A stretch of DNA of 64,000 bases. Origin: Escherichia phage EK010. The translations under genes were made by a program, and so were the position numbers. The DNA is taken from sequence record NC_070981.1, one strand, 5' to 3'. Shown piece by piece: positions 1-64,000 of the stretch. The notes beneath the pieces were generated by a model. The model saw only the letters and a program-made list of their open reading frames with translations, made no database searches and was not told where the DNA came from. Every line of letters begins with the position of its first letter. Positions within the stretch are counted from its first letter, which is position 1.

Positions 1-91
1 TGCGCTTCCAAGAGAACTATCGAAACTTCCGTAGTATTGACTACATTCGCAAGTCTCTGAGCCTTTTGGTAGCAGAGTAAAGAGGTAAAAG

Positions 92-1309
92 ATGTTCCCT
101 GTAACACTTCAAAGCTGGAAAGAATCAGAAGACGTTGTAACTGTTTGGCCTCCTTGTTATGGTTTCCTGAAAGCAGGTTACTATCAGGGTGGTGATTATG
201 ATGAAGATGAAGATGGCTATCCTGACTACTACAACGCATATGACAGCAACTACGGCTGGAATATCCGCATTAAGGTGTGGAGTGAGGGTATGATGGTTCG
301 TCAAGGCACTGCTGAAGAGAACGTTCTTGAAAACATGATGCCCATGTCTGAAATCAAGTACATCTGGAACTCTGGTACACACCTTCCCGCTTATGGTGTA
401 AAACGTTATGGTGATAAAGAGCCTATTACCACCCAGTATTTCCGCGAAGGGTTGGAGAATGGAGACCCTCGTCCTCCTTCTCACGTAGAAACATGGGCAG
501 AAGAAAACAATCGCCCGGATGTTACTGATCGTGCTGTAATGGAAGCCTTTGAAGCATTCATGGATAAAGATCTTGACTCGTGTCTGGTATGGCATGAAGT
601 AGGGTTCATGGGTGTTTGTACTGATGGTTGCCCTGCTGATCGCGCTCTGTTCTATCTAATGCTGAATCGTACATTCTATACAGATGATGAAAAATCTGCT
701 GTGTATGAAATGTTGAACAAGATGTATAAGAAAGGTTGGTCTCCTTTAGCCTCTCTTGCATTCAGCCGACTGATCAACCCTTCAGTGGATGTGTTCGGTA
801 ACGAACGTGTTGCTTTAACAGGGAATGATTACGATTCGTGTATCTTCCAAGCATCTCTGTATACAGTAGGTGTTGGTAGTACGATGATTGAGCCTCGCCA
901 GACCAAATGGCGACAGTGTGAATACACTGAAGGTGAGGGACACCTACGTGATGAAGACTTCTCCAGTCTGATCTACCGTAGTGAAGGTGTGCGTGATTGT
1001 CGAGTGAATAACTCGATGTTCTTACCAATCCTTCTTCCTCAGTATTGTAATCTACCAGAGGGTGAGCGTCCGGTCATCACAGAGAAGTCACTCTTGGTTG
1101 AATTTATCCGAGAAGTGGCTGAATCTGAAACATCTTTTGCTAAAATTGTATTCGGTTATAACTGGAACAATGAAACAGCTTCAGCTCGAAGCTATAATAT
1201 GTATAACATTATTAGTAACATGTCCAATGGACTAACCGATAGTGTTTATGCAGTACGTCCCTCAGAAGAGTGGGAAAACATTTTGGAAAAATTATTCTTC
1301 AATAAATAG
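92..1309 (+). CDS. hypothetical early protein (405 aa)
   Basis: ATG ORF from track; GAGG RBS about 7 nt upstream; no motif recognised. Confidence 0.6.
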   Translation: MFPVTLQSWKESEDVVTVWPPCYGFLKAGYYQGGDYDEDEDGYPDYYNAYDSNYGWNIRIKVWSEGMMVRQGTAEENVLENMMPMSEIKYIWNSGTHLPAYGVKRYGDKEPITTQYFREGLENGDPRPPSHVETWAEENNRPDVTDRAVMEAFEAFMDKDLDSCLVWHEVGFMGVCTDGCPADRALFYLMLNRTFYTDDEKSAVYEMLNKMYKKGWSPLASLAFSRLINPSVDVFGNERVALTGNDYDSCIFQASLYTVGVGSTMIEPRQTKWRQCEYTEGEGHLRDEDFSSLIYRSEGVRDCRVNNSMFLPILLPQYCNLPEGERPVITEKSLLVEFIREVAESETSFAKIVFGYNWNNETASARSYNMYNIISNMSNGLTDSVYAVRPSEEWENILEKLFFNK

Positions 1310-1317
1310 AGGCGAAT

Positions 1318-2268
1318 ATGTCAATCTCCGCATCGATTGCTCCGGTAACACCAGCAGAGAACTTCGGTGAGTCAGTGTTCAAAGGAAGAGCTTGCTTTGG
1401 TACTTTTAACTGTATGCACATGTACTCTGTTACAGACATTAATGGTGAAAGTCTTAACCAAACAAGCCTTCGTGACAGAACTTCAGAAATTGAAGTTATT
1501 AACTTCTGGCCTCACAATTTTTATGGCGTACCAGCTAAAGATATCGAAAATGCTTTAGTTGAAGCAACAGACATTTTTAATTCAATGTCTTGCTATAAAG
1601 ATATGTTCTCTGTCACTTCGGTGAATTCAATTGCCGTGAACCTTCGAAACCATCCAGCAGACAAGGTGTTTACTGGACTAATGACCATCCGTAGCTATTT
1701 GGATGGTGATTTTAATGGAATGGAGTTCCTTCAGGAAGGCGTACAAGACAAGGAAGAGTTGCTTAAGCGACAACGAATCGGTTTAGCTCTACGCCTAGCT
1801 GGTTTAAGTCGTAACTTCTTTGGTCGCTGGTGTTATAGTAATGACGTAGACTCAACTGATGAGTCAGCAGCGACTTATTTTGATGGTGACATGAGTGCAA
1901 TTGCATTTCTGCCACTAATTTGCACCACTGATGAATTTTCTGAAAACGTATGGGTTCAGAATGTGTTCGGTGTTGATGATAACCTAGATGGTTATGTACG
2001 AAACCATAATGATGGAGTTCTCCGTCGTATGGCACGTCGTCGTGACCAAGACCCTGACCATTACGAGAGTATGAGTGAATGGTTACGTCTCTGGTCAACT
2101 TGTGCAGGTCACAAGAGAGAAGTATTAGATCAGCGTATGGATAGAATTACTGTTCGTAGTTTTATTGAACGTCTGATGCAAGCAGTACCTTCCTCAATGA
2201 CACCAGAAGAAGCTGGTGCCCGTGTTGTTTCCCTTTTTGATGAACTCGTGGAGTATTACAATGACTAA
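1318..2268 (+). CDS. hypothetical early protein (316 aa)
   Basis: ATG ORF; GAGG RBS; tightly packed after previous gene. Confidence 0.6.
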   Translation: MSISASIAPVTPAENFGESVFKGRACFGTFNCMHMYSVTDINGESLNQTSLRDRTSEIEVINFWPHNFYGVPAKDIENALVEATDIFNSMSCYKDMFSVTSVNSIAVNLRNHPADKVFTGLMTIRSYLDGDFNGMEFLQEGVQDKEELLKRQRIGLALRLAGLSRNFFGRWCYSNDVDSTDESAATYFDGDMSAIAFLPLICTTDEFSENVWVQNVFGVDDNLDGYVRNHNDGVLRRMARRRDQDPDHYESMSEWLRLWSTCAGHKREVLDQRMDRITVRSFIERLMQAVPSSMTPEEAGARVVSLFDELVEYYND

Positions 2269-3067
2269 GCGCGCTTTCCTTATTGGCTCTGACCCTGAAA
2301 TGTTTGTTCGTACTGCTTCCGGTATTATCACCTCTGTGGCTGGTAAGCTGGGCTGTTCTAAAGATAATAAAATTGATCTGGCTCCTGATGTTCGTCTTCA
2401 AGAAGACAACGTTCTGGCTGAGTTTGATATTAACCCACAGAAAGGGTTTGAAGCGTTTGATGATAATATTCAGCGTGGTATTGATCTGACTAACAAAGTT
2501 CTCAATGAACGTGGCATGGAGGCAGCACTTGGGATTAGCTCTCATGTGTTCACTTCAGAAGAACTTGAATCATTCCACCCGTCAGCTTTTGTATTTGGCT
2601 GTACTCCTGATTTCAATGCCTTCACTGGACAAAAGAACCCTTCACCAGTCGCAACCGATAAGGGTTTGCGTACTGCTGGGGGTCATGTGCACCTTGGTGT
2701 CTCCGGGACTTTAGAGATTACTCGACAAACTCAAATGATGTTGGGTGTGTTGTGTGATTACTTCCTGTCCTTGCCAGCTGTGATCATGGATAAAGACACT
2801 CGTCGTAAAGAGTTGTACGGAAAGGCTTCTGCCATTCGCTACAAAGATTACGGTATTGAATATCGTTCTCTTTCTAACTTCTGGATTGGTGATAAGTCCA
2901 CTCGCAAGTTTGTTTATGAGCAAGTGGATAAGGTTGTTCAGGGTTGTGATATGGAAGTGTTGATGTCACTTCACTCTCGCCTTCCAATTGAAAAGCTTCA
3001 TAACATCATCAACAGCAACGATGTTAAAGAAGCGGATAAATTCTCCTCTAAACTCCAGATTGTATAA
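2261..3067 (+). CDS. candidate glutamine-synthetase-like amidoligase (COOH-NH2 ligase), divergent
   Basis: Start moved to internal ATG with GGAG RBS 7 nt upstream; N-terminal 'GSDPEMF' resembles the GS 'GPEPEFF' carboxylate motif; later 'GGHVHLG' H-x-H motif. Confidence 0.35.
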   Translation: MTKRAFLIGSDPEMFVRTASGIITSVAGKLGCSKDNKIDLAPDVRLQEDNVLAEFDINPQKGFEAFDDNIQRGIDLTNKVLNERGMEAALGISSHVFTSEELESFHPSAFVFGCTPDFNAFTGQKNPSPVATDKGLRTAGGHVHLGVSGTLEITRQTQMMLGVLCDYFLSLPAVIMDKDTRRKELYGKASAIRYKDYGIEYRSLSNFWIGDKSTRKFVYEQVDKVVQGCDMEVLMSLHSRLPIEKLHNIINSNDVKEADKFSSKLQIV

Positions 3068-3076
3068 GGTGATATT

Positions 3077-3703
3077 ATGAGCTTGTTAAGAGATTTTCAA
3101 CACTATTATTGTGGAACATGGATTGCTCAGCGATCACCTGATGGTAAAAACCTCCCTCTATATGTGCTTGATGTTCGTCAGCAAGGTAACTTTGATATCG
3201 ACGACTACTCACACGACGCTGAAATGTCTTTAGTGTTTGAGGCGGAACGCTGGACTAAAAACTCTGAAGGTCAGTTTGAACGTCAGATTGTTAGTAATAT
3301 CCCAGTGTTTGATCACAGCCTCATTCTAGAGTCTCCAGATGTAGGATACCTTCAGCATGGTAATAACATGGTGAGCTGGACCCATATCAACCCTGTTCGT
3401 CAGCGAGCTAAAGGCTTGATGGGGAATAAACTTCGTGGTGCTGCACCTTCTCTCGGACGTTCGATTCCGGGTGATTTGGTGTACAACTTGTTTAATCCAG
3501 AGTTTGAAGGGTTGGTTACTCGTTTCATCTATATCAACCCTGTCGATGGAAAAGTGTATTACAAAGGGGCTTACGTTGGAAACGTGCTTCTTGAAGCTGG
3601 CTATGGCGACAACGGTCGCCAATCTTTAAACCTTCTGGAGAAGTTCAAGCATATTTCTTCAGACCTGTCATCATATAATGTAGAGTTGGTGGAATCATTA
3701 TGA
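3077..3703 (+). CDS. hypothetical protein (208 aa)
   Basis: ATG ORF with AAGGTGA RBS; sits between the two amidoligase-like genes. Confidence 0.6.
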   Translation: MSLLRDFQHYYCGTWIAQRSPDGKNLPLYVLDVRQQGNFDIDDYSHDAEMSLVFEAERWTKNSEGQFERQIVSNIPVFDHSLILESPDVGYLQHGNNMVSWTHINPVRQRAKGLMGNKLRGAAPSLGRSIPGDLVYNLFNPEFEGLVTRFIYINPVDGKVYYKGAYVGNVLLEAGYGDNGRQSLNLLEKFKHISSDLSSYNVELVESL

Positions 3704-4800
3704 CAACCGTAGCACAAGTTTTTGGATACCGTAACCCTCGCTTATCTGAACCACATCCAAGTATTGCTTTTCAGTGTGGTGTAGGTATTGAGTTAGAAGT
3801 CGAAGGTACAATTGACATTGACGCTGATATGTGGGTTTGTACTGAAGATGGCTCTCTTCGTGATGGTTGTGAATTAGTGTGTGCACGACCTTACAACGGT
3901 GAAGAATTACTTCGTGCTATTAACAATCTGAGTGAAGCAGTACAGGACTCTGGAGCCGAGGGAACTTGGCGCTGCTCCACTCACGTTCATATGGATATGC
4001 GGGACGCTGATAGTAATATCCTTAAGAAAGTTATTCTTGGGTGGACGTTCTATGAAAAGATGATGTTCAAATGTTCTGGATATCATCGTTACCGTAGTAA
4101 CTTCTGCCCAGCTTTTGCTGTTGTTCAAGCTCAAGTTATGAATGCTTCATCAGCGTTCAACCGAGATGGGGAAGATTTCTTCCGTACTCTTGTTAATAGC
4201 TGGGACAAGTATACCTCCCTTAACCTGTTGCCTCTATCTCAGTTTGGTTCTGTTGAGTTTCGTATTTCAGAGCCGAAGTGGAAAAAGAGTCAGCTGCTAA
4301 ATCTGGTCAATCGCTTCTTGGTTCTCAAGAAACTGGCTGTTGAATATGCAGATTTAGATAATGAAGCTTATGTTGAGAAGTTGAATGAGCTGCGCTTCGC
4401 TCCTATGATTCAACATCTACCTCTAGACTATACTCCAAGAGATAGCGATCTCACTGAAGGGTATCGTCTTGCCCGTGATATTCTGTTCTGTCGTGAGCAA
4501 TCTGTAACTTTGGTTGGTCGTGTTCGTGTGCAACAGACTGGCCCTGATGGTGAAGTCCTTATCAACTTACGTGATATGAATGACTTCTATGGTTTCTTGG
4601 GATATGTGCGCGGTAATGCCAACACTGTCTATGAAGAGATCATGACCTACTACACTCCTCAGATTGAAAGCACTCGAATCGCAACGGTTCGTGAAATTCG
4701 TCACATGTTTGCATTGATGCGTGAATCAGGTAGCAGTGATAATAACATCACTGATTACATTCCAGACCATCTGGAAATGCAATTAGAACGACTGCTGTAA
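3700..4800 (+). CDS. amidoligase (glutamine-synthetase-like COOH-NH2 ligase family)
   Basis: Motifs 'GIELEVEG' (E-x-E), 'EDGSL', 'GCELV', 'STHVHMD' (H-x-H); start overlaps previous stop (ATGA). Confidence 0.5.
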   Translation: MTTVAQVFGYRNPRLSEPHPSIAFQCGVGIELEVEGTIDIDADMWVCTEDGSLRDGCELVCARPYNGEELLRAINNLSEAVQDSGAEGTWRCSTHVHMDMRDADSNILKKVILGWTFYEKMMFKCSGYHRYRSNFCPAFAVVQAQVMNASSAFNRDGEDFFRTLVNSWDKYTSLNLLPLSQFGSVEFRISEPKWKKSQLLNLVNRFLVLKKLAVEYADLDNEAYVEKLNELRFAPMIQHLPLDYTPRDSDLTEGYRLARDILFCREQSVTLVGRVRVQQTGPDGEVLINLRDMNDFYGFLGYVRGNANTVYEEIMTYYTPQIESTRIATVREIRHMFALMRESGSSDNNITDYIPDHLEMQLERLL

Positions 4801-4877
4801 CACAATGGGCGCTCTGATAAAGGGCGCATTTAAAGGTTAATTAGATGAAAGGGTTTACCCTTCAGGTGGATTAGAAA

Positions 4878-6911
4878 ATTTGTGGTATCGTATTAGCTGG
4901 CGGCAACATGACCTCAACAGATTTGGATATTTTCAACCAACTTCTGTATGCTGGTGTTTTCCGGGGACAGCACTCAACTGGTGTGTTTGGTCAGCGTAAA
5001 GGTGAAAAGCAAGTCTTCTCTTATAAAGAAGCTCTTCCTTCTTATGCTTTTATGCTCCAGACAGAATATACAAATATTACCAAAGGGCTTACGAACTACG
5101 TGGTTCCTCCTTCGTGGATTGTTGGTCACAGCCGACATGCCACTCGTGGGGCTGTCAATGCTCGAAATGCTCACCCATTTACTCACGGGGATATTACTCT
5201 GGTTCATAATGGAACCCTGTTAGATCAAGATCTCCTTCCTGACAGTAAGCGTTTCGAAGTTGATAGTGAAAACATCTGCCACTCAATTAATACCATTGGA
5301 GCAGCAGAGACTATCCAAAAACTGGATGGTGCATTCACTTTAATCTGGCATGACGCCAAAGATAACACGCTTCACATTATCCGTAATGATGAGCGTCCTT
5401 TCCACCTAGCCCGTTGTGGTTTAGATTGGTTTGGGGCTTCTGAAGAAGCTATGCTTATGTGGATTTTAGAGCGTTCTAAATCCCACAAGAACCGTATCAA
5501 TGACCACTTCGAGTGTAAAGTGGGAACTGAGTATATCTTTGATGTGTCTAACAGTCGTATGACTCTGGTTCAAGAGGTGGAGCACAAGCTTCCGGTTTTT
5601 ACGGTAACGAGTCGCTGGGGCGGCTATTACTCGAACTCCTCTCTATATCAGAACCAACAGACAAACAAATCAAGCAGCAGCACAAGCGACATTTACGGAA
5701 ACAAAGACGACAAGCCCGGCGTGACAAGCGGAGACATTCGTCGTCGTAAAGCGATTGAAGACCAGAACAAACTGGCTGCCGATCGTGGTCTTCCTTATCG
5801 TCGTGATGGTCGTGTGGATATTATTCCTCACGAGTTCCATGCTTATAACAACACAGATCGTGGTAAGATGGTTGGTTACATCTACGACGATAAAGCCCAA
5901 GAGTATGTCGAAGGGGATGTTCACAACGTAGCCAAAGATGAATATCTTAAGGCTCTTGAAAACCCAAAGGTAGTATATCGCGGGACGATTGCTTGTATCT
6001 CCGAAGTGGACAGTATGATTCGCCTCGTACTAACTTCAGGGCTGTTTGTTGATGCTACAGATAAGGAGCCTCAAAGCACTACTGCTGATTTTGATGATGA
6101 TATCCCTTTTGATGCAGAGGACTCCTTCATCACTAAAAATGGTGTAGAAGTCACTCGTAAGTTCTGGGAATCTCACTCTCATGGTGATTGTGGTGGTTGT
6201 GATAAGCACATTGACTGGAAAGATGCTCGTAAGGCTGTGTTTGCTTATCAAGCATACTGGCATCCAGAATGCTTCGAAGCGTTATCTAAAACCTCTGAAG
6301 ATGAAGAAGATGTGCCTTTGGGTGTATGTGCTATCTGTGGTGAAGTCAAGACTGATTTCGAGTTTGACAACGAAATGAGTAAACTTCGTGGTGAAGACGT
6401 TTGTTATATCTGCTCCAAAGAAATCAAAGATAAAGTAAAGAATGTTACTCTATCTGAAGGTTATATTTGGACTAAAGCAGTAGACACAACCAACCCACGT
6501 CGTCCTGAAGTAGCTGTTCGTGTTGATGAACGTATGCTTAGCCGTATGATCGTAATGGTTAGCTCAGCAAAACGTTCAGGGGATATCACACTTGCAGATG
6601 TTCCTAATTCGTATTTGGAAAAACGTGGTGGTGATACTTATGCCATCTCTGTTTATGGTCCAAAGAATGCCCCAAAGGAGGTACCCGCTGAGAAAGCGGA
6701 GACATTTCCAGAAAAGTCAACCTCTCTCCGAAAAACAGTTGTCAGTTACGATGGACAACGAACAGCTGAGTTTACAAAAGCCCTCTGGACTTCAATTGGG
6801 TTTTGTGCAGTCTGTTATAAACAAATTCCGTGGCGTGATGCAGAAACTTGCTCACTAAACAAAGAAAATAGAGTGATCTGTAATTCAGATTACTGTAAAG
6901 GTAAACACTAA
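4878..6911 (+). CDS. class-II (Ntn) glutamine amidotransferase-domain protein with C-terminal Cys-rich zinc-ribbon-like motifs; probable AUU start
   Basis: Track ORF starts at ATG 4908, but in frame just upstream is stop-AAA-ATT-TGT-GGT-ATC-GTA giving '(I)CGIVLAGGNM...', the GAT-II N-terminal Cys-nucleophile signature; AGGTGGA RBS at 4864-4870, 7 nt before ATT 4878; downstream 'FRGQHSTG' and 'HNGTL' fit PurF/GlmS-type domain; C-terminus has three C-x2-C pairs. Confidence 0.55.
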   Translation: MCGIVLAGGNMTSTDLDIFNQLLYAGVFRGQHSTGVFGQRKGEKQVFSYKEALPSYAFMLQTEYTNITKGLTNYVVPPSWIVGHSRHATRGAVNARNAHPFTHGDITLVHNGTLLDQDLLPDSKRFEVDSENICHSINTIGAAETIQKLDGAFTLIWHDAKDNTLHIIRNDERPFHLARCGLDWFGASEEAMLMWILERSKSHKNRINDHFECKVGTEYIFDVSNSRMTLVQEVEHKLPVFTVTSRWGGYYSNSSLYQNQQTNKSSSSTSDIYGNKDDKPGVTSGDIRRRKAIEDQNKLAADRGLPYRRDGRVDIIPHEFHAYNNTDRGKMVGYIYDDKAQEYVEGDVHNVAKDEYLKALENPKVVYRGTIACISEVDSMIRLVLTSGLFVDATDKEPQSTTADFDDDIPFDAEDSFITKNGVEVTRKFWESHSHGDCGGCDKHIDWKDARKAVFAYQAYWHPECFEALSKTSEDEEDVPLGVCAICGEVKTDFEFDNEMSKLRGEDVCYICSKEIKDKVKNVTLSEGYIWTKAVDTTNPRRPEVAVRVDERMLSRMIVMVSSAKRSGDITLADVPNSYLEKRGGDTYAISVYGPKNAPKEVPAEKAETFPEKSTSLRKTVVSYDGQRTAEFTKALWTSIGFCAVCYKQIPWRDAETCSLNKENRVICNSDYCKGKH

Positions 6912-6922
6912 GAGGTATAGTT

Positions 6923-7156
6923 ATGGAAGTTCGTAAACTGATGTTGGATAACGTGGTAACTACCCGTCGTATTCCGATGACAAGCACAGGATGTGATAAC
7001 CTCCGAGCAATTCAGAAGTGGATGCAAGAAGGTATTGGGAAGCTGGTTGACTCTCCAGTAGAAATCCCTTTTCCAACCGTCATTAATAACGTGTTGGCTG
7101 ACTATGTTAAAATGAAGGGGATTAAAGTTGAGCCTCATGTCAAGCAAGGGAGCTAA
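6923..7156 (+). CDS. hypothetical protein (77 aa)
   Basis: ATG ORF with GAGG RBS. Confidence 0.5.
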   Translation: MEVRKLMLDNVVTTRRIPMTSTGCDNLRAIQKWMQEGIGKLVDSPVEIPFPTVINNVLADYVKMKGIKVEPHVKQGS

Positions 7157-7358
7157 GCCTCACCTGACAATGCTGGAGTATCAACAACTCCGACTTCAAC
7201 AACTGGTAACGGAGCAGCGAAAGCTGTATCCGTTTGCTTTTAACCTAATTGATTCACCAAGCGATGACCAAGAAGACGAGATGTTCGCCAAGTATTGGGA
7301 AATCGAAGTTAAAATTCAATCCTGTCGTAACGAAATTCTTAAACTAAAAGGTATCTAA
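7137..7358 (+). CDS. hypothetical protein (start uncertain: 7137 or 7170)
   Basis: Track ORF begins at TTG 7128; first in-frame ATGs at 7137 and 7170; overlaps previous gene. Confidence 0.4.
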   Translation: MSSKGAKPHLTMLEYQQLRLQQLVTEQRKLYPFAFNLIDSPSDDQEDEMFAKYWEIEVKIQSCRNEILKLKGI

Positions 7359-7360
7359 AA

Positions 7361-8596
7361 ATGACTACTCGTATCCGTGTTCTTCCGTATGGCCCTTCTG
7401 ATTCTGTTAACGCTCTGGTAACTGCCATTAACGATACTATCCGTGATGAACGTATCAACGCTAACATAATGGGTCTTCTTTCAGAGAACAGTCGCTGGCG
7501 TTCTCGTGAGGGTGATGTGGTTGTGAACTACGGGAACCGTCGCTATCCTGAATCCTTCTTTGGTTCTGCAACTGTCCTTAACCGTACCGCAGCCTTACAT
7601 ATGGCAGCGAACAAACGTCGTGCTTTCAGCGTGATGGACCAAGCAGGTGTTAAAACTGTTGAGTATACAGATGTTCAAGAGATTGCTCAGGAGTGGTCAA
7701 ACTCTGGCAACATTGTGTATGAACGTCATGAACTGACTGGTCACTCTGGTTCGGGTATCGTTGTTGTTGAGCCTCGTGATTCAATTGGTCAAGCTGAACT
7801 GTACACCAAAGGTATTCAAGGTCCACGTCGTGAATGGCGTGTCCATGTGTTCAAAGGTGTTATCACCTATGTTCAGAAGAAGATTCGTCGTAACGGCTAT
7901 CGTGAAGACCCTAACTATCGTGAAGATGTTCGTAACCATCACACTGGTTGGGTTTACTCAAGTTCCTTCACAGACGCTCCAAATGATGCATCTCTGATCA
8001 ACGCAGTGAAAGCTGTTGAATCAATGGGTCTGGATTTCGGTGCAGTTGATATCATCACCAAAGGTCAAGAAGCGTGGGTACTGGAAGTTAATACAGCACC
8101 GGGCCTGACTGGTACAACTCTGGATACCTACCGTCATAACATTCTTGAGTTTGTTAAAGCTCAAAACCCTCTCTATACCCCTCAGTATAAAGTGGTTTAC
8201 CAGACTCCGATTGAAGATGGAGACGGTGAGTTGGTGGATGATATTGAAAGTGCTGATGATGAAAACTTTGCACTGGAAGGACAAGTAGCACAGCCGATTG
8301 ATTCAGTTGATGTGGTTCCTGAAGAAATGCAACTGGAAGGTCAGATGAATACTCAAACTATTCGTAATGCACCTACTGGCTACACTTTGTCTCGTGGCTA
8401 CTGGATTGCAAATATCCGTCATGTCCACAACAACCTGCAACCGAATGCAATGTCTGCCAATGTCATCCTGTTCTGTGATGGTCGTAACTTCTACCGCAGT
8501 GGTTGGAACGTTCCGGTCAATCCAGTCCAGATTCATAACCCTCGCAAGTTAGAGTCTGTCAATGTTGAAGGTAGCGAAGTAGCAGTAACTCTGTAA
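7361..8596 (+). CDS. ATP-grasp ligase (RimK/glutamate-ligase-like)
   Basis: 'GHSGSGIVVV' glycine-rich loop and 'WVLEVNTAPGL' Mg/ATP-binding E-x-N motif typical of ATP-grasp enzymes. Confidence 0.5.
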   Translation: MTTRIRVLPYGPSDSVNALVTAINDTIRDERINANIMGLLSENSRWRSREGDVVVNYGNRRYPESFFGSATVLNRTAALHMAANKRRAFSVMDQAGVKTVEYTDVQEIAQEWSNSGNIVYERHELTGHSGSGIVVVEPRDSIGQAELYTKGIQGPRREWRVHVFKGVITYVQKKIRRNGYREDPNYREDVRNHHTGWVYSSSFTDAPNDASLINAVKAVESMGLDFGAVDIITKGQEAWVLEVNTAPGLTGTTLDTYRHNILEFVKAQNPLYTPQYKVVYQTPIEDGDGELVDDIESADDENFALEGQVAQPIDSVDVVPEEMQLEGQMNTQTIRNAPTGYTLSRGYWIANIRHVHNNLQPNAMSANVILFCDGRNFYRSGWNVPVNPVQIHNPRKLESVNVEGSEVAVTL

Positions 8597-8627
8597 TTAA
8601 ATTAAATTAAACAAAAAGGAATTTGTA

Positions 8628-8870
8628 ATGTTGTCTATCGAAGATTTGATCAGCCGTGGAATGACCGAAGAAAAAGAGCCTCTGATTGTAGGCTCTCGTA
8701 AAGCTATCAACCAACTCTGTGAAGAGTTCGGAATCACAAATAAGAGAATGATTGGTAATCAGTTCTCTGCAATCATCACCTTCCTCAAACGAGGTGATAA
8801 ATATTCAATGGAATGTGCTGAGCGTATCATCGCAATTGCACAAGCAGATAAGGGAGTAACAAATCTATGA
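8628..8870 (+). CDS. hypothetical protein (80 aa)
   Basis: ATG ORF; AAGGA RBS. Confidence 0.5.
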   Translation: MLSIEDLISRGMTEEKEPLIVGSRKAINQLCEEFGITNKRMIGNQFSAIITFLKRGDKYSMECAERIIAIAQADKGVTNL

Positions 8871-9052
8871 ATAAATACACAATCATGTTTCGTACAATGT
8901 CAGCAGAAGGAAATATTCAATCTCTGGACATTCAAGCAGATCGCTTTGAATCACTTGGAACAAGTGTTAACTTCTTCCGAGGTACAGAGCTAGTGGGTAC
9001 ATTCCAATCTGATGTGTTGACTGGTGTGATCAAACACTTCGAAGTAGAATAA
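8867..9052 (+). CDS. hypothetical protein (61 aa)
   Basis: ATG overlaps upstream stop (ATGA). Confidence 0.45.
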   Translation: MNKYTIMFRTMSAEGNIQSLDIQADRFESLGTSVNFFRGTELVGTFQSDVLTGVIKHFEVE

Positions 9053-9111
9053 TTTGCTTTAGCCTCTTCGAAAGAGGGGGCTAGTTCGAATTTAGCTTAC
9101 AAAGGAGTTTT

Positions 9112-9648
9112 ATGGAATGGAGAGAACTTCCCGGATATGAGGGACAGTATTCAATCTCTGATAAAGGGGATATCCGTAGTAATTACCGATGGTATCTTAA
9201 CCCTAAGACACTAACACGCCATAAGAAAGATCGTGAATTGATTATGACACCCAATGTTGGTTCAGCGGGTTATGCTCGAATCAAATTAAGTGATCAGATT
9301 TTTCATCCGTATCACAGATTGGTAGCTATTGTTTGGGTAAGCAATCCAGAAAACAAACCTTTCATCAACCATAAAGATGGAAACAAACTGAACAACAACC
9401 CTTCTAATCTAGAATGGGTTACTTGTCAGGAAAACAATATACATGCATATCAGACAGGTTTAAACTCTGGTATGCTAAGAGCAGAAACCCTTTCACATGT
9501 GTGGAATTTTATATCTCCCGAAGGGGTTCAAACCGAAATCACTAACCTTTGTAAATATTGTAGAGAGAATGATTTATCTAAGTCCTCTATGATAGCAGTA
9601 CACAAAGGAACTCAATATCAACATAAGGGTTGGAAAAGAAATGAGTAA
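9112..9648 (+). CDS. HNH homing endonuclease
   Basis: 'NHKDGNKLNNNPSNLEWVTCQENNIH' HNH motif; AAGGAG RBS; paralog of 20238-20732. Confidence 0.7.
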   Translation: MEWRELPGYEGQYSISDKGDIRSNYRWYLNPKTLTRHKKDRELIMTPNVGSAGYARIKLSDQIFHPYHRLVAIVWVSNPENKPFINHKDGNKLNNNPSNLEWVTCQENNIHAYQTGLNSGMLRAETLSHVWNFISPEGVQTEITNLCKYCRENDLSKSSMIAVHKGTQYQHKGWKRNE

Positions 9649-10075
9649 TGAGAAAGTTTTAGTAGCAACTTACGGCAGCTTGAGAAAAGGTCAACACAAC
9701 CACGCTATCAATGCTCGTGCAGGTGGTGTGTCTATCGGTGAAGGGTGGACAGTAAACAACTGTAACCTGTATCAGTATTGCACAGCATACTTCCCAAGTG
9801 TATCTCTGGTGCATAACAGCAATGGTAAGCCTGTTCGTGTAGAGGTCTTTGAGACAACCCAAGCTGGTCTGGAAGGCCCATATGACGGTCTGGAAGGTCA
9901 CCGTGGCAATGATAACCCATACACCTTTTACAAACGTACATTGATCCCAGTATTATTGGACAGTGGTGAAACTGTGGAAGCGTGGATTTACCATATTGAC
10001 GAAGAACAAGATGTTCTTGTTGAATCTGGTGACTGGACAGCATATCTGGCAGGTGAGAAGGATGACAGTAACTGA
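9641..10075 (+). CDS. gamma-glutamylamine cyclotransferase-like protein (AIG2/GGCT fold)
   Basis: N-terminal 'VATYGSLRKGQHNH' matches the GGACT 'YGTLKRGQPNH' signature; candidate catalytic Glu in 'RVEVFE'. Confidence 0.6.
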   Translation: MSNEKVLVATYGSLRKGQHNHAINARAGGVSIGEGWTVNNCNLYQYCTAYFPSVSLVHNSNGKPVRVEVFETTQAGLEGPYDGLEGHRGNDNPYTFYKRTLIPVLLDSGETVEAWIYHIDEEQDVLVESGDWTAYLAGEKDDSN

Positions 10076-10268
10076 CAGGCAGAAGTTAAGAAAGCTGGAA
10101 TCTGACTACTTGAAGATGCGGTGGAAAATTAATCGCTATGAAAAGTTTGTCAGTATGCTCACACCTGATAAGCACTCTGAAGAATTTATTCACAGAACAA
10201 AGCAAACCTTGCAGGGTTTTAGAAACTTGCAAGATGATGTGTGGGAAGAAATACGATCGTTTTACTAA
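10062..10268 (+). CDS. hypothetical protein (68 aa)
   Basis: Internal ATG of track ORF 9963-10268 with AGGTGA RBS; overlaps end of previous gene. Confidence 0.4.
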   Translation: MTVTDRQKLRKLESDYLKMRWKINRYEKFVSMLTPDKHSEEFIHRTKQTLQGFRNLQDDVWEEIRSFY

Positions 10269-10303
10269 GAAGATTGCTCAAGGAATTCCAAGGAGGATAG
10301 AGC

Positions 10304-12094
10304 ATGTCAAAGATCATTTTGGGAGACACAGGCTGTAAAGAGTGTATCTCTCATGGTCGTGATAAGACCCGCAATCACATGATTCTCTTCCGAAATGAAG
10401 AGTCCGGTGAGGAGTGGGGTTCATGTAACAGATGTGGTGCGTATGAAATCTTCGAGAAAGGAACGACGCCCACTCCTAATGAAAAGAAAGAGCTGTCCCC
10501 TGAAGAACTCCGAGAAGTCTTAGACGATTGCTTAGAGCTTCCTCAGGGAGAGTTGACTCGTCGCTTAATTCCTAAAGCTGTATCTGAACGTTATGGATGC
10601 CGTATCGGTTTAAGCCAAACAGATGGTCAAACTCCTGACAGCTACTTCTTCCCTCGTGAACGTGATGGGAACATTGTTGGATATGAAGTAAAACTTCTAG
10701 ACAGCAAGAAGTTCTATTATGTAGGTAATGTGAAAGAAGCCGACTTGTTTGGTATGGCTCAAGCACAACGTGGTGACGTATACAACAAGAAACTCTTCAT
10801 CTTTGAAGATCCTCTCTCTTGTATGTCTGGGTTCCACGTACTTACCGCGTTTACAAACGCAACTAACATCAAACCTGCTTGCGTCTCTCTTCCGTTCGGT
10901 GCAGGTTCAATCTCTTCTGTATTATCAAGAAACCGTGATTTTATTAATGGTTTCGAGGAGATTGTACTCTGCATGGACAATGATGATGCAGGTGAGATTG
11001 CTTTAACTAAGGGTCGTTCTCTGTACCCGCATGTTAAGTTTGCAAGGATTCCAAAAGGTACGTTCACTTATAACGGACAAGAAAAGGAAATCAAAGATGC
11101 AAACGACATGTTACTTGCAGGGAGAGGTCAAGAGCTTTTCAACAATCTGAAATATTCAGCTAAGCGGGAATCTCCTGCTGGAGCTGTTACAGTTTTTGAT
11201 TGCCTCGAAGATGCTCTGAAGAAAGCGGAATGGGGTATCCCTTATCCGTGGAAAACTCTCAATGACATGACCTTTGGTATTCGTTGGGGAGAGATGGTTG
11301 CAATCGGTGGTGGTGTTGGTTCAGGTAAAACCTTAATCGCACATGAACTGGTAGCATGGCTTTGCCTTGAGCACGGTTTTAATGGTGGTGGCTTCTTCTT
11401 GGAAGAGAAGGTAGGCATGTCTGTTAAGAACATTGCAGGTAAATCCGCATCCATCCCATTCCACCGACCAGATGTTGAGTATGAAGAAAGTCAGCTACGA
11501 GATGAAGCACTTCGATACGCTGATAAGTTTTTCTTGTACGACAACTTTGGGCAGAATGAGTGGGAAGACATTAAGCAGTGTATTCGCTTTTGGGTAGTTG
11601 AGAATCAGTGTAAATTTATCATTCTTGATAACATCACTGCATTGGTATCTCACTTAACTCCGTCTGAGGTAAATACAGAAATCAGCAAGATTGCTTCAGA
11701 GCTTGCTGGTATGTGTAAGGAACTGGACTTCACTGCTTTTGTGTTATCTCACTTGAATGCTCCGGCGGGCGGTGCCCCTCACGAAGAAGGTGGTCAGGTT
11801 AAAGAAGTACAGTTTACTGGCTCACGTTCATTAATGCGCTGGTGTCAATGTATTATCGGTTTCGAACGTAATAAACAAGCGGATGGGTTAGGTAAAAACT
11901 TGTCAATCATACGTCTGCTCAAAGAACGTAACTACGGACAGACAGGGGTTTGCTATACCAAATACATTAACGAAACAGGTCGTCTTGTGGAACGAGAAGA
12001 TCATGAAGTTGATGAAGATAATCCGTTTACAGTCACCAATGGAGAAGATGCAGCTTCCTTACTTTCACAAGAAGGGGAGGCACGTCCATGGTAA
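10304..12094 (+). CDS. DNA primase-helicase (T7 gp4-like)
   Basis: N-terminal zinc finger 'CKECISHG...CNRCGAY', TOPRIM-like 'DNDDAGE', Walker A 'GGGVGSGKT'; AGGAGG RBS. Confidence 0.8.
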
Positions 12095-12636
12095 AGAAAC
12101 TGTATGCGTTTGATATTGAAGGTGATAACCTCTATGACGGTATTCAGAATGTCTGGTGTATATGGATATTTGATGTACTGTCTGGAGAACGGTGGGGGTA
12201 TCGCCCTCACCAAATTGAAGAAGCACTACACAAACTGAAAGAAGCTGATGTAGTAATAGGTCACAATATTATTGATTTTGACCTTCCTGCTTTGTTTAAA
12301 TTCTACTCTCATGTGATACCTTTTCGTTTTAATGTCTTTGATACCCTGTGCCTGAGTCGATACCTCAAGCCTGATCGTATTGGTGACAGTCCAGAATACC
12401 CCAAAGGCGACCCTAGACATGGACCTCGCGGTCATGGCCTCAAGCAATGGGGCGAATTTCTGGGAGAGCTGAAGGGTGATTATGGCGAACAGGAAGAAGC
12501 ATGGGATGCATTCACTGAAGACATGTTCACATATTGTGAGCAAGACGTTAACTTGACAGTTAAGGTTTACATGTGTCTTTGTCAAATGGCAGGATTTGAT
12601 TATAAGAATCCCCCATCTCTCAACTGGAAAATGTAG
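12088..12636 (+). CDS. DEDD-family 3'-5' exonuclease (candidate proofreading subunit)
   Basis: 'FDIEGD' (Exo I), '[11 protein letters not shown]' (Exo II), 'YCEQD' (Exo III); start overlaps helicase stop. Confidence 0.6.
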
Positions 12637-12638
12637 AA

Positions 12639-14099
12639 ATGATTAAGATTCCATTATCTGAATTGAACCTTCAAGAAGGAGAAGCCCTCAGTGTAGGGCT
12701 TGACCTGATTCGTAATTTGATCAGAGATAACGTAGTCCCTGATGGTATCTATCCTGTTATTGCAGGTGGTGCTATCCGTGATACGTTCTTCCAAAATCGA
12801 ACTCCGAATGATGTTGATATCTTCCTAGTTCAAGGAGGGCTTCGTTGGAACACTCGCCAGGAAAATAGCCCTGCTAACGTAGGTAATGCTGCACTGTTCC
12901 TTGACAACTTCTTATCTTGGACAGAAAGTAAGGGGCTTCAGGTTACATCTCGCCTAGTTCAGCCTGTTAACGGGACAACCTATGCTGAAGCGCTTTTCAC
13001 TTTCCAAGAGATTCTGGAAATTGAGATTGATCAAGTGAAGATTCAGATGATGATTAATCTCCCTCTGGATATGGATACTTTGAGTCGTCGCTTTCCTATG
13101 ATCTGTCAAGGGTTTATGACTCTTGGTGATTTGTATGTGTCAAACGAAGGTTTGTTTGCAATGTCATACACTCGTGACATTCCTGTGGTATCTAGTCGTG
13201 AAATGAAGTATGTTCACAAGAAGTGGCCTGAAGCAACTGTTGCAGTTTATAGCAGTTCTACCGAATATATGCACCTTGCAATGGGAGCTTTCGGTGAGCC
13301 AGAAGTTCACCTGATTAGTGATTTAGTTGGACCTATGGCTGGTGTAAATTTATATCAGAATCAGCGTCGTCATTATACCCTGAAGATGATGGAAACTATA
13401 TTAAACATTCCTCAGGAAAGGGGTCGTAGCTATCTGGACGAGGAAGTTAACCTACAGACAGAATGGTCTAGTGGATTAACCACTATAGGTGCTGAAGCAA
13501 TTACGCAGCCTTGGACTCCGGGAACTAACAGACGAGATCTTCAAGCTTTTAATGAAGAAACTTCTCGAACTGTTCGAGGAGGTGTTGTAGGGTATAACGT
13601 ACAACCTCATGAAAGACCTCGTGACACTTTTACTGGCAGTTTTGGTAGTGCACACTCTTCTGGAATGGATACTCGTACATGGCATGTCCAAGGAGGAACT
13701 GCTCGTCCTATTCCTTCTCCGTCAATGGATGATTTGCAGCGTTCTCGTCGTTCATGGGAAACAGTAAGCTCTGTTGTTCAGGGTCTACGTGCTAGTGATG
13801 TAGAACGTGTAGAAGTTGGCGATGTGCTGGAAGATGGATTGCTGGCGATAGCGGCTCGTGAAGCTGCTCGTACTGGCTTTGCATCTTTAGCTAATGATGC
13901 TAACGAAGCTCCTCGCCCTCGCCGTCGTAGCGGTTTAGCTCACTCTAACACTGAACTAGGTTCAGAACTCCGATCTGCTGCTCGTGAGCTATCTGGTGAG
14001 CTTCACAACAACCTAGCAGGTGTTACACTATCTCGTGAAACAGCTCGTAATATGATTAATAATTTGGCATCATCTGTACAAGGAAACAGAAACTCATGA
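12639..14099 (+). CDS. Pol-beta-superfamily nucleotidyltransferase (CCA-adding/poly(A) polymerase-like head) with Ser/Arg-rich low-complexity C-terminus
   Basis: 'IAGGAIRDTFF...NDVDIFL' matches GGAVRD + DxD catalytic motif; C-terminal half GC-rich and compositionally distinct. Confidence 0.5.
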   Translation: MIKIPLSELNLQEGEALSVGLDLIRNLIRDNVVPDGIYPVIAGGAIRDTFFQNRTPNDVDIFLVQGGLRWNTRQENSPANVGNAALFLDNFLSWTESKGLQVTSRLVQPVNGTTYAEALFTFQEILEIEIDQVKIQMMINLPLDMDTLSRRFPMICQGFMTLGDLYVSNEGLFAMSYTRDIPVVSSREMKYVHKKWPEATVAVYSSSTEYMHLAMGAFGEPEVHLISDLVGPMAGVNLYQNQRRHYTLKMMETILNIPQERGRSYLDEEVNLQTEWSSGLTTIGAEAITQPWTPGTNRRDLQAFNEETSRTVRGGVVGYNVQPHERPRDTFTGSFGSAHSSGMDTRTWHVQGGTARPIPSPSMDDLQRSRRSWETVSSVVQGLRASDVERVEVGDVLEDGLLAIAAREAARTGFASLANDANEAPRPRRRSGLAHSNTELGSELRSAARELSGELHNNLAGVTLSRETARNMINNLASSVQGNRNS

Positions 14100-14629
14100 G
14101 TCTTTTAGGTTCTCAAGAATTACACAGCGTTATTGATAGTGGCTTTTTAGATGCGGAGCATAAATATGTTAACGCTGCTAGTGTGGATATCCGTATTGGT
14201 GATACTATCCTTGTTGAAGAACAGGCTGATGGTATTGTTGACATTGATGCTAAAGAAAACCTCAAGTGGAAAGAAGTGAAAATCCCTGAAGATGGCATTG
14301 TCATTACTCCGGGACAGTTCTTCTTAGCTCACTCTATGGAAGAATTTAACCTTCCAGATAACATCTCAAGCCTGTTTGTACTCCGCTCCTCGATGGCTCG
14401 TTGTGGTTTGAACCACCTACATGCTGGTTGGGCTGATGCAGGGTTTAACAGCAGTAAGCTAACCTTTGAGTTCCATAACGTTACCCACAATCACAGCTTA
14501 CGAGTTCGTGCTGGGATGCGTGTTGGTCAAATGGTTATGTTTGAACACTCTCACGCTGGTGATGATTCCTATGCAGTGAAGGGTCGTTACAATGGCAGCA
14601 ATGGTGTAGTTGCTTCTAAAGGTGTATAA
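14096..14629 (+). CDS. dcd: dCTP deaminase
   Basis: 'VDIRIG', 'LRSSMARCGL', 'GWADAGFNSSKLTFEFHN' align with bacterial Dcd motifs. Confidence 0.7.
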   Translation: MSLLGSQELHSVIDSGFLDAEHKYVNAASVDIRIGDTILVEEQADGIVDIDAKENLKWKEVKIPEDGIVITPGQFFLAHSMEEFNLPDNISSLFVLRSSMARCGLNHLHAGWADAGFNSSKLTFEFHNVTHNHSLRVRAGMRVGQMVMFEHSHAGDDSYAVKGRYNGSNGVVASKGV

Positions 14630-14632
14630 TTG

Positions 14633-14845
14633 ATGGAGTTTGGAACAATGAAAAGACGTTGGGTAGTTCGTGTTCACTGGAGCAGTGGTGCAGAGTCAAT
14701 GGGTATTAGAAACACCCGTCAAGAAGCTCGCGCTCATAAGAAGTTCTTGTTAAGTTGTGAAAGCACAATTAATAAGATCACTATCCACAAAGCTCAAGAC
14801 TTTAAATCAGGTCGTTTCTATATCAGCGGAAAGGTACATTACTAA
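14633..14845 (+). CDS. small protein, paralog family member 1 of 4
   Basis: Shares W-x-V-x-V-x-W ... RQEAR ... K-I ... (V/I)HY pattern with 14845, 16709, 16929 ORFs. Confidence 0.5.
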   Translation: MEFGTMKRRWVVRVHWSSGAESMGIRNTRQEARAHKKFLLSCESTINKITIHKAQDFKSGRFYISGKVHY

Positions 14846-15051
14846 TGGCTAGATTATGGGCAGTTCGCGTTAAATGGGCTAACAAAGACCTTGGTGGTGA
14901 TTGTATTAAATTATTCGACACTCGACAAGAAGCTCGTCTTGCTAAGAAAGCTACAAAAGCTTTAGGTCTCGCTGAAAAAGTAGAGATTCATCGTTGGTTT
15001 CAAAATGACAATAACAGTGCAGGATCCTTGACTAGCAAGGTTCATTACTAG
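14845..15051 (+). CDS. small protein, paralog family member 2 of 4
   Basis: Same pattern; start overlaps upstream stop (TAATG). Confidence 0.5.
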   Translation: MARLWAVRVKWANKDLGGDCIKLFDTRQEARLAKKATKALGLAEKVEIHRWFQNDNNSAGSLTSKVHY

Positions 15052-15075
15052 TTGGTAGTAGATATGATAACTCTC

Positions 15076-15084
15076 AAATGTATA
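15076..15084 (+). promoter_or_regulatory. promoter-like motif AAATGTATA (one mismatch to TAATGTATA)
   Basis: Intergenic, 37 nt upstream of ATG 15122. Confidence 0.35.
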
Positions 15085-15121
15085 TACAGTATAAGAATAT
15101 TGTATGAAACAGGAGAGAGTT

Positions 15122-15451
15122 ATGTTAGATTTGAGTAAAGTGGCCCCGCCATCTGAAGAGATTAGCAAAGCTAAAGTTATGCAGCAGTTCTATCATCGGG
15201 ATATGCTTGGTCGTTATATCAAGAATCGTGATGTTGTTGCATGGTCTATTGGAAATCAAGGTTATCTTCTCAAAGTGTTGCAAGTTACTGGCTCAACAGC
15301 CAAGCGAGTCAAAGTCTATGACCCTGAAATGGGGCGTTCTAAATCAGTAGACCCTCAGAATTGCATTGTTATCACACAACAGGTCATGGATAACATTGCT
15401 CGTAATGTAGCTAATTCAACTAACTTAGAAGGGGATGCACCTAATGCATAA
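15122..15451 (+). CDS. hypothetical protein (109 aa)
   Basis: Internal ATG with AGGAGAG RBS; preceded by AAATGTATA motif. Confidence 0.55.
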   Translation: MLDLSKVAPPSEEISKAKVMQQFYHRDMLGRYIKNRDVVAWSIGNQGYLLKVLQVTGSTAKRVKVYDPEMGRSKSVDPQNCIVITQQVMDNIARNVANSTNLEGDAPNA

Positions 15452-16010
15452 TAATGTCTTCGACTTACCTGAACTAACACGAGTGGGTTCTAGCAACCCA
15501 TTCTCTACTACTGACTCTTCTATTTCTCGTCTTGAGGGAATGAATAAACTGATTAGTGGTAACAGCTTAGAACACATCTTATGTGATGTGCAAGCTAACC
15601 TTGAACTTCTACACATCAAAGCAAAGAACTACCACTGGAACGTCTCTGGAGCTGGTTTCCAAGGTGTTCATGGTATGTTCGATGAACTAGAAGATTATGC
15701 TCGTGAGGCAGGCGACCGAATAGCAGAGCGTATGCGCTTCCATTGTGTTAAGGTGGATGCCACTGCCAGTAACTATTTAGGTCACGCTTGGTTCCGAGAA
15801 GGTAACGCTGATCTCGACATGGACGGTATGCTTTCCGACATGTGCATGACTCTTATGTGTATCATTGAGAAGATGGATGAGTTTGATTCAGACTTGTGCA
15901 CCTATCCAGTGGACCAGAGTATGCTTCAAGAAATTAATGAAGGTCTTGGCAAGTTCTGTTACTTCGTCAAGAGCAACATGTCCCACTCCAGTGGTGATGT
16001 GTCTTACTAA
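15435..16010 (+). CDS. Dps-like ferritin (DNA-binding ferroxidase fold)
   Basis: 'NYHWNVSGAGFQGVHGMFDELEDYAREAGDRIAERM' matches the Dps signature; start may be ATG 15444. Confidence 0.6.
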   Translation: MHLMHNNVFDLPELTRVGSSNPFSTTDSSISRLEGMNKLISGNSLEHILCDVQANLELLHIKAKNYHWNVSGAGFQGVHGMFDELEDYAREAGDRIAERMRFHCVKVDATASNYLGHAWFREGNADLDMDGMLSDMCMTLMCIIEKMDEFDSDLCTYPVDQSMLQEINEGLGKFCYFVKSNMSHSSGDVSY

Positions 16011-16019
16011 TCAAACCTC

Positions 16020-16060
16020 CGCCCTGTCTCGTTTGTTCAAGAGGTGGGGCGAACTTTTTT
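16020..16060 (+). terminator. rho-independent terminator candidate after Dps-like gene
   Basis: Imperfect ~11-bp stem (three G-U pairs) followed by TTTTTT. Confidence 0.4.
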
Positions 16061-16074
16061 ATAAGGATGTGAAT

Positions 16075-16254
16075 ATGTTTTCAGCAATCGTATGGTCTGT
16101 GTGGGCAATTCTTGTTGGCGGTATCGTTTATCTGGCTCAGAAGCAGATGCTTAAAGAGAATCCGAATGATGCTAAAGCCATTAAACATGGCAGCATTGCT
16201 CTGGTAGTCTTCTCTGTTGTTATTCCTTTCCTTCTTCACCTATGGACTGCATAA
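16075..16254 (+). CDS. small membrane protein (two predicted TM helices)
   Basis: Internal ATG with AAGGA RBS; hydrophobic stretches; follows a hairpin + T-run. Confidence 0.5.
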   Translation: MFSAIVWSVWAILVGGIVYLAQKQMLKENPNDAKAIKHGSIALVVFSVVIPFLLHLWTA

Positions 16255-16430
16255 TGAAATTAAACCTCCCTGAAGAGCTACAAGCACATGCTATTATTGT
16301 TAGTGGCTGTGTAATGGGTCTTGGTCAGACGAAGAAGATTGCCCATGATTTAGCAAAAGGGCAGTATAAATCTTTTATTGTTGTTCCTGCTACCCAACGT
16401 CATATCAATCTGTTTATTAACAAGGAATAG
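16254..16430 (+). CDS. hypothetical protein (58 aa)
   Basis: ATG overlapping upstream stop (TAATG). Confidence 0.4.
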   Translation: MKLNLPEELQAHAIIVSGCVMGLGQTKKIAHDLAKGQYKSFIVVPATQRHINLFINKE

Positions 16431-16431
16431 A

Positions 16432-16707
16432 ATGAGTAAAGTGATTAAGTTTTATAGTAACTCCTGTGCTCCGTGTGCAGCTATGGCTCCTGTGTTTAAG
16501 AAGGTTGTGGCTGACTATAACGTTGAAGTTGAAGAGGTAAACATCTCTGAAGGTGATGGTCGAGAGCGGGCCATTGAGTATGGTGTTCGCAGTATCCCAG
16601 CCTTCATAGTCCCTGATAATAACAGTGGTGCTCACTATAGTTTGTCAGGTATGCAAACTGAATCTAATCTCCGTGCATTTTTAGACACGGCTCTGAAAGG
16701 TAAGTAA
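16432..16707 (+). CDS. thioredoxin/glutaredoxin-like protein
   Basis: 'SCAPC' CxxC active-site-like motif and 'VRSIPAF'; AAGGA RBS. Confidence 0.5.
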   Translation: MSKVIKFYSNSCAPCAAMAPVFKKVVADYNVEVEEVNISEGDGRERAIEYGVRSIPAFIVPDNNSGAHYSLSGMQTESNLRAFLDTALKGK

Positions 16708-16708
16708 T

Positions 16709-16921
16709 ATGTCCGAATGTAAATGGGCTTTACAAGTAAATTGGGGTGGTAATAGAAGTGACATTGCCGCCACTATCTCGTTACAACGAACCCGTGAAGC
16801 TGCTCGTACACTTCGTCGTATGTTTATCAGTGGTGGTCAGAAACCATGTGATGTTAAAATCTACAAAGTTAAACATACCAACGGTGTTATGCAAATTGAC
16901 ACCAACGTAAATTATCGCTGA
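16709..16921 (+). CDS. small protein, paralog family member 3 of 4
   Basis: W..V.W ... TREAAR ... C-terminal NYR. Confidence 0.5.
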   Translation: MSECKWALQVNWGGNRSDIAATISLQRTREAARTLRRMFISGGQKPCDVKIYKVKHTNGVMQIDTNVNYR

Positions 16922-16928
16922 GGCAGAT

Positions 16929-17144
16929 ATGGAAAAGAAACCTTGGGTTACTTTTTGGGTAGTTAAGTGGTTTAATTTTGATAGTACAATCCCTAGCTTC
17001 TCAACATACTCCACACGGAAAGAGGCTCGTCGGTTTAAGCGAGCTTTAAAAATTGCTAATACCGGTGCTTCTAAGATTACAATCCAGAAAGGGATTGAAA
17101 CAGAAAGCGGAAGCAACATGGTTTATAAAAAGATTCACTATTAA
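16929..17144 (+). CDS. small protein, paralog family member 4 of 4
   Basis: W..V.W ... RKEAR ... C-terminal IHY. Confidence 0.5.
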   Translation: MEKKPWVTFWVVKWFNFDSTIPSFSTYSTRKEARRFKRALKIANTGASKITIQKGIETESGSNMVYKKIHY

Positions 17145-17151
17145 GGAAGAA

Positions 17152-17619
17152 ATGATACAAGACGACTTGGAATACAACCCTAAGACTGGAGACTTCTTCT
17201 GGAAGAACACAAAAGGTCGAAGGGTTAAAGGAAATCAAGCTGGGTATGTATCTTCTCTAGGTTATCGTTACATTGAGCATGAAGGGAAAAGCTACAGAGC
17301 TTGTCGCCTTGCTTGGTTCTTTGTTCATGGAAAGTTTCCTGAGTTTGAAATTGACCACATCGACCAGAACAAACTTAATGACTCAATTGATAACCTAAGA
17401 GATGTGAATCCATCTACTAACTGCCATAACAGAAGGCAGTACGATGTTGATAACAAGATAGGAAATCTTCCTAGAGGTGTGTATCTTCGTAAGACAGCTT
17501 CTGGTGATAAATATCGAGCCATTATCGGCGTCAAAGGTAAGAATATATACTTAGGGACTTTTGCTTCTTGTGAAGAGGCAGAAGAAGTTTACAACAAGGA
17601 GAAGTTGAAGTATGTCTGA
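17152..17619 (+). CDS. HNH homing endonuclease with AP2-like DNA-binding domain
   Basis: 'IDHIDQNKLNDSIDNLRDVNPSTNCHN' HNH motif plus AP2-like 'GV...GDKYRAIIGVKGKNIYLGTF'; AAGGAAG RBS; directly upstream of ThyX. Confidence 0.65.
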   Translation: MIQDDLEYNPKTGDFFWKNTKGRRVKGNQAGYVSSLGYRYIEHEGKSYRACRLAWFFVHGKFPEFEIDHIDQNKLNDSIDNLRDVNPSTNCHNRRQYDVDNKIGNLPRGVYLRKTASGDKYRAIIGVKGKNIYLGTFASCEEAEEVYNKEKLKYV

Positions 17620-18262
17620 TTTTTTAAAAGCAACACTGGTAGAGCACATGGGTTCCGACAAATCTGTGGTCAATGCAGCAAGGGTTTCCTTTGGTGTGAC
17701 ACGAGATGGTGATCTGAACGAACGTGACGAGCGGTTGATTAAATTCTTAGCTCGGGAACGTCATGTGACTCCTTTTCGACACCCTCAAATCACCTTTCGG
17801 TGTAAGGCTCCCATTGCAATTGCTAGACAACTCAATAAACACCAAGTTGGATTCTCATGGAACGAAATGTCCCGGCGGTATAAAGATGGAGCAGTTGAAC
17901 TCTTCATCCCTAAAGAGATTTTTGAAAGACCTTCGGACCTCCATGCAGGTGCGGGGAATCTCCTTACCACAGGAGCACAAAACTCTGCACTAGTTCTGAT
18001 TAATCGGGCATACGAAACAGCTCTTGAGTCGTATGATGAATTGATTAAGTTTATCGCTCCAGAGCAAGCTCGATTTGTTCTACCTCAAGGTATGATCACG
18101 GAGTGGGTGTGGACAGGTTCTTTATATGGCTGGTCAGAGTTATGTCGTCAGCGACTGTCCGACCATGCTCAGTATGAAGTACGAGTGTTCGCATCAACGG
18201 TCGATGAAGAGCTTCGTAAACTTTTCCCAATCTCATGGGATGCACTACGTGAAGCCCACTAA
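17612..18262 (+). CDS. thyX: flavin-dependent thymidylate synthase (ThyX family)
   Basis: 'LVEHMGSD...AARVSF', 'KAPIAIARQ', 'NEMSRRY', 'SDHAQYEVR' match ThyX conserved blocks. Confidence 0.65.
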   Translation: MSDFLKATLVEHMGSDKSVVNAARVSFGVTRDGDLNERDERLIKFLARERHVTPFRHPQITFRCKAPIAIARQLNKHQVGFSWNEMSRRYKDGAVELFIPKEIFERPSDLHAGAGNLLTTGAQNSALVLINRAYETALESYDELIKFIAPEQARFVLPQGMITEWVWTGSLYGWSELCRQRLSDHAQYEVRVFASTVDEELRKLFPISWDALREAH

Positions 18263-18437
18263 AGTATGTAGCTTCTGTCAAAAGCAGAAGCTTCTTATCA
18301 ATTTCAAGCTGAACGAGGAAACAGGTTTGGGTCATGCTTTTTGTCATGATTGCAGGCACTACCTTGAACAGAAGCAACACATAAACTGGTTGCATTACTA
18401 CCATCCAACAACATTCAAATTTAAGGTTGTTAAATGA
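18240..18437 (+). CDS. small Cys-rich protein (C-x2-C ... C-x2-C)
   Basis: Internal ATG of track ORF; 'CSFC...CHDC'; overlaps ThyX 3' end. Confidence 0.35.
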   Translation: MHYVKPTKVCSFCQKQKLLINFKLNEETGLGHAFCHDCRHYLEQKQHINWLHYYHPTTFKFKVVK

Positions 18438-18637
18438 GAACATTGTGGACTCTTGACTGTCAAGATGATGAAGGAGAGCGTTGGACTTGGAAATATTTCC
18501 TAGATAAACCAACACCTGATAACCCTGCTTTAGATTTTACTTCATATGAAGATGCTAAGAAGTTAGTAAACGGAGAAAAGGTTTGGTCTCCGGATGATGA
18601 AGTTCAATACTTTTTAACAGAACGGAAATTTTCATAA
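18434..18637 (+). CDS. hypothetical protein (67 aa)
   Basis: ATG overlapping upstream stop. Confidence 0.45.
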   Translation: MRTLWTLDCQDDEGERWTWKYFLDKPTPDNPALDFTSYEDAKKLVNGEKVWSPDDEVQYFLTERKFS

Positions 18638-18957
18638 TGATTGACAGTAATACATTTAGGACTGGTAACGGAAACGAGATTAGTCCTGCTGAAGTGATTA
18701 AACGACACAGAACGCAGATGCTTATCCATTCCTATCTGTATTATTGGTTGGATGACCCAATCTGGTCTGATGACAAATGGCAACAAGTGGCTGATGACTT
18801 AACCACTTTGCAAGAGATGTATCCTGAGCCTATCGGATTCTTTGATTCAGAGTTCAATGGATGGAATGGCTCCACTGGTATGCATCTTCCTCATGACGAG
18901 CGTATAGCTTGTATGGCTACTGAAGTATACCGTTTACATAAGGACAAATCAATCTGA
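18637..18957 (+). CDS. small protein resembling the N-terminal Ia (NMN-binding) domain of NAD-dependent DNA ligase
   Basis: 'HSYLYYWLDDPIWSDDKW...LTTLQEMYPEP' aligns by eye to LigA '[21 protein letters not shown]...LETKHPEL'; no KxDG adenylation motif nearby. Confidence 0.4.
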   Translation: MIDSNTFRTGNGNEISPAEVIKRHRTQMLIHSYLYYWLDDPIWSDDKWQQVADDLTTLQEMYPEPIGFFDSEFNGWNGSTGMHLPHDERIACMATEVYRLHKDKSI

Positions 18958-19139
18958 AATGTTTTAAATGTGAATCAACTCTTCTCCATTTGGACTCGAA
19001 AGTAATACGGGAGCTTGCCAAAGGCTCCCCGACTAAAGGGAAGAATAAGAAGTTTGTCGAAATTAAGGTTATAGGTATCCATTGCTCAGAGTGTAAATCC
19101 TGTAGCTTCTTATATGAAGAACACGGAGGTAGGAAATGA
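18942..19139 (+). CDS. candidate zinc-ribbon protein with no canonical start codon
   Basis: 66-codon open frame filling the gap before phoH, ending in TGA that overlaps the phoH ATG; C-x2-C-x37-C-x2-C-x2-C; only ATC/CTG available as in-frame starts; -1 frame relative to upstream ORF. Confidence 0.3.
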   Translation, partial: GQINLKCFKCESTLLHLDSKVIRELAKGSPTKGKNKKFVEIKVIGIHCSECKSCSFLYEEHGGRK

Positions 19140-19873
19140 GTCGTAGAGAATCTCGGAAAGCATCACGGAGAGAATTACGTCGTGAAGCTCTCGTCACCAA
19201 GAAAGGAAAGCGGGAATTTGAAGAAGTAGTTCTTGCTAAGCCGGTAGTACCTCAGAACCAATTCCAGAGTGAGCTGCTTAATGCAATTAAAACCAAACAG
19301 GTTGTATTCACAGATGCTCCTGCTGGTTGTGGTAAGACCTTCGTAATCACTTCTACAGTGATTGATGCTCTGAAGAGTGGGAAGATTGAGAAGATTATCC
19401 TAAGCCGACCTGCTGTTGGTATGGGTAATAGTCTTGGATTACTTCCCGGTGGACTTCGTGAGAAGTTTGAACCATACCTAATGCCAATCGTTGATGTTAT
19501 TACTCAGCGCTACGGTAAAGGTTTCTACGAATGTCAAGTAGGTAATGGTAATATTGAGTTCGTACCTCTGGAATATCTACGTGGTCGCTCGTTCAACGAT
19601 GCTATCGTGATTGTTGATGAGTTCCAGAACACTACTCCTGATGAAGCATATTCAATCATGACACGTCTTGGTGAAACCTCTCAGATGTTCTGCATGGGGG
19701 ACACTAACCAGCACGACATGCGTGGTGAGAGCGGTCTTGATTGGGCTACTGATTTCATCTACCGTCACCAGTTATTTGAATTTGCCGCTCTAGTAGATGG
19801 CGAATCAGATGATATTGTTCGTTCAGGTTTCTGTAAAGCTATTGTTAAAGCAATGGAATCTGAAAAATCATAA
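19136..19873 (+). CDS. phoH: PhoH-like ATPase
   Basis: Walker A 'APAGCGKTF', Walker B 'IVDEFQN'; GGAGG RBS. Confidence 0.7.
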   Translation: MSRRESRKASRRELRREALVTKKGKREFEEVVLAKPVVPQNQFQSELLNAIKTKQVVFTDAPAGCGKTFVITSTVIDALKSGKIEKIILSRPAVGMGNSLGLLPGGLREKFEPYLMPIVDVITQRYGKGFYECQVGNGNIEFVPLEYLRGRSFNDAIVIVDEFQNTTPDEAYSIMTRLGETSQMFCMGDTNQHDMRGESGLDWATDFIYRHQLFEFAALVDGESDDIVRSGFCKAIVKAMESEKS

Positions 19874-19876
19874 ACA

Positions 19877-19885
19877 TAATGTATA
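19877..19885 (+). promoter_or_regulatory. promoter-like motif TAATGTATA
   Basis: Intergenic, 35 nt upstream of ATG 19921. Confidence 0.45.
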
Positions 19886-19920
19886 CTCCTTAGTGTACAC
19901 TGATATATTAAGGAGTTATG

Positions 19921-20241
19921 ATGACCGATAAGGCGAAACGTGATTATGCACAAGAACGAAGAACTGCAATCGCAAGGGGTGAAACCGGCGTTGGTAGCAA
20001 GAGCGGAGATGCTCAGCGCCACCGTGCACGTCGCATCGTTGAAAAGCGCGATGGAAAAGCTGCTGTCCGAGGTAAAGATGTTGGACATAAACGATCAATC
20101 AAGTCGGGAGGTTCTAATGCGTCAAGTAACTTACGTGTTGAATCAGTCTCTCGAAATCGCTCGAACGGCGGCAAAAGTGGAGATCGTGCTGGAAAATCAG
20201 CAGGAGGAGTCAAATCGAGAAAAGGCGCTCTAAGTCAATGA
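19921..20241 (+). CDS. basic Arg/Lys/Gly/Ser-rich protein (106 aa); region also open in a second + frame
   Basis: AAGGAG RBS 5 nt before ATG 19921; TAATGTATA motif 35 nt upstream; alternative ORF 19940-20233 in another frame. Confidence 0.45.
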   Translation: MTDKAKRDYAQERRTAIARGETGVGSKSGDAQRHRARRIVEKRDGKAAVRGKDVGHKRSIKSGGSNASSNLRVESVSRNRSNGGKSGDRAGKSAGGVKSRKGALSQ

Positions 20242-20732
20242 TTCCGATTTCCGACTACTTGTCATACGACCCGGATACTGGTTTATTGATTTTTACCGAA
20301 TCTAGCTCTAAAGGTAAGAAATGGAATAAATCACATCCGGGAAAAGTGGCAGGGGCTGTTGATGAAAAAGGATATATCAGAGTTTACTTTGAAGGGAGGA
20401 GATGGAAAGCTCACAGACTTATAGCTTCTGTGCTCATACCTAACCCTGAAAATAAACCACAAATTAACCACATCAATGGTAACAAAAGTGATAATAGGTT
20501 AGAGAACCTAGAGTGGGTCACTGGTCATGAAAATATACAACATGCTTTTTCAACAGGTCTTAATGTTGGTAAAGAGAGGGATGCTAATGGAATGACTAAA
20601 ATCAACACATTGGATGTGGAGAAGATCAAGAGTTTATATGTTAAAGGCTCTACCACTCACGGAACAAGAGCACTAGGTAAGATGTTTGGCGTAAGTCACA
20701 CAGCTATCCGACATGCTTTAAGCTCAAGTTAA
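20238..20732 (+). CDS. HNH homing endonuclease
   Basis: 'NHINGNKSDNRLENLEWVTGHENIQH'; paralog of 9112-9648; followed by terminator. Confidence 0.7.
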   Translation: MIPISDYLSYDPDTGLLIFTESSSKGKKWNKSHPGKVAGAVDEKGYIRVYFEGRRWKAHRLIASVLIPNPENKPQINHINGNKSDNRLENLEWVTGHENIQHAFSTGLNVGKERDANGMTKINTLDVEKIKSLYVKGSTTHGTRALGKMFGVSHTAIRHALSSS

Positions 20733-20735
20733 TAT

Positions 20736-20768
20736 AAGGCTACCCATTTCGGGTGGCCTTTTCTTTTA
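20736..20768 (+). terminator. rho-independent terminator
   Basis: AAGGCTACCC-ATTTC-GGGTGGCCTT stem-loop then T-rich run, right after HNH gene stop. Confidence 0.6.
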
Positions 20769-20788
20769 TGTAACCTAAGGTAATAAAT

Positions 20789-21040
20789 ATGTCTAAAGTA
20801 ACTTACATCACTGTAACTGATTTCCTCCCTTCTCTGAACACAACTGAGAGCTATACTTTTCCTGTAGAAAATGTTACAAGCTCTGTTGAGATGATTCAGT
20901 TTAACAAAACAACAGCTCGTACTAATGTAGCCCTTCGTGGTCCTGATGGCAAGTTCATCTCCTTCCGTGATAAGGCTGTTCCTAAGTGTATTGCTAAGTC
21001 TATTGAAAATCTGAAACCTTTCCCTAACTTTGGTGCATAA
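20789..21040 (+). CDS. hypothetical protein, tandem paralog A
   Basis: Shares 'TARTNV..RG.DGKF.S.RD...NLKPFP' with next ORF. Confidence 0.5.
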   Translation: MSKVTYITVTDFLPSLNTTESYTFPVENVTSSVEMIQFNKTTARTNVALRGPDGKFISFRDKAVPKCIAKSIENLKPFPNFGA

Positions 21041-21041
21041 T

Positions 21042-21299
21042 ATGAAGATTAGCTTAATCCAAATTCGTGATCATCTCTTTAATGGTGACGCTCAGACTCA
21101 TGACTACAAGGTTAATCAAGGACAACACCCTACCAACCATCTTATTGGAGGGATTTCTTTATTGCCTAATAAAACAGCACGGACTAATGTAATGATTCGT
21201 GGTAAGGATGGTAAATTCCTCTCTTATCGTGATCCTGAAATCTGTGCTGATGTTCGTACAGCCATGAACAACCTAAAACCATTCCCGACAGTGGAGTAA
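21042..21299 (+). CDS. hypothetical protein, tandem paralog B
   Basis: Track ORF starts at TTG 21030; first ATG at 21042; same motif as paralog A. Confidence 0.5.
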   Translation: MKISLIQIRDHLFNGDAQTHDYKVNQGQHPTNHLIGGISLLPNKTARTNVMIRGKDGKFLSYRDPEICADVRTAMNNLKPFPTVE

Positions 21300-21302
21300 G
21301 TT

Positions 21303-21656
21303 ATGCCAGTACCTCAACGCCTAGAACGTCACTGCGTTCTCAAATGGGATAATATTCATGATAACCTCTCTATTCAAGAGTTTCGTCAGTTTATCGAATT
21401 GACAGCGAAGATTAACCGAAACCAACCAGCTCGAAACTTTGTGGTGGTTAGTGATAAGTATCCAGAGCTGTATGAGCAGGTGTGGGGGATGAAACTAGCA
21501 CAGGTTCAGAGGAATAGTAATGAACGGAGAGAAGCTCGTAGACAGCGAGCAGAAGATGTTCCAGCAGTCTTTTATGTGGATGAATTGGCTGATTCATATG
21601 AAGCTTTAGATATTGTTGAAGACAACCAAGCATTCACAGATTTAATATACCAATAA
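21303..21656 (+). CDS. hypothetical protein (117 aa)
   Basis: ATG ORF with GGAG RBS. Confidence 0.55.
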   Translation: MPVPQRLERHCVLKWDNIHDNLSIQEFRQFIELTAKINRNQPARNFVVVSDKYPELYEQVWGMKLAQVQRNSNERREARRQRAEDVPAVFYVDELADSYEALDIVEDNQAFTDLIYQ

Positions 21657-21672
21657 CTATAAGGAGTGGGTG

Positions 21673-23517
21673 ATGGATAACCCTGATAAGTTACCTTTCA
21701 TAACGGAGATGACAGTCGCTGATATAATCTCAAAACAAGCGAAGCATGGAGTCAACTTCAACAGAAGAAACGCTCGGTGGTTTGTTCACCTTCTCAAAGA
21801 GATTATTGTCAATATTGATAAAGAACTGATTCCTCTCCTCCCCAAAATGCGGGTGGATGGTTCAACTTATGCTAAGCCTTTTAAGAAATCAGGTGCTTTA
21901 CAGAAGTGGCCTCAACTCTATTGTGATAGGGTTGGTCTTAAAAGAGAAGATATCGGTGGGGCGTTTACTTGCGTTGAGTATGTAGACTTTGACCCATCAA
22001 AAGATGCACGTATCAAAGAAGCCTTGATGGATGAAGGTTTTATACCTCCAGAGTGGAATTATTCTAAGAAACCTTGGAATACTTTTGAAATTCGTAAAGC
22101 TATGAAGAAGTATGGTACATACTCTGCATGGTATTCTGCTTGGATTCGAGGTAACGCTAAAGAGAAACAGACAGCAGAGATGATAGATGCTGATATCCGA
22201 AGGTTTTTGGATAAGCACTTCCGTTATCACACTGTCAACTATATGAAAGCCTATGTCAGCGGTTTAGGTCTTAACCCTAACAGGAAGAAGCCTGTAACCT
22301 TTGATGAAATCAAAAAAGCTTTGGCTACATCAAACAAGTGGCCTACAGCCCCTACAAACCTTGAGGAGACTCTTGAAGAGGGGCTTGGGGGTGAGCTAGG
22401 GGGTGTAGGAAGTTTGCTTAAGAGACGCGTTGTAGCGGCTCACAGGCTAGGTTTGATTAGCGGGCTTATCGACAAGGAACGTAAAGATGGTAAGTTGTCC
22501 GCCGAAGCTAATAGCTGCGCTACTCCGACATTTCGTTTTAAACATCGCATTGTTGTTAATATTCCTTCTCGCGGTTTGTTTGGTCACGAGTGCCGCAGTC
22601 TTTTTCAATCTGACTATTCCTCAGACGATAGTCATAACCATCCTTTCATCATTACCAACCATATCCCTGATGGGTGTTACGTACGAAAGGGTACTAACAT
22701 TATCTACGAAATGGGAAAACCGGGCAAGAAAGACAAACCAATAGGTGCTTATAAATTTTATGTACCTGCTGGTCGTGAAATCTTCTTAGGTTACGATGGC
22801 TCTGGTCTTGAGCTGAGGATGCTTGCTCATTACCTTATCAAAGAATGTCGTGAGATGCTCGCTGAAGCAGAGCAGGAAAACAACCCAGCTAAGAAACGAG
22901 AAGCTGAACGCGGTCTAGCTTCTGCTGTTATGTACAGAGATATTCTTTTAGAAGGAGATATTCACTCACACAACCAAAAACTTGCTGGCCTTCCTACTCG
23001 TGATAATGCTAAAACGTTTATCTACGCATTCAACTACGGAGCTGGTGACGCTAAGTTAGGAAGCATCGTAGGTGGTGGCTCTGATGAAGGGGCTGTCATG
23101 AGGGCAAGATTCTTAGCAGAGAATCCTTGTATTGCAATTCTTATTGAACGTATGACAGAGAAAGCACAAAGTGGATACATCTACGGTGTGGATGGACGTC
23201 GTATTACAATGAGAAGGGATGCAACTGGAAAGGTTATGGTTCATAAAGCCTTAAACACCCTCTTACAGAGCGCTGGGGCGATTGTTATGAAGTATGCAAT
23301 GCTATTCCTTAATAAATGGATTGAGCGTGATGGTGTTCGTTGTGCGAAGGTTATTGACATGCATGATGAAGGCCAGTTCACTGTACATCGTGACGATGTT
23401 AACAAACTTCGTACCCTCACTGAAGAGTGTGTTCGTAAAGCAGGTGAATACCTCAAAATGGAATGTCCTCTTGCATCTGATTGTAAGATTGGGTTAAACT
23501 GGAATCACACTCACTAA
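21673..23517 (+). CDS. family-A DNA polymerase, polymerase domain only
   Basis: Motif A 'YDGSGLELRMLAHY', motif B 'RDNAKTFIYAFNYGAG', motif C 'VIDMHDEGQF'; ATG 21673 with AAGGAG RBS (track start is GTG 21670); no exonuclease motifs in this ORF. Confidence 0.8.
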   Translation: MDNPDKLPFITEMTVADIISKQAKHGVNFNRRNARWFVHLLKEIIVNIDKELIPLLPKMRVDGSTYAKPFKKSGALQKWPQLYCDRVGLKREDIGGAFTCVEYVDFDPSKDARIKEALMDEGFIPPEWNYSKKPWNTFEIRKAMKKYGTYSAWYSAWIRGNAKEKQTAEMIDADIRRFLDKHFRYHTVNYMKAYVSGLGLNPNRKKPVTFDEIKKALATSNKWPTAPTNLEETLEEGLGGELGGVGSLLKRRVVAAHRLGLISGLIDKERKDGKLSAEANSCATPTFRFKHRIVVNIPSRGLFGHECRSLFQSDYSSDDSHNHPFIITNHIPDGCYVRKGTNIIYEMGKPGKKDKPIGAYKFYVPAGREIFLGYDGSGLELRMLAHYLIKECREMLAEAEQENNPAKKREAERGLASAVMYRDILLEGDIHSHNQKLAGLPTRDNAKTFIYAFNYGAGDAKLGSIVGGGSDEGAVMRARFLAENPCIAILIERMTEKAQSGYIYGVDGRRITMRRDATGKVMVHKALNTLLQSAGAIVMKYAMLFLNKWIERDGVRCAKVIDMHDEGQFTVHRDDVNKLRTLTEECVRKAGEYLKMECPLASDCKIGLNWNHTH

Positions 23518-23534
23518 TTTGTAGTGGAGGAATA

Positions 23535-23726
23535 ATGACTAGACACGTACATGAAACATGGGCCATTACGGGAGCAAAAGATGCAATTGTTTGCTGTAAT
23601 GGACATTTCTGCATCTATAACACAGAAAGAAAAGCTATTCAAGAAGCGGCTGAGTTAATGGAAGAGTTTCCTGATAAAGATTTCTCTATTAAGAATCTAA
23701 CCATCAACCTTCCGTGGAAGAGCTGA
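23535..23726 (+). CDS. hypothetical protein (63 aa)
   Basis: GGAGG RBS. Confidence 0.5.
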   Translation: MTRHVHETWAITGAKDAIVCCNGHFCIYNTERKAIQEAAELMEEFPDKDFSIKNLTINLPWKS

Positions 23727-23783
23727 ATCATATTACGAAATGAACTAGTCTTATTGATTAGTTCTTTTTAAGGAGACAAGGAA

Positions 23784-23918
23784 ATGGAAGAAGTAAAAAG
23801 TTCTGAATGGTGCTTGAAGCAACAAAAACTCGCACAGGAAGAAGGACGTTTTGATGATGCCAAAGTGTATGGGGAGCTTTTTCATACATGGGTTGAACGA
23901 GAGGAGAAAGATCAATGA
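23784..23918 (+). CDS. small hypothetical protein (44 aa; below track length cut-off)
   Basis: AAGGAG RBS 7 nt upstream of ATG; fills otherwise empty + strand gap. Confidence 0.45.
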   Translation: MEEVKSSEWCLKQQKLAQEEGRFDDAKVYGELFHTWVEREEKDQ

Positions 23919-24082
23919 TGGATTTGATTCGTAAACCTGCTCCAAAATGGAATGTATATTTCCAAGATGCTACAGGAAAATTTCACAACCAACTGGTTTA
24001 TTCTGATGAAGAACGCGATGAAGTCGCTGCTCAGATTAAAGCGGATGGTGGTACAGTTCTCAAAATTTATGAAAGGGAGTAA
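23915..24082 (+). CDS. small hypothetical protein (55 aa; below track length cut-off)
   Basis: ATG overlapping upstream stop; GGAG 9 nt upstream; ends just before next gene. Confidence 0.45.
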   Translation: MMDLIRKPAPKWNVYFQDATGKFHNQLVYSDEERDEVAAQIKADGGTVLKIYERE

Positions 24083-24084
24083 TA

Positions 24085-24327
24085 ATGACTTTAACATCTA
24101 AAGAATTGAAAGAGACTCTAGAAACAACTGAAGGTAAGCAATTCTTTGTTGCACAGATTCATTCTATGGGCAAAGATTCACTACGTCAGGCTTTGTATGA
24201 ACTAACTACTGCGGTTCTTCAAACAGAAGCTGACGCTGAAGAAGCTCTAATTAAGCTAGAAGCCGCTCAGGCTGAAATTAATGGTTTGAAAGTTCGTATC
24301 AGTGAACTGGAAACACAGAATAAATAA
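24085..24327 (+). CDS. coiled-coil protein (80 aa)
   Basis: ATG ORF; heptad-like sequence; followed by UUCG-loop terminator. Confidence 0.5.
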   Translation: MTLTSKELKETLETTEGKQFFVAQIHSMGKDSLRQALYELTTAVLQTEADAEEALIKLEAAQAEINGLKVRISELETQNK

Positions 24328-24350
24328 GCTACCTTCGGGTGGCTTTTCTT
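24327..24350 (+). terminator. rho-independent terminator (UUCG tetraloop)
   Basis: AGCTACC-TTCG-GGTGGCT followed by TTTTCTT. Confidence 0.6.
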
Positions 24351-24365
24351 GTCTAAGAGGCTAGT

Positions 24366-24758
24366 ATGAATATTGGTTTAGATTATGATGACACTTTTAC
24401 AGTGGACAAGGAGATGTGGACCCACATTGTAGGTCTTATGAAATCTCGTGGACACGATGTTCGTATTGTCACTTATCGTTTTGCTCAGCCCAATGGGTAT
24501 TCAAATGAAGAGCTTCTAGCAGATGCAGCAAGTCTAGATATTCCTGTTATTTTTTGCAACGGTGTTCAGAAGGATTCTGTCACTCAGAGCTTGGGTTTCT
24601 TTGTGGATGTTTGGATTGATGACTTCCCTGTCGGTATCCCTAAAATGGACCACCTAGATGGTATGCTGAAGGGCGTAAGGCTTAATGACCTTAGAGCAGC
24701 ACCTCCGGTAGAAATAGCCTCTCCTGTGTACTCTGAAGAGCCTCTGGTGATACGATGA
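24366..24758 (+). CDS. hypothetical protein (130 aa)
   Basis: GAGG RBS; N-terminal 'GLDYDDTF' loosely resembles a DxD phosphatase motif. Confidence 0.5.
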   Translation: MNIGLDYDDTFTVDKEMWTHIVGLMKSRGHDVRIVTYRFAQPNGYSNEELLADAASLDIPVIFCNGVQKDSVTQSLGFFVDVWIDDFPVGIPKMDHLDGMLKGVRLNDLRAAPPVEIASPVYSEEPLVIR

Positions 24759-24934
24759 AGAAGTTTCTAATCTGGTCTATTGTAATTGCTCTGTTTCTTT
24801 GGGTGATGGATGCTCTTGGAGATTATAGCAAAGAAGACTGTGAGACTCGAATCTCTCAAGAGTTTAAATCAGAGACCAAGTGGGTTGATGGTCGCTGTTA
24901 CATCAAGGATTGGGGAAGGGTCTTATCAAGATGA
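24755..24934 (+). CDS. small membrane protein (59 aa)
   Basis: ATG overlapping upstream stop; N-terminal hydrophobic helix 'FLIWSIVIALFLWV'. Confidence 0.45.
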   Translation: MKKFLIWSIVIALFLWVMDALGDYSKEDCETRISQEFKSETKWVDGRCYIKDWGRVLSR

Positions 24935-25110
24935 AGAGATACAGCATGTGGTTCAATGAGGTAGAAGAGGGTTTTGATGAAGTTGGTGGTTGGGTTAATA
25001 TCCTAAACACAGACGATATAGAAGAGGCCGAGAAATGCGCCCTAAACTACAACTCTGGATATTATGAAAGAAATTGGGAGCACGATGAAATACTACAAAG
25101 TAGTTTATAA
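24931..25110 (+). CDS. small acidic protein, paralog of 25678-25845
   Basis: Track start is TTG 24910; ATG 24931 overlaps upstream stop; 'KRY..W..E..EG....GGW...L.TDD.EEAE...NY.YYE'. Confidence 0.45.
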   Translation: MKRYSMWFNEVEEGFDEVGGWVNILNTDDIEEAEKCALNYNSGYYERNWEHDEILQSSL

Positions 25111-25270
25111 GTTAAATTTATACCTTCGTGGAACAGGCAGTCTTGAAGTGTCAGGGTGTAAAGTTGTAGAAGAAGAAAACCCTATTAAAGCTGTTGAGAA
25201 GGTTAAAGAGATTATTAAGCTTGAAGAAATAGGAAGTTTTGAATTAGTTGATATTGAGGAAGTTAAATGA
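25085..25270 (+). CDS. hypothetical protein (61 aa)
   Basis: Internal ATG with GGGAG RBS. Confidence 0.4.
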   Translation: MKYYKVVYKLNLYLRGTGSLEVSGCKVVEEENPIKAVEKVKEIIKLEEIGSFELVDIEEVK

Positions 25271-25491
25271 TTTGGGTTCATACTTATAAGATTGGAAAGA
25301 AAACAGTTGACCGAATTCACTATGATGAAGCGGAAGCTCAGGCTTCTCTAGCGGTTCTTGGTGGCAAAGTTAAGAATTACATAGAGGCTGATAAAACAAC
25401 TAAGGGTGTCCCTGTTCTAGAATATCTTGGAACAAATAATCCAGTCACAGCGATGACAGTCATTAACAGCAAACAAAGGGAGATCTTATAA
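25267..25491 (+). CDS. hypothetical protein (74 aa)
   Basis: ATGA overlap with previous gene. Confidence 0.5.
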   Translation: MIWVHTYKIGKKTVDRIHYDEAEAQASLAVLGGKVKNYIEADKTTKGVPVLEYLGTNNPVTAMTVINSKQREIL

Positions 25492-25694
25492 TGTCTAAAG
25501 AGTATATTGTTAAAGCTGAAGGTAAAGGTTTGTTTCAATTCGTCACTGATGCGACGGATTATGGTCAATTGATAAACTTCGTAGAACTTGCAAAGCTCAA
25601 GGAAGAAATTGATGCTCTGTATGCCGATGAGCAATCTCGACTCCTACAAGAGTCTCTCAGTGGAGATTACATCTGCGATGGTTGCACAATCTAA
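25491..25694 (+). CDS. hypothetical protein (67 aa)
   Basis: GGGAG RBS. Confidence 0.5.
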   Translation: MSKEYIVKAEGKGLFQFVTDATDYGQLINFVELAKLKEEIDALYADEQSRLLQESLSGDYICDGCTI

Positions 25695-25845
25695 ACGATA
25701 CAAAGTCTGGCTAGACGAAGGAGCTGAATATCCTGATGGTTCTGGCTGGAAAGTTGTTCTAGAAACAGACGACAGGGAGGAGGCTGAAACGAAAGCTGAA
25801 TCCTTCAACTACTCATATTACGAGGACACATACGAGAATGGCTGA
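25678..25845 (+). CDS. small acidic protein, paralog of 24931-25110
   Basis: Internal ATG; shared motif with 24931 ORF. Confidence 0.4.
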   Translation: MVAQSKRYKVWLDEGAEYPDGSGWKVVLETDDREEAETKAESFNYSYYEDTYENG

Positions 25846-26458
25846 AGTTTATTTTGCAGGTGATGGTCACCTAGGCCATCGTAACATCTGTAACTTTAGG
25901 AAGAAGTTTAGTAGTATTGAAGAACATGATAAAGCTATCTTAGCAGCGTTTGATCATGTTACTAAACGCGATAAAACTTTCTTTACAGGTGACTGGGTGT
26001 TTGAGAAATATGCACTTGATATTATCGCTGAAGTAAAGGGAGAGAAACATCTTGTCTTAGGGAACCATGACAGATTAGAACTTCTCCCTGATATGATGAA
26101 AGTCTTTAGACATATCAGCGGTGATTATAAGTACAAAGAATTTTGGGTAACTCATATTCCTATCCACTCTGATGAAATGAGAGGAAAGTATAATATCTAT
26201 GCTCATACTCATAATTCTACTATCAGAGATTGGAGATACTTCTGTACTTCTATGGAACAAATTGATTACAGAGCTGTGTCTCTGCAAGAGATTAGAAAAG
26301 AACTGGAAAGTAGGAAAGAGTGGGTAGCTTCTTTATTACAAAAAGATCATCCAATTACCAGCGAAGTACAAGAGATGTTAAGTAAACAAGCTGAATCTAA
26401 CTTACCTTTTCAGAGAACAGTAGAACAAACTAGCTTTAAAGGTCTTTTAGAATGGTAG
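25838..26458 (+). CDS. metallophosphoesterase (calcineurin-like phosphatase)
   Basis: 'GDGHLGH', 'GNHD', 'HTHN' metal-ligand motifs. Confidence 0.6.
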   Translation: MAEVYFAGDGHLGHRNICNFRKKFSSIEEHDKAILAAFDHVTKRDKTFFTGDWVFEKYALDIIAEVKGEKHLVLGNHDRLELLPDMMKVFRHISGDYKYKEFWVTHIPIHSDEMRGKYNIYAHTHNSTIRDWRYFCTSMEQIDYRAVSLQEIRKELESRKEWVASLLQKDHPITSEVQEMLSKQAESNLPFQRTVEQTSFKGLLEW

Positions 26459-26494
26459 AAGTTATTGTTTTAAGTTAAGTTTTCTTTTGATTTT

Positions 26495-26560
26495 AATAGA
26501 GAATCAAAGTCCTAGGAGTCCTCAACCTAAATCAAGGATTTCCTTAATTCTCTATTTTTA
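26495..26560 (+). terminator. long inverted repeat with T-run (possible terminator or operator)
   Basis: AATAGAGAAT (26495-26504) and ATTCTCTATT (26547-26556) 42 nt apart, followed by TTTTTA. Confidence 0.3.
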
Positions 26561-26652
26561 TCTCGCAGGTGTCTCCTGCCCTTCGGTACTTGCAAGGGTT
26601 ACGATGATTGCCCAATATACAAGCCTGCAATAGCTTTACTAGCTATACCATA

Positions 26653-26661
26653 TATACATTA
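26653..26661 (-). promoter_or_regulatory. promoter-like motif TAATGTATA in reverse orientation
   Basis: Same 9-mer on the opposite strand in the same intergenic region, pointing leftwards into non-coding DNA. Confidence 0.25.
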
Positions 26662-26723
26662 CTACTTACTGTTATCTACTACCAAAAAGGTTATAGTATA
26701 ATAGAACCTTATCTGTATAAGTG

Positions 26724-26732
26724 TAATGTATA
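26724..26732 (+). promoter_or_regulatory. promoter-like motif TAATGTATA
   Basis: Intergenic, 59 nt upstream of SSB-like gene; TATAAT-like hexamer at 26697-26702 nearby. Confidence 0.4.
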
Positions 26733-26791
26733 TAGTATACAAACCGCTCAAAGAGAGCAACAATCTTAAATCTATATAAGGAAATATTAAT

Positions 26792-27532
26792 ATGTCTATG
26801 ATCCCTGAACTGTCTGTATCCCGTAAATCCAACTACGATGTAATCCCTGATGGTGAGTACGAAGCACGTATTGTTCGTGTTGTAGGTTTGGGTGTTCACA
26901 ATCGTGACCCTTGGATTGACCCTAAAACCAAAGCAGTTACTCCTAAGAACCCAGCTTTCCGTATGGACTTAGCTTTTGAGCTGATTGGCGTAGATGCAAC
27001 AGGGACTGATAATGAAGGCAAACCTCTGGACCCTCGCCCTGCTTGCCAGTTTAAATCTTTCGATGTAAATCCACGAGCTAAGAACTCTGGTATTCTGAAT
27101 CTGATTAAAATGATCGACCCAAGTGTTCAAGCACTGAAAGGTGATTTGGGTTGGTTTAAAGATATGCTGTTAGGTCAGCCTGTTAACATTCTGGTTAATT
27201 CCTATGTAAACAAAGCTGGTGAGAAGAAAAACTCTATTAAGAGTATCACTCCAATTCCGACCAAATATCGTGATGCTGTAGGTGCTCCTCGTAGTGAGTT
27301 GATCTTCTTCGAACCGTATGCTGAGACTGATGCTAACTTAGCTGCTTATCAAGCAATCTTCCCATTCCAACGTAACCTCTTGACTCAAGCTAACGATGCT
27401 AAGAACATTCCTCTGGCTGGTCGTGAAGTTACCAAAGCTTCTGACACTGAACAGAAGGACGCAACTCCGAGTATCCCTACTATTAATGAAGAGCCGCAGT
27501 CTACCTTTGAAGAGGACGACTCTCCTTTCTGA
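26792..27532 (+). CDS. single-stranded DNA-binding protein-like
   Basis: Acidic C-terminal tail ending 'EEDDSPF' (compare bacterial SSB 'DDDIPF'); follows a promoter-rich intergenic region. Confidence 0.5.
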   Translation: MSMIPELSVSRKSNYDVIPDGEYEARIVRVVGLGVHNRDPWIDPKTKAVTPKNPAFRMDLAFELIGVDATGTDNEGKPLDPRPACQFKSFDVNPRAKNSGILNLIKMIDPSVQALKGDLGWFKDMLLGQPVNILVNSYVNKAGEKKNSIKSITPIPTKYRDAVGAPRSELIFFEPYAETDANLAAYQAIFPFQRNLLTQANDAKNIPLAGREVTKASDTEQKDATPSIPTINEEPQSTFEEDDSPF

Positions 27533-27555
27533 TGAATCTCTCCTTGTAATAGCTT

Positions 27556-27578
27556 AGCCACCTTCGGGTGGCTTTTTT
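27556..27578 (+). terminator. rho-independent terminator (UUCG tetraloop)
   Basis: AGCCACC-TTCG-GGTGGCT followed by TTTTTT, after SSB-like gene. Confidence 0.7.
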
Positions 27579-27591
27579 CGTTGGAGTTAAA

Positions 27592-27933
27592 ATGGAAAAG
27601 CTTCAAAACAATATAGGCTTTCTTATTTTCACAGCTCTTATTTTCTTTGGTGGAATGAAGTTTGAGCAATATCGAAACGATAGCAGTGCTCTTGACCAAG
27701 AGAAGAAACAACAAGAGATAGAGATTGAGAGAGCCAAGGCTGCTGATGAAGTAGCTCAGAAAGTTCTTACCGGTTTAACTAACTGGAAGAAGAACACGGA
27801 AACTATTTACAAAGAGATGCATTATGAAAAGACTAAGCCAGTTTTTTACAATGTGTGTGCTAGCGATGAGTATGTCTCTTTATTTAACCAAAGACAGGAA
27901 GAAGCTAAGAGGGTTTTAAAATCGAAGGAATAG
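27592..27933 (+). CDS. membrane protein with N-terminal TM helix and helical periplasmic region (i-spanin-like)
   Basis: ATG 27592 with GGAG RBS; 'IGFLIFTALIFFGG' TM segment then charged helical region. Confidence 0.4.
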   Translation: MEKLQNNIGFLIFTALIFFGGMKFEQYRNDSSALDQEKKQQEIEIERAKAADEVAQKVLTGLTNWKKNTETIYKEMHYEKTKPVFYNVCASDEYVSLFNQRQEEAKRVLKSKE

Positions 27934-27956
27934 AAGAGTTTTTATCCTATGATGAA

Positions 27957-28415
27957 ATGTCAGGAAAACTAACGTGGAGAAGCTCTGAAAAGAAGAGCAA
28001 TCAATGGAACTCTAGGTTTGCTGGAAAAGAGGCTGGCTGTTTGATAGATGCTGGATACATTGTTGTGAGGTTTAATGGGAAAGCACATAAAGCTCACAGA
28101 GTGGCTTGGTATTTAAAAACAGGAGAAATCCCTGATACTGATATCGACCACAAAGATCAGATTAAATCTAACAATTCTTGGACCAACCTGAGAAAAGCAA
28201 CCAATGCGCAGAATCAGATGAATACATCTGCTCAGAAGAATTCTATAACAGGTATAAAAGGTGTCGGATATAGAAAGGATGTTAACAAGTGGACTGCTCG
28301 AATAGGGTTTGAGGATAAAGTTATTTGGCTTGGTTTTCATGATACACTGGAAGGAGCTAAGTGTGCATATAAAGAAAAAGCTATTGAGTTGTACGGGGAT
28401 TTTGCTAGCTTTTAG
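27957..28415 (+). CDS. HNH homing endonuclease with AP2-like domain
   Basis: 'IDHKDQIKSNNSWTNLRKATNAQN' plus AP2-like region; conserved N-terminal motif continues upstream of the first ATG. Confidence 0.6.
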   Translation: MSGKLTWRSSEKKSNQWNSRFAGKEAGCLIDAGYIVVRFNGKAHKAHRVAWYLKTGEIPDTDIDHKDQIKSNNSWTNLRKATNAQNQMNTSAQKNSITGIKGVGYRKDVNKWTARIGFEDKVIWLGFHDTLEGAKCAYKEKAIELYGDFASF

Positions 28416-28629
28416 TTTATCAGCTTGTTCAACGAGCGACAACAGCAGGCAATCAATGCCCTTACCAACAAACCTAAAAGCTGAATGTAGAGTTGACCTA
28501 CCTCTTTTAGAGAGTGCTCAAGGGAAGGCACTAGCCACTACGTTGGAGTGGTATCAGGACCAGTACACAGAATGTGCTGCTAATCACAATGGATTGTTAG
28601 AAGCTCTGAAAGAGCGTGGAATAGAATAA
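28363..28629 (+). CDS. lipoprotein (candidate o-spanin or exclusion lipoprotein), GTG start
   Basis: GTG 28363 with AAGGAG RBS 6 nt upstream; signal peptide 'MHIKKKLLSCTGILLAFSLSAC' with L-S-A-C lipobox. Confidence 0.45.
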   Translation: MHIKKKLLSCTGILLAFSLSACSTSDNSRQSMPLPTNLKAECRVDLPLLESAQGKALATTLEWYQDQYTECAANHNGLLEALKERGIE

Positions 28630-28967
28630 TGGAAGTCCTTAATTTCTACAAAGAGGGGTTGAAGATTCCAGAAGGCGCTATTTACATAGGAAGATATAGT
28701 GCCAAGCATGGTCTACCACAATCTAAGTATCACAACCCAATAAAGCTCCAAGAGGGTGAGCCAAGAGGTTCTACTCTGGATAAGTATAGGAAATATTTAT
28801 GGGGTGAGATAAAAGCTGGCAGAATAACTGTGGAAGAGCTTGCAAATCTGTATGGAACAAACCTTGTGTGTTATTGTAAGCCCAAACCTTGTCATGGGGA
28901 TATCCTTATGGCTGCTATAAAATGGGCAAAAGAAGAAATGGATAATGCTATAACTAAGGAAAGATGA
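28629..28967 (+). CDS. hypothetical protein with '[13 protein letters not shown]' motif
   Basis: ATG overlapping upstream stop. Confidence 0.5.
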
Positions 28968-29617
28968 TGGCGAAGAAGACAACACCTACAAGATATCGAA
29001 TTCATGGAATCCCTATTAAGTATATCTCAAACTATGAAGAGTTTTACAGAGTGAACTGGAAAGTGGTTCACAAGTTCTTCATGTATGATATCAGGGATTA
29101 TCATGAAGCAGAAGATGTGGCACAAGAAGTGCTCTTGAATGCTTGGAGATTTGTCTTCGCTAAGCAGGATGAGAGAGTCCTAGAGGATGAGAAAGACCAA
29201 GAGCATATGACTTATCGAGTCAAGAACATTATCTGGTCGATTCGTTCTAATCGTCAGACAGTTGGAGACCGACGTATCTACTCTATTCCAGAGGCTGATA
29301 TGTTTAGACCTCCTGAGATGAACTCATGGGAAAGTCCTTTAGAAATTGCGATGGATAAGCATGATTCTACTGGAGACCCATTCTTGGAATCTAGAATCTT
29401 TTTCTTCTTCCAAGACCTGAGTGACATTATGGAAAACCGTAAGATGGCAAGCATGTTCTCAATGCTCTTTCTCGGCATCCCACATGATCACATCCAGCAG
29501 GAGCTGGGAATTTCACACGGAACCTTCTATCGCCGTTATGCAGAGAATCGTGATCTGTATGAAGCGGTAGTAGAGAAGCACTTTGATAAAGAAGATCTTC
29601 AAGGGATGATTCAATAA
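28964..29617 (+). CDS. sigma-70-family (ECF-like) sigma factor
   Basis: Region 2-like '[16 protein letters not shown]' and region 4-like HTH '[21 protein letters not shown]'. Confidence 0.6.
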
Positions 29618-30213
29618 TGAGTAAACCATTAGTAGTAATTCTGAATGGACCACCGGGTTGTGGTAAAGATACAATCGCTAATGCTTGGCTAGAATTCACT
29701 AAAGAGAACATTGAATTTAAGCCACATATAAAGGCTTTTAAGGAGCCTATGTACCGAGTTGCTGCTGCTGCATTAGGTATTCCTATTGACGAGTTCATGG
29801 AGCTGTATAGCGACCGTGAGTGGAAAGAACGAAGCCGTCCTGAATGGGGCGGTAAGTCAGTTCGAGATTTGATGATTGCAACTAGTGAGAGCTACTTGAA
29901 GCCAATGTTTGGTGATACCTGTATGGGTAAGTTGGCTGTTAGTAGTATCAAACGACAACTGTTAGGACAGAAAGATGTTATCGTCTTCTCTGATGGTGGA
30001 TTCAAAGCAGAAGTTTCAGAACTGGAAGAACAATTCCATGTTCAAGTAGTTCAGATTCTTCGTGATGGTTGCACTTTTGAAGGAGACTCTCGGTCTTACA
30101 TCGAAGGCAGTCAGAGAAACACATATTACCTAGTAAACGATTCTACTGTAGAAGATGCAATAGACTATTTAAATTGGATTGTTGTACGGACACGGAGAGA
30201 TCTCTATGTCTGA
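29617..30213 (+). CDS. P-loop nucleotide kinase (dNMP-kinase-like)
   Basis: Walker A 'LNGPPGCGKDT'. Confidence 0.5.
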   Translation: MSKPLVVILNGPPGCGKDTIANAWLEFTKENIEFKPHIKAFKEPMYRVAAAALGIPIDEFMELYSDREWKERSRPEWGGKSVRDLMIATSESYLKPMFGDTCMGKLAVSSIKRQLLGQKDVIVFSDGGFKAEVSELEEQFHVQVVQILRDGCTFEGDSRSYIEGSQRNTYYLVNDSTVEDAIDYLNWIVVRTRRDLYV

Positions 30214-31027
30214 TGTAATTTATCCTGAAGTAGCAATTGTGGATGCAGATGTTCTGCGATATGAAGTCGGTGCTCTTACACAAGAGCATCCTTTTCTAGA
30301 CACAGGTCGTGTTCCAGTTGATTATGGATTCTTGATTGAACGACTTCAACATAAAATAGATGTAATCATTGCAAGGTCTGGTTGCGAGAAAACAATCTTT
30401 TACTTCAGCGAAGGTGGTAATTTTCGGTTTGATATTGCTAAGCAGCAAGGTTATAAAGCTAATCGACCACTGGGAGAAAGACCTCATCATTGGCAGAACG
30501 TTAGTGATTATATTAAAGAAAATTACGAGTATGTAGAAGTTTTTGGGAGAGAGGCAGATGATGCCTTAGCTGAAAGACAGAGACGTGATAAGAACACTAT
30601 CATTTGCACCCGTGATAAAGATTTGTTAATCACCCCCGGATGGCATTACCGTTGGGCTTGCGGGGAGAGACAGAAAGAAGTACCTCCTCATTATGTATCA
30701 GAGGAAGTAGCATGGCAGAACTTCTTCTACCAGATGTTGATTGGGGATAGGACAGATAATATTCCCGGATGTGGTGAGAAGGTTGAAATGATGTGGGGTG
30801 GCAACCTAGTGATGCGTCGTCAAGGTGTTGGCAGCAAGGCTGCAATCGAACTTATTGAGAAGGTATTCGATAAGTGGACTCTTTATCATATTATACGAAT
30901 GGAATACTATAAGAGGTTCGAGGAAGAAGCAGAAGCTAAGATGTTAGAAAACGCTCGATTGCTCTTCGTTGGACAAGCTGAAGGCGACCTCTTTGATTGG
31001 TCGTGGTTAGATAAAACTTGGGAATAA
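30206..31027 (+). CDS. 5'-3' exonuclease / flap endonuclease
   Basis: 'CTRDKDLLI' resembles the Pol I 5'-exo 'TGDKDLLQL' motif; ATG 30206 with GGAGAG RBS. Confidence 0.55.
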   Translation: MSDVIYPEVAIVDADVLRYEVGALTQEHPFLDTGRVPVDYGFLIERLQHKIDVIIARSGCEKTIFYFSEGGNFRFDIAKQQGYKANRPLGERPHHWQNVSDYIKENYEYVEVFGREADDALAERQRRDKNTIICTRDKDLLITPGWHYRWACGERQKEVPPHYVSEEVAWQNFFYQMLIGDRTDNIPGCGEKVEMMWGGNLVMRRQGVGSKAAIELIEKVFDKWTLYHIIRMEYYKRFEEEAEAKMLENARLLFVGQAEGDLFDWSWLDKTWE

Positions 31028-31037
31028 GGATATTATA

Positions 31038-31229
31038 ATGGGTAAATTTGACTATCGTTCGTATGATGAAAACTCCTCTACTCGTGAATCTCGTAAAGAT
31101 CAAAAGATTAAGCACCAAGCATTTGATCGTCGCACAGGCCGTATCCCTCGTGCTGATAAAGAATCACACCGAGTCAATAAACGCATTTGGGAAGACGCTG
31201 ATATGGATGTAGGTTATGGCGAAAGCTGA
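31038..31229 (+). CDS. basic hypothetical protein (63 aa)
   Basis: ATG ORF; AAGGA RBS. Confidence 0.45.
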   Translation: MGKFDYRSYDENSSTRESRKDQKIKHQAFDRRTGRIPRADKESHRVNKRIWEDADMDVGYGES

Positions 31230-31620
31230 GAAGACAAGATGCTCTGGTCAGTGGACTGAAGCACGTTATAACTCCTTCATTAAGTCAGGGATTCGTTCTC
31301 TGACTAGGAAATGGAAACCTATGTTTGATTCTCTCAAAGAGGCTCAGACAGAACGTAAAATCAACCCTAAAACTGGCAAAATGGCAATGCATTACAAGTG
31401 CGCCATGTGTGGTAATGATTCTCCTCTTAAAGACGTAGCAGTAGACCATATAGAGCCTATTGTTCCAGTGGACCATGAAGCTACTTGGGATGAAATCATC
31501 GAGAGGGCTTTAGTTGAGAAAGATGGTTTTCAAGTCTTATGCAAAGAGCCTTGCCATAAGATAAAAACTAAGGAAGAGAATGATGCAAGACGCGAATTTA
31601 AAAAATCTAGAGACTTCTGA
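31216..31620 (+). CDS. HNH nuclease
   Basis: 'YKCAMCG...DHIEPIVPVDHEATWDEIIERALVEKDGFQVLCKEPCH' C-x2-C / DH / N / CH HNH motif. Confidence 0.6.
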   Translation: MAKAEKTRCSGQWTEARYNSFIKSGIRSLTRKWKPMFDSLKEAQTERKINPKTGKMAMHYKCAMCGNDSPLKDVAVDHIEPIVPVDHEATWDEIIERALVEKDGFQVLCKEPCHKIKTKEENDARREFKKSRDF

Positions 31621-31882
31621 AGAAAGAGAAGTCTTTGAATCTATGAACAAGGAAAACACATATGATCAAGTATCTACGAAACAAGTTCTTCGCTTTAGCT
31701 ATCGTAATTGGAGAGGCGAAGTTGCAGACCGCTCCGTTATTCCTTTACGAACCTCAGTTGCTTCTTCCCGCTATCATAATGGGGGCAAACCTTGTTGGAT
31801 AATGACCGCTTGGGACAATGATAAGAATGACATTCGAGAGTTCAAACTCTCTGATATTATTAAGTATTATGACTTAATCTAG
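31583..31882 (+). CDS. hypothetical protein (start uncertain)
   Basis: AAGGAAG RBS before ATG 31583; overlaps 3' end of HNH gene. Confidence 0.4.
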   Translation: MQDANLKNLETSEEREVFESMNKENTYDQVSTKQVLRFSYRNWRGEVADRSVIPLRTSVASSRYHNGGKPCWIMTAWDNDKNDIREFKLSDIIKYYDLI

Positions 31883-31890
31883 GAGAACAA

Positions 31891-32157
31891 ATGGATTTTA
31901 GTTCAGCACTTATTAAAGTAAAAGAAGGTAAGAAGATTGCTCGTTCTGGTTGGAATGGTGCAAATCAGTTCGTCATCAAAGCAGGTGGATATGAAGTAGA
32001 AGAAGCTCGACCGGGTTCTGATTATGAAAAAGCTGGCATCACAGGTCGATTCACTATCGCCCCTCATTTAGACTTAAAGAATGCTCAGGGTATTATGCAA
32101 CCCGGATGGGTTCCATCTCAGGGTGATTTATTTGCAGATGATTGGGAGGTCTTATGA
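31891..32157 (+). CDS. hypothetical protein (88 aa), last gene of + arm
   Basis: AGGAG RBS. Confidence 0.5.
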   Translation: MDFSSALIKVKEGKKIARSGWNGANQFVIKAGGYEVEEARPGSDYEKAGITGRFTIAPHLDLKNAQGIMQPGWVPSQGDLFADDWEVL

Positions 32158-32341
32158 TTGACTTCGAAGAAGAAAATTGGGATGTGTGATGAATTCGATG
32201 GATTCTAGTAGCCTTGGGTTTTCTCTTTGTTCTAATAGTTCCTATTAAGAGTAAGGACACACCCCCTACTGTACAGTAGATATGGCAAGAGAAGTGATAA
32301 AGGTTTGATATAAAACGTCGAACCTGTATCTAGAAATAAAG

Positions 32342-32369
32342 AAGCCCCCTTCCTTTCGGTTGGGGGCTT
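32342..32369. terminator. bidirectional terminator at the convergent arm junction
   Basis: 8-bp stem AAGCCCCC/GGGGGCTT with 12-nt loop, T-rich on + side and U-rich on - side; lies between last + gene and stop of last - gene. Confidence 0.6.
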
Positions 32370-32376
32370 TTCTTGT

Positions 32377-35300
32377 TTACTCCTTAGCTCGAACTCTAAC
32401 ACGAAGTTTAGCTTGACGCTTACTTCTCTCCAACTTGTCAGACAGAGAACCACGTTTGACTTTCAACTCTCCCTCGTCATTATACTTCTCCAAGAACTGT
32501 AAATACTCTTGTCGAGTAGTTGTCTTGTAAGAAGGAATCTTAGCATTAGGATTCGCTTCAATCACACGTCTAATCTTAGCTACATCATCCCTCCCTAAAA
32601 GTTTCCCTTTAGCTTGTTCTGCTGTAGAACCAAAGATTTTCTCAAGTGCTCGAGATTTGTTACCACCTGCCGAAGCAGCACCAAGTTTCGCAATAGCAGA
32701 ATAATCATCAGCACTAAACCAAGCCACTGGATTATCTCCATAACGTTTCTTGTTCTCAGCAGCAGTCTGTAGAGCACGTACAAATCGACGGTTGTTACCA
32801 GCCTTATCTGCACCATGAACCCTATCTAGAACCTCTGCAACACTCGCCAACTCCTGCAAGTCTTTCCCTTCAATAAAAGCTTTCTCTGCTTTGTTAGCAA
32901 AGTCGTCTTCCTGCTTTTTAATACTTTCAAGAATATCAGAGTTAGCCTGAGATCTTTCATCCTCAGGTAGAGCGGAACGAATCTTCTCCATTTCTTTCTC
33001 TTCATCTAAAAGTTTCTTAAAGTCAGAATCAACTTTACGAGCATCTTCGATAGCTTTTGCTGTTTCTGCATCAAGGTCAGAAGCTTTCCCGTCTGCATCA
33101 CCAGTTGCCTTAGCAATCTCTCTTTCGATTGGAGTAGCTGTTTCATACTTCTTAACAAACTTCTCTACGTCAGATTCGATACGAGCACGAGCATTCTGAT
33201 GTTCCACTGGAGTCATAGGTTTCTCTAACAAAGCATACCGATTATCCATATAAGAACCAGCATACGCTTCAGCATCCTCCCTAGAAACCCCCTTCTCTTC
33301 CAGAGTGTTGACTAAACGCTTATGAATGTCATCACGTTGACGTTGAACTGCCATTAGGTCATTCTCCCGTTCCTGAGCTTCTTTCAGAGCCTTATCTCTC
33401 TTCACTCTAGAATCAATATCAAACCTACGGTTCATTTCCTCAGCCTGTTCATACATTCTATTCCACTTAGCCTCACGAGCATCTTCCTCTGCTTCGGTCA
33501 AACGTCGTTTGCGATCGAGGTAATCACTCTCAGCGTTGTGAATACGTTCAATAATACTACGGAAACGCTCTGGTGGTACTGGAGAGTTTTTATCATGGTG
33601 AGCAGCAAGCTGTTTCAAAGTACGACCTTCCTGAGCTTCTCTGACACTTTCAGGCAACTCTTTGAACATCTTCTCCATCTCGGATTTCTGAGCCGCTATA
33701 GCTTCCAAGGACTGCTTTTCAGCTTCCATAGCTGCCTTGGCATCATTACGAGCCTTAGCTCTGTTACGGAGCGTCTCAAGACGTTCTTGACGTGCTTGCA
33801 AGTGTTTAGCCGCTGCTTCGTATTGAGAGTTCTTGTTAGCCTTGTTGAACATGTTAACTTCTCGGTTATAGGTATTGATAAACCCATCCCACACATCCTT
33901 CATTTGACCAACTTCCAAAGCCTCAACCCTTCCAGCTTTTTCTGAAGATTTAAACTTACTCTCCACAAAGTCTTCCATAATCCTACGCATAGCATCTTTC
34001 TGAGCAGGACGTAAAGGTTCTGCATCAAGCAGTGTACCAATTTCATCCTGAAGCTCTTTCTTCTGATCTACCAGTTTAGGAGCATCTTTCTTGTCAAAAG
34101 CTTTATTCTCTTCCAGAGCCTCTCGATAGAGACGGTCAAATTCATCATCTCTCTGTTTCTGATATAAACGCTCAGCTCTTCGTTTCAGTGAATCTAGGCT
34201 TGTGACGTTTCCACCCAAACCCTTCTCTTCAGCACGTAAAGCCTTAGTAGCAATATCAGAAGGCAATCCACGCTCTTTTACCCAATCAGCAAAAGAAGAA
34301 CGAACATGTTGAGACTTAGCAGAAGCAATACCTTGCTGTGAAGCTAGCTGGTTTCTAGCCATCTCTTCATGACGCTGTGTGTTGTTTGCTTGGTCTTCCT
34401 GACGGATACGACGCATAAGCTCTTTAGGGTCTCCTTTATAAGAAAGGAAGTTTTCCGCAGTAGCTTTAGCTTTAGCAGCAGCCGAATACAAAGAACGAGC
34501 AAATCGGTCAGCACGATCTTTTGTTGCCTGACGGGCAGCAGTTGACATAGAAGCCAGACGCTCTACACCGAGTGATGGTTTAACAGGCTCAAGAGCCTTC
34601 TCAGGAGCTTTAGGCGCACGAGCAGGTAATGGCTCAGGTTTCTCTTGAGGTTCCTCTACGGTCTTCTCAGGAGCTTCTTTAGCACGTTCCGCTTCCTCTG
34701 CTTCTTGACGTTTCTTCGCTTCTGCTACAGCTCTGCGCTGAGCTACTAGCTCTCTTGCTGTAAGAGCTTCTTGCTGTGGTTCAGGTTCTGGTGTAGCACT
34801 TTCTTGAGCCTGAGCAGCTTCAGCTTCTTGACGTCTAAGCTCTGCTTGTTGGAGAGCACGTCTTTGAGCAACTAGATCCCTCGCAGTAAGAGGTGTTTCA
34901 GTTGGAGCTGGAGAGGAAGGAATTTCTTCCGTCACAGTAGTAGCAGAAGGCTCCTCACGAACCGGTTCGGAAGGTGCATCATTTTGAGTACGGAATTTGA
35001 TGTCTTCTGTGGTTGGTTCTTCTTCCATTTTTGCTCTTGCTTCTTCAGCCTGAGTCCTAGCTCGTTGTACTTCTAAATCAGCCCTAGCCAAAGAGCGGAT
35101 AGCTTCGCTATTAGCTGACTGTTGCTTCTCACGTTGAGCACGAGCACGATCGGAAGTAAAGCGGTTAAGTACATACTTGGCTGCACCGAGAGGATTCTTA
35201 ACTAACACAGGAGCCGGAGCTTCACGAAAACCGTCATCAGTCAGAGAGGTCCAACCACGGTCTTGGTTACTCATGAACTTAGCTGTATTATTCAGAGTGA

Positions 35301-36822
35301 AAGCATCTTGGATAGGGTTAAAACCTTCAGGCATACCTTTTAGTTTCTTTAATCCACCAATGGCCTTCTTCATTTCTGGAGAAACATTTTCAGAGAGCTT
35401 CTGCAACTGAGTAGCTTTATCAATGAAGTTGTTTAGGTCTTCACCATCACGAGCTTTGAAACGATTAGCTTCACTGTAAAAAGTTTTATAAGCATCAATA
35501 AAATCACGATCAGCTTGAGTACGGTTTTTAATGTCAATAGCACTACCAGTAAAATCACCACTTGCTCTCAGAGCTACTAACTCTCGGTCTAGATTGTCTA
35601 GAACATCAGTAAGAGCTTTGGTGTTATCTTTAGTGTAGTCAGCCATTGCATCTTTCATTGCCACAGCTTGTTTCTGGTTGTACTCATTGTCAGCAAAAGC
35701 TTTACCTTGAGTCTTCTTAGGAGAAGCTAAAGGATTAAGACCGGGAACGTTAGAACTATCTTTCTGAACCGTAGCAGCCTTCTCTGCACGACTTTGATCT
35801 GTATTTAATATACGTTGAACAGCAGGAGAGTCCATAGCAACTGCATCTGTGATTCGGAAACCATTTTCATCCAGAAGGTTTAAAGCAGAGGCAGCATTAG
35901 CATTCTCAGCTTTAGCATAGGCTTCACGAAGTTCATCAGCGTTAGCAGCTTTACGAATAGCCTCATCTTCAGCAGCAATGTCAGTCTTAACATGCTCAGG
36001 AGTACGATCAAACACTTGAGGACTAGGACGACTTATTAACCCATGAACCCCACCAATCGCCCCACCATAAGCGGCACCGAGTGCACCTTCTTCAATAGCC
36101 CCTTCTAAGACATTAGCTAGAGTAGTGTCATCCCCATATTTGTTCTGAGCTTCAGCAGCACCAACAATAGCACCACCCTTAGCACCAGCAACTGCGTTAG
36201 AGGCTACGCTTTGTCCTACACGACCAAGAGTAGTAGAAGCTGTACCAGTCATGCCCGGAAGTATCTTCTGAGCAGCGTAGTTAGCACCACCAACAAGAGC
36301 AGCATCTAAGACTGACTTATCTTCATCTTCTTTAGGAGTTTGATCAGCATAAGCACGACCTGTTTCACGAGCTGCAATCACAGCAGCAGCAACAGCAGGG
36401 TTTGCAACTGTCAAACCAATATCAGCAGCAACACCAGCATACTGACCAGCTGTTTTACCAAAACCATCTTCTATCTTGGATAAGCGTTCTTCCAGCAATT
36501 GCTTAGAGTTCTCTTGAATGCGCTTACCGTAGCTTGTTTCCGAACCAGTTAGATTTTCACCAATCTCTACCAGCCCACCTAAACCTTTAGCAGCACTAGC
36601 TGCAATGTTAGCACCACCTGATTGAAGAGCGTTAGACACACCTTGAGCAAACTCCCCAATAGCACCTCGTTCTTCTTGTTGTGGTTGCTCTTGTGGTTGA
36701 GTCTCAGGAATAGTGCCCCCTGCTGCCTTGTATTGTTCTCTCATTTGAGCCTGTTGCTCTGGAGAGGCATTCAGATACGCAGGAGCTTTGGAAGCTTCTT
36801 CCCACGATTTTAAATTAGCCAT
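32377..36822 (-). CDS. large coiled-coil virion protein (1481 aa; candidate internal core/ejection protein)
   Basis: Ala/Glu/Lys/Arg-rich coiled-coil sequence; last gene of late operon; AAGGAG RBS; TAATGTATA 36 nt upstream. Confidence 0.5.
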   Translation of the reverse strand: MANLKSWEEASKAPAYLNASPEQQAQMREQYKAAGGTIPETQPQEQPQQEERGAIGEFAQGVSNALQSGGANIAASAAKGLGGLVEIGENLTGSETSYGKRIQENSKQLLEERLSKIEDGFGKTAGQYAGVAADIGLTVANPAVAAAVIAARETGRAYADQTPKEDEDKSVLDAALVGGANYAAQKILPGMTGTASTTLGRVGQSVASNAVAGAKGGAIVGAAEAQNKYGDDTTLANVLEGAIEEGALGAAYGGAIGGVHGLISRPSPQVFDRTPEHVKTDIAAEDEAIRKAANADELREAYAKAENANAASALNLLDENGFRITDAVAMDSPAVQRILNTDQSRAEKAATVQKDSSNVPGLNPLASPKKTQGKAFADNEYNQKQAVAMKDAMADYTKDNTKALTDVLDNLDRELVALRASGDFTGSAIDIKNRTQADRDFIDAYKTFYSEANRFKARDGEDLNNFIDKATQLQKLSENVSPEMKKAIGGLKKLKGMPEGFNPIQDAFTLNNTAKFMSNQDRGWTSLTDDGFREAPAPVLVKNPLGAAKYVLNRFTSDRARAQREKQQSANSEAIRSLARADLEVQRARTQAEEARAKMEEEPTTEDIKFRTQNDAPSEPVREEPSATTVTEEIPSSPAPTETPLTARDLVAQRRALQQAELRRQEAEAAQAQESATPEPEPQQEALTARELVAQRRAVAEAKKRQEAEEAERAKEAPEKTVEEPQEKPEPLPARAPKAPEKALEPVKPSLGVERLASMSTAARQATKDRADRFARSLYSAAAKAKATAENFLSYKGDPKELMRRIRQEDQANNTQRHEEMARNQLASQQGIASAKSQHVRSSFADWVKERGLPSDIATKALRAEEKGLGGNVTSLDSLKRRAERLYQKQRDDEFDRLYREALEENKAFDKKDAPKLVDQKKELQDEIGTLLDAEPLRPAQKDAMRRIMEDFVESKFKSSEKAGRVEALEVGQMKDVWDGFINTYNREVNMFNKANKNSQYEAAAKHLQARQERLETLRNRAKARNDAKAAMEAEKQSLEAIAAQKSEMEKMFKELPESVREAQEGRTLKQLAAHHDKNSPVPPERFRSIIERIHNAESDYLDRKRRLTEAEEDAREAKWNRMYEQAEEMNRRFDIDSRVKRDKALKEAQERENDLMAVQRQRDDIHKRLVNTLEEKGVSREDAEAYAGSYMDNRYALLEKPMTPVEHQNARARIESDVEKFVKKYETATPIEREIAKATGDADGKASDLDAETAKAIEDARKVDSDFKKLLDEEKEMEKIRSALPEDERSQANSDILESIKKQEDDFANKAEKAFIEGKDLQELASVAEVLDRVHGADKAGNNRRFVRALQTAAENKKRYGDNPVAWFSADDYSAIAKLGAASAGGNKSRALEKIFGSTAEQAKGKLLGRDDVAKIRRVIEANPNAKIPSYKTTTRQEYLQFLEKYNDEGELKVKRGSLSDKLERSKRQAKLRVRVRAKE

Positions 36823-36858
36823 AACGTCTCCTTATAAATAAAAATGTCCTACCTCCTA

Positions 36859-36867
36859 TATACATTA
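36859..36867 (-). promoter_or_regulatory. promoter-like motif TAATGTATA
   Basis: Intergenic, 36 nt upstream of ATG 36822 of the 1481-aa gene. Confidence 0.45.
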
Positions 36868-36892
36868 TAAGAGATAGGACTTAGGTCTTAGA

Positions 36893-38560
36893 TTACTGTA
36901 ACATCCAACTCGTGTCCGCTGGAGCAGAAGAAAGAGCGCCTGTTAATCGAGGATTTGTAGCATCTCCACCAACAGCTGCTTCAGCTTCACTCTCAAACGT
37001 ACCGAATGGGTCATAGAAACCAGCAGAAGGAATAGCACGGTTGACAAGAGCTGTCGCTCGTTTCTTATCCATACCAGAACCGATATATGCCTCAATTGTT
37101 GCTTTCTTAGCATCCTTCACACCTTTCTCAGCAGAAGTAGCACCAACAGTTGCCTGCTTACGAGCATATGACAGAGCAGCATCAGAAGGACGATAACCTG
37201 CTTTAAGGGACCATGTATTACCCAACTTAACAAAGATGGACGGGTCTTCTGCAAAGTGGGCTAAGTCATCAGCTTGGAGAGAACGGTTAGCACCGATTTC
37301 TGCCCTTGCGGAGTTCATGATAGCCTGCATGTAAGCAGAACGAGCAGTTTGGTAATCCTTATCCTTAACAGCTTTGTCTGCTAAATCCAAGTCCTTATGA
37401 GACTGGTTGAACAGACCTGCTTTCTCTGCCCACTGCTTAGCAACTGTACCTTCTGCTGTGTTCTGAGCAAGACGAACTTCTTTCGGATTGAAAGTAAAGC
37501 TCTGAGCAGCTTTCTCTGCACGATCTGCTTTAACTTGATCACGATATCCAATAAGTTCTTTCTGTTTCTCGAACTGAGCATTAGCACGTTCTTCAGCAGC
37601 ACGACGAGTTTCAGCAGCACGTTCCCGCATCGAATTCTCTTGAATCTGTTGACGTCTATCCCACTCACGATTGGCACGTTCTTCATCCTGAGCAGCAAGA
37701 GCCATTTTCTCCTGAGGACTCATCTGACGCATCTTGAGAAGAGAAGGATCTCCCGAAGCAATTGCAGCAGCAACTGAATCTTGAGAGTAGCCTTGTTCTA
37801 ACAGAGCATCACGGTTGGCTTCTAGTTGTTGTTTAGTTTCATCCTGAGCAGCTAAGCCAGAACCAATCTGGAAAGCTTCAATAGGGGATTTACCTGACAT
37901 GATAGAAAGACCAACACCCATTAAGCCAGTATAGAAACTAGACTTCTGGTAGAATGGTTGCTTCTGAAGCTCATTCCAAGCTTGTGCTGGATCTTTAGCT
38001 TTAGCTACTTCCATAATATCATTATTAATACGTTCTTGGTCTTTAGCACGAGTTGCACCAGCCATACCTTCAGGAGCTGGATTACTATTAGCTAGAGTGT
38101 TAATAACATTCTGAGCCTGTTCCACTTGAACTGGAGAGAACTCTTTATCTGTTTCTTCCAAAGGTTTACGAGGAGGAGTAACAGGAAGTGGGTCACTAGG
38201 CATCAATCCAGCAGCTTGTAGACCTTCATCAGAGGATAGATCTGGGTTATTTATAGCAGGAGCTGGTTCGCCAATATCAATACCCTGAAGGCTTGTAGGA
38301 GTCCCTTGATTCTCTGCTTCCATAAGGCGCTGTCTAAATCCCGGATTTAACATAGCTTCTTGGTCCTCTTGAGCAGTAGCAACAAGAGAGGATAAACCTA
38401 CAGGAGAAGCAGGAGGTCTCCGGTTATACATAGAAACATCAGCAGCTGGGTAAGTAGGTCTTGCCATGTATGGAGAGGCCGAAGCGGCCCCTTGTTTAAC
38501 ACCATAGATCTGATTTCTTGGGTCTTGACTGCGAAGATACGCATAAGAAGTTTGTTGCAT
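36893..38560 (-). CDS. virion protein (555 aa)
   Basis: ATG ORF with AGGAG RBS within structural module. Confidence 0.5.
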   Translation of the reverse strand: MQQTSYAYLRSQDPRNQIYGVKQGAASASPYMARPTYPAADVSMYNRRPPASPVGLSSLVATAQEDQEAMLNPGFRQRLMEAENQGTPTSLQGIDIGEPAPAINNPDLSSDEGLQAAGLMPSDPLPVTPPRKPLEETDKEFSPVQVEQAQNVINTLANSNPAPEGMAGATRAKDQERINNDIMEVAKAKDPAQAWNELQKQPFYQKSSFYTGLMGVGLSIMSGKSPIEAFQIGSGLAAQDETKQQLEANRDALLEQGYSQDSVAAAIASGDPSLLKMRQMSPQEKMALAAQDEERANREWDRRQQIQENSMRERAAETRRAAEERANAQFEKQKELIGYRDQVKADRAEKAAQSFTFNPKEVRLAQNTAEGTVAKQWAEKAGLFNQSHKDLDLADKAVKDKDYQTARSAYMQAIMNSARAEIGANRSLQADDLAHFAEDPSIFVKLGNTWSLKAGYRPSDAALSYARKQATVGATSAEKGVKDAKKATIEAYIGSGMDKKRATALVNRAIPSAGFYDPFGTFESEAEAAVGGDATNPRLTGALSSAPADTSWMLQ

Positions 38561-38574
38561 AATTATTCTCCTAA

Positions 38575-39543
38575 TTAAGAGCTAGCTAAGCCACCGATAA
38601 CACCGCCAGCTAAAGCGCCCCAAGGGCCAAAAGCTGAACCAGCAGCAGCACCACTCGCAGCACCACCTAGGAAGCCTCCACTACCACCAGATGTTTTAGT
38701 AGTTGTGGTTGTCCCTAAAGCTCCATTAAGAACCCCGGCAGCACCTAGTTGATTGTTAATATCCTGCCAACCCCAATTAGCAGCATTCTGAGCATTCTCA
38801 TAAGCATTGTTCAAATCAGACTGCTGTTGTTGCTGCTGTTGCAGTCCTGCATTCCACTGATTCATCATTTGCTGTTGTGATAGCTGACCAGCTTGGTTTC
38901 CTAGATTAGCAAGGTTGGAGCCAATGTTAGATAAACCACCCAAAGCAGATGCTTGTGTTTGTCTATTACCAGAAAGAATGTTCTGTGCTTGAGTTAGAGC
39001 GGAGTCATAAGCACTATTAGTAATATTAGTTGCTGTGTTCTGCATCTGGTTCAGAGCATCACCCTGAGCAAAAGATTTAGCCATACGTGCACCAGAACCT
39101 TGCTGACCAGCAAACTGCTGAGAGATTTGAGGAAGTGCATTCCTAGCCAAACTCTGTTGGGTTTGTTCATTATTCGCTGCAATAGCTGCTTGCACAGCCT
39201 CGTCGTCATAGAGCTGGCCTGCAAGAGCACCAATCTGTTCTCCAGTGATTTGACCAGAGTTTGAAAGGTTATTGTATCCAGAGTATGCATTATCTAGATA
39301 ACCTAAGCCAGATTGAGCAGCATCCATATACTGAGAAGAAAGTGCACCTAATGCACCAGATTGTGATAGATTGTTCAGAGCCTCTTGCTGGTTTTGATTA
39401 AGTCCAACATTTTCTCGATACACATAATCGCCTGAACTAGTGTTATTAACCTGATTGACCAACTGATCAATATAGGATTGAATGTAGTCAGGTCTTGTCA
39501 TTTTAGAAGTAGTCTTGCTACTCCCACCACCAAATAAAGCCAT
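38575..39543 (-). CDS. Gln/Asn/Gly-rich low-complexity virion protein, paralog 2
   Basis: N-terminal 'MALFGGG', Q/N-rich body, Gly-rich hydrophobic C-terminus; paralog of upstream gene. Confidence 0.5.
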   Translation of the reverse strand: MALFGGGSSKTTSKMTRPDYIQSYIDQLVNQVNNTSSGDYVYRENVGLNQNQQEALNNLSQSGALGALSSQYMDAAQSGLGYLDNAYSGYNNLSNSGQITGEQIGALAGQLYDDEAVQAAIAANNEQTQQSLARNALPQISQQFAGQQGSGARMAKSFAQGDALNQMQNTATNITNSAYDSALTQAQNILSGNRQTQASALGGLSNIGSNLANLGNQAGQLSQQQMMNQWNAGLQQQQQQQSDLNNAYENAQNAANWGWQDINNQLGAAGVLNGALGTTTTTKTSGGSGGFLGGAASGAAAGSAFGPWGALAGGVIGGLASS

Positions 39544-39552
39544 AGCTCCTCC

Positions 39553-40605
39553 TTAATTTGCTCCAAAGGCTCCTAGAACACCACCTAAGATATTACTCCC
39601 TGCGGTAGATAACCAGTTGCTCTGACTATTCTGTTGAGACAGGTTTGAGCCACCAATCATAGGACCAGCCATCCCAGCTTGACCTCCAGAAGCATTGTAC
39701 GAATTCCAAGCATTAGTAGTTTGCTGGTTAGGGGTAAAAGCACCTAGACGACCAGCAATACCAAGACCAGTAATCCCAGCACCAAGGATTTGTTGTGAAG
39801 TATTAGGGGCAGCACCTTTATTAGTAATAGTGTACCCAGCCATTGGACTTACTGAGTTTAATACATTAAGCTGATTGTTAAGCCGATTCCAACCATACTG
39901 CTGACTGCCAATAGTATTCTCCCAATTGTTGTTAGCTTGGAGTTGATCTTGCTGCTGTTGAAGGTTTCCAGCAGTGAGCTGATTCTGTATTGCTTGTTGA
40001 CCAGCTTGTACTCCAGCAGCACCTAGATTCAAGTTCTGACCTGCTAGACCAGATTGAGCATTTAGCAAACCTTGCTGATAAGAGCTGTTATTCAGAAGAT
40101 TACTAACACCCATATTTTTACCCTGAATAGAGCGAGAGAGGTTAGTATTCGCTGAAGAAAGAGCAGCACCTTGGGCAGCAGCACGTCTCAGAGAACCTGA
40201 GTCAGATCCATTGCCAAGGGATACATTAGCAGCAGCTTTACCTGTAGACTTAGCTAGTGCAGAATTATTCAATCCAGAACTAAAGTTATTAACATCCTGA
40301 GCAGAGATACCACCTTTATTAACTAGGTTTTGGTATTTCTGAGCCAACTCATTCATCTGGTCTAGCCCTTGTTGAGTTCGAGGAGTATACATCTGACTAA
40401 ATTGGTTAAGTGTATTAGAGTTTGCTAAATTAGAAAGAGCTGCCGTTTGGCCTTCATTGAAGCCCGCTATATTACGACTGATGAACCCTTGGTCATTTTG
40501 ATTCATAGCTTGGGCATTGGCTACAATCTGTTTCAGAAGAGCATCAACCTGAGAAGACGGAGCTACCGTAGTCTTAGATTTAGGAGCAGAACCGAAAAGA
40601 GACAT
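39553..40605 (-). CDS. Gln/Asn/Gly-rich low-complexity virion protein, paralog 1
   Basis: N-terminal 'MSLFGSA', similar composition. Confidence 0.5.
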   Translation of the reverse strand: MSLFGSAPKSKTTVAPSSQVDALLKQIVANAQAMNQNDQGFISRNIAGFNEGQTAALSNLANSNTLNQFSQMYTPRTQQGLDQMNELAQKYQNLVNKGGISAQDVNNFSSGLNNSALAKSTGKAAANVSLGNGSDSGSLRRAAAQGAALSSANTNLSRSIQGKNMGVSNLLNNSSYQQGLLNAQSGLAGQNLNLGAAGVQAGQQAIQNQLTAGNLQQQQDQLQANNNWENTIGSQQYGWNRLNNQLNVLNSVSPMAGYTITNKGAAPNTSQQILGAGITGLGIAGRLGAFTPNQQTTNAWNSYNASGGQAGMAGPMIGGSNLSQQNSQSNWLSTAGSNILGGVLGAFGAN

Positions 40606-40614
40606 ATGTCCTCC

Positions 40615-41412
40615 TTATCTGTAAATGTCAGTGCCTATGCTAGACAGACGTCTAAGCACGGCTTGTGTTTGTGGACTATATCGAGAACCTGCCTGAGTGG
40701 GAGCATGTGCTCTTTGCACAGTTTGAGAGTTAGGTTGCTTTCCTGCAAGCATAGAGGCAGCTGCCAATACAGCATTACCAAAATTCTGTTGAGGTTTTTG
40801 ATCCTCTCCGGAAGATTGTTCGTCAGAGTAAAACTCTACAGGACTACCACCTAAAGCTCCAGCCTTACTTGCAGCTATCTCTGCCTGAGTTGGAGCATTA
40901 GCAGCTCCTTCTTTAGTAAGTGTGTTAGAGCCGAATTGGTCTACAGGTTGTGCTGCTTTCAAAGCACCGACAGGGTTAGCCACTTGAGATGCTGCTGTAT
41001 TCTTATCAAAGAATGGTAAGAATAACTTGTTGTTCATAGAATCTAAAGCTTGAGGAGTAAACCCACGCTTACCAGAGAACATCTGTTTTGCACCACCAGT
41101 CCCTTCTGAATATCCCACCAAAGCTTTCCTCACATCACCATCAAAAGCTTTTAGGTTGTCTCTCAAATACCTAGCACCCATATCAATATTCTTTGCAGGG
41201 TCTAATCTATCTTCTAGTTTGTAACCATAATCTTTAGCCAACCCTTTACTGATTTGCATTAAACCTACTGGCCCTGTACCTGATGCAACAGAGGGTCTAC
41301 CACTAGACTCCCTCTGGATAACTGCATGGATAAGAGCAGCAGGAATGCCGTACTTCTTAGAAGCTTGCTGGACCATAGGATCTAGCTCAGACACTCCCAT
41401 TCTTATTGTCAT
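40615..41412 (-). CDS. lytic transglycosylase (SLT domain) virion protein
   Basis: 'GLMQISKGLAKDYGY' and 'RES' motif context typical of SLT domains. Confidence 0.55.
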   Translation of the reverse strand: MTIRMGVSELDPMVQQASKKYGIPAALIHAVIQRESSGRPSVASGTGPVGLMQISKGLAKDYGYKLEDRLDPAKNIDMGARYLRDNLKAFDGDVRKALVGYSEGTGGAKQMFSGKRGFTPQALDSMNNKLFLPFFDKNTAASQVANPVGALKAAQPVDQFGSNTLTKEGAANAPTQAEIAASKAGALGGSPVEFYSDEQSSGEDQKPQQNFGNAVLAAASMLAGKQPNSQTVQRAHAPTQAGSRYSPQTQAVLRRLSSIGTDIYR

Positions 41413-41424
41413 ACGTCCTCCTTG

Positions 41425-42459
41425 TTATATACTTGCAAAAATTTTAGTTGCATCTAATACAGGAACGGAGATCCCTATAGTTGAGTTAGAGCCTAGGTCG
41501 TAGGAGTTATCCCACTGGAACATATACCTCCCATACCCTGTACCAAAAGAAGAACCATTCATAGTGTGTGACCTAGCATGTTGGAAATACCAACCACTAC
41601 CATTACCTCGGATAGCACCTACACCAGAAGATAAAGGTATCATTGGGTATGAGATTCCTGTATTCCCACCACTATAAGGCATAAAATTGTGAATCATCAT
41701 TGGTGTTCTGTAAGTAGAGAATACACACTGAGAACCGTTAGGAGAATAAATGTTCAGTCCACCGTTGTGAGTAGGAACACTGCCACCATCACAGAACACT
41801 GCAACCCTAACTGTTCCGATGTTACCACCTGCGTTGTTGTTTCCGTTGTTGTAAGATCTGTTTTGATATACCCGAATAGTTCTATCACCAGCTGTGTATA
41901 GAAGACCTGCACCACTGTTTGACCAATTGGCAAATACCATGTATCTGTTAGAATCAAACCCACTAATCGCAGGTATCTGCATAGAACCGTTGATTGTGCC
42001 CTCCCAAGCATAAATACACTGACCAACCGTACCACTATCAGAGATAGAGAAGTAGTCAGCTGTGTTTGAAAAAGTAATACCGTAGTTTCTGTTAGCTCTA
42101 GGCCAAATCTGGTATACGTTAAATCCACAGTCAAACAGAGGGTTACTTCCGGGGTTCTGGTTGATGCTGACCCTGAAGGTAGAGTTATTGATTACAGAAA
42201 TTCCAGTGACACAATAAACATCAGGAATTAAGTTAGGAGGAACTTCCCATTGCCAGCACAAACTGCCAATCGGAGCAATAACAATTTGACCTGAACCGTC
42301 CCATCCCGATATAGGGAAATCTCTGCTTCCTCCATTGAAGTTGTAGTTACCACTCACTCTATTCTTGAATTGAGGGAAAGTTGAACCACTATCAATAAAA
42401 AGTTCAGAAGGAGTTGCTGGTCCCGGCCCTACTGGTTTAGTCCAAATTCCATATGCCAT
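41425..42459 (-). CDS. tail/virion structural protein (344 aa)
   Basis: Position in structural module; beta-rich Gly/Ser/Asn-rich sequence. Confidence 0.45.
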   Translation of the reverse strand: MAYGIWTKPVGPGPATPSELFIDSGSTFPQFKNRVSGNYNFNGGSRDFPISGWDGSGQIVIAPIGSLCWQWEVPPNLIPDVYCVTGISVINNSTFRVSINQNPGSNPLFDCGFNVYQIWPRANRNYGITFSNTADYFSISDSGTVGQCIYAWEGTINGSMQIPAISGFDSNRYMVFANWSNSGAGLLYTAGDRTIRVYQNRSYNNGNNNAGGNIGTVRVAVFCDGGSVPTHNGGLNIYSPNGSQCVFSTYRTPMMIHNFMPYSGGNTGISYPMIPLSSGVGAIRGNGSGWYFQHARSHTMNGSSFGTGYGRYMFQWDNSYDLGSNSTIGISVPVLDATKIFASI

Positions 42460-42460
42460 A

Positions 42461-43474
42461 TTACCATGTCCCTATTCTAATTCTTAACGTACCACTGCCG
42501 TCATAGAAATCTATACGGCTTCCATTCATCCACAACCTGTTACCACCAGAGGTTGGACCTAATTGAAAATCTCCACCAACTGTAAGTCTCCAGTTAGACC
42601 CACTCATTGCACCAGCAGTAATCTTGTTAGCTGACAAGTTTTGAATCTGAGCATTACTAACAGACACATTATCAATCTGTGCCCATTGGATTCGAGCATT
42701 TGATATCATTGCTGTCGTTATGTTGACGTTCTTGATATCAGCAAACTCCATCCTAGCTCGACCATTCTCAAAGACGAAAGGTGCATTACCTGATGTACCA
42801 TTACCGACAATAAACTTATTCGCTGTAACTTGAAACTGACTATTCGTACCATTGTTGGTAAGCTTAACTCCAGCATACTGACCGTTAACAGAAGAGTTAA
42901 CACCCCACGTAGCTTCATAGGAGGAAAGTTTCATATATTGAGACAGAGAGTTCTGAACTGTAGTAACTTTACCATCTACCGTTGCTATCTGTTGACCTTG
43001 AGCGGTAAGCTCTGTTTGAACTAAAGCAATCTCTTGACCTTGGTCATTTACAATACCTTCTACCGTTTGAATCTTAAGATTAGTCCCTTCAATAGAGGTC
43101 TTGAAGCCTGCTACCGTCCCATCTAGTTTGGTAGGAGGAACAGTTGAGTTATCCCAAATATCTTCAGTGGACAGATTACCCATTTGTGTCTGGATATCAG
43201 CAATAGCTGTTTCAATCTCTGTAGTAATTCTATTCTCAAGTTCGTCAAATTGAAGATTCATTGCATTAAGAGCTTTGATTCGAACATCAATCTCATCATG
43301 TATCTCATCAATTGCTTGGAACATTTGGTTTGTAGCGGTGCTGACTTTCTGGAGTTCATCATAAACCGCAACGTTGTATTTATCCGTATCCTCTACATTG
43401 TTGAGAAAGCCAACGTTGTAGGGAAGCGTGGTGTTGTTTCTTCCAGTATTCTTACGAAAACCTCCAGCACCCAT
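42461..43474 (-). CDS. tail fibre/spike-like protein (337 aa)
   Basis: N-terminal coiled coil then repetitive beta-type segments. Confidence 0.45.
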   Translation of the reverse strand: MGAGGFRKNTGRNNTTLPYNVGFLNNVEDTDKYNVAVYDELQKVSTATNQMFQAIDEIHDEIDVRIKALNAMNLQFDELENRITTEIETAIADIQTQMGNLSTEDIWDNSTVPPTKLDGTVAGFKTSIEGTNLKIQTVEGIVNDQGQEIALVQTELTAQGQQIATVDGKVTTVQNSLSQYMKLSSYEATWGVNSSVNGQYAGVKLTNNGTNSQFQVTANKFIVGNGTSGNAPFVFENGRARMEFADIKNVNITTAMISNARIQWAQIDNVSVSNAQIQNLSANKITAGAMSGSNWRLTVGGDFQLGPTSGGNRLWMNGSRIDFYDGSGTLRIRIGTW

Positions 43475-43499
43475 AAGTACCTCCCATTATAAACAATAA

Positions 43500-43517
43500 A
43501 AGGGGCCGAAGCCCCTT
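43500..43517 (-). terminator. rho-independent terminator (UUCG tetraloop)
   Basis: minus-strand AAGGGGC-UUCG-GCCCCUU followed by U-rich tract. Confidence 0.55.
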
Positions 43518-43521
43518 GTCG

Positions 43522-46521
43522 TTACCTTCGACCGCCAACAGCAAACTCTATAGTGAGTCCATTCATAGATGCATTACTGTTAACATCATTATCTATAACA
43601 TTATAGAATAGGTATGGATGGTTCAATCTTACTGACACATGACGGTCTACCCCAACCCTAAACTCTTTAGTTGAGTGATTATGTCCATACTCATTAGAGA
43701 ATTGACTTCCACCTGCTTCGAACATATAAGTGCCTGTTCCTGTCACTTGTGGTCTAAACCTGTTGATGTGTTTTTGATTCCATTCATTAGTGACATTATC
43801 AAAGTCAATACCAGTCCTCTCTAGCCTCATTTCTAAAGGCCTTTCTATGACTGTATCGTTTGATCTGTCATAAAAATAATCTAAAGCACCAACATCTACT
43901 TGATAGAACCCTCTCAAGAAAGAACCTACTATTGTAACCCTCTGACGGAAGTTTGTTGCATCCTTTCTCCAGACAAGTTTATCAATAGATGGATCATCCC
44001 AAGTGACTTCTTGAAAATCTGCCCAAATAGGACCACGCTCAAGAACAGGAGGATCAACCAAACCAATACAATAAGAGTGTGGAATAGTACGGAAAGACCA
44101 AGTATCAAATTCGTAGTTCCAAACAGCAGCTTTGGTACAAGCGAAACTCTCTTTTGGCTCTCCCGGTCCTACGTATAGAATCCAAACTTCTTTCTTATCT
44201 TGGTGTAGGTGAACTTTAGTAGCTATGGGATTAACTAAACAAATCTCATTGATTAGCATATTCTTAACACGATTGGAAGCAATTGACTTCTTAGATGCCC
44301 CATTATGAAGAATAACATCGTTCTGAGTAACTACAAAATGACCACCCTCTACTTCCACAACACATTCGGGAGCAAGAATTCCTGAATCGTTAAACAACTT
44401 CTTAAACATCAGAGGTTGATATGTGTTATTAGTGGGTGACCCAATGTATGTCTCAAATTCAGTGTAAACAAACAAATAGTCCTTCAGAGGTAACACTTCT
44501 ATAAGACTACCGTTCGAATCTGCAAGATCAATATACCCTGCATACCCATTCTCAAGAGCTTCAGTCTGTCCGACAATATTAGCAGCAAGATCAGAGCTGA
44601 CAGCCCTATCATATGCATAATCATCCCACAGCTCTGGAGCCTTGTTCTCTTCTGCAAAATTAGACCAACGAAGACGCAACGGGTAATGTGTTGTAACGCC
44701 AGAAGCATTAGATTCTCTCATATTCAGAGCAAACAATCTGTTGTTAAATGCACGAATGCGCTCACACTTCCAGTTATACTTCTTAACAGAAGGGTTCCCT
44801 GATGCATCTACTACTGTCTGTTCGCCCCATCCCGGCAAGTCAACAAAGTATTCAGAATCAAACTCTTTAACTTGAGGAGTTTCATAATGGGTGGTTGCAA
44901 CTGCACAGTTAGAGATGATAGTATGATACCACGGGTAATCTTCAAAAGCATCGTAGTCTTTTTGAACCATCTGACTTACAGTGCAGGTAACTTTCACTTC
45001 ACCCTTACGGAGAGCTGTGAGCTTGAGAGTAGGGCTACTAGTGTTGGTAGTAGACACATAACCACTCTTATCTACAGTCCATTTATAGGAATAGTTACCA
45101 GTCGGAGAAGCTGTTGCTGTCAATACAATCTCTTCACCAACATCCAGAGAGGCATCTATAATATCCAAAGTCACGCCACTTAAAGGAGGGTCATTAGCTA
45201 GAAGAGCAGCTCTGCCAAAACCTTCAAGGTCCATTACGTTAGAGTAGTCATAGAAATTGTTACCTTCTGCCATACCTGTTGTATCAATTCCAGTGTTCTC
45301 TGATGCAAAATATACCACATCTTCTTTCTCAATCACAGGCTCTTCTACCGGAGCTTCAGGAGTAATAGAGTAAGACAAAGAACGAGCCATTCTAGAAGCC
45401 AAACCAACTTGAACTTCACAAGTAGCGGTACGTTTACCTTCTACAGTTGTTGCCGTGATTTGAGTATACCCCGCTACTAGGCCAGTAATGGTTGCTTCTG
45501 TACTAGAACCACTAACAGTAGCAATGTTGGGGTTAGAACTTGTCCAAGTGATTGCTTTGTTAGGGGCATTGGCTGGATTAACCGTAGCTGTTAGTATGTA
45601 CTGAGTCCCCCTATTCATTGTTACATTCTCTTGACTTAAAGAGATGCTATCAATCTGAGGAATTGCAGAAACTACACAAGATGCAGTTTTTGTCCCATTA
45701 TCAGCTGTAATGGTTACGTTACCTTCTCCTGAAGCCCTCAACACTGCGGTTAAAGAGTTTGAGTTAGGAGTGACTGACACAATACTTGGATTAGAGCTTG
45801 TCCAAGTGACGCTTGGTTTTCCTGTAATAGCAGTAAGTGTTGAAGTTCCTCCTTTTCTCACTGTCAATGTATCCTGACTTAAGAAGATTCCAGAATCTCC
45901 ATCAATAATGTTAACTGCAATCTGAGTAGAAATGGATTCATCTGCCGTTCGAACTGTAACTACTAAATTACCCTCAACAGCTTTAGAAGTAAGAGTTGCT
46001 CTCTTAGAATCTGTAGGATCAACAACAATACTGCCATAGGCTGAGTTACTTACTGACCAAACTAGGTTAGTATTTTGTGCATCTTCTGGAGTTACACTAA
46101 CTTCCAAAACCTTTGTTTTATTGAAAGTCATAGAAACAGAGGATTCTTTAGGGGTAATAGAAGATACTACCGGATAAATCTTAAGTGTCGCTGTTGCTTT
46201 CTTAGTTGCTGTAGCAACCTTGCGACTGATGTCAGTAAGCCCTTCATCAGTTAATTTGTACAACTTCTTATCTGTACCAACTACAAGGAAACTGTTGCCA
46301 GCGCTATAATAGTCAAAAGGCATAGAGATGAAAGAGAGGGGGGTAAGCTCCTTATCTTCATCAACGTAAGAAAGAGGGGCATTGCCCCCCGTCTTAAAAA
46401 CCCTTTGCTCAACAAAACGAGCATTAATAGCGTTAGTGAAAGCATTTGGTGCTAAGTCAGTAGGTGCTTGGTCAGCGATAACCCCAACTGCCCCTAATGA
46501 TTTTATTGGATATAAAGCCAT
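43522..46521 (-). CDS. large tail protein with bacterial Ig-like (BIG2-type) repeats (999 aa)
   Basis: Repeated 'TWTSSNP.I..V' Ig-like modules; followed by UUCG terminator. Confidence 0.5.
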   Translation of the reverse strand: MALYPIKSLGAVGVIADQAPTDLAPNAFTNAINARFVEQRVFKTGGNAPLSYVDEDKELTPLSFISMPFDYYSAGNSFLVVGTDKKLYKLTDEGLTDISRKVATATKKATATLKIYPVVSSITPKESSVSMTFNKTKVLEVSVTPEDAQNTNLVWSVSNSAYGSIVVDPTDSKRATLTSKAVEGNLVVTVRTADESISTQIAVNIIDGDSGIFLSQDTLTVRKGGTSTLTAITGKPSVTWTSSNPSIVSVTPNSNSLTAVLRASGEGNVTITADNGTKTASCVVSAIPQIDSISLSQENVTMNRGTQYILTATVNPANAPNKAITWTSSNPNIATVSGSSTEATITGLVAGYTQITATTVEGKRTATCEVQVGLASRMARSLSYSITPEAPVEEPVIEKEDVVYFASENTGIDTTGMAEGNNFYDYSNVMDLEGFGRAALLANDPPLSGVTLDIIDASLDVGEEIVLTATASPTGNYSYKWTVDKSGYVSTTNTSSPTLKLTALRKGEVKVTCTVSQMVQKDYDAFEDYPWYHTIISNCAVATTHYETPQVKEFDSEYFVDLPGWGEQTVVDASGNPSVKKYNWKCERIRAFNNRLFALNMRESNASGVTTHYPLRLRWSNFAEENKAPELWDDYAYDRAVSSDLAANIVGQTEALENGYAGYIDLADSNGSLIEVLPLKDYLFVYTEFETYIGSPTNNTYQPLMFKKLFNDSGILAPECVVEVEGGHFVVTQNDVILHNGASKKSIASNRVKNMLINEICLVNPIATKVHLHQDKKEVWILYVGPGEPKESFACTKAAVWNYEFDTWSFRTIPHSYCIGLVDPPVLERGPIWADFQEVTWDDPSIDKLVWRKDATNFRQRVTIVGSFLRGFYQVDVGALDYFYDRSNDTVIERPLEMRLERTGIDFDNVTNEWNQKHINRFRPQVTGTGTYMFEAGGSQFSNEYGHNHSTKEFRVGVDRHVSVRLNHPYLFYNVIDNDVNSNASMNGLTIEFAVGGRR

Positions 46522-46532
46522 TATAGCCCTCC

Positions 46533-47336
46533 TTAGCTAATACGTCTCCAAATGTGTGCTGCTCGGAACGGAGGCAATGTGTTAATAGGTTGGCGAGATG
46601 TATCATCACGACCAAAACTAACAGAACCTGTGATTGTGTGTGAGTGAGTATTAGTGTCAGTCACCTGAGTGTAACCACTACCCGGACTATACCAGTTAGG
46701 GCTGCTGTTATGACCACTTGCATCACCTCGTCCCATTCTGATATTGTGTGAGTGGGAATAAGAACTAACTTGGAAACTAGAACCGTTGATTGTGGTTAGA
46801 GGGATATTATCAGCACGAATCGTATTGAATACGCGACCACCTGTACCACCTGCTTGAAATTCTACACGTTGGGCGTTAGGAACAGACCCATCAGGGTTAA
46901 CAACACCAGTACCCATAATAACACCTGTTACTTTGGCCCAAGAGCCAAAACCAAGAGATGCGGAATCACCCGGATTGATATCTTCTTCAGTGATGTAATA
47001 AGAACCAATACGGTACAACTTATTCTGCATCCAATTCAACATGAAAGCTTCCATCTGACCTTTGGTTACAGCATCTTTGTCTCCAGTTCCCGGAGTAAGA
47101 TTTTTAATCATAAGATTACCAACATCCATAGCATCACCAGTAAAAGTAATCTTCTCTGATAGAGCTTTAAAAGACTCAGAAGAGAGGTCTACCGGCTCTG
47201 TAATATTAGGGAATGTGTTAATCAAAACCTGCTTAATGAGGCGGAGTTGAGCCGCCCCTTCGTAAATGTAATCCCTGTCCCGAGGGTACAGAGGGTTTAA
47301 ATCGGTAGTCACTACCGCAGTTGTTTCGATAGCCAT
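46533..47336 (-). CDS. tail-collar-like fibre protein (267 aa)
   Basis: Gly/Ser/Thr-rich; sits between endolysin and tail protein. Confidence 0.4.
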   Translation of the reverse strand: MAIETTAVVTTDLNPLYPRDRDYIYEGAAQLRLIKQVLINTFPNITEPVDLSSESFKALSEKITFTGDAMDVGNLMIKNLTPGTGDKDAVTKGQMEAFMLNWMQNKLYRIGSYYITEEDINPGDSASLGFGSWAKVTGVIMGTGVVNPDGSVPNAQRVEFQAGGTGGRVFNTIRADNIPLTTINGSSFQVSSYSHSHNIRMGRGDASGHNSSPNWYSPGSGYTQVTDTNTHSHTITGSVSFGRDDTSRQPINTLPPFRAAHIWRRIS

Positions 47337-47348
47337 AAGGCACCTCCA

Positions 47349-47840
47349 TTAATATTTTCCTGTGGTGTATAGGTCTGCTTCTGCAACCCTACGATTGTGA
47401 AGTCCCGGACTCTGTTGTTTTACACCCTTAACAGTTATCTTATCCCAACGCAAGAATTCTGAATAAACATCACCCTTTACGTCCCCGTTAATCACTTTCC
47501 TAAGTTTTGAGGTTGATAGAGCACCACCACCAACATTAAAGTTGAACGAGGTGACAGCATCAAACTCATGGGCTAACATAGGAACTCTTATGTTTTTCTG
47601 AGTAGCACGAACAGAGTCTTGTGTGTCTCTATCTAGCAGAGCTAGACAATCCTCTATAGAATACGTTAATCCTTGTCTTACTGGATACCCATTCATATCG
47701 CGCGTAGCCCCTACACATATTGTCCAGATTCCAGCGGAGTCTTTATAGGCTTTAGTTCTCATGCCTTCATGTTTCATGATAAACTCCATACCGTCTGGAC
47801 TCAGGCTCATTTGTACAGGTGGCAATGCGATAGCGTCCAT
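47349..47840 (-). CDS. endolysin, T4-lysozyme-like (GH24)
   Basis: 'KHEGMRTKAYKDSAGIWTICVG' matches the T4 lysozyme catalytic E/D/T block; start at ATG 47840 with AAGGAG RBS (track start is TTG 47873). Confidence 0.65.
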   Translation of the reverse strand: MDAIALPPVQMSLSPDGMEFIMKHEGMRTKAYKDSAGIWTICVGATRDMNGYPVRQGLTYSIEDCLALLDRDTQDSVRATQKNIRVPMLAHEFDAVTSFNFNVGGGALSTSKLRKVINGDVKGDVYSEFLRWDKITVKGVKQQSPGLHNRRVAEADLYTTGKY

Positions 47841-47873
47841 CTTGACCTCCTTTTTGTTATTATGATAGGTCAA

Positions 47874-48092
47874 TTAAGGAAGAATTTTTCTCAGAGCTGA
47901 AGATTGAGCATCTGGGCAAATAACAACCAAATTATTTTGAATGGTCCTTTGTTTACATTGAGAACTGAGCTTCTCTACGGGAGCTTCTATAACAGAATGA
48001 GAGCTTACCGCATTTACAGGCACTGCCGTAGAAATCACAAAACCAGTCCCTAAGCAAGCAAGACCATAAGTTACTTGTTTCATCATTTTCAT
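47874..48092 (-). CDS. small membrane/secreted protein next to endolysin (candidate holin or spanin component)
   Basis: AAGGAG RBS 6 nt upstream; hydrophobic segment 'YGLACLGTGFVISTAVPV'. Confidence 0.35.
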   Translation of the reverse strand: MKMMKQVTYGLACLGTGFVISTAVPVNAVSSHSVIEAPVEKLSSQCKQRTIQNNLVVICPDAQSSALRKILP

Positions 48093-48161
48093 TTTCTTCT
48101 CCTTTTCGTTTTCCTTTTGGATATAGTAGTTTCATTACTTATTCACCAGTTTCACTCCTAA

Positions 48162-48179
48162 AAGCCCCCGAAGGGGCTT
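48162..48179 (-). terminator. terminator-like hairpin (UUCG tetraloop) after tail fibre 2
   Basis: minus-strand AAGCCCC-UUCG-GGGGCUU then UU. Confidence 0.45.
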
Positions 48180-48182
48180 ATC

Positions 48183-50339
48183 TCACTTCTCTGCTAACTT
48201 CGCTTCTAGAACTTCAATACGCTTCAGCAGATCTTGAACAACCTGCATGGTATCTAAAAGCATTGGAGTTGCATCCAACTCTTTCTGTTCCTGCTCTACC
48301 CCATCGTTGTCATGGAATTTACGAGTTTTAACATAAAGAGGTTCAACTTTCTCTGCCTGCTGTGCAATGATACCACGACGAGTTCTTCCTTGATTATCAT
48401 TGTTGTACACAAACGATTTGAAATCCAAACCTTTTATCGCACGAATTGCTTCATCAGGAGAGATATCTTGGATGTTATGTTTCAACCTTTCATCAGATAC
48501 AGGATTCATAGCAAGAGTATAAGTTCCAGCGGAGCCGGGCTGCCATGTGTAATAGAAAATCTCATTTCTGTTTGGTCGAAGGGTTAAACGACACCCGAAT
48601 TGGTTATTTTCATCACCAGAGACATGCCAACAGGAATCAGCAAAAGATCCAGCATCATTGTGAATCATCCCTACATGGGTAGTAGTTTTGTATCCACCTT
48701 GAGATGCTTGGGAAGCACTCAGTATAGAGTTAAAAGAGTAGTTAGCACCAATCCCTTGGTTATCTATAGAAAACGTCCCTCTGCGAATTCCTGTTTCGTT
48801 CCAAGACATCAATGTTCTAGACCGAGCAGCATACCTATCAGAGTTCAGGGTTCCAGAATCGTCAAAAGCTAATTGCTTGGTAACACCTTTGGTTTTATTA
48901 TAAACACCAATAATCCCATAATAAACTCCGTCGATATAAGCATCAGTTTGGAGCGTAGTAGAAGCCTCTACTTCTGAACCAATTTTATATTCAGCAACAA
49001 CAGAACCACTAGTTACTCGAGTTCCACCAGCAGGACGGTTTGCATCACTATTAATAACTGACCAAGAAGTGTTAGCTGCTACAAAAGCACCTTTAGCTCT
49101 GATAACCCAAACGCCGATGAATGAATTTGTTCTAACCTCAGAAACGTCGTCCTTACCGTAGACCGGACTTGAGCGCGATGCGTCGAGCCTGAATGAGATA
49201 TACCTAGTCCCAGCTTCGGGGGTTGTTAGATTTAGCACCCCTTGAGCAACTGGTGTAGGGAAGTAAACGGCCCCTCCTTGTTGCGCATTGTTGTAGGCAT
49301 AAGATTGCCACTGACCAGTTATATTTGGCGCGGCGGCCTCGTGGATCTTTCTGGTGAAATCTCCTGACCCACGACCATATAGACCCTTTATACTTCCCGG
49401 TTGAACACCATTCTTATCAGGAACTCGGAATGTGGTAGAGCCATCGCCTAGTGAATATTGAGACCTTTTCAGAGGATCTGCCAGCCAATCAGCATCAGAG
49501 ATAGGTGTTATCATTTGCGCGTATGCCCAAAGCTCTGGATAATCTGTACGAGAAAGAAGTTGACCATCTGACGGGATATCATTAGATGGGATATAAGCTC
49601 TACTGTCAATTAAACGGAAATCACCAATGTTGAAATTGGAGATACCATTCATTGTAGGGCCACCAGAACCTCCACCACTGTTACGAAGCTGCCTTAGTGT
49701 AACTGCATCATAGTCACCTACAGCATCTGCTACAGTAACCGGTTGCTGAAAGGTAACTTTCTCGGTAAATTGTTTGATATCAGAGTTGATACCAGTTCGA
49801 GTTACACCAATGGTGCGTCCTTTGGAATCTTTTACATAGGAACCGATTGAAGCGAAAGGTAAATCCTCGATCTCAGGACGATAACGTTTAGAGTAAATAG
49901 GATACTTGGTTTCTATACCACCATCATTCAAATCTACAACCTGAAGACGACCAGCAGAATGCACTTCTACTCCTTGAACAGAAGAGGCATAGCTCCCAAT
50001 CTTAATTGCGTTCTCTGGTGTAACTTTAATCATATCTACAGATTCTACACCATTAGCCCCTTCTGACCGGAAAGGTACATCATTAGCTACAAATGGATCA
50101 GCTTTGAATAAAGCACCTTCCATAACAGGGTCAATAGCATTCGTAACATACTGCTTGGTTGCACCTTCTGTCTTGGTCATATAAGTTGCGCTTGCATCAG
50201 ATTTCTGAAGGTATTTATCTGTCAGGTCAATAGCACCAGCAACACCATCTACAGTAGACACACCCACCACAGCAGCATCACGAGTCACAACTACATGTGG
50301 CATCATAATGCCAGATTTGGGCATTAATTCTCTAGACAT
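48183..50339 (-). CDS. tail fibre protein 2 (718 aa) with collar region and C-terminal chaperone-like domain
   Basis: Shares 'FT.K.TFQQPVT..DAVGDYDAVT.RQL...MNGISNFNIGDFRL' block and C-terminal '...LEAKLA.K' region with fibre 1. Confidence 0.6.
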   Translation of the reverse strand: MSRELMPKSGIMMPHVVVTRDAAVVGVSTVDGVAGAIDLTDKYLQKSDASATYMTKTEGATKQYVTNAIDPVMEGALFKADPFVANDVPFRSEGANGVESVDMIKVTPENAIKIGSYASSVQGVEVHSAGRLQVVDLNDGGIETKYPIYSKRYRPEIEDLPFASIGSYVKDSKGRTIGVTRTGINSDIKQFTEKVTFQQPVTVADAVGDYDAVTLRQLRNSGGGSGGPTMNGISNFNIGDFRLIDSRAYIPSNDIPSDGQLLSRTDYPELWAYAQMITPISDADWLADPLKRSQYSLGDGSTTFRVPDKNGVQPGSIKGLYGRGSGDFTRKIHEAAAPNITGQWQSYAYNNAQQGGAVYFPTPVAQGVLNLTTPEAGTRYISFRLDASRSSPVYGKDDVSEVRTNSFIGVWVIRAKGAFVAANTSWSVINSDANRPAGGTRVTSGSVVAEYKIGSEVEASTTLQTDAYIDGVYYGIIGVYNKTKGVTKQLAFDDSGTLNSDRYAARSRTLMSWNETGIRRGTFSIDNQGIGANYSFNSILSASQASQGGYKTTTHVGMIHNDAGSFADSCWHVSGDENNQFGCRLTLRPNRNEIFYYTWQPGSAGTYTLAMNPVSDERLKHNIQDISPDEAIRAIKGLDFKSFVYNNDNQGRTRRGIIAQQAEKVEPLYVKTRKFHDNDGVEQEQKELDATPMLLDTMQVVQDLLKRIEVLEAKLAEK

Positions 50340-50356
50340 ATTTAATTCTCCTTAAA

Positions 50357-50372
50357 GCTCCCCGAAGGGAGC
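50357..50372 (-). terminator. hairpin (UUCG tetraloop) between the two tail fibre genes
   Basis: minus-strand GCUCCC-UUCG-GGGAGC followed by UUU and the AAGGAG RBS of fibre 2. Confidence 0.4.
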
Positions 50373-50381
50373 ATTGTTAGT

Positions 50382-53300
50382 TTATTTAGCAGCCAACTTA
50401 GCTTCTAACTCTTCCACTTTCTCAGACAAGCACTTAATTGCTGCAAGAGCATCAAGTAAAAGAGGGTTAGTGTCGAGAGTCATAACTCCACTTTTTTCCG
50501 CACTATGAACATACTGAGGGTCAACCTGTTCTGCCTGTTGTGCAATAACCCCTCGACGTGGAGATTTCTTCTCATCACTCTTATATGTAAAGTTCTTAAA
50601 CTCAAGAGCTTTAATATTACTTAGAGCGACATTTAAATCCAAATCATCACCAATATCTTTAACATTCGCGTCAGAGGTTCCAGCATTCTGAAGAGTTGTC
50701 CACGGAAGGTTGGTTTTGAGTTCTTTTGGATTATTGTTTATGGTGTTAGTTCTAACATAAGCCGAACCATTCAAGCTTATCCAAAACTGGCAGATTCTGT
50801 TTACGGCATAAGAAGTTTGGAAACCTCCCCCATTTGCAGCTGCCCACGGCGAATTACCATCCGAGTCTGTTATGAACTGGTTATAGTTAGAATCAGGTAA
50901 CACTGTACCACCCTGAACACCAACACCATAATCATCTTTAACTAAAACACGACCTTTGGGAGTCTCTATATTCCCCGCTTCAGTGAAATCAAAAGTTGTA
51001 CCTTTCGAAGAAGTTTTGTTATAAACTCCAATTCTTGCAGAGTATGAACCACCAACAGTGCCTTGCATTTTGAACTCAGCTGACCCTTCTGGTTCTGTGC
51101 CAACCCTATAATCGGATACCAAGTTGCCACCTGTAATGGTTGTACCGTCCGACGGTCTTATGTCATCACTATTAATAACAGACCAAGAAGTATTAGCTGC
51201 AATGAAAGCACCCTTAGCACGAATTACCCATACGCCTATGAAGTTGTTAGGTCTCAGTTCTGATACAGTCCTGCCATAAATAGGGTTGGATTTAGATGCA
51301 TCAAAATCAATATTTACATAAGACCCATTTATGGCATTTGTTCCGCCGATAGGAGTTAAAGTGGTAGTCTGTGGTGAGAAGGAACCCCTACCACGAACAG
51401 ATCCACCAGAACCCCAACCAGACAGCATAGTGACCTCGGGTGTTCCTGTTATATTAGGAGCTCCTGATGAAAAAACAGCTCCATCATTACCGCTGTTACC
51501 GCTATCACCTCTCCCGAATAACCCTGCTATGGAATTAGCCTGAACCCCGTTTCGGTCAGGGACACGGAAAGTTGTAGAACCGTCACCCAAAGAATATTTA
51601 CCTCTTTTTTCCGGAGAAGCTAACCAATCGTCATCACTGATTGGGGTTAATAGCTGGGCGTAAGCCCAAAGCTCTGGATAATCAGCACGGGTAAGGAGTT
51701 GACCATCTGATGTTATATCACTTGAGTGGATAAAAGCACGACTGTCTACTAGTCGGAAGTCGCCAATATTGAAGTTGGAGATACCATTCATTGTAGCCCC
51801 ACCACCGCCACCACCTTGGTTTTTCAACTGACGATAGGTAACAGCATCATAATCACCAACAGCATCAGGAATAGTAACCGGTTGCTGGAAAGTAGCTTTC
51901 TGTGTAAACGTTTTAAGATCAGAGTTTACACCGTCAGTAGTTACAGCAGCAGCACCTATCGCAGCAGGTGTTGGCTTATTGTTCTCTGCATAGAACAAAT
52001 AGTCCCCAGAGGGTGTTGACAGATAAGGTACACTAGAACTAGCAATAACTGTACGGGCTAAGTGATCACCAAACACAGATGAATCTGAACCACTTCTAGA
52101 AACCATGTTGACTTGACTGCTGTCATCTTTAATACGTCTTAAAGAGATTCCATTGTTCAGAACCAAGTTACCATCCATGATACCACCAGCTTTGGCAATA
52201 GCTCCAATTGTTGCAGGGGTGAGATTTACATTACCAGTGTTGTCATTAGGGGATAACCCATTAACTGTTACAATATAAGGCTTCTGAGCTTGCACTTGGC
52301 CTTTGTATTCAGTATCTGTAGCCGAGTTAGGAGATCGAATTGTTTCACCACCAGTCCAGTCTGGGAGTCGGATGTTAACATAGTTAGTAGAATCTGCATC
52401 AGTAATACCGTCAGCTTGCTTACCCCAAGAGAAGTATTGCTTAGCACCTGCTTGCCATTCTGTTTCACTGACAACAGGGAGCTGACCACTGAGTAAAGAT
52501 GGACCCAAATCTGCTGCCGATTCTTTAGAAACAAGACGACCATCAGCAGGAAGAATCCCGGGATATGAAATATTCTTAGCTGGGTCATAGGGGAACATTA
52601 CCATTTCACCAAGATACAGAGAAGGGTTTCCTGTAGGAATGGTGATATCAATGTTACCAGTGGAGTCTGGGATTCTAGAGTTAACAGTAACAACGCGAGG
52701 TTCTGTTTTCAAAGGCTCTAAGATTTTATCAGAAGCCACGGTGTAGAATGAATACTTAGTATCTTCCCAAACTAGAATTGTCTCACCAGCCTTTCGGTTA
52801 ATCGCATCAGCATCAGCATCAGCTTTAGTATTATAGGCTTTGATGAACCTGTCAACTTTCTTGTCGGTTTCTTCTTTACTGTAAGAAGCTACGTTTTCTA
52901 CGTTATCTAGACCTACCGTGCTTTTGTCAATGGTTAAAGAGACGCTACCACTTTCAGCAGGTCCACCATTAACACTGATATCCCTAACAGATGGGATTAG
53001 GTTTGCGATGTTTTCCAAAGTGGTTTTATGGACTGTATTATCAGTTTGGTCTACGTAAAAACCCAAATCCCCAGCAACAGGAACACCAGTATCAACAGTG
53101 TTTAAGTCTTTAACCGATCCATCTTTACCCGGAAGACCCTCAGGAATACCAAGGCTGATCTTACCAGTGGTAGGGTCAAACTCACCAGTAGCAGGCTGTC
53201 CCGGACTTAAAGTTGTTACCTCAACAGTCATCCCTAACAAGATATCCAGCTGTTTGTCAACCTCTACCAGTTTTTGATTAATTAGTGCAATAGCGTTATT

Positions 53301-53603
53301 AGCATTAGCAACGGCAGCATTAGACTGAGCAATAAGTTGCATCAAACGAGCGTCTTGATCTTTGAAGTCTTGCTTAAGAGCTTCAATATCCTCACGTAAC
53401 AGAATCCCTTGTTGATAAAGTTTTTCCACTTCTGCAATCAGATCATCAACCGTACCAAATTTAGCCTCTGCCAATAGTGACCAATATTTAGCATCAGCAG
53501 CATATTCAGCTGCTTGCTTATAGGCTCCAATAGAGCCTTCTGTTGCACCAAACTGACCAACGTTGTTAGGATTAGTTGGCTCTTGGTTGTTATAAACGAT
53601 CAT
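50382..53603 (-). CDS. tail fibre protein 1 (1073 aa) with collar region and C-terminal chaperone-like domain
   Basis: Same conserved blocks; divergent central region. Confidence 0.6.
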   Translation of the reverse strand: MIVYNNQEPTNPNNVGQFGATEGSIGAYKQAAEYAADAKYWSLLAEAKFGTVDDLIAEVEKLYQQGILLREDIEALKQDFKDQDARLMQLIAQSNAAVANANNAIALINQKLVEVDKQLDILLGMTVEVTTLSPGQPATGEFDPTTGKISLGIPEGLPGKDGSVKDLNTVDTGVPVAGDLGFYVDQTDNTVHKTTLENIANLIPSVRDISVNGGPAESGSVSLTIDKSTVGLDNVENVASYSKEETDKKVDRFIKAYNTKADADADAINRKAGETILVWEDTKYSFYTVASDKILEPLKTEPRVVTVNSRIPDSTGNIDITIPTGNPSLYLGEMVMFPYDPAKNISYPGILPADGRLVSKESAADLGPSLLSGQLPVVSETEWQAGAKQYFSWGKQADGITDADSTNYVNIRLPDWTGGETIRSPNSATDTEYKGQVQAQKPYIVTVNGLSPNDNTGNVNLTPATIGAIAKAGGIMDGNLVLNNGISLRRIKDDSSQVNMVSRSGSDSSVFGDHLARTVIASSSVPYLSTPSGDYLFYAENNKPTPAAIGAAAVTTDGVNSDLKTFTQKATFQQPVTIPDAVGDYDAVTYRQLKNQGGGGGGATMNGISNFNIGDFRLVDSRAFIHSSDITSDGQLLTRADYPELWAYAQLLTPISDDDWLASPEKRGKYSLGDGSTTFRVPDRNGVQANSIAGLFGRGDSGNSGNDGAVFSSGAPNITGTPEVTMLSGWGSGGSVRGRGSFSPQTTTLTPIGGTNAINGSYVNIDFDASKSNPIYGRTVSELRPNNFIGVWVIRAKGAFIAANTSWSVINSDDIRPSDGTTITGGNLVSDYRVGTEPEGSAEFKMQGTVGGSYSARIGVYNKTSSKGTTFDFTEAGNIETPKGRVLVKDDYGVGVQGGTVLPDSNYNQFITDSDGNSPWAAANGGGFQTSYAVNRICQFWISLNGSAYVRTNTINNNPKELKTNLPWTTLQNAGTSDANVKDIGDDLDLNVALSNIKALEFKNFTYKSDEKKSPRRGVIAQQAEQVDPQYVHSAEKSGVMTLDTNPLLLDALAAIKCLSEKVEELEAKLAAK

Positions 53604-53612
53604 AATCTCTCC

Positions 53613-54359
53613 TTAACTGTAATGTTTAATTCCGTATAATTCACGAGAGCTGTGAAGACGGTCGATAGTTCGAGGGATAACTAGAGGAGAACCTGAATAC
53701 TCAGCTTTCTTACTCTGTTCAACTACTTCATCTAAGATGGCTTTCCCTAAAGCCGACCACTTCTGAACCCCATTATCATCTTGAACAAACAAGCTTGCAT
53801 GACGTAATGTGAAATATAGAAGAAGCTCTGGAGCTATTGTTAAAATTGCACTTGTATCAGAATCCTCATGAAACTCCGGAGGGTCTGCATAATAGCTAAG
53901 AATTACCGAATTCTCCGCTGGAATAAGAGGGCTTCCATCATCAGGGTAGACCGGAGTATCGGCGTTGATGGCTGGGTAGAACAGGAACCGACTTCCCAAC
54001 CTAGTAAAACTCACTTCTCCCTGATTCCAGTTAGTTGGGTTTACTGAGTTATTTCTTTTCAGCCAATCTAACTCTTCTGGAGAAGTTACTCGGAACATAT
54101 GTCCATTACTTGCTCTCATCATCCACTGAGCTTCTAAGTAGTCTGGTGGAATAAAAGCCACACCATCTTTAATATCTAAATATACTTCTTTTTCCAGAGG
54201 AGGAATTCGTAAGTTACGATAGATTTCTTTCTCTGCAAAGTTAATAAAGTTTGGAATCTGATTAACAAATTCATCATCATCCCTGTCAGCCCAGAGGGAC
54301 ACAGCTTTCTTGAGCCATCCGTAGGTATTGATGGGATATTGAACGTCAGGCATTGCCAT
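53613..54359 (-). CDS. virion protein (248 aa; candidate head-tail connector/adaptor)
   Basis: Position between capsid module and fibres; TAATGTATT motif 33 nt upstream. Confidence 0.4.
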   Translation of the reverse strand: MAMPDVQYPINTYGWLKKAVSLWADRDDDEFVNQIPNFINFAEKEIYRNLRIPPLEKEVYLDIKDGVAFIPPDYLEAQWMMRASNGHMFRVTSPEELDWLKRNNSVNPTNWNQGEVSFTRLGSRFLFYPAINADTPVYPDDGSPLIPAENSVILSYYADPPEFHEDSDTSAILTIAPELLLYFTLRHASLFVQDDNGVQKWSALGKAILDEVVEQSKKAEYSGSPLVIPRTIDRLHSSRELYGIKHYS

Positions 54360-54392
54360 AACTTGTCCTCCTAGTTGTGTATAGACAAAGAG

Positions 54393-54401
54393 AATACATT
54401 A
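54393..54401 (-). promoter_or_regulatory. promoter-like motif TAATGTATT (one mismatch)
   Basis: 33 nt upstream of ATG 54359. Confidence 0.3.
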
Positions 54402-54433
54402 CATATCTCCTTATAAGGGTCTTAAAATGAGAA

Positions 54434-54455
54434 AAGGCCACCCGAAGGCAGCCTT
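54434..54455 (-). terminator. rho-independent terminator (UUCG tetraloop) after capsid/Ig-like frame
   Basis: minus-strand AAGGCUGCC-UUCG-GGUGGCCUU then U-rich tract. Confidence 0.55.
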
Positions 54456-54459
54456 AGTT

Positions 54460-55578
54460 TTAAGCACCAGATTTAACGGTGTAGGTTTTGAACACTGTAG
54501 AACCTGGGTCAGTTCTCAGGGTTACTTTAGTATCTTCACTAGTGATAGCACCAGAGAGCGTAATTGTTAAAGCATCACCAGAAATGGTAATACTCAATTT
54601 GTCTGCATCTGTGCCTTCTACATCATATACGATAGTTCCTAGTGGAGCACCTTGAGGAACAGAAGCTATGTTAAAAACTCCTGGTTGGCTTGGGTCTGAG
54701 ATTGTCAAAGTATCACCAGCTACTGACCCATCAGACACTGCTGAAACAACTAAACCAGTAAGTTTAGGTATTACGTCTTCTATGGTAGAAGTTGCAGTTA
54801 CTGAAGTCTGGGTTTTATGAGTAGCCTTAACAGTTACATTGTCATTCGCTGTATCTGACAAGGTTAACAAGCCAGAGGTAGCATTAACAGAACCGGCAGC
54901 AGTTGGAGTTACTACGAAATTATAGTTAGTAGCAGCTGAGCGTTGAACAGTAAACATATCTGTAAAAGCGACACTGTCTCCACCAGATTTTCCAGTAATA
55001 GCAGCTTTAGCCGCGATAGTTGGAGGCTGAGGGTTGACAACAACGTTAATCACTTTAGTGACAGAAGGTTTAGTAGAAGATTTAACTGTAAGAGTAGTAC
55101 TACCTGCTGCAACAGCAGTTACACGACCAGCAGTTGTTACCGTAGCCTTAGTCGGATCTGCAATTTCCCAAGTAACACCTTGAGGTGCACCAGCAGGAGA
55201 TACAGAAGCAGTTAGATTGGTAGCATCTGGAACAGTTATGGTAAGAGTATCACCAGTTAGACCACCACCAGTTACAGCAATGGAAGCTGGGTCAGGGATT
55301 GGAGCTTTAATTTCCGAGATAACGGCAGTACCTGATACATCTTTAAGAGTAGCAGTCACTGTAATATCAGCGGTTTGAGGCGAACCTGGAGCAGTGAACA
55401 GTCCAGAAACAGAAATGGCCCCACCACCGGCTACTGACCAATCGAAGCCTGTAGTAGATGTGGAGCCATCGCTTAGTTCTGCTTCAGCTGTAAACTGTTG
55501 GGTAGCCCCGGTCAGCAGACTAGCCATTGACGCGGGACTAACAGTTACGCTGTCAACTGTTACGCCTCCACCTTTCCC
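54460..55578 (-). CDS. Ig-like-domain C-terminal extension of the major capsid protein, reached by -1 frameshift
   Basis: Open frame is -1 relative to MCP and begins inside the MCP 3' end; slippery G-GGA-AAG at 55578-55572; Ig-like repeats downstream. Confidence 0.5.
   Translation of the reverse strand, partial: GKGGGVTVDSVTVSPASMASLLTGATQQFTAEAELSDGSTSTTGFDWSVAGGGAISVSGLFTAPGSPQTADITVTATLKDVSGTAVISEIKAPIPDPASIAVTGGGLTGDTLTITVPDATNLTASVSPAGAPQGVTWEIADPTKATVTTAGRVTAVAAGSTTLTVKSSTKPSVTKVINVVVNPQPPTIAAKAAITGKSGGDSVAFTDMFTVQRSAATNYNFVVTPTAAGSVNATSGLLTLSDTANDNVTVKATHKTQTSVTATSTIEDVIPKLTGLVVSAVSDGSVAGDTLTISDPSQPGVFNIASVPQGAPLGTIVYDVEGTDADKLSITISGDALTITLSGAITSEDTKVTLRTDPGSTVFKTYTVKSGA
55539..55578 (-). 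other. programmed -1 ribosomal frameshift cassette: slippery heptamer G-GGA-AAG, 9-nt spacer, 8-bp hairpin
   Basis: Heptamer at 55578-55572 in MCP frame (Ala-Gly-Lys codons 346-348); stem TAACAGTT/AACTGTTA at 55562-55555 and 55546-55539. Confidence 0.5.
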
Positions 55579-56615
55579 GCAGCGGTGAACAATACACCAG
55601 AAGCATATGGGTTGCGGTGACGCAGACCAACTTCCATTTCGATCATCCATTTCTCGTAAGAACCATCTTTCGCCAGTTCAGTACGTTTCGGAGCACGAAG
55701 AACCATCTGAGTCCAGTCAGAGCTGCGGAAGAAGTAAACTGCATCAGCAGGCATCCAACGGTTAACGATGATTTTATAGCTCTGACCCAGCGGGTCAGTG
55801 ATGCTGTTAACTTCATAGATGAACTGTTTGGTGTTCTCAAAGATACGCTGACGAGAACCAACAGAGTTTTCCTGAAGCTTAGCAAAGATGCTAGCGTGAG
55901 CAGGGTTAATCATGATGATGTCTGCTTCAGAACCGGCGGTATACAGTTGCAGAGTCATATCAAAGATATCAGCTTCATCAAAACCGATGTTCGTAGTCGG
56001 GTTAGAAGCATTCTGTGCAACTTTAACAGTTACTGCACCAGTATCTGGGTCAGCAGGACCATCTTCTTTCTTAACAACACCACTAGCAACACCGTTGTGT
56101 GCACACAGGAACTGGAAAGCACCAGTCTTACGAGCAGCTGAGGTGTCATTCTGACCTACAACAGCAGGATCAGTTGCAGAGTTGGTCAGATACTGGTCTG
56201 CCAGAATATCGGTACGAGCCTGACCGGACAGCAAGATTTTCTCGAGGTCACGTTTAATCTCTTTACCTTTCTTCTCCAGCTGATACATCAGTTCACGACC
56301 ACGACCGTAGTTAGCGGTGGTGTTAGCAGTATCAGAAACACGAACAACTTTACGCAGGATCTGAGTAACGTTGGACTTGATTACAGTCGGTTTCATTTCG
56401 CCGTCTTCAGCACGAGAGCCTTCGACGTGGGCGTTGTTAGCATCTACGCTCGCCAGAGCATCGGTCTGCCAGCTGAAAATAGTCTGATTGATAGACTCTT
56501 TACCAGTCATAGACACAAACGGAGTGTCTTGCGGAGACAGGACAGAAATCCAGTTAGCAAAAGAAAGTTTTTTACCATTCTGGTCGTAAGATACAAATAA
56601 AGTTGGATTTGCCAT
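55560..56615 (-). CDS. major capsid protein
   Basis: 351 aa ORF directly downstream of scaffold gene, portal-scaffold-capsid order; frameshift into Ig-like extension. Confidence 0.6.
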   Translation of the reverse strand: MANPTLFVSYDQNGKKLSFANWISVLSPQDTPFVSMTGKESINQTIFSWQTDALASVDANNAHVEGSRAEDGEMKPTVIKSNVTQILRKVVRVSDTANTTANYGRGRELMYQLEKKGKEIKRDLEKILLSGQARTDILADQYLTNSATDPAVVGQNDTSAARKTGAFQFLCAHNGVASGVVKKEDGPADPDTGAVTVKVAQNASNPTTNIGFDEADIFDMTLQLYTAGSEADIIMINPAHASIFAKLQENSVGSRQRIFENTKQFIYEVNSITDPLGQSYKIIVNRWMPADAVYFFRSSDWTQMVLRAPKRTELAKDGSYEKWMIEMEVGLRHRNPYASGVLFTAAGKVEA

Positions 56616-56655
56616 GTTATATTAGCTCCTATACTATTAAAAATAAATTTGTCGA

Positions 56656-57738
56656 TTAATCTACGAGATACTTAAATGCGTCTTCGTGACGAATACGACC
56701 CTCTGAGAATGCCTTGGCAACCTTAGCGTTGTCTGGCGTATTGGAAGAACGAGACTTAGAAGCATCGGACTTCACAACCTTGCGTGGAGAGCCGGGACGT
56801 TTAATCTTAGCCATCACCTGCTGCTTACCTTTATCAAACTGGTATGCTTTGTGTAGAGCTAGGAAGATTGACGGACGGTTCTCTTTCAGCACTTCTTCTT
56901 CTGTAGCACCTAAGTCGATTGCGTACTGCATCAGGTTCTGATACAAGTTGTCATCCCAATTAGGAATCTCACGTTTAAGTACGCTTACACACTCAGTACA
57001 TTTAGCTTGGAAGAGCTGTTGTTCTTTTGCTAGTGCTTCTTGCTTGATTTTAAGCTGAGCTTGTTCAAGCTGTTGGCGACGAGCTGTATATTTTTCTAAG
57101 AAACGTTTGTTTTCTACATAAGCTTGAGGATCTTCTTGTGCAAGTTTGTCCCAATCAAAACCGTTGTAATCTTCAATTACTCGGTCTGCTTCTAGGGCAG
57201 CTAGTTCTAATACATCCCCCAAGCCAGCAACACGTTCTTCAAAAGCTTCAACATGACGCTGCAAAGTAGTCTCACGTTCGGACATTTCTGCACCAGTCAA
57301 ATAGCCATTAGACAACTCTTCAATAGTCATCTCACGACCATCAGGAAGGGTGATAACAGTTTCATAATCTACGTCAAAGACTTCACCTTCTTCGCCATCT
57401 TCGTCACTGTTAGCAGCTTCATCGTGACCTGCTTCACCGGAATCATCTTCTTCATCTTCTTCATCAGAGAACTCAGACTCTTCCTCTTCTTCTTCGCCTT
57501 CCTCTTCACGATCTTCCCAACCATCTTCATCTTCGAACGCTAACGTATCGTCATCACCGAGAAGGTCGGAAGCATCAAGATCAAAAGTCTCAGACTGTTC
57601 TGGGAATTCATCATCGATGTTCACTTCTGGTTCACGTTCTGATTCTAATTGACTAAGCTCTTCTTTGAAGGAGCCTTTTAAGTCGTCTAGTTGGAGGAAA
57701 GATTTAAAATCGTTCGGGTCAATATAATCATTTGCCAT
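56656..57738 (-). CDS. scaffolding protein
   Basis: Extremely acidic central region (Asp/Glu runs) and coiled-coil C-terminus; between portal and capsid genes. Confidence 0.55.
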   Translation of the reverse strand: MANDYIDPNDFKSFLQLDDLKGSFKEELSQLESEREPEVNIDDEFPEQSETFDLDASDLLGDDDTLAFEDEDGWEDREEEGEEEEEESEFSDEEDEEDDSGEAGHDEAANSDEDGEEGEVFDVDYETVITLPDGREMTIEELSNGYLTGAEMSERETTLQRHVEAFEERVAGLGDVLELAALEADRVIEDYNGFDWDKLAQEDPQAYVENKRFLEKYTARRQQLEQAQLKIKQEALAKEQQLFQAKCTECVSVLKREIPNWDDNLYQNLMQYAIDLGATEEEVLKENRPSIFLALHKAYQFDKGKQQVMAKIKRPGSPRKVVKSDASKSRSSNTPDNAKVAKAFSEGRIRHEDAFKYLVD

Positions 57739-57974
57739 TAGGAATTATCTCCTGCATTATTGATAGCAGCTTTTATGACCTCTTTTAAGCTACCAACCAT
57801 TTTATACTTTTGATAACATTCTTCGCGTTTCTTATTCTCATGAGCCTCGGTTAATACGATATCTCTCATGAGGGTTTCTTTTAATGCCTCTAATGCTGCG
57901 TCAAGAATGCCGTTGTGATTGAGAGCCGCCAAAGCGGCGGCGTGCTCTTTATTGAATTGCTGTCTTGTATTCAT
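57738..57974 (-). CDS. hypothetical protein (78 aa)
   Basis: ATG ORF between portal and scaffold. Confidence 0.45.
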   Translation of the reverse strand: MNTRQQFNKEHAAALAALNHNGILDAALEALKETLMRDIVLTEAHENKKREECYQKYKMVGSLKEVIKAAINNAGDNS

Positions 57975-57983
57975 TCAGTATCC

Positions 57984-60227
57984 TTATTTTCTACTACCAA
58001 GACGACGGTTAGGAATCCGTGAATCTTTGATTGAACTTTGCTGTTCTTTCTTAGTTTCATTTGCTTCTTTCTTTTGGAGTTCCAAAGTCTTATCTTGAAT
58101 TTTAGCCTGATTTGCAACTTTCTCAACATCGACCTGATGATTAAGAGTCATCTGCAACTCTTTAAGTACAGATTCATATTGACGGACCTGTTGCTGGAGC
58201 AGAGCCAACTTATGCTTGGCTTGTTCAAGTGTAGCACTGTTATCTTCTTTACGGTTCTCCAAAGTCATCTGATCAGCAGCATTCTCTTGCTTAAATTGCA
58301 GTTCTTCTTGACGTAAGCTGAACTCATCCGCAGCTTTCTGCTGTTCAAACGTAGTACGTTCACGCTGGTCGAATGCATCAGCAATCATCTTCTGAGAAGA
58401 AGCCTGTACGTTCTCAACCTGTGCTTTAGTCATCTCAAGCTGGAGGATTTCCATCGGAGTTGGCTCAGGAGGTTGATACTGTTCCAGAGGCATTAAGTAT
58501 TTGTGGGTGTCTTTAATTCCCATCAACTCGAAGATCTGTGCAGTCATATAACGATCTTGCTCCAGAGTAAACAGAGGTGCTAACTGAGCATCAGCAGCAA
58601 TCAATTGCTTCAGGCTGATTAGTTTCTGGGCACGTTCTGATTTCTCACTAGGAGAGATAGCTACAACAACTTGTAGATTATGACGAGCAGGTAGTTGTTT
58701 AGGATGAACCTGAACCATACCACGAGGGGTTTGTACTTGTAAAGGAACCTCACCATTTTCTCGGACTAAATTATAAATACCACGCATCAATTCAACCATA
58801 CCGTTGTGAGCAATATTACGACAGACCATACGGAGACGGTTCTGAGCAGCATTCATCATCAATCCAACAGTTGCATACGCGTTATCGTTCTTAAACACAT
58901 CAGGGTTAATGCCCATACCAAGTTTAGTAACACCAGTACGAGTTTCTTTCAACTCATCAGACATTCCCAGCAAGCCATCGATACCTTGAGGTAGATTGTG
59001 GTAAGGGAAGAGATCAATCGCATCCAGACGCTCCATTTCTACTACACCACCCGGACGGTTGTCTAGTAGGGAACGACGGTCATAAGCACCTACAAGAGCC
59101 TTATAACGACCATAGTTAGCATTGTTTACGTTATCAATATAACCACGAACCAAAGCGGTACGCAAATCCTGAATATCCTTGGTAATGTCGTAAACAGATT
59201 GTCCGTAGAATGAACCCGGAATAGGATAAGGGCAGAATGTTACAAAAGGAATGCTAGTTACTTCTTCACAAGAGAGAATATGCTCGCCTGCTTGAATAAC
59301 TTGGTAGAGTTTTGACTCTTTGTTCTTATCGAGCGTACCAGTACGAATGTAATGCTCGTAAACCCATACCATACTTGCGATATCTTCAGTGTCAACACCA
59401 ATATCAGCATCTGTATCCTGTCTCCAGTCAGTGCGTGACCATGCAACAGTAGATTGAGTGGTGTCCATTGTATCAGTCCAGTCATTAAAAGCTTCAATTT
59501 CATCTTTAGGGAAGCCCATAGCAACCAGATCTTCTTTAGATTTACGTGTGCGATGACAGAAATACTGAGCATCTGCAAAAGAGGTAGCATGTTCGTCAAC
59601 AAAAATTTGTTCTGAAGGAACATATTCTACTTTAACACGTTTTACTGTTTGTTTGTAAGTTACTTTAACATCCACTGTACCATCTTCATTGTCAGTGGTA
59701 AAAATTTCTAAATCTTGAAGCCCACCAGCTTCTAAACCTTGGACATATGCAGCCAAAGCTTCCGGAGGAACACCCTCTGCTTCTTCTGTTTGAGTAGAAG
59801 TTTGTTCATCCCAATAGTATTTAATAAAAGAGTTACGTGTAACCAGACACTCTTGTGCCGCTGAAGAGATAATATTGTATCCCGGATTATCACGTAACAA
59901 AATTTGGTTGACAAGCTTAGTGGCTACGTCAGCAGCATCACTATCTTCTTGGTTATCGGCTACGAAAGTTACCGCTTCGTCACCAGAACAGAACACGTTA
60001 ATGATATCTTGGAGTGTACCATTCACTGATTCCCATACTGTACGGTCTACCCAACTAGAACTACCAGCAGTAACTGGAGCAGGAAGGTTCCCATAGAAGT
60101 ATTCCCAAGCCTCACGAGCATAGCCTTTTACAGCTAAGTCTACATAGCCTTGAGCATAATTGAATCGACGTTGAAGGTCAACGCGTAATTCATCCAAAAC
60201 ATCTTCACTAAATTTCTTCTTAGCCAT
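57984..60227 (-). CDS. portal protein
   Basis: 747 aa ORF immediately downstream of large terminase; GGGAGAG RBS. Confidence 0.55.
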   Translation of the reverse strand: MAKKKFSEDVLDELRVDLQRRFNYAQGYVDLAVKGYAREAWEYFYGNLPAPVTAGSSSWVDRTVWESVNGTLQDIINVFCSGDEAVTFVADNQEDSDAADVATKLVNQILLRDNPGYNIISSAAQECLVTRNSFIKYYWDEQTSTQTEEAEGVPPEALAAYVQGLEAGGLQDLEIFTTDNEDGTVDVKVTYKQTVKRVKVEYVPSEQIFVDEHATSFADAQYFCHRTRKSKEDLVAMGFPKDEIEAFNDWTDTMDTTQSTVAWSRTDWRQDTDADIGVDTEDIASMVWVYEHYIRTGTLDKNKESKLYQVIQAGEHILSCEEVTSIPFVTFCPYPIPGSFYGQSVYDITKDIQDLRTALVRGYIDNVNNANYGRYKALVGAYDRRSLLDNRPGGVVEMERLDAIDLFPYHNLPQGIDGLLGMSDELKETRTGVTKLGMGINPDVFKNDNAYATVGLMMNAAQNRLRMVCRNIAHNGMVELMRGIYNLVRENGEVPLQVQTPRGMVQVHPKQLPARHNLQVVVAISPSEKSERAQKLISLKQLIAADAQLAPLFTLEQDRYMTAQIFELMGIKDTHKYLMPLEQYQPPEPTPMEILQLEMTKAQVENVQASSQKMIADAFDQRERTTFEQQKAADEFSLRQEELQFKQENAADQMTLENRKEDNSATLEQAKHKLALLQQQVRQYESVLKELQMTLNHQVDVEKVANQAKIQDKTLELQKKEANETKKEQQSSIKDSRIPNRRLGSRK

Positions 60228-60260
60228 CTAATCTCTCCCTCGGTGATAGCTTGGAAGGAA

Positions 60261-60299
60261 CTACTAAAGGGAGGACAAAGCCTCCCCTATTTTTAGTAG
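60261..60299 (-). promoter_or_regulatory. imperfect long hairpin between terL and portal
   Basis: GGGAGG/CCTCCC inner stem flanked by CTACTAAA/TTTAGTAG outer stem; overlaps terL stop. Confidence 0.3.
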
Positions 60300-61834
60300 G
60301 TCTGATTCCATCTGTTAATATTGTCTTGATAAAGCGATGAACTACCATAACTAGCATCATGCTTACTACGTCCACGATGTGTTACAGAACAAGCTGAATA
60401 TCGCATAGCATCCATCAAGTCATCATGTTCCTTAACAATCTTGCCAACCTTACGGTGATAGCGAGCTTTCTCTTCAAAGAGTTTAGCACACGAAGCAATG
60501 TTAAAGATTTTAAAACGACCTGACATCATACGTTCACGAATATCAGTAATTCCCGGCTCTACAAAGAAGTTCTTCTTACCATCCATTCCAATCTTATTGT
60601 AGAAGGTCTCACTCTGTACATTAACTCCTGCATTCTTATAGAATTGAGCAACAGACGAACCACTTCCCTTCTCAATGTTGTCGGCATCATGAGGAAGAAT
60701 AACTGGAATCCACTGACCACGACCATTAATAGCTGGTGCATGATACACTGGAGTAAACCCACCTTCTTTATAGCAGTCATAAACATAAATCGTATCAGTG
60801 TTAGCATCATATGCTGTCCAAACAGCGGCTGTCGGGTGATCGATACCAATATCAATAGCACACACACGTTTCCACGTATCAGGTATCTCAAAGGGATCAC
60901 ACTTAATCATGTCATCTGATACATCATAAATTAAACCAGAACCAAGCAACGGCATACCTTTTGAACGCATCTCTAACTGCCATGCTGGAATACCTTCAGT
61001 CATATCTTTAATATCTTGGTCAGTGATGTGTCCACCTAAATCTACATGAGCATCCCACCAAGAAGCGTTCTGGAAATATAGAGAACCTGTGTTCTCGTCC
61101 CCTTCACCTTTCATAAACTTATCCACCAGCTCTGTTAAACCATTCTCTGGTGTAGCTGTAATAGTAACTAAACCTTTAGTTGTAAGCGTACGTGTTACAC
61201 ACTGAGAGAAGATTGCCATAGATTCATATGGATCTTCTTCGTCCAGCCAAATGTAATCAACCGTAGCACCCATCAATGTATGTTCACCCTGTTGGGTAGA
61301 ACGGAACTCCAGTGTACTTAGACCGTCAAACTCGCCTCTCGCGTTTTGATGTTTAATCTGTACAATCTGTAATTTGTTCCCATCTCGTTCTATTGTATCA
61401 ATGACAATAGCATCACGAGGAATAACACCTGTTCCTATTAGATTCATATCCTTTCCGATAGGTGTTCCAAACAATTCCTTTTGCAATACCTTTCTTGTAG
61501 AGTCCCCTGTAATCCCTACTGCCCAAGCCAATATGGGTCGATTAAATCTATATCCTGTCCACCAAGTTGGGTAGCGACCTGTGACATGACAAGCAAACTC
61601 GTATGCCTCGCTGTATGATTTACCAACACGGTTAGCTGCGCACAGGAATCGGAAGCGATGCTTCAACCCTGCTGCATAGAATTTCTTCTGAAAGTCGTAA
61701 GCTTTAAAAGCTAACATCTTATTATATTTTCTCCACTGGTCCCTTTCTTTTAACATATTGAGCAAAGCTTTCTTTTCCTCTACACTCAATTTATCTCCAG
61801 TTAGAGCTTCGTAAATCTCTTTATCTAATGACAT
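60293..61834 (-). CDS. terminase large subunit
   Basis: Walker A-like 'ANRVGKS', Walker B-like 'IWLDEE'; start at ATG 61834 with GGAGG RBS (track start is TTG 61846). Confidence 0.7.
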   Translation of the reverse strand: MSLDKEIYEALTGDKLSVEEKKALLNMLKERDQWRKYNKMLAFKAYDFQKKFYAAGLKHRFRFLCAANRVGKSYSEAYEFACHVTGRYPTWWTGYRFNRPILAWAVGITGDSTRKVLQKELFGTPIGKDMNLIGTGVIPRDAIVIDTIERDGNKLQIVQIKHQNARGEFDGLSTLEFRSTQQGEHTLMGATVDYIWLDEEDPYESMAIFSQCVTRTLTTKGLVTITATPENGLTELVDKFMKGEGDENTGSLYFQNASWWDAHVDLGGHITDQDIKDMTEGIPAWQLEMRSKGMPLLGSGLIYDVSDDMIKCDPFEIPDTWKRVCAIDIGIDHPTAAVWTAYDANTDTIYVYDCYKEGGFTPVYHAPAINGRGQWIPVILPHDADNIEKGSGSSVAQFYKNAGVNVQSETFYNKIGMDGKKNFFVEPGITDIRERMMSGRFKIFNIASCAKLFEEKARYHRKVGKIVKEHDDLMDAMRYSACSVTHRGRSKHDASYGSSSLYQDNINRWNQTY

Positions 61835-61852
61835 ATATTCCTCCAATAAAAT

Positions 61853-61870
61853 AAAAAAGGGAGAGATCCC
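61853..61870 (-). terminator. short hairpin + U6 between terS and terL (attenuator candidate)
   Basis: minus-strand GGGA-UCUC-UCCC followed by UUUUUU, then RBS of terL. Confidence 0.35.
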
Positions 61871-61900
61871 TCGCGAAAAGAACCCTCCCCTCTATTCCTA

Positions 61901-62368
61901 TTAACTCTCGTCCGCTTCCTCCTCCTTTTCAGCGTCCTCAGAGTCCTCTGGAGGTAGCACATCCACTTTCAGTGCACCAGTCAAGAAGTCTCGAATCTGT
62001 GCGTTCAGTGATTCTTCATTGATTACATTCTCTTCCTCAATCTTAACCTCAACAGAAGCTGCCTTAGGATATACCAGATCAGCGACTTTACTTGCAGCCT
62101 TGAATCTAAGATCAGGTGGAATATTTGGATCTTCATAAATCTGAATCAACACTTCATCAGGAGACAAATGACTAGCAGCAACACGATCGAGCATGAGCTG
62201 TGTCAATTTACCTCTACTACCTTTGGGACGTCCAAATTTATTACCTTTAGTGAACTTCCCTGTGCTTGGTTCCATGCCCTTGGATTCAAGTTCTTCCGTT
62301 ACTCCGGGCAGTCTTCCTGTAATCTCAGCTACCTGTGCAGGTGTGAGTTCTCCTTTTTCTCCAAACAT
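61901..62368 (-). CDS. putative terminase small subunit
   Basis: 155 aa, directly upstream of terL; basic 'GRPKGSRG' segment and acidic C-terminus. Confidence 0.4.
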   Translation of the reverse strand: MFGEKGELTPAQVAEITGRLPGVTEELESKGMEPSTGKFTKGNKFGRPKGSRGKLTQLMLDRVAASHLSPDEVLIQIYEDPNIPPDLRFKAASKVADLVYPKAASVEVKIEEENVINEESLNAQIRDFLTGALKVDVLPPEDSEDAEKEEEADES

Positions 62369-62395
62369 CTTATACTCCTTCTACATTATCGTTAT

Positions 62396-62422
62396 AACAA
62401 AAAGCCTCCCACGAGAGGAGGC
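62396..62422 (-). terminator. rho-independent terminator upstream of terS
   Basis: minus-strand GCCUCC-(7 nt)-GGAGGC followed by UUUUU. Confidence 0.5.
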
Positions 62423-62433
62423 AACACCTTTTA

Positions 62434-63096
62434 TTAGTCTACATCACCTACGTGTAGGTTGAACAAAGTCTGGAGAGCTACAGTTTCACCTTCCCAGCTA
62501 ACTGGAACAGATTTGTCATTCTCTACATCAAAAGAAGAGGACGCCAAAAATTTTTTGTATTCTTCAAGCTCGGGGTCCAGAGCTTGTTCACTAACATGCA
62601 CCCACGTAACTACTTCATTACCTTCTTCGTCAATTACTACATTACGTGACCATTGCTCTTTTGAATTTAAATAATTATTCAGAGCCTCATACTCGGCTTC
62701 TTCAATCATCTCAATCATCTCACGGGCATAGCCCGGTAGGTGTGCGTGTTTGTCAGCTACATACGGAACAACTTCTAAATTGGATGGACACTTACGTTTA
62801 ACTTCCTTTGCTACAGTGAAATAATCTTTCACATCTTTAGCTTCTGTACGAGGAATCAAACCTTCCCATAATTCACGGGTTGAAGGAGCATGGCCATACA
62901 CAGAACCATGAGCCAGTTGTTTTGCCGTCTCAACTCGGGACTGACCTCCAGTAGTTTCATGAACACGATTCAGATAGAGAACGTCCTCTGATAAAGGACG
63001 GAGAGGACCACCATTGAAAACAACCTCGCCTTTACATCCCATGTTCTCATAGATTGCATTCAGTGTATTAGTTCCTGTCATATTGTTATTCATCAT
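62434..63096 (-). CDS. hypothetical protein (220 aa)
   Basis: ATG ORF with AAGGAG RBS; followed by hairpin + U-run. Confidence 0.5.
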   Translation of the reverse strand: MMNNNMTGTNTLNAIYENMGCKGEVVFNGGPLRPLSEDVLYLNRVHETTGGQSRVETAKQLAHGSVYGHAPSTRELWEGLIPRTEAKDVKDYFTVAKEVKRKCPSNLEVVPYVADKHAHLPGYAREMIEMIEEAEYEALNNYLNSKEQWSRNVVIDEEGNEVVTWVHVSEQALDPELEEYKKFLASSSFDVENDKSVPVSWEGETVALQTLFNLHVGDVD

Positions 63097-63352
63097 TCTC
63101 TCCTTCAGTATTTACGTTATCACCATAACGATAATCTTTAAACGTTTCAGCCTTGTAACTTACAAAGCATCTCATGTACAACCAGCCCAATGAACTCAGA
63201 TCTATTGTCACATCAAAATCTTCATCGTCGTCTAGGTCTACCAATCTACCCAAACAAGTTATTACTTCAAAGTCCCCATCTTCTTCAACTTTGAATGCAC
63301 ATGTCTCAGTGCGGAAGAAAGGAATCAACTCTGATAAAAAATCTAGAATCAT
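63086..63352 (-). CDS. acidic hypothetical protein, first gene of late operon
   Basis: Internal ATG 63352 with AGGAGA RBS; longer track ORF would run into the iteron array. Confidence 0.45.
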   Translation of the reverse strand: MILDFLSELIPFFRTETCAFKVEEDGDFEVITCLGRLVDLDDDEDFDVTIDLSSLGWLYMRCFVSYKAETFKDYRYGDNVNTEGENDE

Positions 63353-63367
63353 TTTATATCTCCTCTG

Positions 63368-63494
63368 ATAAAGGGGGTGATCAACCCATAAAGGCGTACT
63401 CATCTAAAGGCCCACCCGTGTACTAACCCATGTACGCTGATGTAAAGGGGATCTCATAAAGGCCACCTCATGTTAAGGCTTACCCATTAAGGCC
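63368..63494. repeat. array of seven degenerate direct repeats, consensus about ATAAAGGCC
   Basis: Copies at 63368, 63388, 63404, 63442, 63456, 63472, 63486 with 14-20 bp spacing (one 38-bp gap); non-coding, upstream of late operon. Confidence 0.5.
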
Positions 63495-64000
63495 TATCCA
63501 CCCATTTACTATTCCTAACCTTACCACAGTCTGCGCATCTCCATGTACTCTTGTAATAAGCGTGTAACCGTTCATCACCTCTTGATATCCGGATTGGATA
63601 GTACTCGTGATTACATTTGAATTGCTTAATTAGTAACTTAATCTTCCACATAAAATAGTTCCTTATTCTTATATATAAGAGTTTAAAATTTCAATTTGAC
63701 CGAGTGGACCTAGCCTCTCCGAGCGCGTTTCCTAAAAAGGGGGAGTCCTCATTTAAAAAAGGGTTATTACCAATGCAATTGCCTTTAGGAAATCAACCAG
63801 CCTTTAAGCCCTAAGCCCTAGCTCCCTTGCTACCAGTGGCATACCTGCCCATAAATACCCTACCCATTGATATTAGACATGCATTATTTACCCATGTATA
63901 TCTAACCAGTATTCTCCCACCCGTATTTCTCTTACTCATGTTAAGGAAGGATGAAAGGCTAGAGACCTTCTACACTAAGATTGGAATGGATGGTAAGAAG

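Follow-up and report, generated by a model that had tools for sequence, protein, structure and literature searches.

Gene content of the EK010 cassette

The window analysed here, a 64,000-nt stretch of Escherichia phage EK010 (NC_070981.1), derives from a Kuravirus, a phiEco32-like E. coli podophage, with 99.9% identity to phage E20-1. Its block of approximately 10 genes, including the U1/U2 paralogues and the SH3x2 protein (Table 1), is the phiEco32/LUZ24-type phage amidoligase cassette already predicted for phiEco32 and its relatives. A sequence-only reading of the window had placed five enzyme genes here, and all five were found co-directional on the plus strand at the positions it had given, with every quoted motif present in the translations. 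Profile searches likewise upheld its fold and family assignments by Pfam matches, with that of the ATP-grasp ligase coming from NCBIfam, RimK structures and conserved residues.

Table 1. Features of the cassette in the EK010 window
Feature	Coordinates	Strand	Size	Match or basis
U1, paralogue of U2	92–1309	+	405 aa	PHROG 13063; no Pfam match
U2, motifs R-x-C26-F-G and P113-A-D-K...R125	1318–2268	+	316 aa	
CNL, GS-like carboxylate-amine ligase	2261–3067	+		Pfam COOH-NH2_lig PF14395, E 2e-8
SH3x2, two SH3/Tudor-like beta-barrels	3077–3703	+	208 aa	
AL2, second GS-like ligase	3700–4800	+		Pfam Amidoligase_2 PF12224, E 3e-8
Shine-Dalgarno AGGTGG, 8 nt upstream of GAT-II ATT start	4864–4869	+		Read from sequence
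GAT-II, class-II (Ntn) glutamine amidotransferase	4878–6911	+		Pfam GATase_6, E 2.7e-14
DUF7195 protein	6923–7156	+	77 aa	Pfam PF23825, E 3e-19
Lineage-specific small protein	7128–7358	+	76 aa	PHROG 13464; 10 loci, same position
ATP-grasp ligase, RimK-like group	7361–8596	+		NCBIfam, RimK structure sequences, invariant residues
Two small ORFs, 8628–8870 and 8867–9052	8628–9052	+		Same position in 10 and 7 loci, respectively
HNH/NUMOD4 homing endonuclease	9112–9648	+		Pfam NUMOD4 and HNH_3
GGACT/AIG2-like gamma-glutamyl(amine) cyclotransferase	9641–10075	+		Pfam GGACT, E 1e-15

CNL also matched PHROG 3815 (E 1e-112), and its Pfam family is named after phiEco32 ('Phage phiEco32-like COOH.NH2 ligase-type 2'). 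Residues D11, E13, E54, R137, H142, H144, R193, E200 and R202 are invariant among 28 diverse CNL homologues, and the orthologue in Pseudomonas phage Clew-1 is 43% identical; in AL2, the invariant positions are E31, E33, E35, H95, H97, E119, R130, E186 and R188. Neither ligase matched an NCBIfam model or, in the solved-structure search, a sequence homologue of known structure. The ATP-grasp ligase had a weak Pfam RimK match under the Pfam cut-off (E 7e-4) and hits to NCBIfam RimK-family alpha-L-glutamate ligases, both far below curated cut-offs (MptN, E 2e-9; rimK_fam, 6e-7), and it matched the sequences of RimK crystal structures. Its invariant residues are K85, E158, R160, K174, D230, E242 and N244, the last four across 67 homologues, and it has a C-terminal extension of about 150 amino acids; residues 336–402 match PHROG 20552. 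The cyclotransferase keeps the YGSL motif, E68, D82, E85 and Y97 (50 homologues); overall, catalytic residues of the cassette enzymes are conserved across 50–72 distinct homologues.

The '(M)CGIV' N-terminus proposed earlier for GAT-II is real, but it is reached through an ATT codon at 4878, directly followed by the Cys nucleophile, and the ORF list, because of this ATT start, opens the gene at ATG 4908 instead. An in-frame TAG lies two codons 5′ of the ATT. The ATT start is conserved, and all E. coli Kuravirus loci share the AGGTGG. Across 74 loci, 70 of 76 GAT-II ORFs have a Cys right after the start codon. Invariant positions (C1, R86, H110-N111-G112 and D129-S130; 66 sequences) include those binding glutamine through its alpha-amino and alpha-carboxylate groups. 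The domain is followed by a long linker and the three zinc-ribbon-like Cys modules that the sequence-only reading had noticed (residues 438, 484/509 and 643/668), and we recognised no synthase domain in the protein. Outside one clade with short GAT-II proteins, most lineages carry a C-terminal CxxC...CxxC module.

Among the accessory proteins, U1 and U2 each carry a conserved Cys; an alignment of 41 U1 homologues shows invariant M1-F2, C22-Y-G-F, PADR 181–184, W273/Q275 and H284/R286. U1 has only 24 representatives among 1.8 billion proteins, is linked to the marine Ua family (hhalign, E 4.8e-5), and shares its place upstream of the ligase with its counterparts in other cassettes. The U2 fold may be of glutamine-synthetase/guanido-kinase type, though very divergent. 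SH3x2 has a conserved basic loop (residues 106–118, PVRQRAKGLMGNK), disordered in the model, in which R108, K112 and G113 are invariant among 31 aligned sequences; its likely role is that of an adaptor or carrier rather than of an enzyme. The DUF7195 member was found in 10 loci, all Kuravirus-like, always between the GAT-II and ATP-grasp genes. The two small ORFs downstream of the ATP-grasp gene, the first of which (8628–8870) has no Pfam match, are conserved solely within Kuravirus-like cassettes. The HNH/NUMOD4 gene is an insertion in the cassette and not a functional member: most related phages, with a query coverage of only 94%, lack it.

Conservation of the cassette and its cleavage enzymes

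Gene content, synteny and catalytic-residue conservation were observed directly, as was the complementarity of the cleavage enzymes. Among the 50 complete viral loci, those with enough flanking DNA, the core was nearly constant: GAT-II and the ATP-grasp ligase were present in 50/50, AL2 in 49/50, and CNL in 50/50, the loci having been gathered by homology to CNL, so that cassettes without it lie outside the sample. Of these loci, 32 had only GGACT, 13 had only Peptidase_C26, 5 had both and none lacked both (Fisher p = 2e-8, uncorrected for phylogeny); that is, every complete locus without GGACT has Peptidase_C26 instead. As one or both are found in every complete cassette, cleavage of a gamma-glutamyl amide looks obligatory, judging from family membership, and this distribution strengthens the earlier proposal of a block that builds and then trims an amide conjugate of gamma-glutamyl or peptide-like type. 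Peptidase_C26, whose fold is GATase-1-like, might however be a glutaminase and not a gamma-glutamyl hydrolase.

A similar gene order recurs in 78 IMG/VR loci, and Clew-1 has the same order with enzymes 28–43% identical and a primase-helicase 46% identical. The cassette is inherited together with replication genes and is probably transcribed with them; in phage HP1, cassette genes are switched on immediately after infection. Our scans for sigma-70 promoters and terminators returned sites no more numerous than in shuffled sequence. Of the neighbors named in the sequence-only reading, a dCTP deaminase (14096–14629) and ThyX (17612–18262) were confirmed, together an ordinary dTTP supply route, while the dNMP-kinase-like gene was not found; the P-loop protein at 19136–19873 is PhoH-like.

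Proposed pathway and its acceptor

From the enzyme families we infer a cytoplasmic, ATP-dependent assembly line that would build amide bonds in several steps in the infected cell and then remove a gamma-glutamyl group. The acceptor would be a protein, a precursor of the cell envelope or a small molecule of the cytoplasm rather than phage DNA; we give this reading a probability of roughly 0.6. CNL, AL2 and the RimK-like ATP-grasp ligase would each form one amide bond, at least one of them a gamma-glutamyl amide. The Ntn amidotransferase would then handle glutamine or a gamma-glutamyl head group, either supplying ammonia to amidate an activated carboxylate or hydrolysing a gamma-amide. Finally, an obligatory step would remove the gamma-glutamyl group, through GGACT (releasing 5-oxoproline and the free amine) or the C26 hydrolase, so that a gamma-glutamyl handle would be put on and later taken off, a logic shared with the Puu and butirosin pathways. 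The U1/U2 paralogues and SH3x2 may serve as cassette-specific accessory subunits or carriers. This order of reactions, like the substrates and the biological purpose, is what we infer from the predicted activities.

The sequence-only reading had considered a DNA or nucleotide target plausible, and an amino-acid or peptide moiety on a base or dNTP would explain the restriction resistance of Gordonclarkvirinae. These phages withstand restriction-modification systems despite many sites, and the EK010 window has 15 EcoRI, 31 EcoRV and 7 EcoKI sites, numerous enough that site avoidance is no explanation; this resistance leaves room for a function in that lineage connected with DNA or with escape from host defences. 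In many lineages, the genes for primase-helicase and DNA polymerase also directly follow the cassette. Against this, two cassette carriers have DNA open to restriction: virion DNA of tf is cut by RsaI, HpaI, EcoRV, SmaI and HaeIII and was cloned and sequenced directly, and that of the LUZ24-like phage U17 yields to 11 of 16 enzymes. In the EK010 window, CCWGG, GATC, CTGCAG and GAGCTC are strongly avoided, which shows that the DNA is still exposed to at least some restriction enzymes, and a Pfam scan of the larger ORFs to about 31 kb, several of which had no match, revealed no base hydroxymethylase, DNA kinase, base-exchange enzyme or glycosyltransferase. The BASEL authors suspect other genes, namely dCTP deaminase and a nucleotidyltransferase. 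The earlier suggestion is not supported: DNA is an unlikely target of the cassette, and base or dNTP modification as the source of resistance seems quite improbable.

There are three further readings. Papers citing Iyer et al. 2009 and Hardies et al. 2013 state that the cassette modifies peptidoglycan, by adding amino acids to, or amidating, free carboxylates of cytoplasmic UDP-MurNAc-peptide precursors, and that the wall, once altered, would keep other phages from superinfecting or shift lysis sensitivity. This is a special case of our preferred reading with an envelope precursor as acceptor; peptidoglycan has both a gamma-glutamyl linkage and free carboxylates, and, among annotated phage genomes, every host listed in the AL2 and SH3x2 tblastn summaries is a proteobacterium. 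Nevertheless, the proposal is purely inferential, our literature search found no muropeptide data, Pfam and NCBIfam searches gave no Mur-ligase, MurT/GatD-like or AsnB-type synthase domain, and only wall made after infection would be open to change in a short lytic cycle. To our knowledge, the gamma-glutamyl unit of peptidoglycan, a D-Glu with a substituted alpha-amino group, is not recognised by GGACT, C26 or GAT-II enzymes, which also counts against it, and we regard this reading as rather unlikely. Protein tagging appears about equally doubtful. Here the ligases would link a protein of the host or phage to glutamate or a short peptide, with GAT-II, GGACT or C26 as erasers or processing enzymes, in the service of host takeover or evasion of host defence; RimK, which tags ribosomal protein S6, and PafA, which tags with Pup, provide the models. 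However, no Pup-like tag with a conserved C-terminal Glu/Gln was found, the small ORFs being lineage-specific and missing from most cassettes, and four to five distinct ligase-like proteins exceed the needs of simple tagging. Less probable still is a surrogate gamma-glutamyl cycle that rewires host glutamine, glutamate, glutathione or polyamine pools, with no dedicated new product, to feed replication or neutralise packaged DNA. The enzyme set does parallel glutamate-cysteine ligase, glutathione synthetase and gamma-glutamyl cyclotransferase, and also PuuA and PuuD, as known from established biochemistry, and several phage papers class cassette genes as auxiliary metabolic genes, yet the ligases are far from cellular equivalogs, as the searches with CNL and AL2 showed, and phage-only accessory proteins in fixed order are not what one would expect of a plain host-derived enzyme.

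Comparison with known systems

The handle-and-removal logic of the preferred pathway has parallels in two cellular systems in which an ATP-dependent ligase makes a gamma-glutamyl amide that a C26 hydrolase or an AIG2/GGCT-like cyclotransferase removes. In E. coli Puu these are the GS-like ligase PuuA and the Peptidase_C26 hydrolase PuuD, whereas butirosin biosynthesis uses the ATP-grasp ligase BtrJ and the GGCT-like cyclotransferase BtrG; both kinds of removal enzyme are present in phage cassettes, alternating. The parallel is drawn from established knowledge; the Puu and butirosin proteins gave no match to the phage enzymes in family and solved-structure searches. Unlike Puu, the cassette has no oxidase or dehydrogenase, unlike butirosin no acyl carrier protein or acyltransferase, and unlike either it has at least three ligases plus GAT-II. 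Ergothioneine biosynthesis shares with the cassette a GS-like ligase (EgtA, for gamma-glutamylcysteine) and a stand-alone Ntn GAT-II without a synthase partner (EgtC, an amidohydrolase with the class-II GATase fold that takes off the glutamyl group). The match between phage GAT-II and EgtC is faint (E 6e-3, far under the curated cut-off), EgtB, EgtD and EgtE have no counterpart in the cassette, and the zinc ribbons are a feature of the phage protein. Structural similarity to the PafA/Dop GS-fold ligase and deamidase of pupylation is weak, and the cassette, unlike that system, has no Pup-like tag or proteasome link. For the ATP-grasp protein, the alpha-L-glutamate ligases RimK, MptN and CofF are the best sequence relatives, with ATP/Mg-binding residues kept, although scores of 20–37 bits are far under the equivalog cut-offs of 143–350 bits and the C-terminal region is extra in the phage protein.

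The closest counterpart is the phiEco32/LUZ24/RIO-1-type cassette (Iyer et al. 2009, Mol Biosyst; Hardies et al. 2013, J Virol), which comprises the same five enzyme families as in EK010. Both have the same gene order and lie upstream of the primase-helicase; phiEco32 itself (locus L005 in our set) has a COOH-NH2 ligase 81% identical to that of EK010, and the type is often labelled a 'putative peptidoglycan modification module'. The EK010 cassette is a known predicted system of amide-bond-forming enzymes and not a new kind; it is already catalogued in Pfam and PHROGs and appears in many published annotations of phages. The sequence-only reading had correctly pointed to prior predictions by comparative genomics without experiments; published descriptions do give the same reading, and our literature search found no experimental study of the cassette. 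Apart from the HNH insertion, the EK010 copy shows no difference in kind, and what our analysis adds to the description of the cassette is the U-family paralogues, the SH3x2 protein, the ATT start codon and the alternation of GGACT and C26.

The phage and its amidoligase cassette

In nucleotide comparison, the region from 2000 to 12000 showed 99.9% identity to Escherichia phage E20-1, 96-97% to a Kuravirus (Gordonclarkvirinae) group with Bas86 and Bas87 of the BASEL collection among its members, and about 76% to phages farther off in the subfamily, while phiEco32, recovered among our cassette loci as L005, carries a COOH-NH2 ligase 81% identical to that of the window. These identities place the window in a phiEco32-like E. 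coli podophage. The genes that a sequence-only reading had named in its early block all exist, run in the same direction and are closely packed in the ORF listing, and all ten block proteins already belong to PHROG families. PADLOC found no match to any defence-system protein, and scanning for promoters and terminators revealed no enrichment of either.

As a prediction the cassette is already on record, and the genome of this phage has been deposited. Publications that cite Iyer et al. 2009 and Hardies et al. 2013 describe it in RIO-1, phiEco32, 7-11, PA11, tf, MR299-2, LUZ24, PaP3 and CW02, where it is labelled a "peptidoglycan modification cassette" and proposed to block superinfection. In marine phage HP1, its genes are described as "expressed immediately" upon infection. 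Full-text literature searches found no experimental characterisation of the cassette.

Features of the window, with family evidence and occurrence among complete cassette loci
Feature	Position	Strand	Family evidence or description	Complete loci
U1	92-1309	+	U-type protein, paralogue of U2, conserved Cys	40/50 (any U-type protein)
U2	1318-2268	+	U-type protein, paralogue of U1, conserved Cys	
CNL (GS-like COOH-NH2 ligase)	2261-3067	+	PF14395 "Phage phiEco32-like COOH.NH2 ligase-type 2", E 2e-8, above gathering score; active-site residues invariant	50/50
SH3x2	3077-3703	+	two SH3-like barrels	33/50
AL2	3700-4800	+	Amidoligase_2 PF12224, E 3e-8	49/50
GAT-II (class-II amidotransferase)	4878-6911	+	GATase_6, E 2.7e-14	50/50
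Small ORFs	6923-7358		C-termini ...KQGS and ...LKGI	
ATP-grasp ligase	7361-8596	+	Pfam RimK match below cut-off only	50/50
HNH/NUMOD4 gene	9112-9648		8-nt overlap with GGACT start	
GGACT (gamma-glutamylamine cyclotransferase)	9641-10075	+	Pfam GGACT, E 1e-15	37/50
Primase-helicase				25/50
486-aa ORF	12639-14099		"nucleotidyltransferase" in Bas86	
Dps/ferritin-like protein	15435-16010			
Calcineurin-like metallophosphoesterase	25838-26458			
Sigma-70 region 2 match	28964-29617		weak match	

Scanning IMG/VR with a degenerate pattern derived from the CNL alignment yielded 78 viral metagenome loci, 50 of which were counted as complete (at least 3 kb upstream and at least 9 kb downstream present). 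Iterative searches and gene maps revealed a recurrent order of U-type protein, CNL, SH3x2, AL2, GAT-II, ATP-grasp and GGACT; the tabulated frequency of SH3x2 rises with a family HMM, which picks up the middle ORF in further loci. The same gene order, phiEco32/LUZ24-like, is found in phiEco32, UFV-P2 and the Pseudomonas phage Clew-1 (Bruynoghevirus). Clew-1 encodes a pair of proteins, each about 320 aa long, then CNL, another protein of some 180 aa, AL2 and GAT-II, followed by a small protein, ATP-grasp, AIG2/GGACT, another small protein, a primase-helicase and a DNA polymerase exonuclease subunit; its enzymes are 28-43% identical to those of the window, and its primase-helicase 46%. With AL2 homologues in 290 phage records, the cassette is widespread, occurring in Kuravirus, in therapeutic Pseudomonas phages of the LUZ24-like group and in podoviruses of marine origin.

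A rearranged form, running ATP-grasp, two U-like paralogues, Peptidase_C26, CNL, GAT-II and AL2, was observed on five contigs of 74-105 kb (L063-L065, L077, L080), where its neighbours are a class I ribonucleotide reductase and a gene of the uracil-DNA-glycosylase family. Its presence on much larger viral contigs indicates that phages of very different types exchange the cassette. The cassette itself gains and loses homing endonucleases: the HNH/NUMOD4 gene of the window is inserted just before GGACT, and in Bas86 a different HNH gene lies within the COOH-NH2 ligase gene (L001, 6262-7570), which is annotated as an intron-like two-piece join.

Catalytic residues and the amidotransferase start

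All five enzymes retain their catalytic residues across 50-72 distinct sequences and are predicted to be active and under purifying selection. Profiles of CNL and AL2 found no homologue among PDB sequences. GAT-II is encoded by the gene that follows AL2, and the block also contains GGACT. In GGACT, conservation of Y11-G12-x-L14 is 90% or higher, and neither E68 nor E85 varies. For the ATP-grasp protein, family models scored below their thresholds (19.7 bits against a cut-off of 21 for Pfam RimK, and 29 bits against 143 for rimK_fam of NCBIfam), and it can be described as related to the RimK family rather than as an established member. The ATP-grasp assignment itself is supported by three observations: the best NCBIfam matches are RimK-family alpha-L-glutamate ligases (MptN, 2e-9), the protein matches sequences of RimK crystal structures, and its ATP-grasp residues are invariant.

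In GAT-II, R86, N111-G112 and D129, which cover glutamine binding and the Asn-Gly oxyanion hole, are invariant in 66 sequences; we take them to be the equivalents of PurF residues. Pfam, NCBIfam and inspection of Cys modules detected no synthase (acceptor) domain within the protein, its C-terminal 450 aa consisting only of zinc-ribbon-like modules, and C-terminal zinc ribbons are usual among its homologues. GAT-II may act as a hydrolase or with a partner in trans.

The start proposed for GAT-II, with Cys as the first residue after the initiator, proved correct though unusual. ATT precedes the Cys codon directly (ATT-TGT, 4878-4883), with a Shine-Dalgarno sequence, AGGTGG, 8 nt upstream of the ATT; the local order (4864-4883) is a TAG stop, AAA, ATT and the Cys codon, placing the stop two codons upstream of the ATT. 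Among homologues, 61 begin M-C-G and nine have ATT followed by Cys, consistent with a Cys nucleophile that becomes N-terminal when the initiator Met is cleaved off, and the ATT and its upstream sequence are identical in all E. coli Kuravirus loci (L001, L003-L006, L010, L012, L071). Because the start is non-canonical, GAT-II comes out too short, without its catalytic Cys, in the ORF listing and in at least one deposited annotation, that of phage 4E8; in phiEco32, no canonical start codon occurs until 112 codons past this Cys. AUU is a rare initiation codon that IF3 selects against, so the ATT start may keep GAT-II expression low.

Accessory proteins and candidate acceptors

A common series of invariant motifs runs through U1 and U2: C-[FY]-G around residues 22-26, then N-S, P-A-D-[RK]...R, W-x-Q and finally G-[YH]-x-R-[ND]. 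By hhalign, both are linked to the lone upstream protein, some 300 aa long, of a large set of contigs from uncultured viruses (E 4.8e-5 for U1 and 6e-4 for U2), the U2 link spanning 221 columns that include R-x-C-F-[GA] and PADR. The family is tiny; a U1 profile search of 1.8 billion proteins returned 24 representatives, mostly phage-contig proteins or clusters already found. Comparing the U families with CNL and AL2 by hhalign gave no signal, a test without power since CNL against AL2 itself reached only E 0.03. Another upstream family, "Ub", was rejected as a U-family member and is Peptidase_C26.

SH3x2 is homologous to Clew-1 gp22 and was modelled as two SH3/Tudor-like barrels (pLDDT 86) with a conserved basic loop, disordered in the model, in which R108, K112 and G113 are invariant; as modelled, it looks like an adaptor or carrier rather than an enzyme. 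When U1, U2, SH3x2 and DUF7195 were compared by pairwise BLAST with their positional equivalents in Clew-1, nothing significant emerged, and they are tied to these counterparts only through profile methods and shared motifs.

For the peptidoglycan-precursor reading, in which UDP-MurNAc-peptide or lipid II would be the substrate, Pfam and NCBIfam searches of the cassette detected no Mur-ligase or AsnB-type synthase domain. A Pup-like tag would carry a conserved C-terminal Gln or Glu, which the small ORFs between GAT-II and ATP-grasp lack; they are confined to one lineage. One could also picture the cassette, including U1, U2 and SH3x2 with its invariant Lys loop, as a carrier-based, virus-specific machine attaching a gamma-glutamate peptide to a host defence or replication protein or to phage DNA. 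If true, this would underlie the resistance of Gordonclarkvirinae to restriction-modification systems; we consider it improbable.

DNA or a nucleotide was a target that the sequence-only reading considered plausible but unproven; its amide and gamma-glutamyl chemistry holds, while its DNA target does not. The cassette does adjoin replication genes in many lineages, and Gordonclarkvirinae are reported to resist all restriction-modification systems tested, those named including EcoKI, EcoRV, EcoP1_I and EcoCFT_II. Site avoidance fails to explain this resistance, as the window contains 15 GAATTC, 31 GATATC and 7 EcoKI sites, the first two at expected levels. Nevertheless, published work on other carriers, neither of them a Kuravirus, argues against a modified genome: virion DNA of phage tf is cut by RsaI, HpaI, EcoRV, SmaI and HaeIII and serves as a primer-extension template, and DNA of U17, a LUZ24-like phage carrying the module, was cut by 11 of 16 enzymes and was the most sensitive of four phages tested. 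Other sites are strongly avoided over the whole window (CCWGG 4; GATC observed/expected 0.45; CTGCAG 0 against 13.8 expected; GAGCTC 1 against 16.7 expected), which points to continuing exposure to restriction.

Nor did a Pfam scan of 30 of the larger ORFs, all within 92-31024, reveal any hallmark hypermodification enzyme (base hydroxymethylase, 5-HMUDK kinase, aGPT-Pplase, DpdA, glycosyltransferase or Mom) of the 5-hmdU/5-hmdC-derived, 7-deazaguanine or Mom pathways. It gave only dCTP deaminase, ThyX, PhoH, DNA polymerase A and similar genes; the first two were expected near the block and form the ordinary dTTP route, whereas a supposed dNMP-kinase-like neighbour was not seen, the neighbouring P-loop protein being PhoH-like. 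Taken together, a DNA or nucleotide target is unlikely, and Kuravirus more likely owes its restriction resistance to other, lineage-specific genes.

The 486-aa ORF, flanked by the genes for the DNA polymerase exonuclease subunit and for dCTP deaminase, has no Pfam match and is absent from the corresponding position in Clew-1; the BASEL authors suspect that the nucleotidyltransferase and dCTP deaminase make a DNA modification. Farther along are the Dps/ferritin-like and calcineurin-like genes and the sigma-70 region 2 match, presumably the phage sigma factor known from phiEco32.

A probable gamma-glutamyl cleavage step and its precedents

The strongest available clue to the chemistry of the cassette is the alternation of its cleavage enzymes. 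In loci without GGACT, a Peptidase_C26 protein (Pfam E 1e-12), from the family that includes gamma-glutamyl hydrolases and PuuD, adjoins the cassette. Every complete locus had one or the other: 32 GGACT only, 13 Peptidase_C26 only and 5 both (Fisher p = 2e-8, phylogeny ignored), and the pattern also held among 45 distinct CNL sequences. Two unrelated enzymes that release amines from gamma-glutamyl amides therefore alternate, and gamma-glutamyl cleavage looks to be an obligatory step. GAT-II, for its part, retains the residues for binding the free alpha-amino and alpha-carboxylate groups of a glutamine or gamma-glutamyl head group.

As a rule, GS-like and ATP-grasp ligases form one amide bond each. 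Each cassette ligase would probably do the same, and at least one of these bonds would be a gamma-glutamyl amide that is later taken off; the sequence of reactions, what they act on and what the pathway is for are all inferred. Predicted in 2009, the cassette occupies about 10 kb, or about 13% of a Kuravirus genome, with all active sites conserved. Identifying its product would give a function to a large phage gene block and could reveal new host-takeover or defence-evasion chemistry, and Kuraviruses that infect K-12 (Bas86-93) make this genetically tractable. Adding and later removing a gamma-glutamyl handle has precedents in the Puu pathway (the GS-like PuuA and the C26 hydrolase PuuD), in butirosin biosynthesis (the ATP-grasp ligase BtrJ and the GGCT-like BtrG) and in ergothioneine biosynthesis (the GS-like EgtA and EgtC, which has a GAT-II fold).

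Follow-up and report, generated by a model that had tools for sequence, protein, structure and literature searches.

The amidotransferase gene and its leader

The DNA analysed here is a 64,000-nucleotide stretch from the phiEco32-like Escherichia phage EK010 (NC_070981.1), called the window below, and all positions are counted from its first nucleotide. A class-II amidotransferase gene is located downstream of a COOH-NH2 ligase gene (2216-3067) and of an amidoligase gene (Pfam Amidoligase_2; 3700-4800, plus strand), the latter in the same operon and ending with TAA at 4798-4800 in a different frame. Downstream, the same cassette includes a gene for a RimK-like ATP-grasp enzyme (7361-8596, plus strand). 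A mechanical ORF caller lists a single ORF for the amidotransferase, which starts at an ATG at 4908. The coding sequence as corrected here occupies 4878-6911 on the plus strand and has 677 codons.

The product of 4878-6911 matches the Pfam families GATase_6 (53.8 bits, cut-off 27) and GATase_7 (25.1 bits, cut-off 25), and its GATase_4 score of 22 bits is slightly under the cut-off of 23. A class-II (Ntn) glutamine amidotransferase domain makes up the N-terminal ~260 amino acids, and the C-terminal ~400 amino acids are Cys-rich. The single sequence gave no match among solved structures, and a family profile was needed, which matches GlmS at 4.6e-18 and PurF at 4e-13. Position 2 of this profile, the Cys encoded at 4881, corresponds to residue 1 of 1jxa_A and 1xff_A, both of which are mature GlmS. 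Residues C2, G3, R29, G30, H84, R86, T89, N111, G112 and D129 are invariant in 23 family members. Judging by the in-frame TAG at 4872, the Shine-Dalgarno and conservation, the Cys would be the mature N-terminal residue, which requires initiation at AUU 4878 followed by removal of Met.

The Cys codon TGT (4881-4883, plus strand), which aligns with Cys1 of both GlmS and PurF, is directly preceded by the putative start codon ATT (4878-4880, plus strand), which would be read by fMet-tRNA as AUU. Immediately upstream are AAA (4875-4877) and an in-frame TAG stop codon (4872-4874, plus strand). Downstream of TGT, the codons GGT ATC GTA TTA GCT GGC GGC AAC lead to the ATG at 4908-4910 (plus strand), ten codons 3' of the ATT and in the same frame, and the translation of this frame across the start region is '*KICGIVLAGGNMTSTD'. 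No in-frame ATG, GTG or TTG occurs between TAG 4872 and ATT 4878, and a canonical start farther upstream is ruled out by the TAG two codons 5' of the ATT. The ATT is preceded by the Shine-Dalgarno sequence AGGTGGA (4864-4870, plus strand) with a 7-nt spacer, TTAGAAA, and CAGGUGG in the leader pairs with the 3' end of 16S rRNA with an energy of -7.0 kcal/mol. ATG 4908, which is used by some records, has a weak Shine-Dalgarno (-4.8 kcal/mol), and most relatives carry CTG or CTC in its place, so it is almost certainly not the start. The initial annotation had located the TAG, AAA, ATT, TGT and ATG, the AGGTGGA 7 nt 5' of the ATT and a small hairpin at 4849-4862, and all of these elements are found exactly there.

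The leader contains further structures. Just 3' of the amidoligase stop codon is an intercistronic hairpin (GCGCUCU-GAUAA-AGGGCGC; 4809-4827, plus strand) that has no U-tract and is kept in relatives by compensatory changes (GCGCT/GGCGC versus GTGCC/GGCAC). The small hairpin at 4849-4862 (AAGGG-UUUA-CCCUU, plus strand), which we call hairpin A, belongs to the predicted centroid fold, with a predicted energy of -4.6 to -5.3 kcal/mol and a mean pair probability of 0.61 at -5.3 kcal/mol. Its 3' end is at -16 relative to the start codon and 1 nt from the Shine-Dalgarno, which is left free. The predicted minimum free energy fold of the leader has an alternative, hairpin B (GGUUUACC-CUUCA-GGUGGAUU; 4852-4872, plus strand), which has almost the same predicted energy as hairpin A (-6.1 kcal/mol, with a mean pair probability of 0.22) and would sequester the Shine-Dalgarno at 4864-4870; the z-score of this fold is only -1.6.

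The leader also carries a 9-codon mini-ORF that the initial annotation had overlooked (ATG-AAA-GGG-TTT-ACC-CTT-CAG-GTG-GAT-TAG, encoding MKGFTLQVD*; 4845-4874, plus strand). It is in frame with the amidotransferase, spans hairpin A and the Shine-Dalgarno, and its TAG ends 3 nt before the ATT. The sequence AAAGG (4832-4836) is situated 8 nt 5' of its ATG.

In a search of positions 4500 to 5200 against Rfam, nothing came near a gathering score, the best overlap being with TLS-PK6 on the opposite strand (18.4 bits versus 44). No sigma-70 promoter or intrinsic terminator was found in the leader, and the SU10 promoter and terminator table has no entry near the amidotransferase gene.

Conservation and annotation in phiEco32-like phages

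The 75-nt leader, with its ATT, shows 98.6% identity or more in all 95 phiEco32-like phage records, and identity over the full 2.3 kb is only 60-80% in 74 of these. In an alignment of seven phiEco32-group genomes, a block of 55 nt (4831-4885, plus strand) is invariant, with ~74-98% identity in the flanking coding sequence. Codons 4881-4907 show synonymous differences only, save for one Asn/Ser site, and at the position of ATG 4908 the genomes of phiEco32, SU10, EP335 and KBNP1711 have CTG or CTC. Judged from sequence, the arrangement of the start-region elements is far beyond chance. The full invariance of the 55 nt, which extends to the hairpin loop and to bases upstream, implies constraints that a model based on the AUU start does not name.

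The ATT start is not new at the level of annotation, as the coding sequence already begins there in the records of phiEco32 (2008; gene 83, YP_001671828, NC_010324), SU10 and the BASEL phages Bas86-94, including Bas87. Most other records of the group, such as E20-1 (ORF81), SU7, ECBP2 and EP335, have a truncated coding sequence, which in E20-1, SU7 and ECBP2 starts at ATG 4908. A search of the accessible literature, including the SU10 and SU7 papers, found no discussion or test of the ATT start. Mass spectrometry in the proteomics of SU10 identified 9 peptides of the orthologue, and no N-terminal peptide is reported there.

Start codons across the enzyme family

Most homologues of the amidotransferase begin with MCG, and ATT 4878 aligns with the ATG of these homologues. 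Two unbiased scans recovered 99 lineages, 16 of which have ATT or ATC directly 5' of the Cys codon, and the same holds for 6 of 32 matches from the protein database. Over 105 lineages, the start codons are ATG (81), ATT or ATC (22), GTG (1) and TTG (1), such that AUU and AUC together exceed GUG and UUG together by about ten to one. The ATT/ATC lineages are scattered through the domain tree. In these lineages, the codon 5' of Cys is always ATT or ATC, with a strong Shine-Dalgarno at start-codon distance, and 11 of the 18 lineages checked have no in-frame canonical start between the upstream stop codon and the ATT or ATC. The start region of one lineage reads TAA-ATT-TGT. This family-wide use of AUU and AUC, in roughly one in six lineages in other phages, looks new.

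Hairpins and Shine-Dalgarno sequences associated with AUU and AUC starts

Lineages with ATT or ATC differ from canonical lineages in two features of the leader. Their Shine-Dalgarno duplex energy is -8.5 kcal/mol, compared with -7.1 kcal/mol in canonical lineages (p = 0.005), and 15 of the 22 have a hairpin that ends between -13 and -17, a feature of 4 of the 83 canonical lineages (Fisher p = 9e-10). Hairpins farther upstream are alike in both sets. The association is not absolute, as 7 of the 22 lack a hairpin and four ATG lineages have one. Stem sequences are wholly different even between lineages that share the same type of Shine-Dalgarno-spacer leader. Because the hairpins vary in stem and loop length and have no common sequence, the ATG lineages, rather than a covariance model, served as the control for the association. 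In 6 of the 22 ATT/ATC lineages, the 5' foot of the hairpin carries an ATG, always in frame, at -33 (four lineages), -30 and -27.

These data amount to a statistical association in which AUU/AUC starts come as a package with a stronger Shine-Dalgarno and a hairpin of 4-7 bp that ends 13-17 nt upstream, right beside the Shine-Dalgarno. In our reading, the hairpin probably gives structural help to initiation at a weak codon. We rejected the idea that it simply unmasks the Shine-Dalgarno, because predicted Shine-Dalgarno accessibility is equal in the two start-codon classes (0.52 in ATT/ATC and 0.54 in ATG lineages). A stop codon between the Shine-Dalgarno and the start codon was also considered as a hallmark of ATT/ATC starts, and was dropped because TAA or TAG is equally common in the AT-rich spacers found in ATG lineages.

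A candidate for a second instance in the window, at an HNH gene, was likewise rejected. It consists of a hairpin (20188-20201; AGGAGGAG) and an ATC at 20214, 8 codons before an ATG. The EcoN5 and SGF2 homologues of the HNH gene start with GTG or ATG behind AAGGGG and conserve neither the ATC nor the Shine-Dalgarno, and AGGAGGAG is missing at the corresponding position in Bas86, a relative that lacks the HNH gene.

Probable translation from AUU 4878 and its alternatives

The initial annotation had proposed that the amidotransferase gene is translated from AUU, and this proposal holds up well: the Cys matches Cys1 of GlmS in position, the leader is conserved, and ATG 4908 is missing in most relatives. 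Initiation at AUU 4878 is the sole reading that gives the enzyme its catalytic N-terminal Cys, and is therefore the preferred assignment of the gene start. We give this assignment, together with the mechanism set out here, a probability of roughly 0.86. The strong Shine-Dalgarno AGGUGG(A), 7 nt 5' of the AUU, would recruit the 30S subunit, and fMet-tRNA would decode AUU with a mismatch at the third position. The AUU does not by itself expose the Cys, since fMet is still inserted and must be removed, as with AUG. Deformylase and methionine aminopeptidase would probably take off the fMet, because Cys is permitted as the second residue, and the N-terminal peptide expected from the AUU start is CGIVLAGGNMTSTDLDIFNQLLYAGVFR. 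The Cys1 thus exposed would contribute its free alpha-amine and thiol to the Ntn glutaminase active site, and ammonia released by the amidotransferase would feed the adjacent amidoligase and ATP-grasp enzymes. The hairpin could stack on or brace the helix formed by the Shine-Dalgarno and anti-Shine-Dalgarno at the 30S platform, or could protect a poorly translated mRNA.

AUU is subject to discrimination by IF3 and is several-fold weaker than AUG, so the output of the gene is expected to be low and probably IF3-dependent. In an E. coli reporter, AUU gave 6-8 times less expression than AUG, and expression was stimulated when a weak hairpin stood immediately 5' of the region of initiation (PMC3592434). 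Limiting expression is a plausible purpose of the AUU. A weaker Shine-Dalgarno could also down-tune the gene, however, so this purpose fails to account for the pairing of the weakest codon with the strongest Shine-Dalgarno sequences. The strong Shine-Dalgarno and the hairpin together suggest something more specific than simple down-tuning.

The same start codon could be reached by another route, and with other regulation, through termination and reinitiation. Ribosomes translating the mini-ORF at 4845-4874 would melt both hairpins and restart at AUU 4878, 3 nt on, being held there by the Shine-Dalgarno that they had just passed. The mini-ORF has several attributes that fit this role, as it is in frame, has AAAGG 8 nt upstream, spans the hairpin and the Shine-Dalgarno, and lies inside the invariant 55-nt block, and the predicted hairpin B, by sequestering the Shine-Dalgarno, would render de novo entry conditional. 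The geometry of a stop codon, 3 nt and AUU is also that of the thrS-infC junction, where coupling doubles the output of AUU (PMC3592434). Other lineages give a mixed picture: an in-frame ATG at the hairpin's 5' foot is present in 6 of the 22 with ATT/ATC, a pattern that was spotted post hoc, but 16 have no such ATG, and the upstream ATGs that do occur have a weak Shine-Dalgarno or none. The position of the stop codon also varies, being -6 here, -15 in lineage L061 and -27 in L082, and the stop is absent in L008, L046 and L096. We consider reinitiation unlikely to be the main route.

Readings that dispense with the AUU fare less well. If translation began at ATG 4908, the only canonical start of the ORF and the one adopted in the E20-1, SU7 and ECBP2 records, the protein would lack the Cys and would be inactive or not a glutaminase, with 'ICGIVLAGGN' as a decayed remnant. 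We regard this as very improbable, given that the ATG is not retained in most of the phiEco32 group and has a weak Shine-Dalgarno. The codons upstream of it are constrained as protein and are homologous to the MCGIVLAGG N-termini of relatives that start with ATG, every catalytic residue of the domain is kept, and a remnant would not hold an ATT and a strong Shine-Dalgarno invariant in 95 records. Alternatively, translation could start at ATG 4845, 11 codons upstream and in frame, and read through TAG 4872, after which the propeptide MKGFTLQVD-X-KI would be removed autocatalytically, as in B. subtilis PurF. Propeptides have precedents among Ntn amidotransferases in B. subtilis PurF and GltB, and in L008, L046 and L096 an ATG of this kind is separated from the Cys codon by no stop, which would yield extensions of 10-11 amino acids. 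However, in-frame stops are found here and in most ATT/ATC lineages, such that the frame from ATG 4845 to the Cys is not continuous, and no suppressor tRNA for the TAG is encoded within the 64-kb window. A propeptide would also provide no reason to require ATT or ATC before the Cys, or a strong Shine-Dalgarno at start-codon distance, and we assign it an even smaller chance. ATT is one base from ATG, the codon used by most homologues, and could in principle be a sequencing error or a mutation that inactivated the start of what is now a pseudogene. This is effectively refuted by the presence of the same ATT in 95 independently sequenced phage records. In addition, the ORF runs uninterrupted for 677 codons and evolves under purifying selection, the SU10 orthologue is detected as a protein, and ATT or ATC recurs in many distant lineages; the likelihood of an artefact or pseudogene is thus negligible.

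With translation from AUU 4878 as the preferred reading, a more ambitious proposal can be made, which we hold tentatively and think more likely to be wrong than right. The hairpin, Shine-Dalgarno and AUU/AUC could form a distinct, selected and previously undescribed initiation region that ties production of the enzyme to how host ribosomes stand with respect to initiation, such as IF3 occupancy or the state of the platform, rather than merely keeping expression low. Its parts might be a stem-loop conserved in structure only at 13-17 nt upstream, an extra-strong Shine-Dalgarno and a codon against which IF3 discriminates. Under this proposal, many lineages of a single phage Ntn-amidotransferase family, in which GUG and UUG are almost never used, would have retained the region or evolved it anew. 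Most speculatively, the RimK-like ATP-grasp enzyme of the cassette might act on the 30S platform, and the in-frame AUG at -33 might be part of the device.

Significance

In most GenBank entries for this large group of phages, several of which come from work on phage therapy, the annotated enzyme lacks its catalytic cysteine. A gene caller that accepts only ATG, GTG and TTG as starts will truncate or mis-extend roughly every sixth family member in metagenomes, and the resulting proteins are mis-modelled and mis-clustered. Start codons other than AUG, GUG and UUG have been regarded as isolated curiosities, such as those of infC and pcnB. The 22 ATT/ATC lineages, with their different stems, constitute a natural replicated data set on how ribosomes use codons disfavoured by IF3, and also bear on why a phage would express an amidotransferase from AUU or AUC.

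Comparison with known systems

The orthologues in phiEco32 (gene 83), SU10 and Bas86-94 are the same gene, with coding sequences that already start at this ATT. Among bacterial genes, infC of E. coli encodes IF3 and is subject to IF3 autoregulation, and discrimination by IF3 is likewise expected for the phage gene. To our knowledge, a hairpin abutting the Shine-Dalgarno is not a feature of infC. Both genes have an AUU start with a Shine-Dalgarno (UAA GGU AUU in infC and UAG AAA AUU here), and in infC, as in the phage leader, the stop codon is 3 nt 5' of the AUU (PMC3592434). IF3 is itself a translation factor and the phage product is not, which leaves no obvious route for feedback, and the preceding frame is a 9-codon mini-ORF and not a real gene.

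The AUU start of E. coli pcnB, which encodes poly(A) polymerase, holds the level of the protein down. Enterococcal ebpA (E. faecalis) also resembles the phage gene, in that its ATT start attenuates expression and a downstream ATG was mis-annotated as the start (PMC4447247). Both ebpA and pcnB are single genes, whereas the phage case encompasses about one in six lineages and includes a stronger Shine-Dalgarno and a positioned hairpin.

With GlmS, PurF and AsnB, the phage enzyme shares Cys1, an Asn-Gly oxyanion hole, and Arg and Asp residues that are conserved. Unlike in these enzymes, the amidotransferase domain is fused to a ~400-amino-acid Cys-rich region instead of a known synthase domain, and the gene is located in an amidoligase/ATP-grasp cassette. 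PurF of B. subtilis exposes its Cys1 by means of an 11-residue propeptide, which is another answer to the same problem. In the phage gene, by contrast, the in-frame TAG and the combination of Shine-Dalgarno and ATT/ATC point to internal initiation rather than processing.

Structured initiation regions that aid initiation also occur in phage T4. In T4 genes 25 and 38, a hairpin between the Shine-Dalgarno and the start codon shortens the spacing between them. The hairpins described here differ in that they are 5' of the Shine-Dalgarno, end at a fixed distance of -13 to -17, and are associated with AUU and AUC. The structured initiation region of T4 gene 25 is the subject of a reference cited in PMC3014915. 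A closer likeness in position is the weak 5' hairpin HP10 of Osterman et al., where a small local hairpin is similarly tied to better initiation (PMC3592434).

Candidate AUU start of a phage amidotransferase

The amidotransferase gene of Escherichia phage EK010 (positions 4878-6911, plus strand) appears to begin at AUU. An in-frame TAG stop at 4872 is followed by AAA, the inferred ATT start at 4878, a TGT (Cys) codon at 4881 and GGT ATC GTA TTA GCT GGC GGC AAC, after which comes an in-frame ATG at 4908. A Shine-Dalgarno sequence, AGGTGGA (4864-4870), is located 7 nt before ATT, and one base from it is hairpin A, AAGGG-UUUA-CCCUU (4849-4862, about -5 kcal/mol). These elements are all present as described in the initial annotation, which proposed AUU initiation with the catalytic Cys as residue 1. 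Absent from that annotation is an in-frame mini-ORF encoding MKGFTLQVD (ATG 4845 to TAG 4872), which covers hairpin A and the Shine-Dalgarno and ends 3 nt before ATT.

The product from 4878 matches Pfam GATase_6, GATase_7 and GATase_4. A search of 5.8 billion proteins found 32 relatives (33-71% identity), most with the N-terminus M-C-G-[IL]-V; C2, G3, R29, G30, H84, R86, T89, N111, G112 and D129 are invariant in a 23-member alignment. A single-sequence search of solved structures gave no match, but the family profile detects E. coli GlmS (4.6e-18) and PurF, placing Cys opposite residue 1 of their mature forms. Judged by this alignment and by family invariance, the Cys at 4881 is the catalytic Cys of a class-II amidotransferase, as initially proposed. 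At 677 amino acids, the phiEco32-group protein is longer than most homologues in the database, which have about 400-450. The ~400 additional amino acids at its C-terminus (5660-6911) are rich in CxxC pairs and gave only a sub-threshold LIM match.

The 75-nt leader is at least 98.6% identical in 95 of 95 related phage records, whereas the whole 2.3-kb region is only 60-80% identical in 74 of them. In seven aligned genomes the 55-nt block 4831-4885 is invariant, which suggests overlapping constraints. The position of ATG 4908 is CTG or CTC in phiEco32, SU10, EP335 and KBNP1711, and so cannot be a conserved start. From the Cys codon to 4908, differences are synonymous except at one Asn/Ser site; the codons encode CGIVLAGG[N/S], and ATG-starting relatives have MCGIVLAGG. 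Conservation of the leader and these codons therefore excludes, for practical purposes, a sequencing error, a pseudogene and a start at ATG 4908.

The ATT start itself is not new: gene 83 of the phiEco32 reference record, the SU10 CDS (677 aa in SU10 Table S1) and the CDSs of the BASEL phages begin there. The CDS begins at ATG 4908 in E20-1 (ORF81), SU7 and ECBP2, and at an ATG some 170 nt 3' of ATT in EP335 (records OP293233, MZ342906, NC_018859 and NC_070979), while most of the 60 related records listed annotate no CDS across the leader. Consequently, proteins annotated in these records lack the catalytic Cys. The SU7 record also has a 4-nt "ribosome_binding_site" before the wrong ATG. We found no discussion or test of the ATT start in the literature, phiEco32's own two papers falling outside coverage. 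The SU10 orthologue was detected by mass spectrometry (9 peptides), with no N-terminal peptide reported.

Genomic context

Over the amidotransferase region, EK010 shares 100% identity with the reverse strand of Escherichia phage E20-1 (OP293233), a podovirus of the phiEco32 type within the Gordonclarkvirinae. Four genes form a cassette here: that of the amidotransferase and those for a COOH-NH2 ligase at 2216-3067, an Amidoligase_2 protein at 3700-4800 and a RimK-like ATP-grasp enzyme at 7361-8596. This composition matches a phage amidoligase system that Iyer and colleagues predicted in 2009. Two small overlapping ORFs between the amidotransferase and ATP-grasp genes (6923-7156, 77 aa; 7128-7358, 76 aa) are kept as "hypothetical protein" pairs in every relative inspected, and may be further cassette parts. 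Directly 3' of the amidoligase stop codon is a hairpin without a U-tract (4809-4827), retained in relatives through compensatory changes (GCGCT/GGCGC versus GTGCC/GGCAC). A role in mRNA stability or processing is possible.

ATT and ATC starts across the family

In six database members of the family, the Cys codon directly follows ATT, and a strong Shine-Dalgarno lies 5-10 nt 5' of that ATT; gene callers extended four of them upstream (P0003, P0014, P0015, P0028) and truncated two (P0026, P0032). We scanned viral contigs twice with family alignments, counting lineages. ATT or ATC was found in 14 of 69 distinct lineages in the first scan, and ATT in 2 of 30 further lineages in the second. Over both scans, the start is ATT or ATC in 16 of 99 lineages, GTG in one and TTG in one, and neither ATA nor CTG starts were seen among them.

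In a neighbour-joining tree, which is rough at this depth, ATT/ATC lineages are dispersed among ATG lineages. Since some have common Shine-Dalgarno-spacer leader types (for example, GGAGATGAGAAA-ATY and GGAGG-N-TAG/TAA-N4-ATY), independent origins may number closer to five than to twelve. Of 18 ATT/ATC lineages checked, 11 offer no ATG, GTG or TTG in frame from the nearest upstream stop to ATT/ATC, one reading TAA-ATT-TGT, and candidate starts in the remainder fall within the Shine-Dalgarno or have none of their own. Two unrelated lineages with ATT starts have a gene for an HNH endonuclease immediately 5' of the amidotransferase start (L095, 1046-1447; L096, 883-1308), and in L095 that gene overlaps the start.

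Leader hairpins

Hairpins (simple stems of 4 bp or more, energy at most -2.5 kcal/mol) whose 3' end is at -13 to -17 occur in 15 of 22 ATT/ATC lineages versus 4 of 83 canonical (ATG/GTG/TTG) lineages (Fisher p = 9e-10), so the hairpin is not peculiar to EK010. Further upstream (-22 to -45), the two groups do not differ. The 13 tabulated hairpins have stems of 4-7 bp and loops of 3-6 nt, and their stem sequences are unrelated, even among lineages with the same Shine-Dalgarno-spacer leader, which is a signature of conserved structure. The Shine-Dalgarno duplex is also stronger in ATT/ATC lineages (-8.5 versus -7.1 kcal/mol, p = 0.005), completing a three-way association of start codon, Shine-Dalgarno and hairpin. 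Predicted Shine-Dalgarno accessibility is equal (0.52 versus 0.54), and therefore the hairpin does not simply unmask the Shine-Dalgarno. We found no earlier description of this package in the literature, and its recurrence across an enzyme family appears to be new.

A similar module at 20188-20241 is a chance resemblance. There, the hairpin GCTGG-AAAA-TCAGC is followed by AGGAGGAG, 4 nt and ATC 20214, in frame with, and 8 codons 5' of, the ATG that opens a gene for an HNH homing endonuclease (20238-20732). This gene is missing from most relatives (e.g., Bas86), and the module is not conserved in the EcoN5 and SGF2 homologues, which begin at GTG/ATG behind AAGGGG.

In the phiEco32 leader, the predicted minimum-energy fold replaces hairpin A with hairpin B (4852-4872), in which GGUUUACC base-pairs with the Shine-Dalgarno GGUGGAUU. 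Hairpins A and B have almost the same energy (-5.3 and -6.1 kcal/mol, respectively). Long-range pairing between 4835-4847 and 4886-4898 is predicted too, and the fold z-score is only -1.6. Neither an Rfam family nor a sigma-70 promoter or a terminator was called in the leader. ATG-starting sisters of the phiEco32 group (L018-L025) have TTTAAATGTAAA immediately before the Shine-Dalgarno (about -30 to -15), which resembles the phiEco32 gp36-sigma promoter element, consensus tAATGTAtA (PMC8948821). EK010 has TTTAAAGGTTAATTAG in its place (4828-4843), possibly a degenerate relic of that element; no promoter is reported at this position in SU10.

Initiation at AUU and its alternatives

The ribosome might reach AUU in EK010 by reinitiation after the mini-ORF. 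In 6 of 22 ATT/ATC lineages the hairpin has an ATG at its 5' foot, always in frame with the amidotransferase, at -33 (EK010, L096, L046, L082), -30 (L008) or -27 (L061), and no out-of-frame ATG occurs at -33 to -27; in the 55 canonical lineages examined, 3 ATGs within this interval are in frame and 4 are out of frame. However, this pattern was noticed post hoc, 16 of the 22 lineages lack a foot ATG, and a stop follows it in only three of the six (mini-ORFs encoding MKGFTLQVD, MLRH and MC). Readthrough of the stop, followed by propeptide cleavage to expose Cys, is contradicted by the stops before ATT/ATC and by the Shine-Dalgarno and ATT/ATC signature, and no suppressor tRNA was found in the window.

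Anatomy, leader conservation and homology to Cys1 enzymes support the initial reading, and we estimate a probability of about 0.86, on sequence evidence, that the amidotransferase is translated from AUU 4878. From established knowledge, fMet-tRNA would initiate on AUU, and deformylase and methionine aminopeptidase would expose Cys1. IF3 discriminates against AUU and AUC, and not against GUG or UUG. In our best reading, the enzyme would be made deliberately from a codon that IF3 disfavours. GUG and UUG starts are nearly absent, which suggests that the selected property is IF3 sensitivity or very low output, not merely initiation weaker than at AUG. A strong Shine-Dalgarno and abutting hairpin could make initiation on AUU/AUC reliable, the hairpin perhaps acting as a brace for the Shine-Dalgarno helix, stacking on it, or protecting an mRNA that is only sparsely translated. 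The package is directly testable. In E. coli reporters, AUU gives 6-8 times less expression than AUG; output from AUU is doubled by an infC-type arrangement of a stop, 3 nt and AUU, and expression is stimulated when a weak hairpin directly precedes the initiation region (PMC3592434).

Follow-up and report, generated by a model that had tools for sequence, protein, structure and literature searches.

I-HmuI and I-HmuII are HNH homing endonucleases of the Bacillus phages SPO1 and SP82; I-HmuI, a single-strand nicking enzyme, is encoded within a group I intron of a DNA polymerase gene. The seg and mob genes of T4-like phages (MobE, SegG) engage in "intronless homing": they lie between genes or at gene ends, occur sporadically and co-convert their flanks, with exchange boundaries that coincide with the nuclease genes. 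Free-standing homing is among the subjects reviewed in PMC2988022 and PMC10448857. Kongari et al. 2018 (PMC6139136) described a GIY-YIG homing endonuclease between the spanin genes of two T5-like phages, Shivani and phiR201, where an insertion of ~0.5-0.7 kb at the i-spanin C-terminus turns an overlapped spanin pair into a separated pair, with differences confined to the extreme C-terminus of the i-spanin and the signal sequence of the o-spanin; the same paper gives the spanins of ECBP2, NJ01 and phiEco32 simply as "overlapped". Other described phage HNH proteins include the AP2-HNH endonucleases, in which Pfam AP2 (PF00847) is fused to HNH and which also occur in cyanobacteria, and the small, conserved, non-mobile HNH proteins associated with the terminase in HK97-like phages (gp74 type).

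Here we analyze a window of 64 kb, the whole stretch of DNA under study, whose sequence is that of Escherichia phage E20-1 (OP293233.1), a member of the Gordonclarkvirinae. The original prediction of five HNH genes in the replication arm was borne out in their positions and their neighbors, namely, the amidotransferase/ATP-grasp/GGACT block, ThyX, PhoH and the spanin pair. Comparison with relatives, proposed at the time as a check, revealed clear presence/absence polymorphism for four of these genes, denoted HEG1 to HEG4, which appear to be intact, free-standing HNH homing endonuclease genes that are gained and lost between related phages together with adjoining sequence. It is highly likely that this replication and nucleotide-metabolism arm hosts four independent, free-standing, I-HmuI-like HNH_3 cassettes, with the fifth HNH gene (HNH5) standing apart as a vertically inherited gene. 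The four resemble the T4-like seg and mob genes in their intergenic or gene-end locations, sporadic distribution, flank co-conversion and coincident exchange boundaries, but reside in podoviruses, target different loci (GGACT, thyX, the phrog_4590 gene and the spanins) and include two cassettes with replacement gene ends. Homing endonuclease insertions have been noted in this otherwise syntenic locus (PMC11990801).

HNH genes of the replication arm

All genes and tracts listed below with coordinates as annotated features are on the plus strand. HNH_3 matches exceeded the curated Pfam cut-off in all four of HEG1 (9112-9648; E=1.2e-8), HEG2 (20238-20732; E=2.4e-9), HEG3 (17152-17619; E=7.5e-10) and HEG4 (27957-28415; E=8.2e-16), and therefore are not chance matches; sequence comparison showed that the His...Asn...Asn core is kept in each. 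No further HNH_3 or EndoVII-like open reading frames (ORFs) were detected elsewhere in the 64-kb window. HEG1 and HEG2, previously labeled HNH-only, contain more than the nuclease core. HEG1 has a NUMOD4 domain (E=1e-9) and aligns end to end with I-HmuI (PDB 1U3E; E=2.4e-16), N- and C-terminal DNA-binding parts included, and HEG2 has a weak C-terminal helix-turn-helix; the HNH_3 core of I-HmuI is also common to HEG2, HEG3 and HEG4. HEG4 has the architecture of the AP2-HNH endonucleases, HNH_3 followed by an AP2-type domain, which scores 27.5 bits, below the Pfam cut-off of 33.3 bits, and is most similar to that of the plant AP2/ERF protein WRI1 (E=1.8e-4). HEG3 (PHROG 99, E=3.2e-52) shares this architecture by homology, with an AP2 score likewise below the cut-off and a weak match to the WRI1 AP2 domain (E=0.017), so that AP2 in HEG3 has only slight support. 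The proposed paralogous pairs are indeed homologous, with 51% identity between HEG1 and HEG2 across a 75-aa core and 30% between HEG3 and HEG4 across 148 aa, but at these distances they are distant homologs rather than recent duplicates.

Unlike I-HmuI, the four genes are free-standing. Over the whole window, Rfam searches for group I and group II introns returned nothing at the gathering score, nor was there a match at E<=0.5 over positions 8900-32200, whereas the same search does find Intron_gpI in the polA insertion of phage SU7 (26.3 bits, E=1.7e-4). Among 97 related (Gordonclarkvirinae) records, with a homolog defined as a full-length match of at least 60% aa identity, HEG1 has 3 carriers, HEG2 15, HEG3 11 and HEG4 7. 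All the ORFs are full length, with pN/pS of about 0.04-0.5 in close pairs and pN of 0.19-0.26 versus saturated pS of 0.67-0.79 in divergent ones; all four genes appear to be under purifying selection, with function retained. The sequence data directly show the domains of these genes, where they are present or absent, that their sites are fixed, where the insertions begin and end, the tracts transferred with them, purifying selection and the absence of intron signals.

HNH5 (31216-31620) presents a different picture. It matches PHROG 3106, "HNH endonuclease" (E=2.3e-37), and displays a CxxC...DH...CH..K motif; Pfam gave no match over 31216-31620, and no sequence match to solved HNH structures was obtained. 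The GenBank label for this gene, "terminase small subunit", is wrong. HNH5 is found in the same place in 97 of 97 Gordonclarkvirinae records at 80-100% identity (one match truncated), with homologs at 27-50% identity in Vibrio, Pseudomonas, Klebsiella and Aeromonas podophages, and forms a module with a 5'-3' exonuclease (30179-31027) and a small ORF (31038-31229). Because of this universal presence and because the exonuclease-HNH adjacency recurs in Zobellviridae, another phage family, HNH5 is a core, non-mobile gene rather than a homing element. Thus, the original suggestion that all five are homing elements survives for the four sporadic genes with their transfer tracts, but not for HNH5, conserved at an identical position throughout. 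HNH5 shares small size, conservation and lack of mobility with the gp74-type phage HNH proteins, but it is located away from the terminase and portal genes, next to the exonuclease where the replication arm ends. It is probably inherited vertically in partnership with this exonuclease, with a probable role in DNA replication, recombination or host-DNA breakdown.

Insertion sites and adjoining sequence

Each of the four elements is a clean ~0.5-kb insertion at one extremity, 5' or 3', of a conserved gene. The sites are the starts of the GGACT gene and of thyX, the end of the phrog_4590 gene and the overlap between the i-spanin and o-spanin genes, and each element is threaded into the operon via overlapping stop and start codons. 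In relatives without the insertion, the empty sites are 10-26 bp long with flanks up to 100% identical; UKE3 carries none of the four, and its junctions are native and undisturbed. The site of each element is constant, and divergent homologs (65-74% aa identity) occupy these junctions in metagenomic contigs and in the other genus as well; tracts of co-conversion or lateral transfer lie beside three of the four.

The HEG1 segment spans 9098-9648, and the HEG1 stop codon lies in an 8-nt overlap with the start of the gamma-glutamyl cyclotransferase-like gene (9641-10075; Pfam GGACT, E=1.1e-15), the ribosome-binding site and first codons of which are replaced in the HEG1-bearing allele (MSNEKVL vs MSDKVL). 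In Bas87 and TH34, the empty site comprises only 26 bp. EcoN5 is the sole source of a HEG1 homolog among sequenced phages (65.7% aa identity, same site), and copies 99% identical to HEG1 occur in 33 assembly blocks, just upstream of GGACT in all three places displayed and with mostly the same neighbors in 21 more. No co-conversion tract is visible beyond ~50 bp of HEG1, and there is no close donor among sequenced phages.

At thyX, the inserted segment is 17151-17623 (19 bp in the empty site of UKE3), and the HEG3 stop codon lies in an 8-nt overlap with the thyX start. HEG3 is 98.7% identical to its homolog in ECBP2 and 95.5% to that in Bas87; a lineage of ~71% identity occupies the same site in TH06, EP335, Ptacy1532, ShigP1, PGN6866 and pEC-N1203-2Af.1, and other HNH lineages fill it in SU7 and TH34. 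The first 80 codons of thyX (17612-17851) form a recoded 5' tract that travels with HEG3: these 240 nt are 100% identical to the HEG3 carriers ECBP2 and Bas87, versus 69% (nt) and 85% (aa) to the HEG3-free UKE3, NC-B and TH42, whereas the remainder of thyX is 92-97% identical (nt) to carriers and non-carriers alike. Because no sampled donor matches the diverged tract (66-71% nt identity to KM01 and TH06), we infer, rather than observe, that it originated by co-conversion from an unsampled lineage.

The HEG2 segment (20208-20714) is inserted at the end of a conserved 107-aa gene (19918-20241; PHROG match, phrog_4590). A diverged copy of the last codons of this gene, carried by the left end of the cassette, takes the place of the original ones, so that the protein ends in ...GGVKSRKGALSQ vs ...GGRKGALSSS in HEG2-free phages. 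The TGA stop of this gene overlaps the HEG2 ATG, HEG2 itself ends in codons (ALSSS*) that were originally the 3' end of the upstream gene, and the terminator scan placed a hairpin (20736-20760) directly after HEG2. The empty site is 10 bp in Bas87, UKE3 and NC-B, with both flanks 97-100% identical. HEG2 homologs are 98-99% identical in TH42 and TH34, 74% in 4E8 and Bas89, and 65-67% in EcoN5, YW01, YF01, SGF2, SR02 and EC.W phages. Identity to TH34 and TH42, 98-100% over HEG2, falls to 81-83% directly downstream; the left flank, about 99% identical in carriers and non-carriers alike, is uninformative on co-conversion.

For HEG1 to HEG4, we infer cleavage, target position, immunity and, at the HEG4 locus, spanin function from sequence comparison. 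In a mixed infection, the nuclease, which has a DNA-binding module to itself (of the NUMOD4/I-HmuI, helix-turn-helix or AP2 type), would cut or nick the element-free allele close to the empty site, and recombinational repair off the carrier genome would copy the cassette along with a variable length of flanking DNA. The carrier allele would be immune, with the target interrupted by the cassette and the adjoining codons recoded; where insertion would truncate the host gene, the cassette would bring a substitute end.

The spanin locus

The clearest case of cassette-supplied gene ends is the spanin locus, where the HEG4 segment (about 27877-28417) is inserted at the lipobox codons of the o-spanin gene, between S and AC, in the overlap with the i-spanin 3' end. 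HEG4 is 98% identical (aa) to its homolog in KM01 and 65-68% to those in Bas86, Bas87, SU7 and PAS59. The site is occupied in 7 of the 97 records (tblastn), in agreement with a spread sample of 40 listed phages (4 occupied, about 36 empty). The last 19 codons of the i-spanin gene (27592-27933; PHROG 1152, Rz-like spanin, E=3.6e-34), stop included (27877-27933), are a diverged replacement on the left end of the cassette, ending in ...DEYVSLFNQRQEEAKRVLKSKE vs ...DEYVSLFNERQQQAANALTNKPKS in UKE3.

Three-frame translation, start-codon scanning and PHROG 2425 led us to re-annotate the o-spanin as 28363-28629, starting at GTG 28363 (AAGGAG 6 nt upstream) or at ATG 28339, in another frame overlapping the HEG4 3' end, with a new signal peptide, (M)HIKKKLLSCTGILLAFSLSAC, that has the lipobox at its end. 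Positions 3-82 of 86 in the PHROG 2425 profile span this signal region, which the GenBank call (only 28456-28629) lacks. Among five HEG4-bearing and four empty-site phages compared in this way, all five carriers retain an open o-spanin frame within the endonuclease 3' end, where it encodes an n-region rich in K, a hydrophobic core and a lipobox, and all four empty-site phages use the original signal peptide, the codons of which lie within the i-spanin gene. A new i-spanin C-terminus would come from the left end of the HEG4 cassette, and the 3' end of the endonuclease ORF would encode, in another frame, a new o-spanin lipoprotein signal peptide.

A tract including HEG4 and ~200 bp on each side (27741-28590) is 90-99% identical to KM01 in sliding-window comparison, against 75-79% elsewhere, and 28403-28630 is only 77-79% identical to close relatives that otherwise match at 93-96%. 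This 850-nt tract appears to be the footprint of lateral transfer with co-conversion. Insertion as the direction of change is supported by the overlapped junctions in most relatives, the KM01 tract and the duplicated, diverged ends in carriers. The pattern is exactly that of Shivani and phiR201, the published GIY-YIG analog in T5-like phages (PMC6139136), but HEG4 is an HNH+AP2 protein, and the endonuclease ORF itself contains the new o-spanin signal peptide, encoded in a second frame.

HEG4, and possibly the other elements, could instead reside in a self-splicing group I intron, the removal of which would restore the spanin genes. The original i-spanin 3' end and the mature o-spanin body are intact downstream, so that a precise splice, with GAGTATGTC joined to AGCTTGT, would regenerate both; the Bas87 GenBank record uses join() for an intron-like spanin CDS around the HEG4 homolog, and SU7 polA probably carries an HNH ORF in a group I intron. 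However, only ~80 nt of the 541-nt insertion lie outside the endonuclease ORF, leaving no room for a ribozyme core, and no Intron_gpI match was found around HEG4 even at E<=10. Moreover, the i-spanin frame runs on past the insertion point into a homologous C-terminus (SLFNQRQEEAKRVLKSKE vs SLFNERQQQAANALTNKPKS), and the new signal peptide, lipobox and ribosome-binding site of the o-spanin are kept in all carriers, neither of which would be expected of intron sequence. We consider an intron very improbable.

Even less probable is domestication, in which the four genes would be fixed and would serve the phage as nucleases, for example, in packaging, host-DNA degradation or anti-defense, and their patchiness would stem from repeated loss. 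Such a history would fit their integrity and purifying selection, their translational coupling into operons and the presence of a core HNH nuclease, HNH5, in the same arm, but not the native junctions of most relatives, such as UKE3, the recent lateral gain demonstrated by the KM01-like tract, or the different HNH lineages at one thyX site. A competitive benefit, which a selfish element can bring during co-infection, is compatible with the homing explanation.

Polymerase genes and gene order

The 3'-5' exonuclease subunit of the family A DNA polymerase (12088-12636; Pfam DNA_pol_A_exo1, 24.2 bits against a cut-off of 23.6) and the catalytic subunit, polA (21670-23517; DNA_pol_A, E=2.9e-24), are separated by about 9 kb and some 20 genes. 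The exonuclease subunit directly follows the primase/helicase also in Bas87, UKE3, KM01, SU7, EcoN5 and metagenomic contigs, and all relatives examined have the split at these same positions, including KM01 and EcoN5 of the other genus and the metagenomic contigs. E20-1 polA is uninterrupted, and its sequence is continuous at motif C; the SU7 ortholog has an HNH-containing insertion there.

The HNH genes, or their ancestors, might have split the polymerase and rearranged the arm, in line with the original suggestion that these genes may account for the split polymerase and mosaic gene order. In other phages, a homing endonuclease insertion can divide a gene in two, as in nrdA/mobE of Aeromonas phage Aeh1, and the SU7 HNH ORF in its probable group I intron, an Endonuclease_7 ORF between the primase/helicase and the exonuclease subunit in NC-B and a NUMOD4+HNH_3 ORF upstream of the primase/helicase in a metagenomic contig lend this idea some substance; nevertheless, it is the least probable of the alternatives, given that the intervening genes are conserved, the arrangement is the same in UKE3, without the four insertions, and in both genera, no E20-1 element abuts either polymerase gene, and gene order is collinear across the subfamily except for indels and small-ORF swaps (our comparison; PMC11990801). 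Because both the split and the order are conserved in insertion-free relatives and across genera, homing does not explain either. What homing does account for is the local sequence mosaicism of the arm, where HEG1 to HEG4 behave as textbook selfish DNA.

Four HNH_3 genes at polymorphic sites

The early, replication and nucleotide-metabolism arm lies on the plus strand up to ~32,200, where it meets a convergent late arm on the minus strand. Megablast of positions 9000-32000 yielded a 100% match to phage E20-1 (OP293233.1; 77,938 bp, Gordonclarkvirinae, a sewage isolate) and matches at 75-95% identity to 96 other related records (Kuravirus, Suseptimavirus and relatives). All five HNH ORFs that had been predicted in the arm are present, and four of them, free-standing plus-strand genes that we call HEG1 (9112-9648), HEG2 (20238-20732), HEG3 (17152-17619) and HEG4 (27957-28415), match Pfam HNH_3 at 34.8-57.8 bits, above the 24.8-bit cut-off. 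The H...N...N of the beta-beta-alpha-metal HNH fold is kept in their alignment, so that all four have the I-HmuI-like HNH_3 catalytic core, its conserved His and Asn residues included.

Appended DNA-binding modules are predicted for the set, most clearly for HEG1 and HEG4. HEG1 combines NUMOD4 (E=1e-9) with HNH_3, and its protein aligns end to end, catalytic motif included, with I-HmuI (PDB 1U3E, E=2.4e-16), while HEG2 joins HNH_3 to a weak C-terminal helix-turn-helix (E=0.066), so that the original prediction's description of this pair as HNH-only was inaccurate. For the other pair, described as HNH+AP2, HNH_3 holds in both, and AP2 is sub-threshold in HEG4 (27.5 bits, just below the Pfam cut-off; closest to plant WRI1, E=1.8e-4) and weak in HEG3 (an AP2-like match, E=0.017). 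The members of each pair are paralogs in the sense of distant family members, but not recent duplicates: HEG1 and HEG2 are 51% identical over a 75-aa core only, and HEG3 is homologous to HEG4 across 148 aa at 30% identity.

Lineages were counted by searching 50,697 phage records with each protein by tblastn, requiring at least 60% amino acid identity over about the full length; these counts give the occupancy of the HEG1-HEG3 sites, and at the HEG4 site insertions of any kind were also counted. Among the 97 Gordonclarkvirinae records including E20-1, HEG1 occurs in 3 (a close copy in E20-1 only; divergent at the same site in EcoN5, 65.7%, two records) and HEG2 in 15 (close in TH42 and TH34, 98-99%; divergent at the same site in 4E8 and Bas89, 74%, and in eight phages at 65-67%). 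HEG3 was found in 11 (close in ECBP2, 98.7%, and Bas87, 95.5%; divergent in six phages at ~71%, all abutting thyX) and HEG4 in 7 (close in KM01, 98%; divergent at the same site in Bas86, Bas87, SU7 and PAS59, 65-68%). UKE3, 94% identical to E20-1 overall, carries none of the four. For each element the site is identical in every carrier checked, and the empty sites, that is, the same junctions lacking the element, measure 10-26 bp. With a constructed empty-site query for the HEG4 (spanin) site, only the phages found by tblastn gave the two-piece match of an occupied site among the matches listed, the other phages listed giving a contiguous match of ~510 bp, in agreement with the tblastn count. 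In a collection of 5.8 billion proteins, HEG1 at 99% identity was found in 33 assembly blocks, together with lineages at 83-65%, and in all contigs with the 99% or 74% lineage among the matches listed the gene lies directly upstream of the GGACT gene. The comparison with related genomes that had been proposed as a check thus revealed polymorphism for all four genes, with the fixed-site presence and absence characteristic of homing elements apparent in each. Tblastn with these proteins and with endonucleases of relatives disclosed no further HNH or EndoVII copies in the whole 64-kb window, which also holds no tRNA genes as insertion landmarks.

The edges of the inserted segments were set by pairwise blastn against relatives and by direct printing of the junctions. 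The HEG1 insertion (9098-9648) replaces 26 bp in Bas87 and TH34, the HEG3 insertion (17151-17623) 19 bp in UKE3, the HEG2 insertion (20208-20714) 10 bp in relatives, and the HEG4 insertion (~27877-28417) stands where relatives have the native overlap of two spanin genes. Each of the four occupies the very end of a conserved gene, coupled to its neighbors by overlapping stop and start codons, and the adjoining host codons are altered in carriers. The GGACT protein begins MSNEKVL in the HEG1 carrier versus MSDKVL without HEG1; ThyX begins MSDFLKATLVEH with HEG3 versus MNEQLQATLIEA without it; and the phrog_4590 gene, lying upstream of HEG2, now closes with a diverged copy of its end, ...KGALSQ-stop, the original, ALSSS-stop, having become the end of the HEG2 ORF. 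Sigma-70 and terminator scans for promoters or terminators of the elements' own gave no enrichment over shuffles, the sole element-associated terminator signal being a pre-existing terminator after HEG2. At the HEG1 site, UKE3 (3111-3731 of its sequence, L007) and NC-B carry two unrelated small ORFs, one of them DUF7020 (Pfam E=1.4e-19), so the junction upstream of GGACT is a general accessory-gene hot spot, not one for endonucleases alone.

Footprints of co-conversion or lateral transfer are apparent around HEG2, HEG3 and HEG4. E20-1 and KM01 are 75-79% identical across the arm but 90-99% identical at ~27741-28590, that is, HEG4 and ~200 bp on each side, and the segment downstream of HEG4 has only 77-79% identity to the phages that elsewhere are closest to E20-1. 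In thyX, the first 80 codons (240 nt) show 100% identity between E20-1, ECBP2 and Bas87, which carry HEG3, versus 69% nucleotide and 85% amino acid identity to relatives lacking HEG3, and the remaining 130 codons show 92-97% nucleotide identity to all phages compared. No match to this diverged tract was found in KM01 or TH06 (66-71% nucleotide identity); its donor appears to be an unsampled lineage. HEG2 is 98-100% identical to the TH34 and TH42 copies, with a drop to 81-83% directly after its stop that marks the right-hand exchange boundary, and its flanks are 97-100% identical to element-less relatives right up to the junctions. Around HEG1, no tract beyond ~50 bp was detected.

By the Nei-Gojobori method, pN was well below pS in every comparison except HEG2 of E20-1 and TH34 (pN 0.010, pS 0.019), where substitutions are too few to be informative; between divergent lineages, pN was 0.19-0.26 versus a saturated pS of 0.67-0.79. 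Every ORF is full length, and these two observations together indicate that the four genes are maintained and not decaying. Along the homing route that we infer, with regard to cleavage, target and immunity as well as spanin function, each nuclease would cleave the element-less allele near the insertion site, and the element-bearing allele, whose adjoining codons are recoded, would be immune. A target common to HEG4 and its nearest non-kuravirus homologs was considered and rejected, given that prs and nadV, and not the spanins, flank the Felix O1 homolog. Polymorphism at fixed sites together with the transfer footprints bears out the selfish-element reading for these genes: four of the five HNH genes appear, on comparative grounds, to be homing elements with unusually clear footprints.

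HEG4 and the spanin gene pair

The genes flanking HEG4 have the features of a two-component spanin, with an i-spanin (27592-27933) matching PHROG 1152 (E=3.6e-34) and a predicted o-spanin signal peptide with a lipobox Cys. In empty-site phages, the o-spanin (MKRLSQFFTMCVLVMSMSAC followed by STSDN...) starts within the 3' portion of the i-spanin gene; the E20-1 insertion lies between the S and AC codons of the o-spanin lipobox. The left end of the cassette extends the i-spanin frame with a diverged homologous tail (SLFNQRQEEAKRVLKSKE-stop versus SLFNERQQQAANALTNKPKS-stop), and the old i-spanin tail persists downstream of the HEG4 stop. On the right, the o-spanin frame is open back into the 3' end of HEG4, where it encodes (M)HIKKKLLSCTGILLAFSLSAC and can start at GTG 28363, with AAGGAG 6 nt upstream, or at ATG 28339, running to 28629. 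The resulting signal comprises KKK, then LLSCTGILLAFSL, then the lipobox LSAC; the other HEG4 sublineage (SU7, Bas87, PAS59) has MLTKKKQKSCLVIFLASSLMAC at the equivalent position, and the new signal region falls within the PHROG profile of this o-spanin family. With the signal encoded upstream, from 28363 or 28339, the CDS annotated in GenBank for E20-1 (28456-28629) is left without signal peptide and lipobox.

We moderately favor an account of HEG4 as a 'self-repairing' insertion into doubly coding sequence, the lipobox codons within the o-spanin/i-spanin overlap, bearing two evolved prostheses: an i-spanin C-terminus on its left end and a lipoprotein signal peptide overprinted on its AP2-coding 3' end. 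Both lysis proteins would thereby stay functional, the spanins would have changed from an overlapped to a separated arrangement, and the o-spanin allele would hitch-hike between genera with the element. A direct analog is found in the T5-like phages Shivani and phiR201, where a GIY-YIG endonuclease separates the spanins; its authors pointed out that a lipoylation signal must still be encoded by the new N-terminus of the o-spanin (PMC6139136). Separately, the 54-nt i-/o-spanin overlap just upstream of the HEG4 insertion point (27823-27876) shares 83% identity with the spanin region in Felix O1-like myoviruses, which fits the observation by Kongari et al. (PMC6139136) that the spanin family is a shared one.

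An alternative, that HEG4 is intron-encoded, with an expected spliced junction of GAGTATGTC joined to AGCTTGT, takes its cue from the Bas87 record, in which the spanin is a joined CDS around the HEG4 homolog. Against this, no group I intron signal was obtained at the Rfam gathering score in the window, at E<=10 around HEG4 or at E<=0.5 across 8900-32200, and only ~80 nt of the HEG4 insertion lie outside the ORF, so that the free-standing reading is preferred and we regard an intron as very improbable. Near HEG4, the Rfam search at E<=10 returned nothing but a group II fragment at chance level (E=0.55), located downstream at 28585-28744; introns of either group near the elements were rejected, having no Rfam support in the window or the arm at these thresholds, and none of HEG1-HEG4 appears to belong to the group I intron-encoded class. 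As a positive control, the insertion in SU7 polA gave an Intron_gpI match (26.3 bits, E=1.7e-4).

In SU7 itself (L011, NC_070980.1, 14336-14928), an HNH_3 ORF splits a conserved polA motif between ...VIDMH and DEGQF..., and the Intron_gpI match, sub-threshold, corresponds to ~115 nt just downstream of that ORF. The insertion is probably a mobile group I intron and the SU7 gene not a truly split polymerase; in E20-1, polA is uninterrupted at this site.

HNH5, a conserved neighbor of the 5'-3' exonuclease gene

The fifth and different nuclease, HNH5 (31216-31620, plus strand), has no Pfam match but matches PHROG 3106 'HNH endonuclease' (E=2.3e-37). It is present in 97/97 related records at 80-100% identity, and homologs at 27-50% occur in Vibrio, Pseudomonas, Klebsiella and Aeromonas podophages. 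In E20-1 it follows the 5'-3' exonuclease gene (30179-31027) and a small ORF, at the end of the replication arm and adjoining the convergent junction with the late arm; in the Zobellviridae Klyazma and FBPa8, the homolog likewise follows a 5'-3' exonuclease. The original prediction had counted HNH5 among the homing elements and named conservation of position in all relatives as what would speak against this; with conservation in 97/97, the claim falls for this gene, which by its distribution is a core gene and, on that criterion, not a homing element.

Terminase-associated HNH proteins of the HK97 gp74 type are encoded beside terminase and portal genes and are required for cos cleavage. HNH5 does not fit this type, lying instead after the 5'-3' exonuclease, as in Klyazma and FBPa8, and its GenBank label, 'terminase small subunit', gained no support from any search in this analysis. 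Among solved structures, no meaningful PDB sequence match was obtained. A 100-aa ORF (31580-31882) overlaps the 3' end of HNH5 by 41 nt and contains a WYL domain (Pfam E=3.8e-6); this fold is that of ligand-sensing regulators and is frequently associated with nucleases and with defense systems.

Split polymerase, gene order and mosaicism

The polymerase is encoded by two genes ~9 kb apart, DNA_pol_A_exo1 (12088-12636) and DNA_pol_A (21670-23517). The identical split is present in UKE3, Bas87 and SU7, in KM01 and EcoN5 of the other genus, and in metagenomic contigs. Homing had been suggested as its cause, which is unsupported, the split being found in UKE3 without any of the four elements and in both genera. 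Gene order is collinear among relatives except for endonuclease insertions and small-ORF swaps (in E20-1, 16712-16926, 18438-18635, 23519-23737 and 28631-28971). The homing idea is right for local sequence mosaicism; as an account of the polymerase split and the order of genes it is wrong or, at the least, lacks support. At 16712-16926, a 70-aa ORF with no family match is inserted between two conserved small genes and differs from the relatives examined; at 28631-28971, a DUF4326 ORF (Pfam E=1.9e-17) takes the place of a different small ORF. Both represent small-ORF turnover independent of homing elements.

Another nuclease family is represented in this arm by a 147-aa Endonuclease_7 ORF of NC-B (L003, MK310183.1, 6179-6622; Pfam E=7e-21), located between the primase/helicase and exonuclease subunit genes and absent from E20-1, and a metagenomic contig has a NUMOD4+HNH_3 ORF upstream of the primase/helicase. 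With these and the SU7 polA insertion, at least seven sites of insertion are seen across the group, which makes the arm a hot zone, and none of the three additional insertions explains the ancestral separation of exonuclease and polymerase. Upstream of the replication genes lies a conserved block (4909-10075) encoding a glutamine amidotransferase, DUF7195, an ATP-grasp (RimK-like) protein and a gamma-glutamyl cyclotransferase, and the arm further encodes a 486-aa 'nucleotidyltransferase' (12639-14099) and a dCTP deaminase; these genes may be connected with the strong resistance to restriction described in the subfamily (PMC11990801).

These results correct the public annotation of HEG2 and HEG3 ('hypothetical' in OP293233.1), of HNH5 and of the truncated o-spanin. 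In the same record, the ORF66 'integrase' has only a ferritin-like Pfam match and in Bas87 is annotated as a DNA-binding protein, and the positional counterpart of the ORF63 'holin' is labeled 'thioredoxin domain' in Bas87 and UKE3. Elements of this kind, their presence in the subfamily and the splitting of spanins have all been described before; the new instances are these particular cassettes and the way they repair gene ends, and the current understanding of homing endonucleases is unchanged. The main value is a clean, well-sampled natural example: a single genome of 78 kb with four homing elements, relatives that lack the insertions yet match its flanks at up to 100% identity, sharp tract edges and two cassettes that restore the gene ends they disrupt. 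For cocktails and engineering of kuravirus-like phages, the elements predict biased marker inheritance in co-infection. Within the Gordonclarkvirinae, the polymerase split and gene order are not endonuclease-driven, whereas the local mosaicism at the 5' end of thyX, in the o-spanin allele and at the 3' end of the phrog_4590 gene is.
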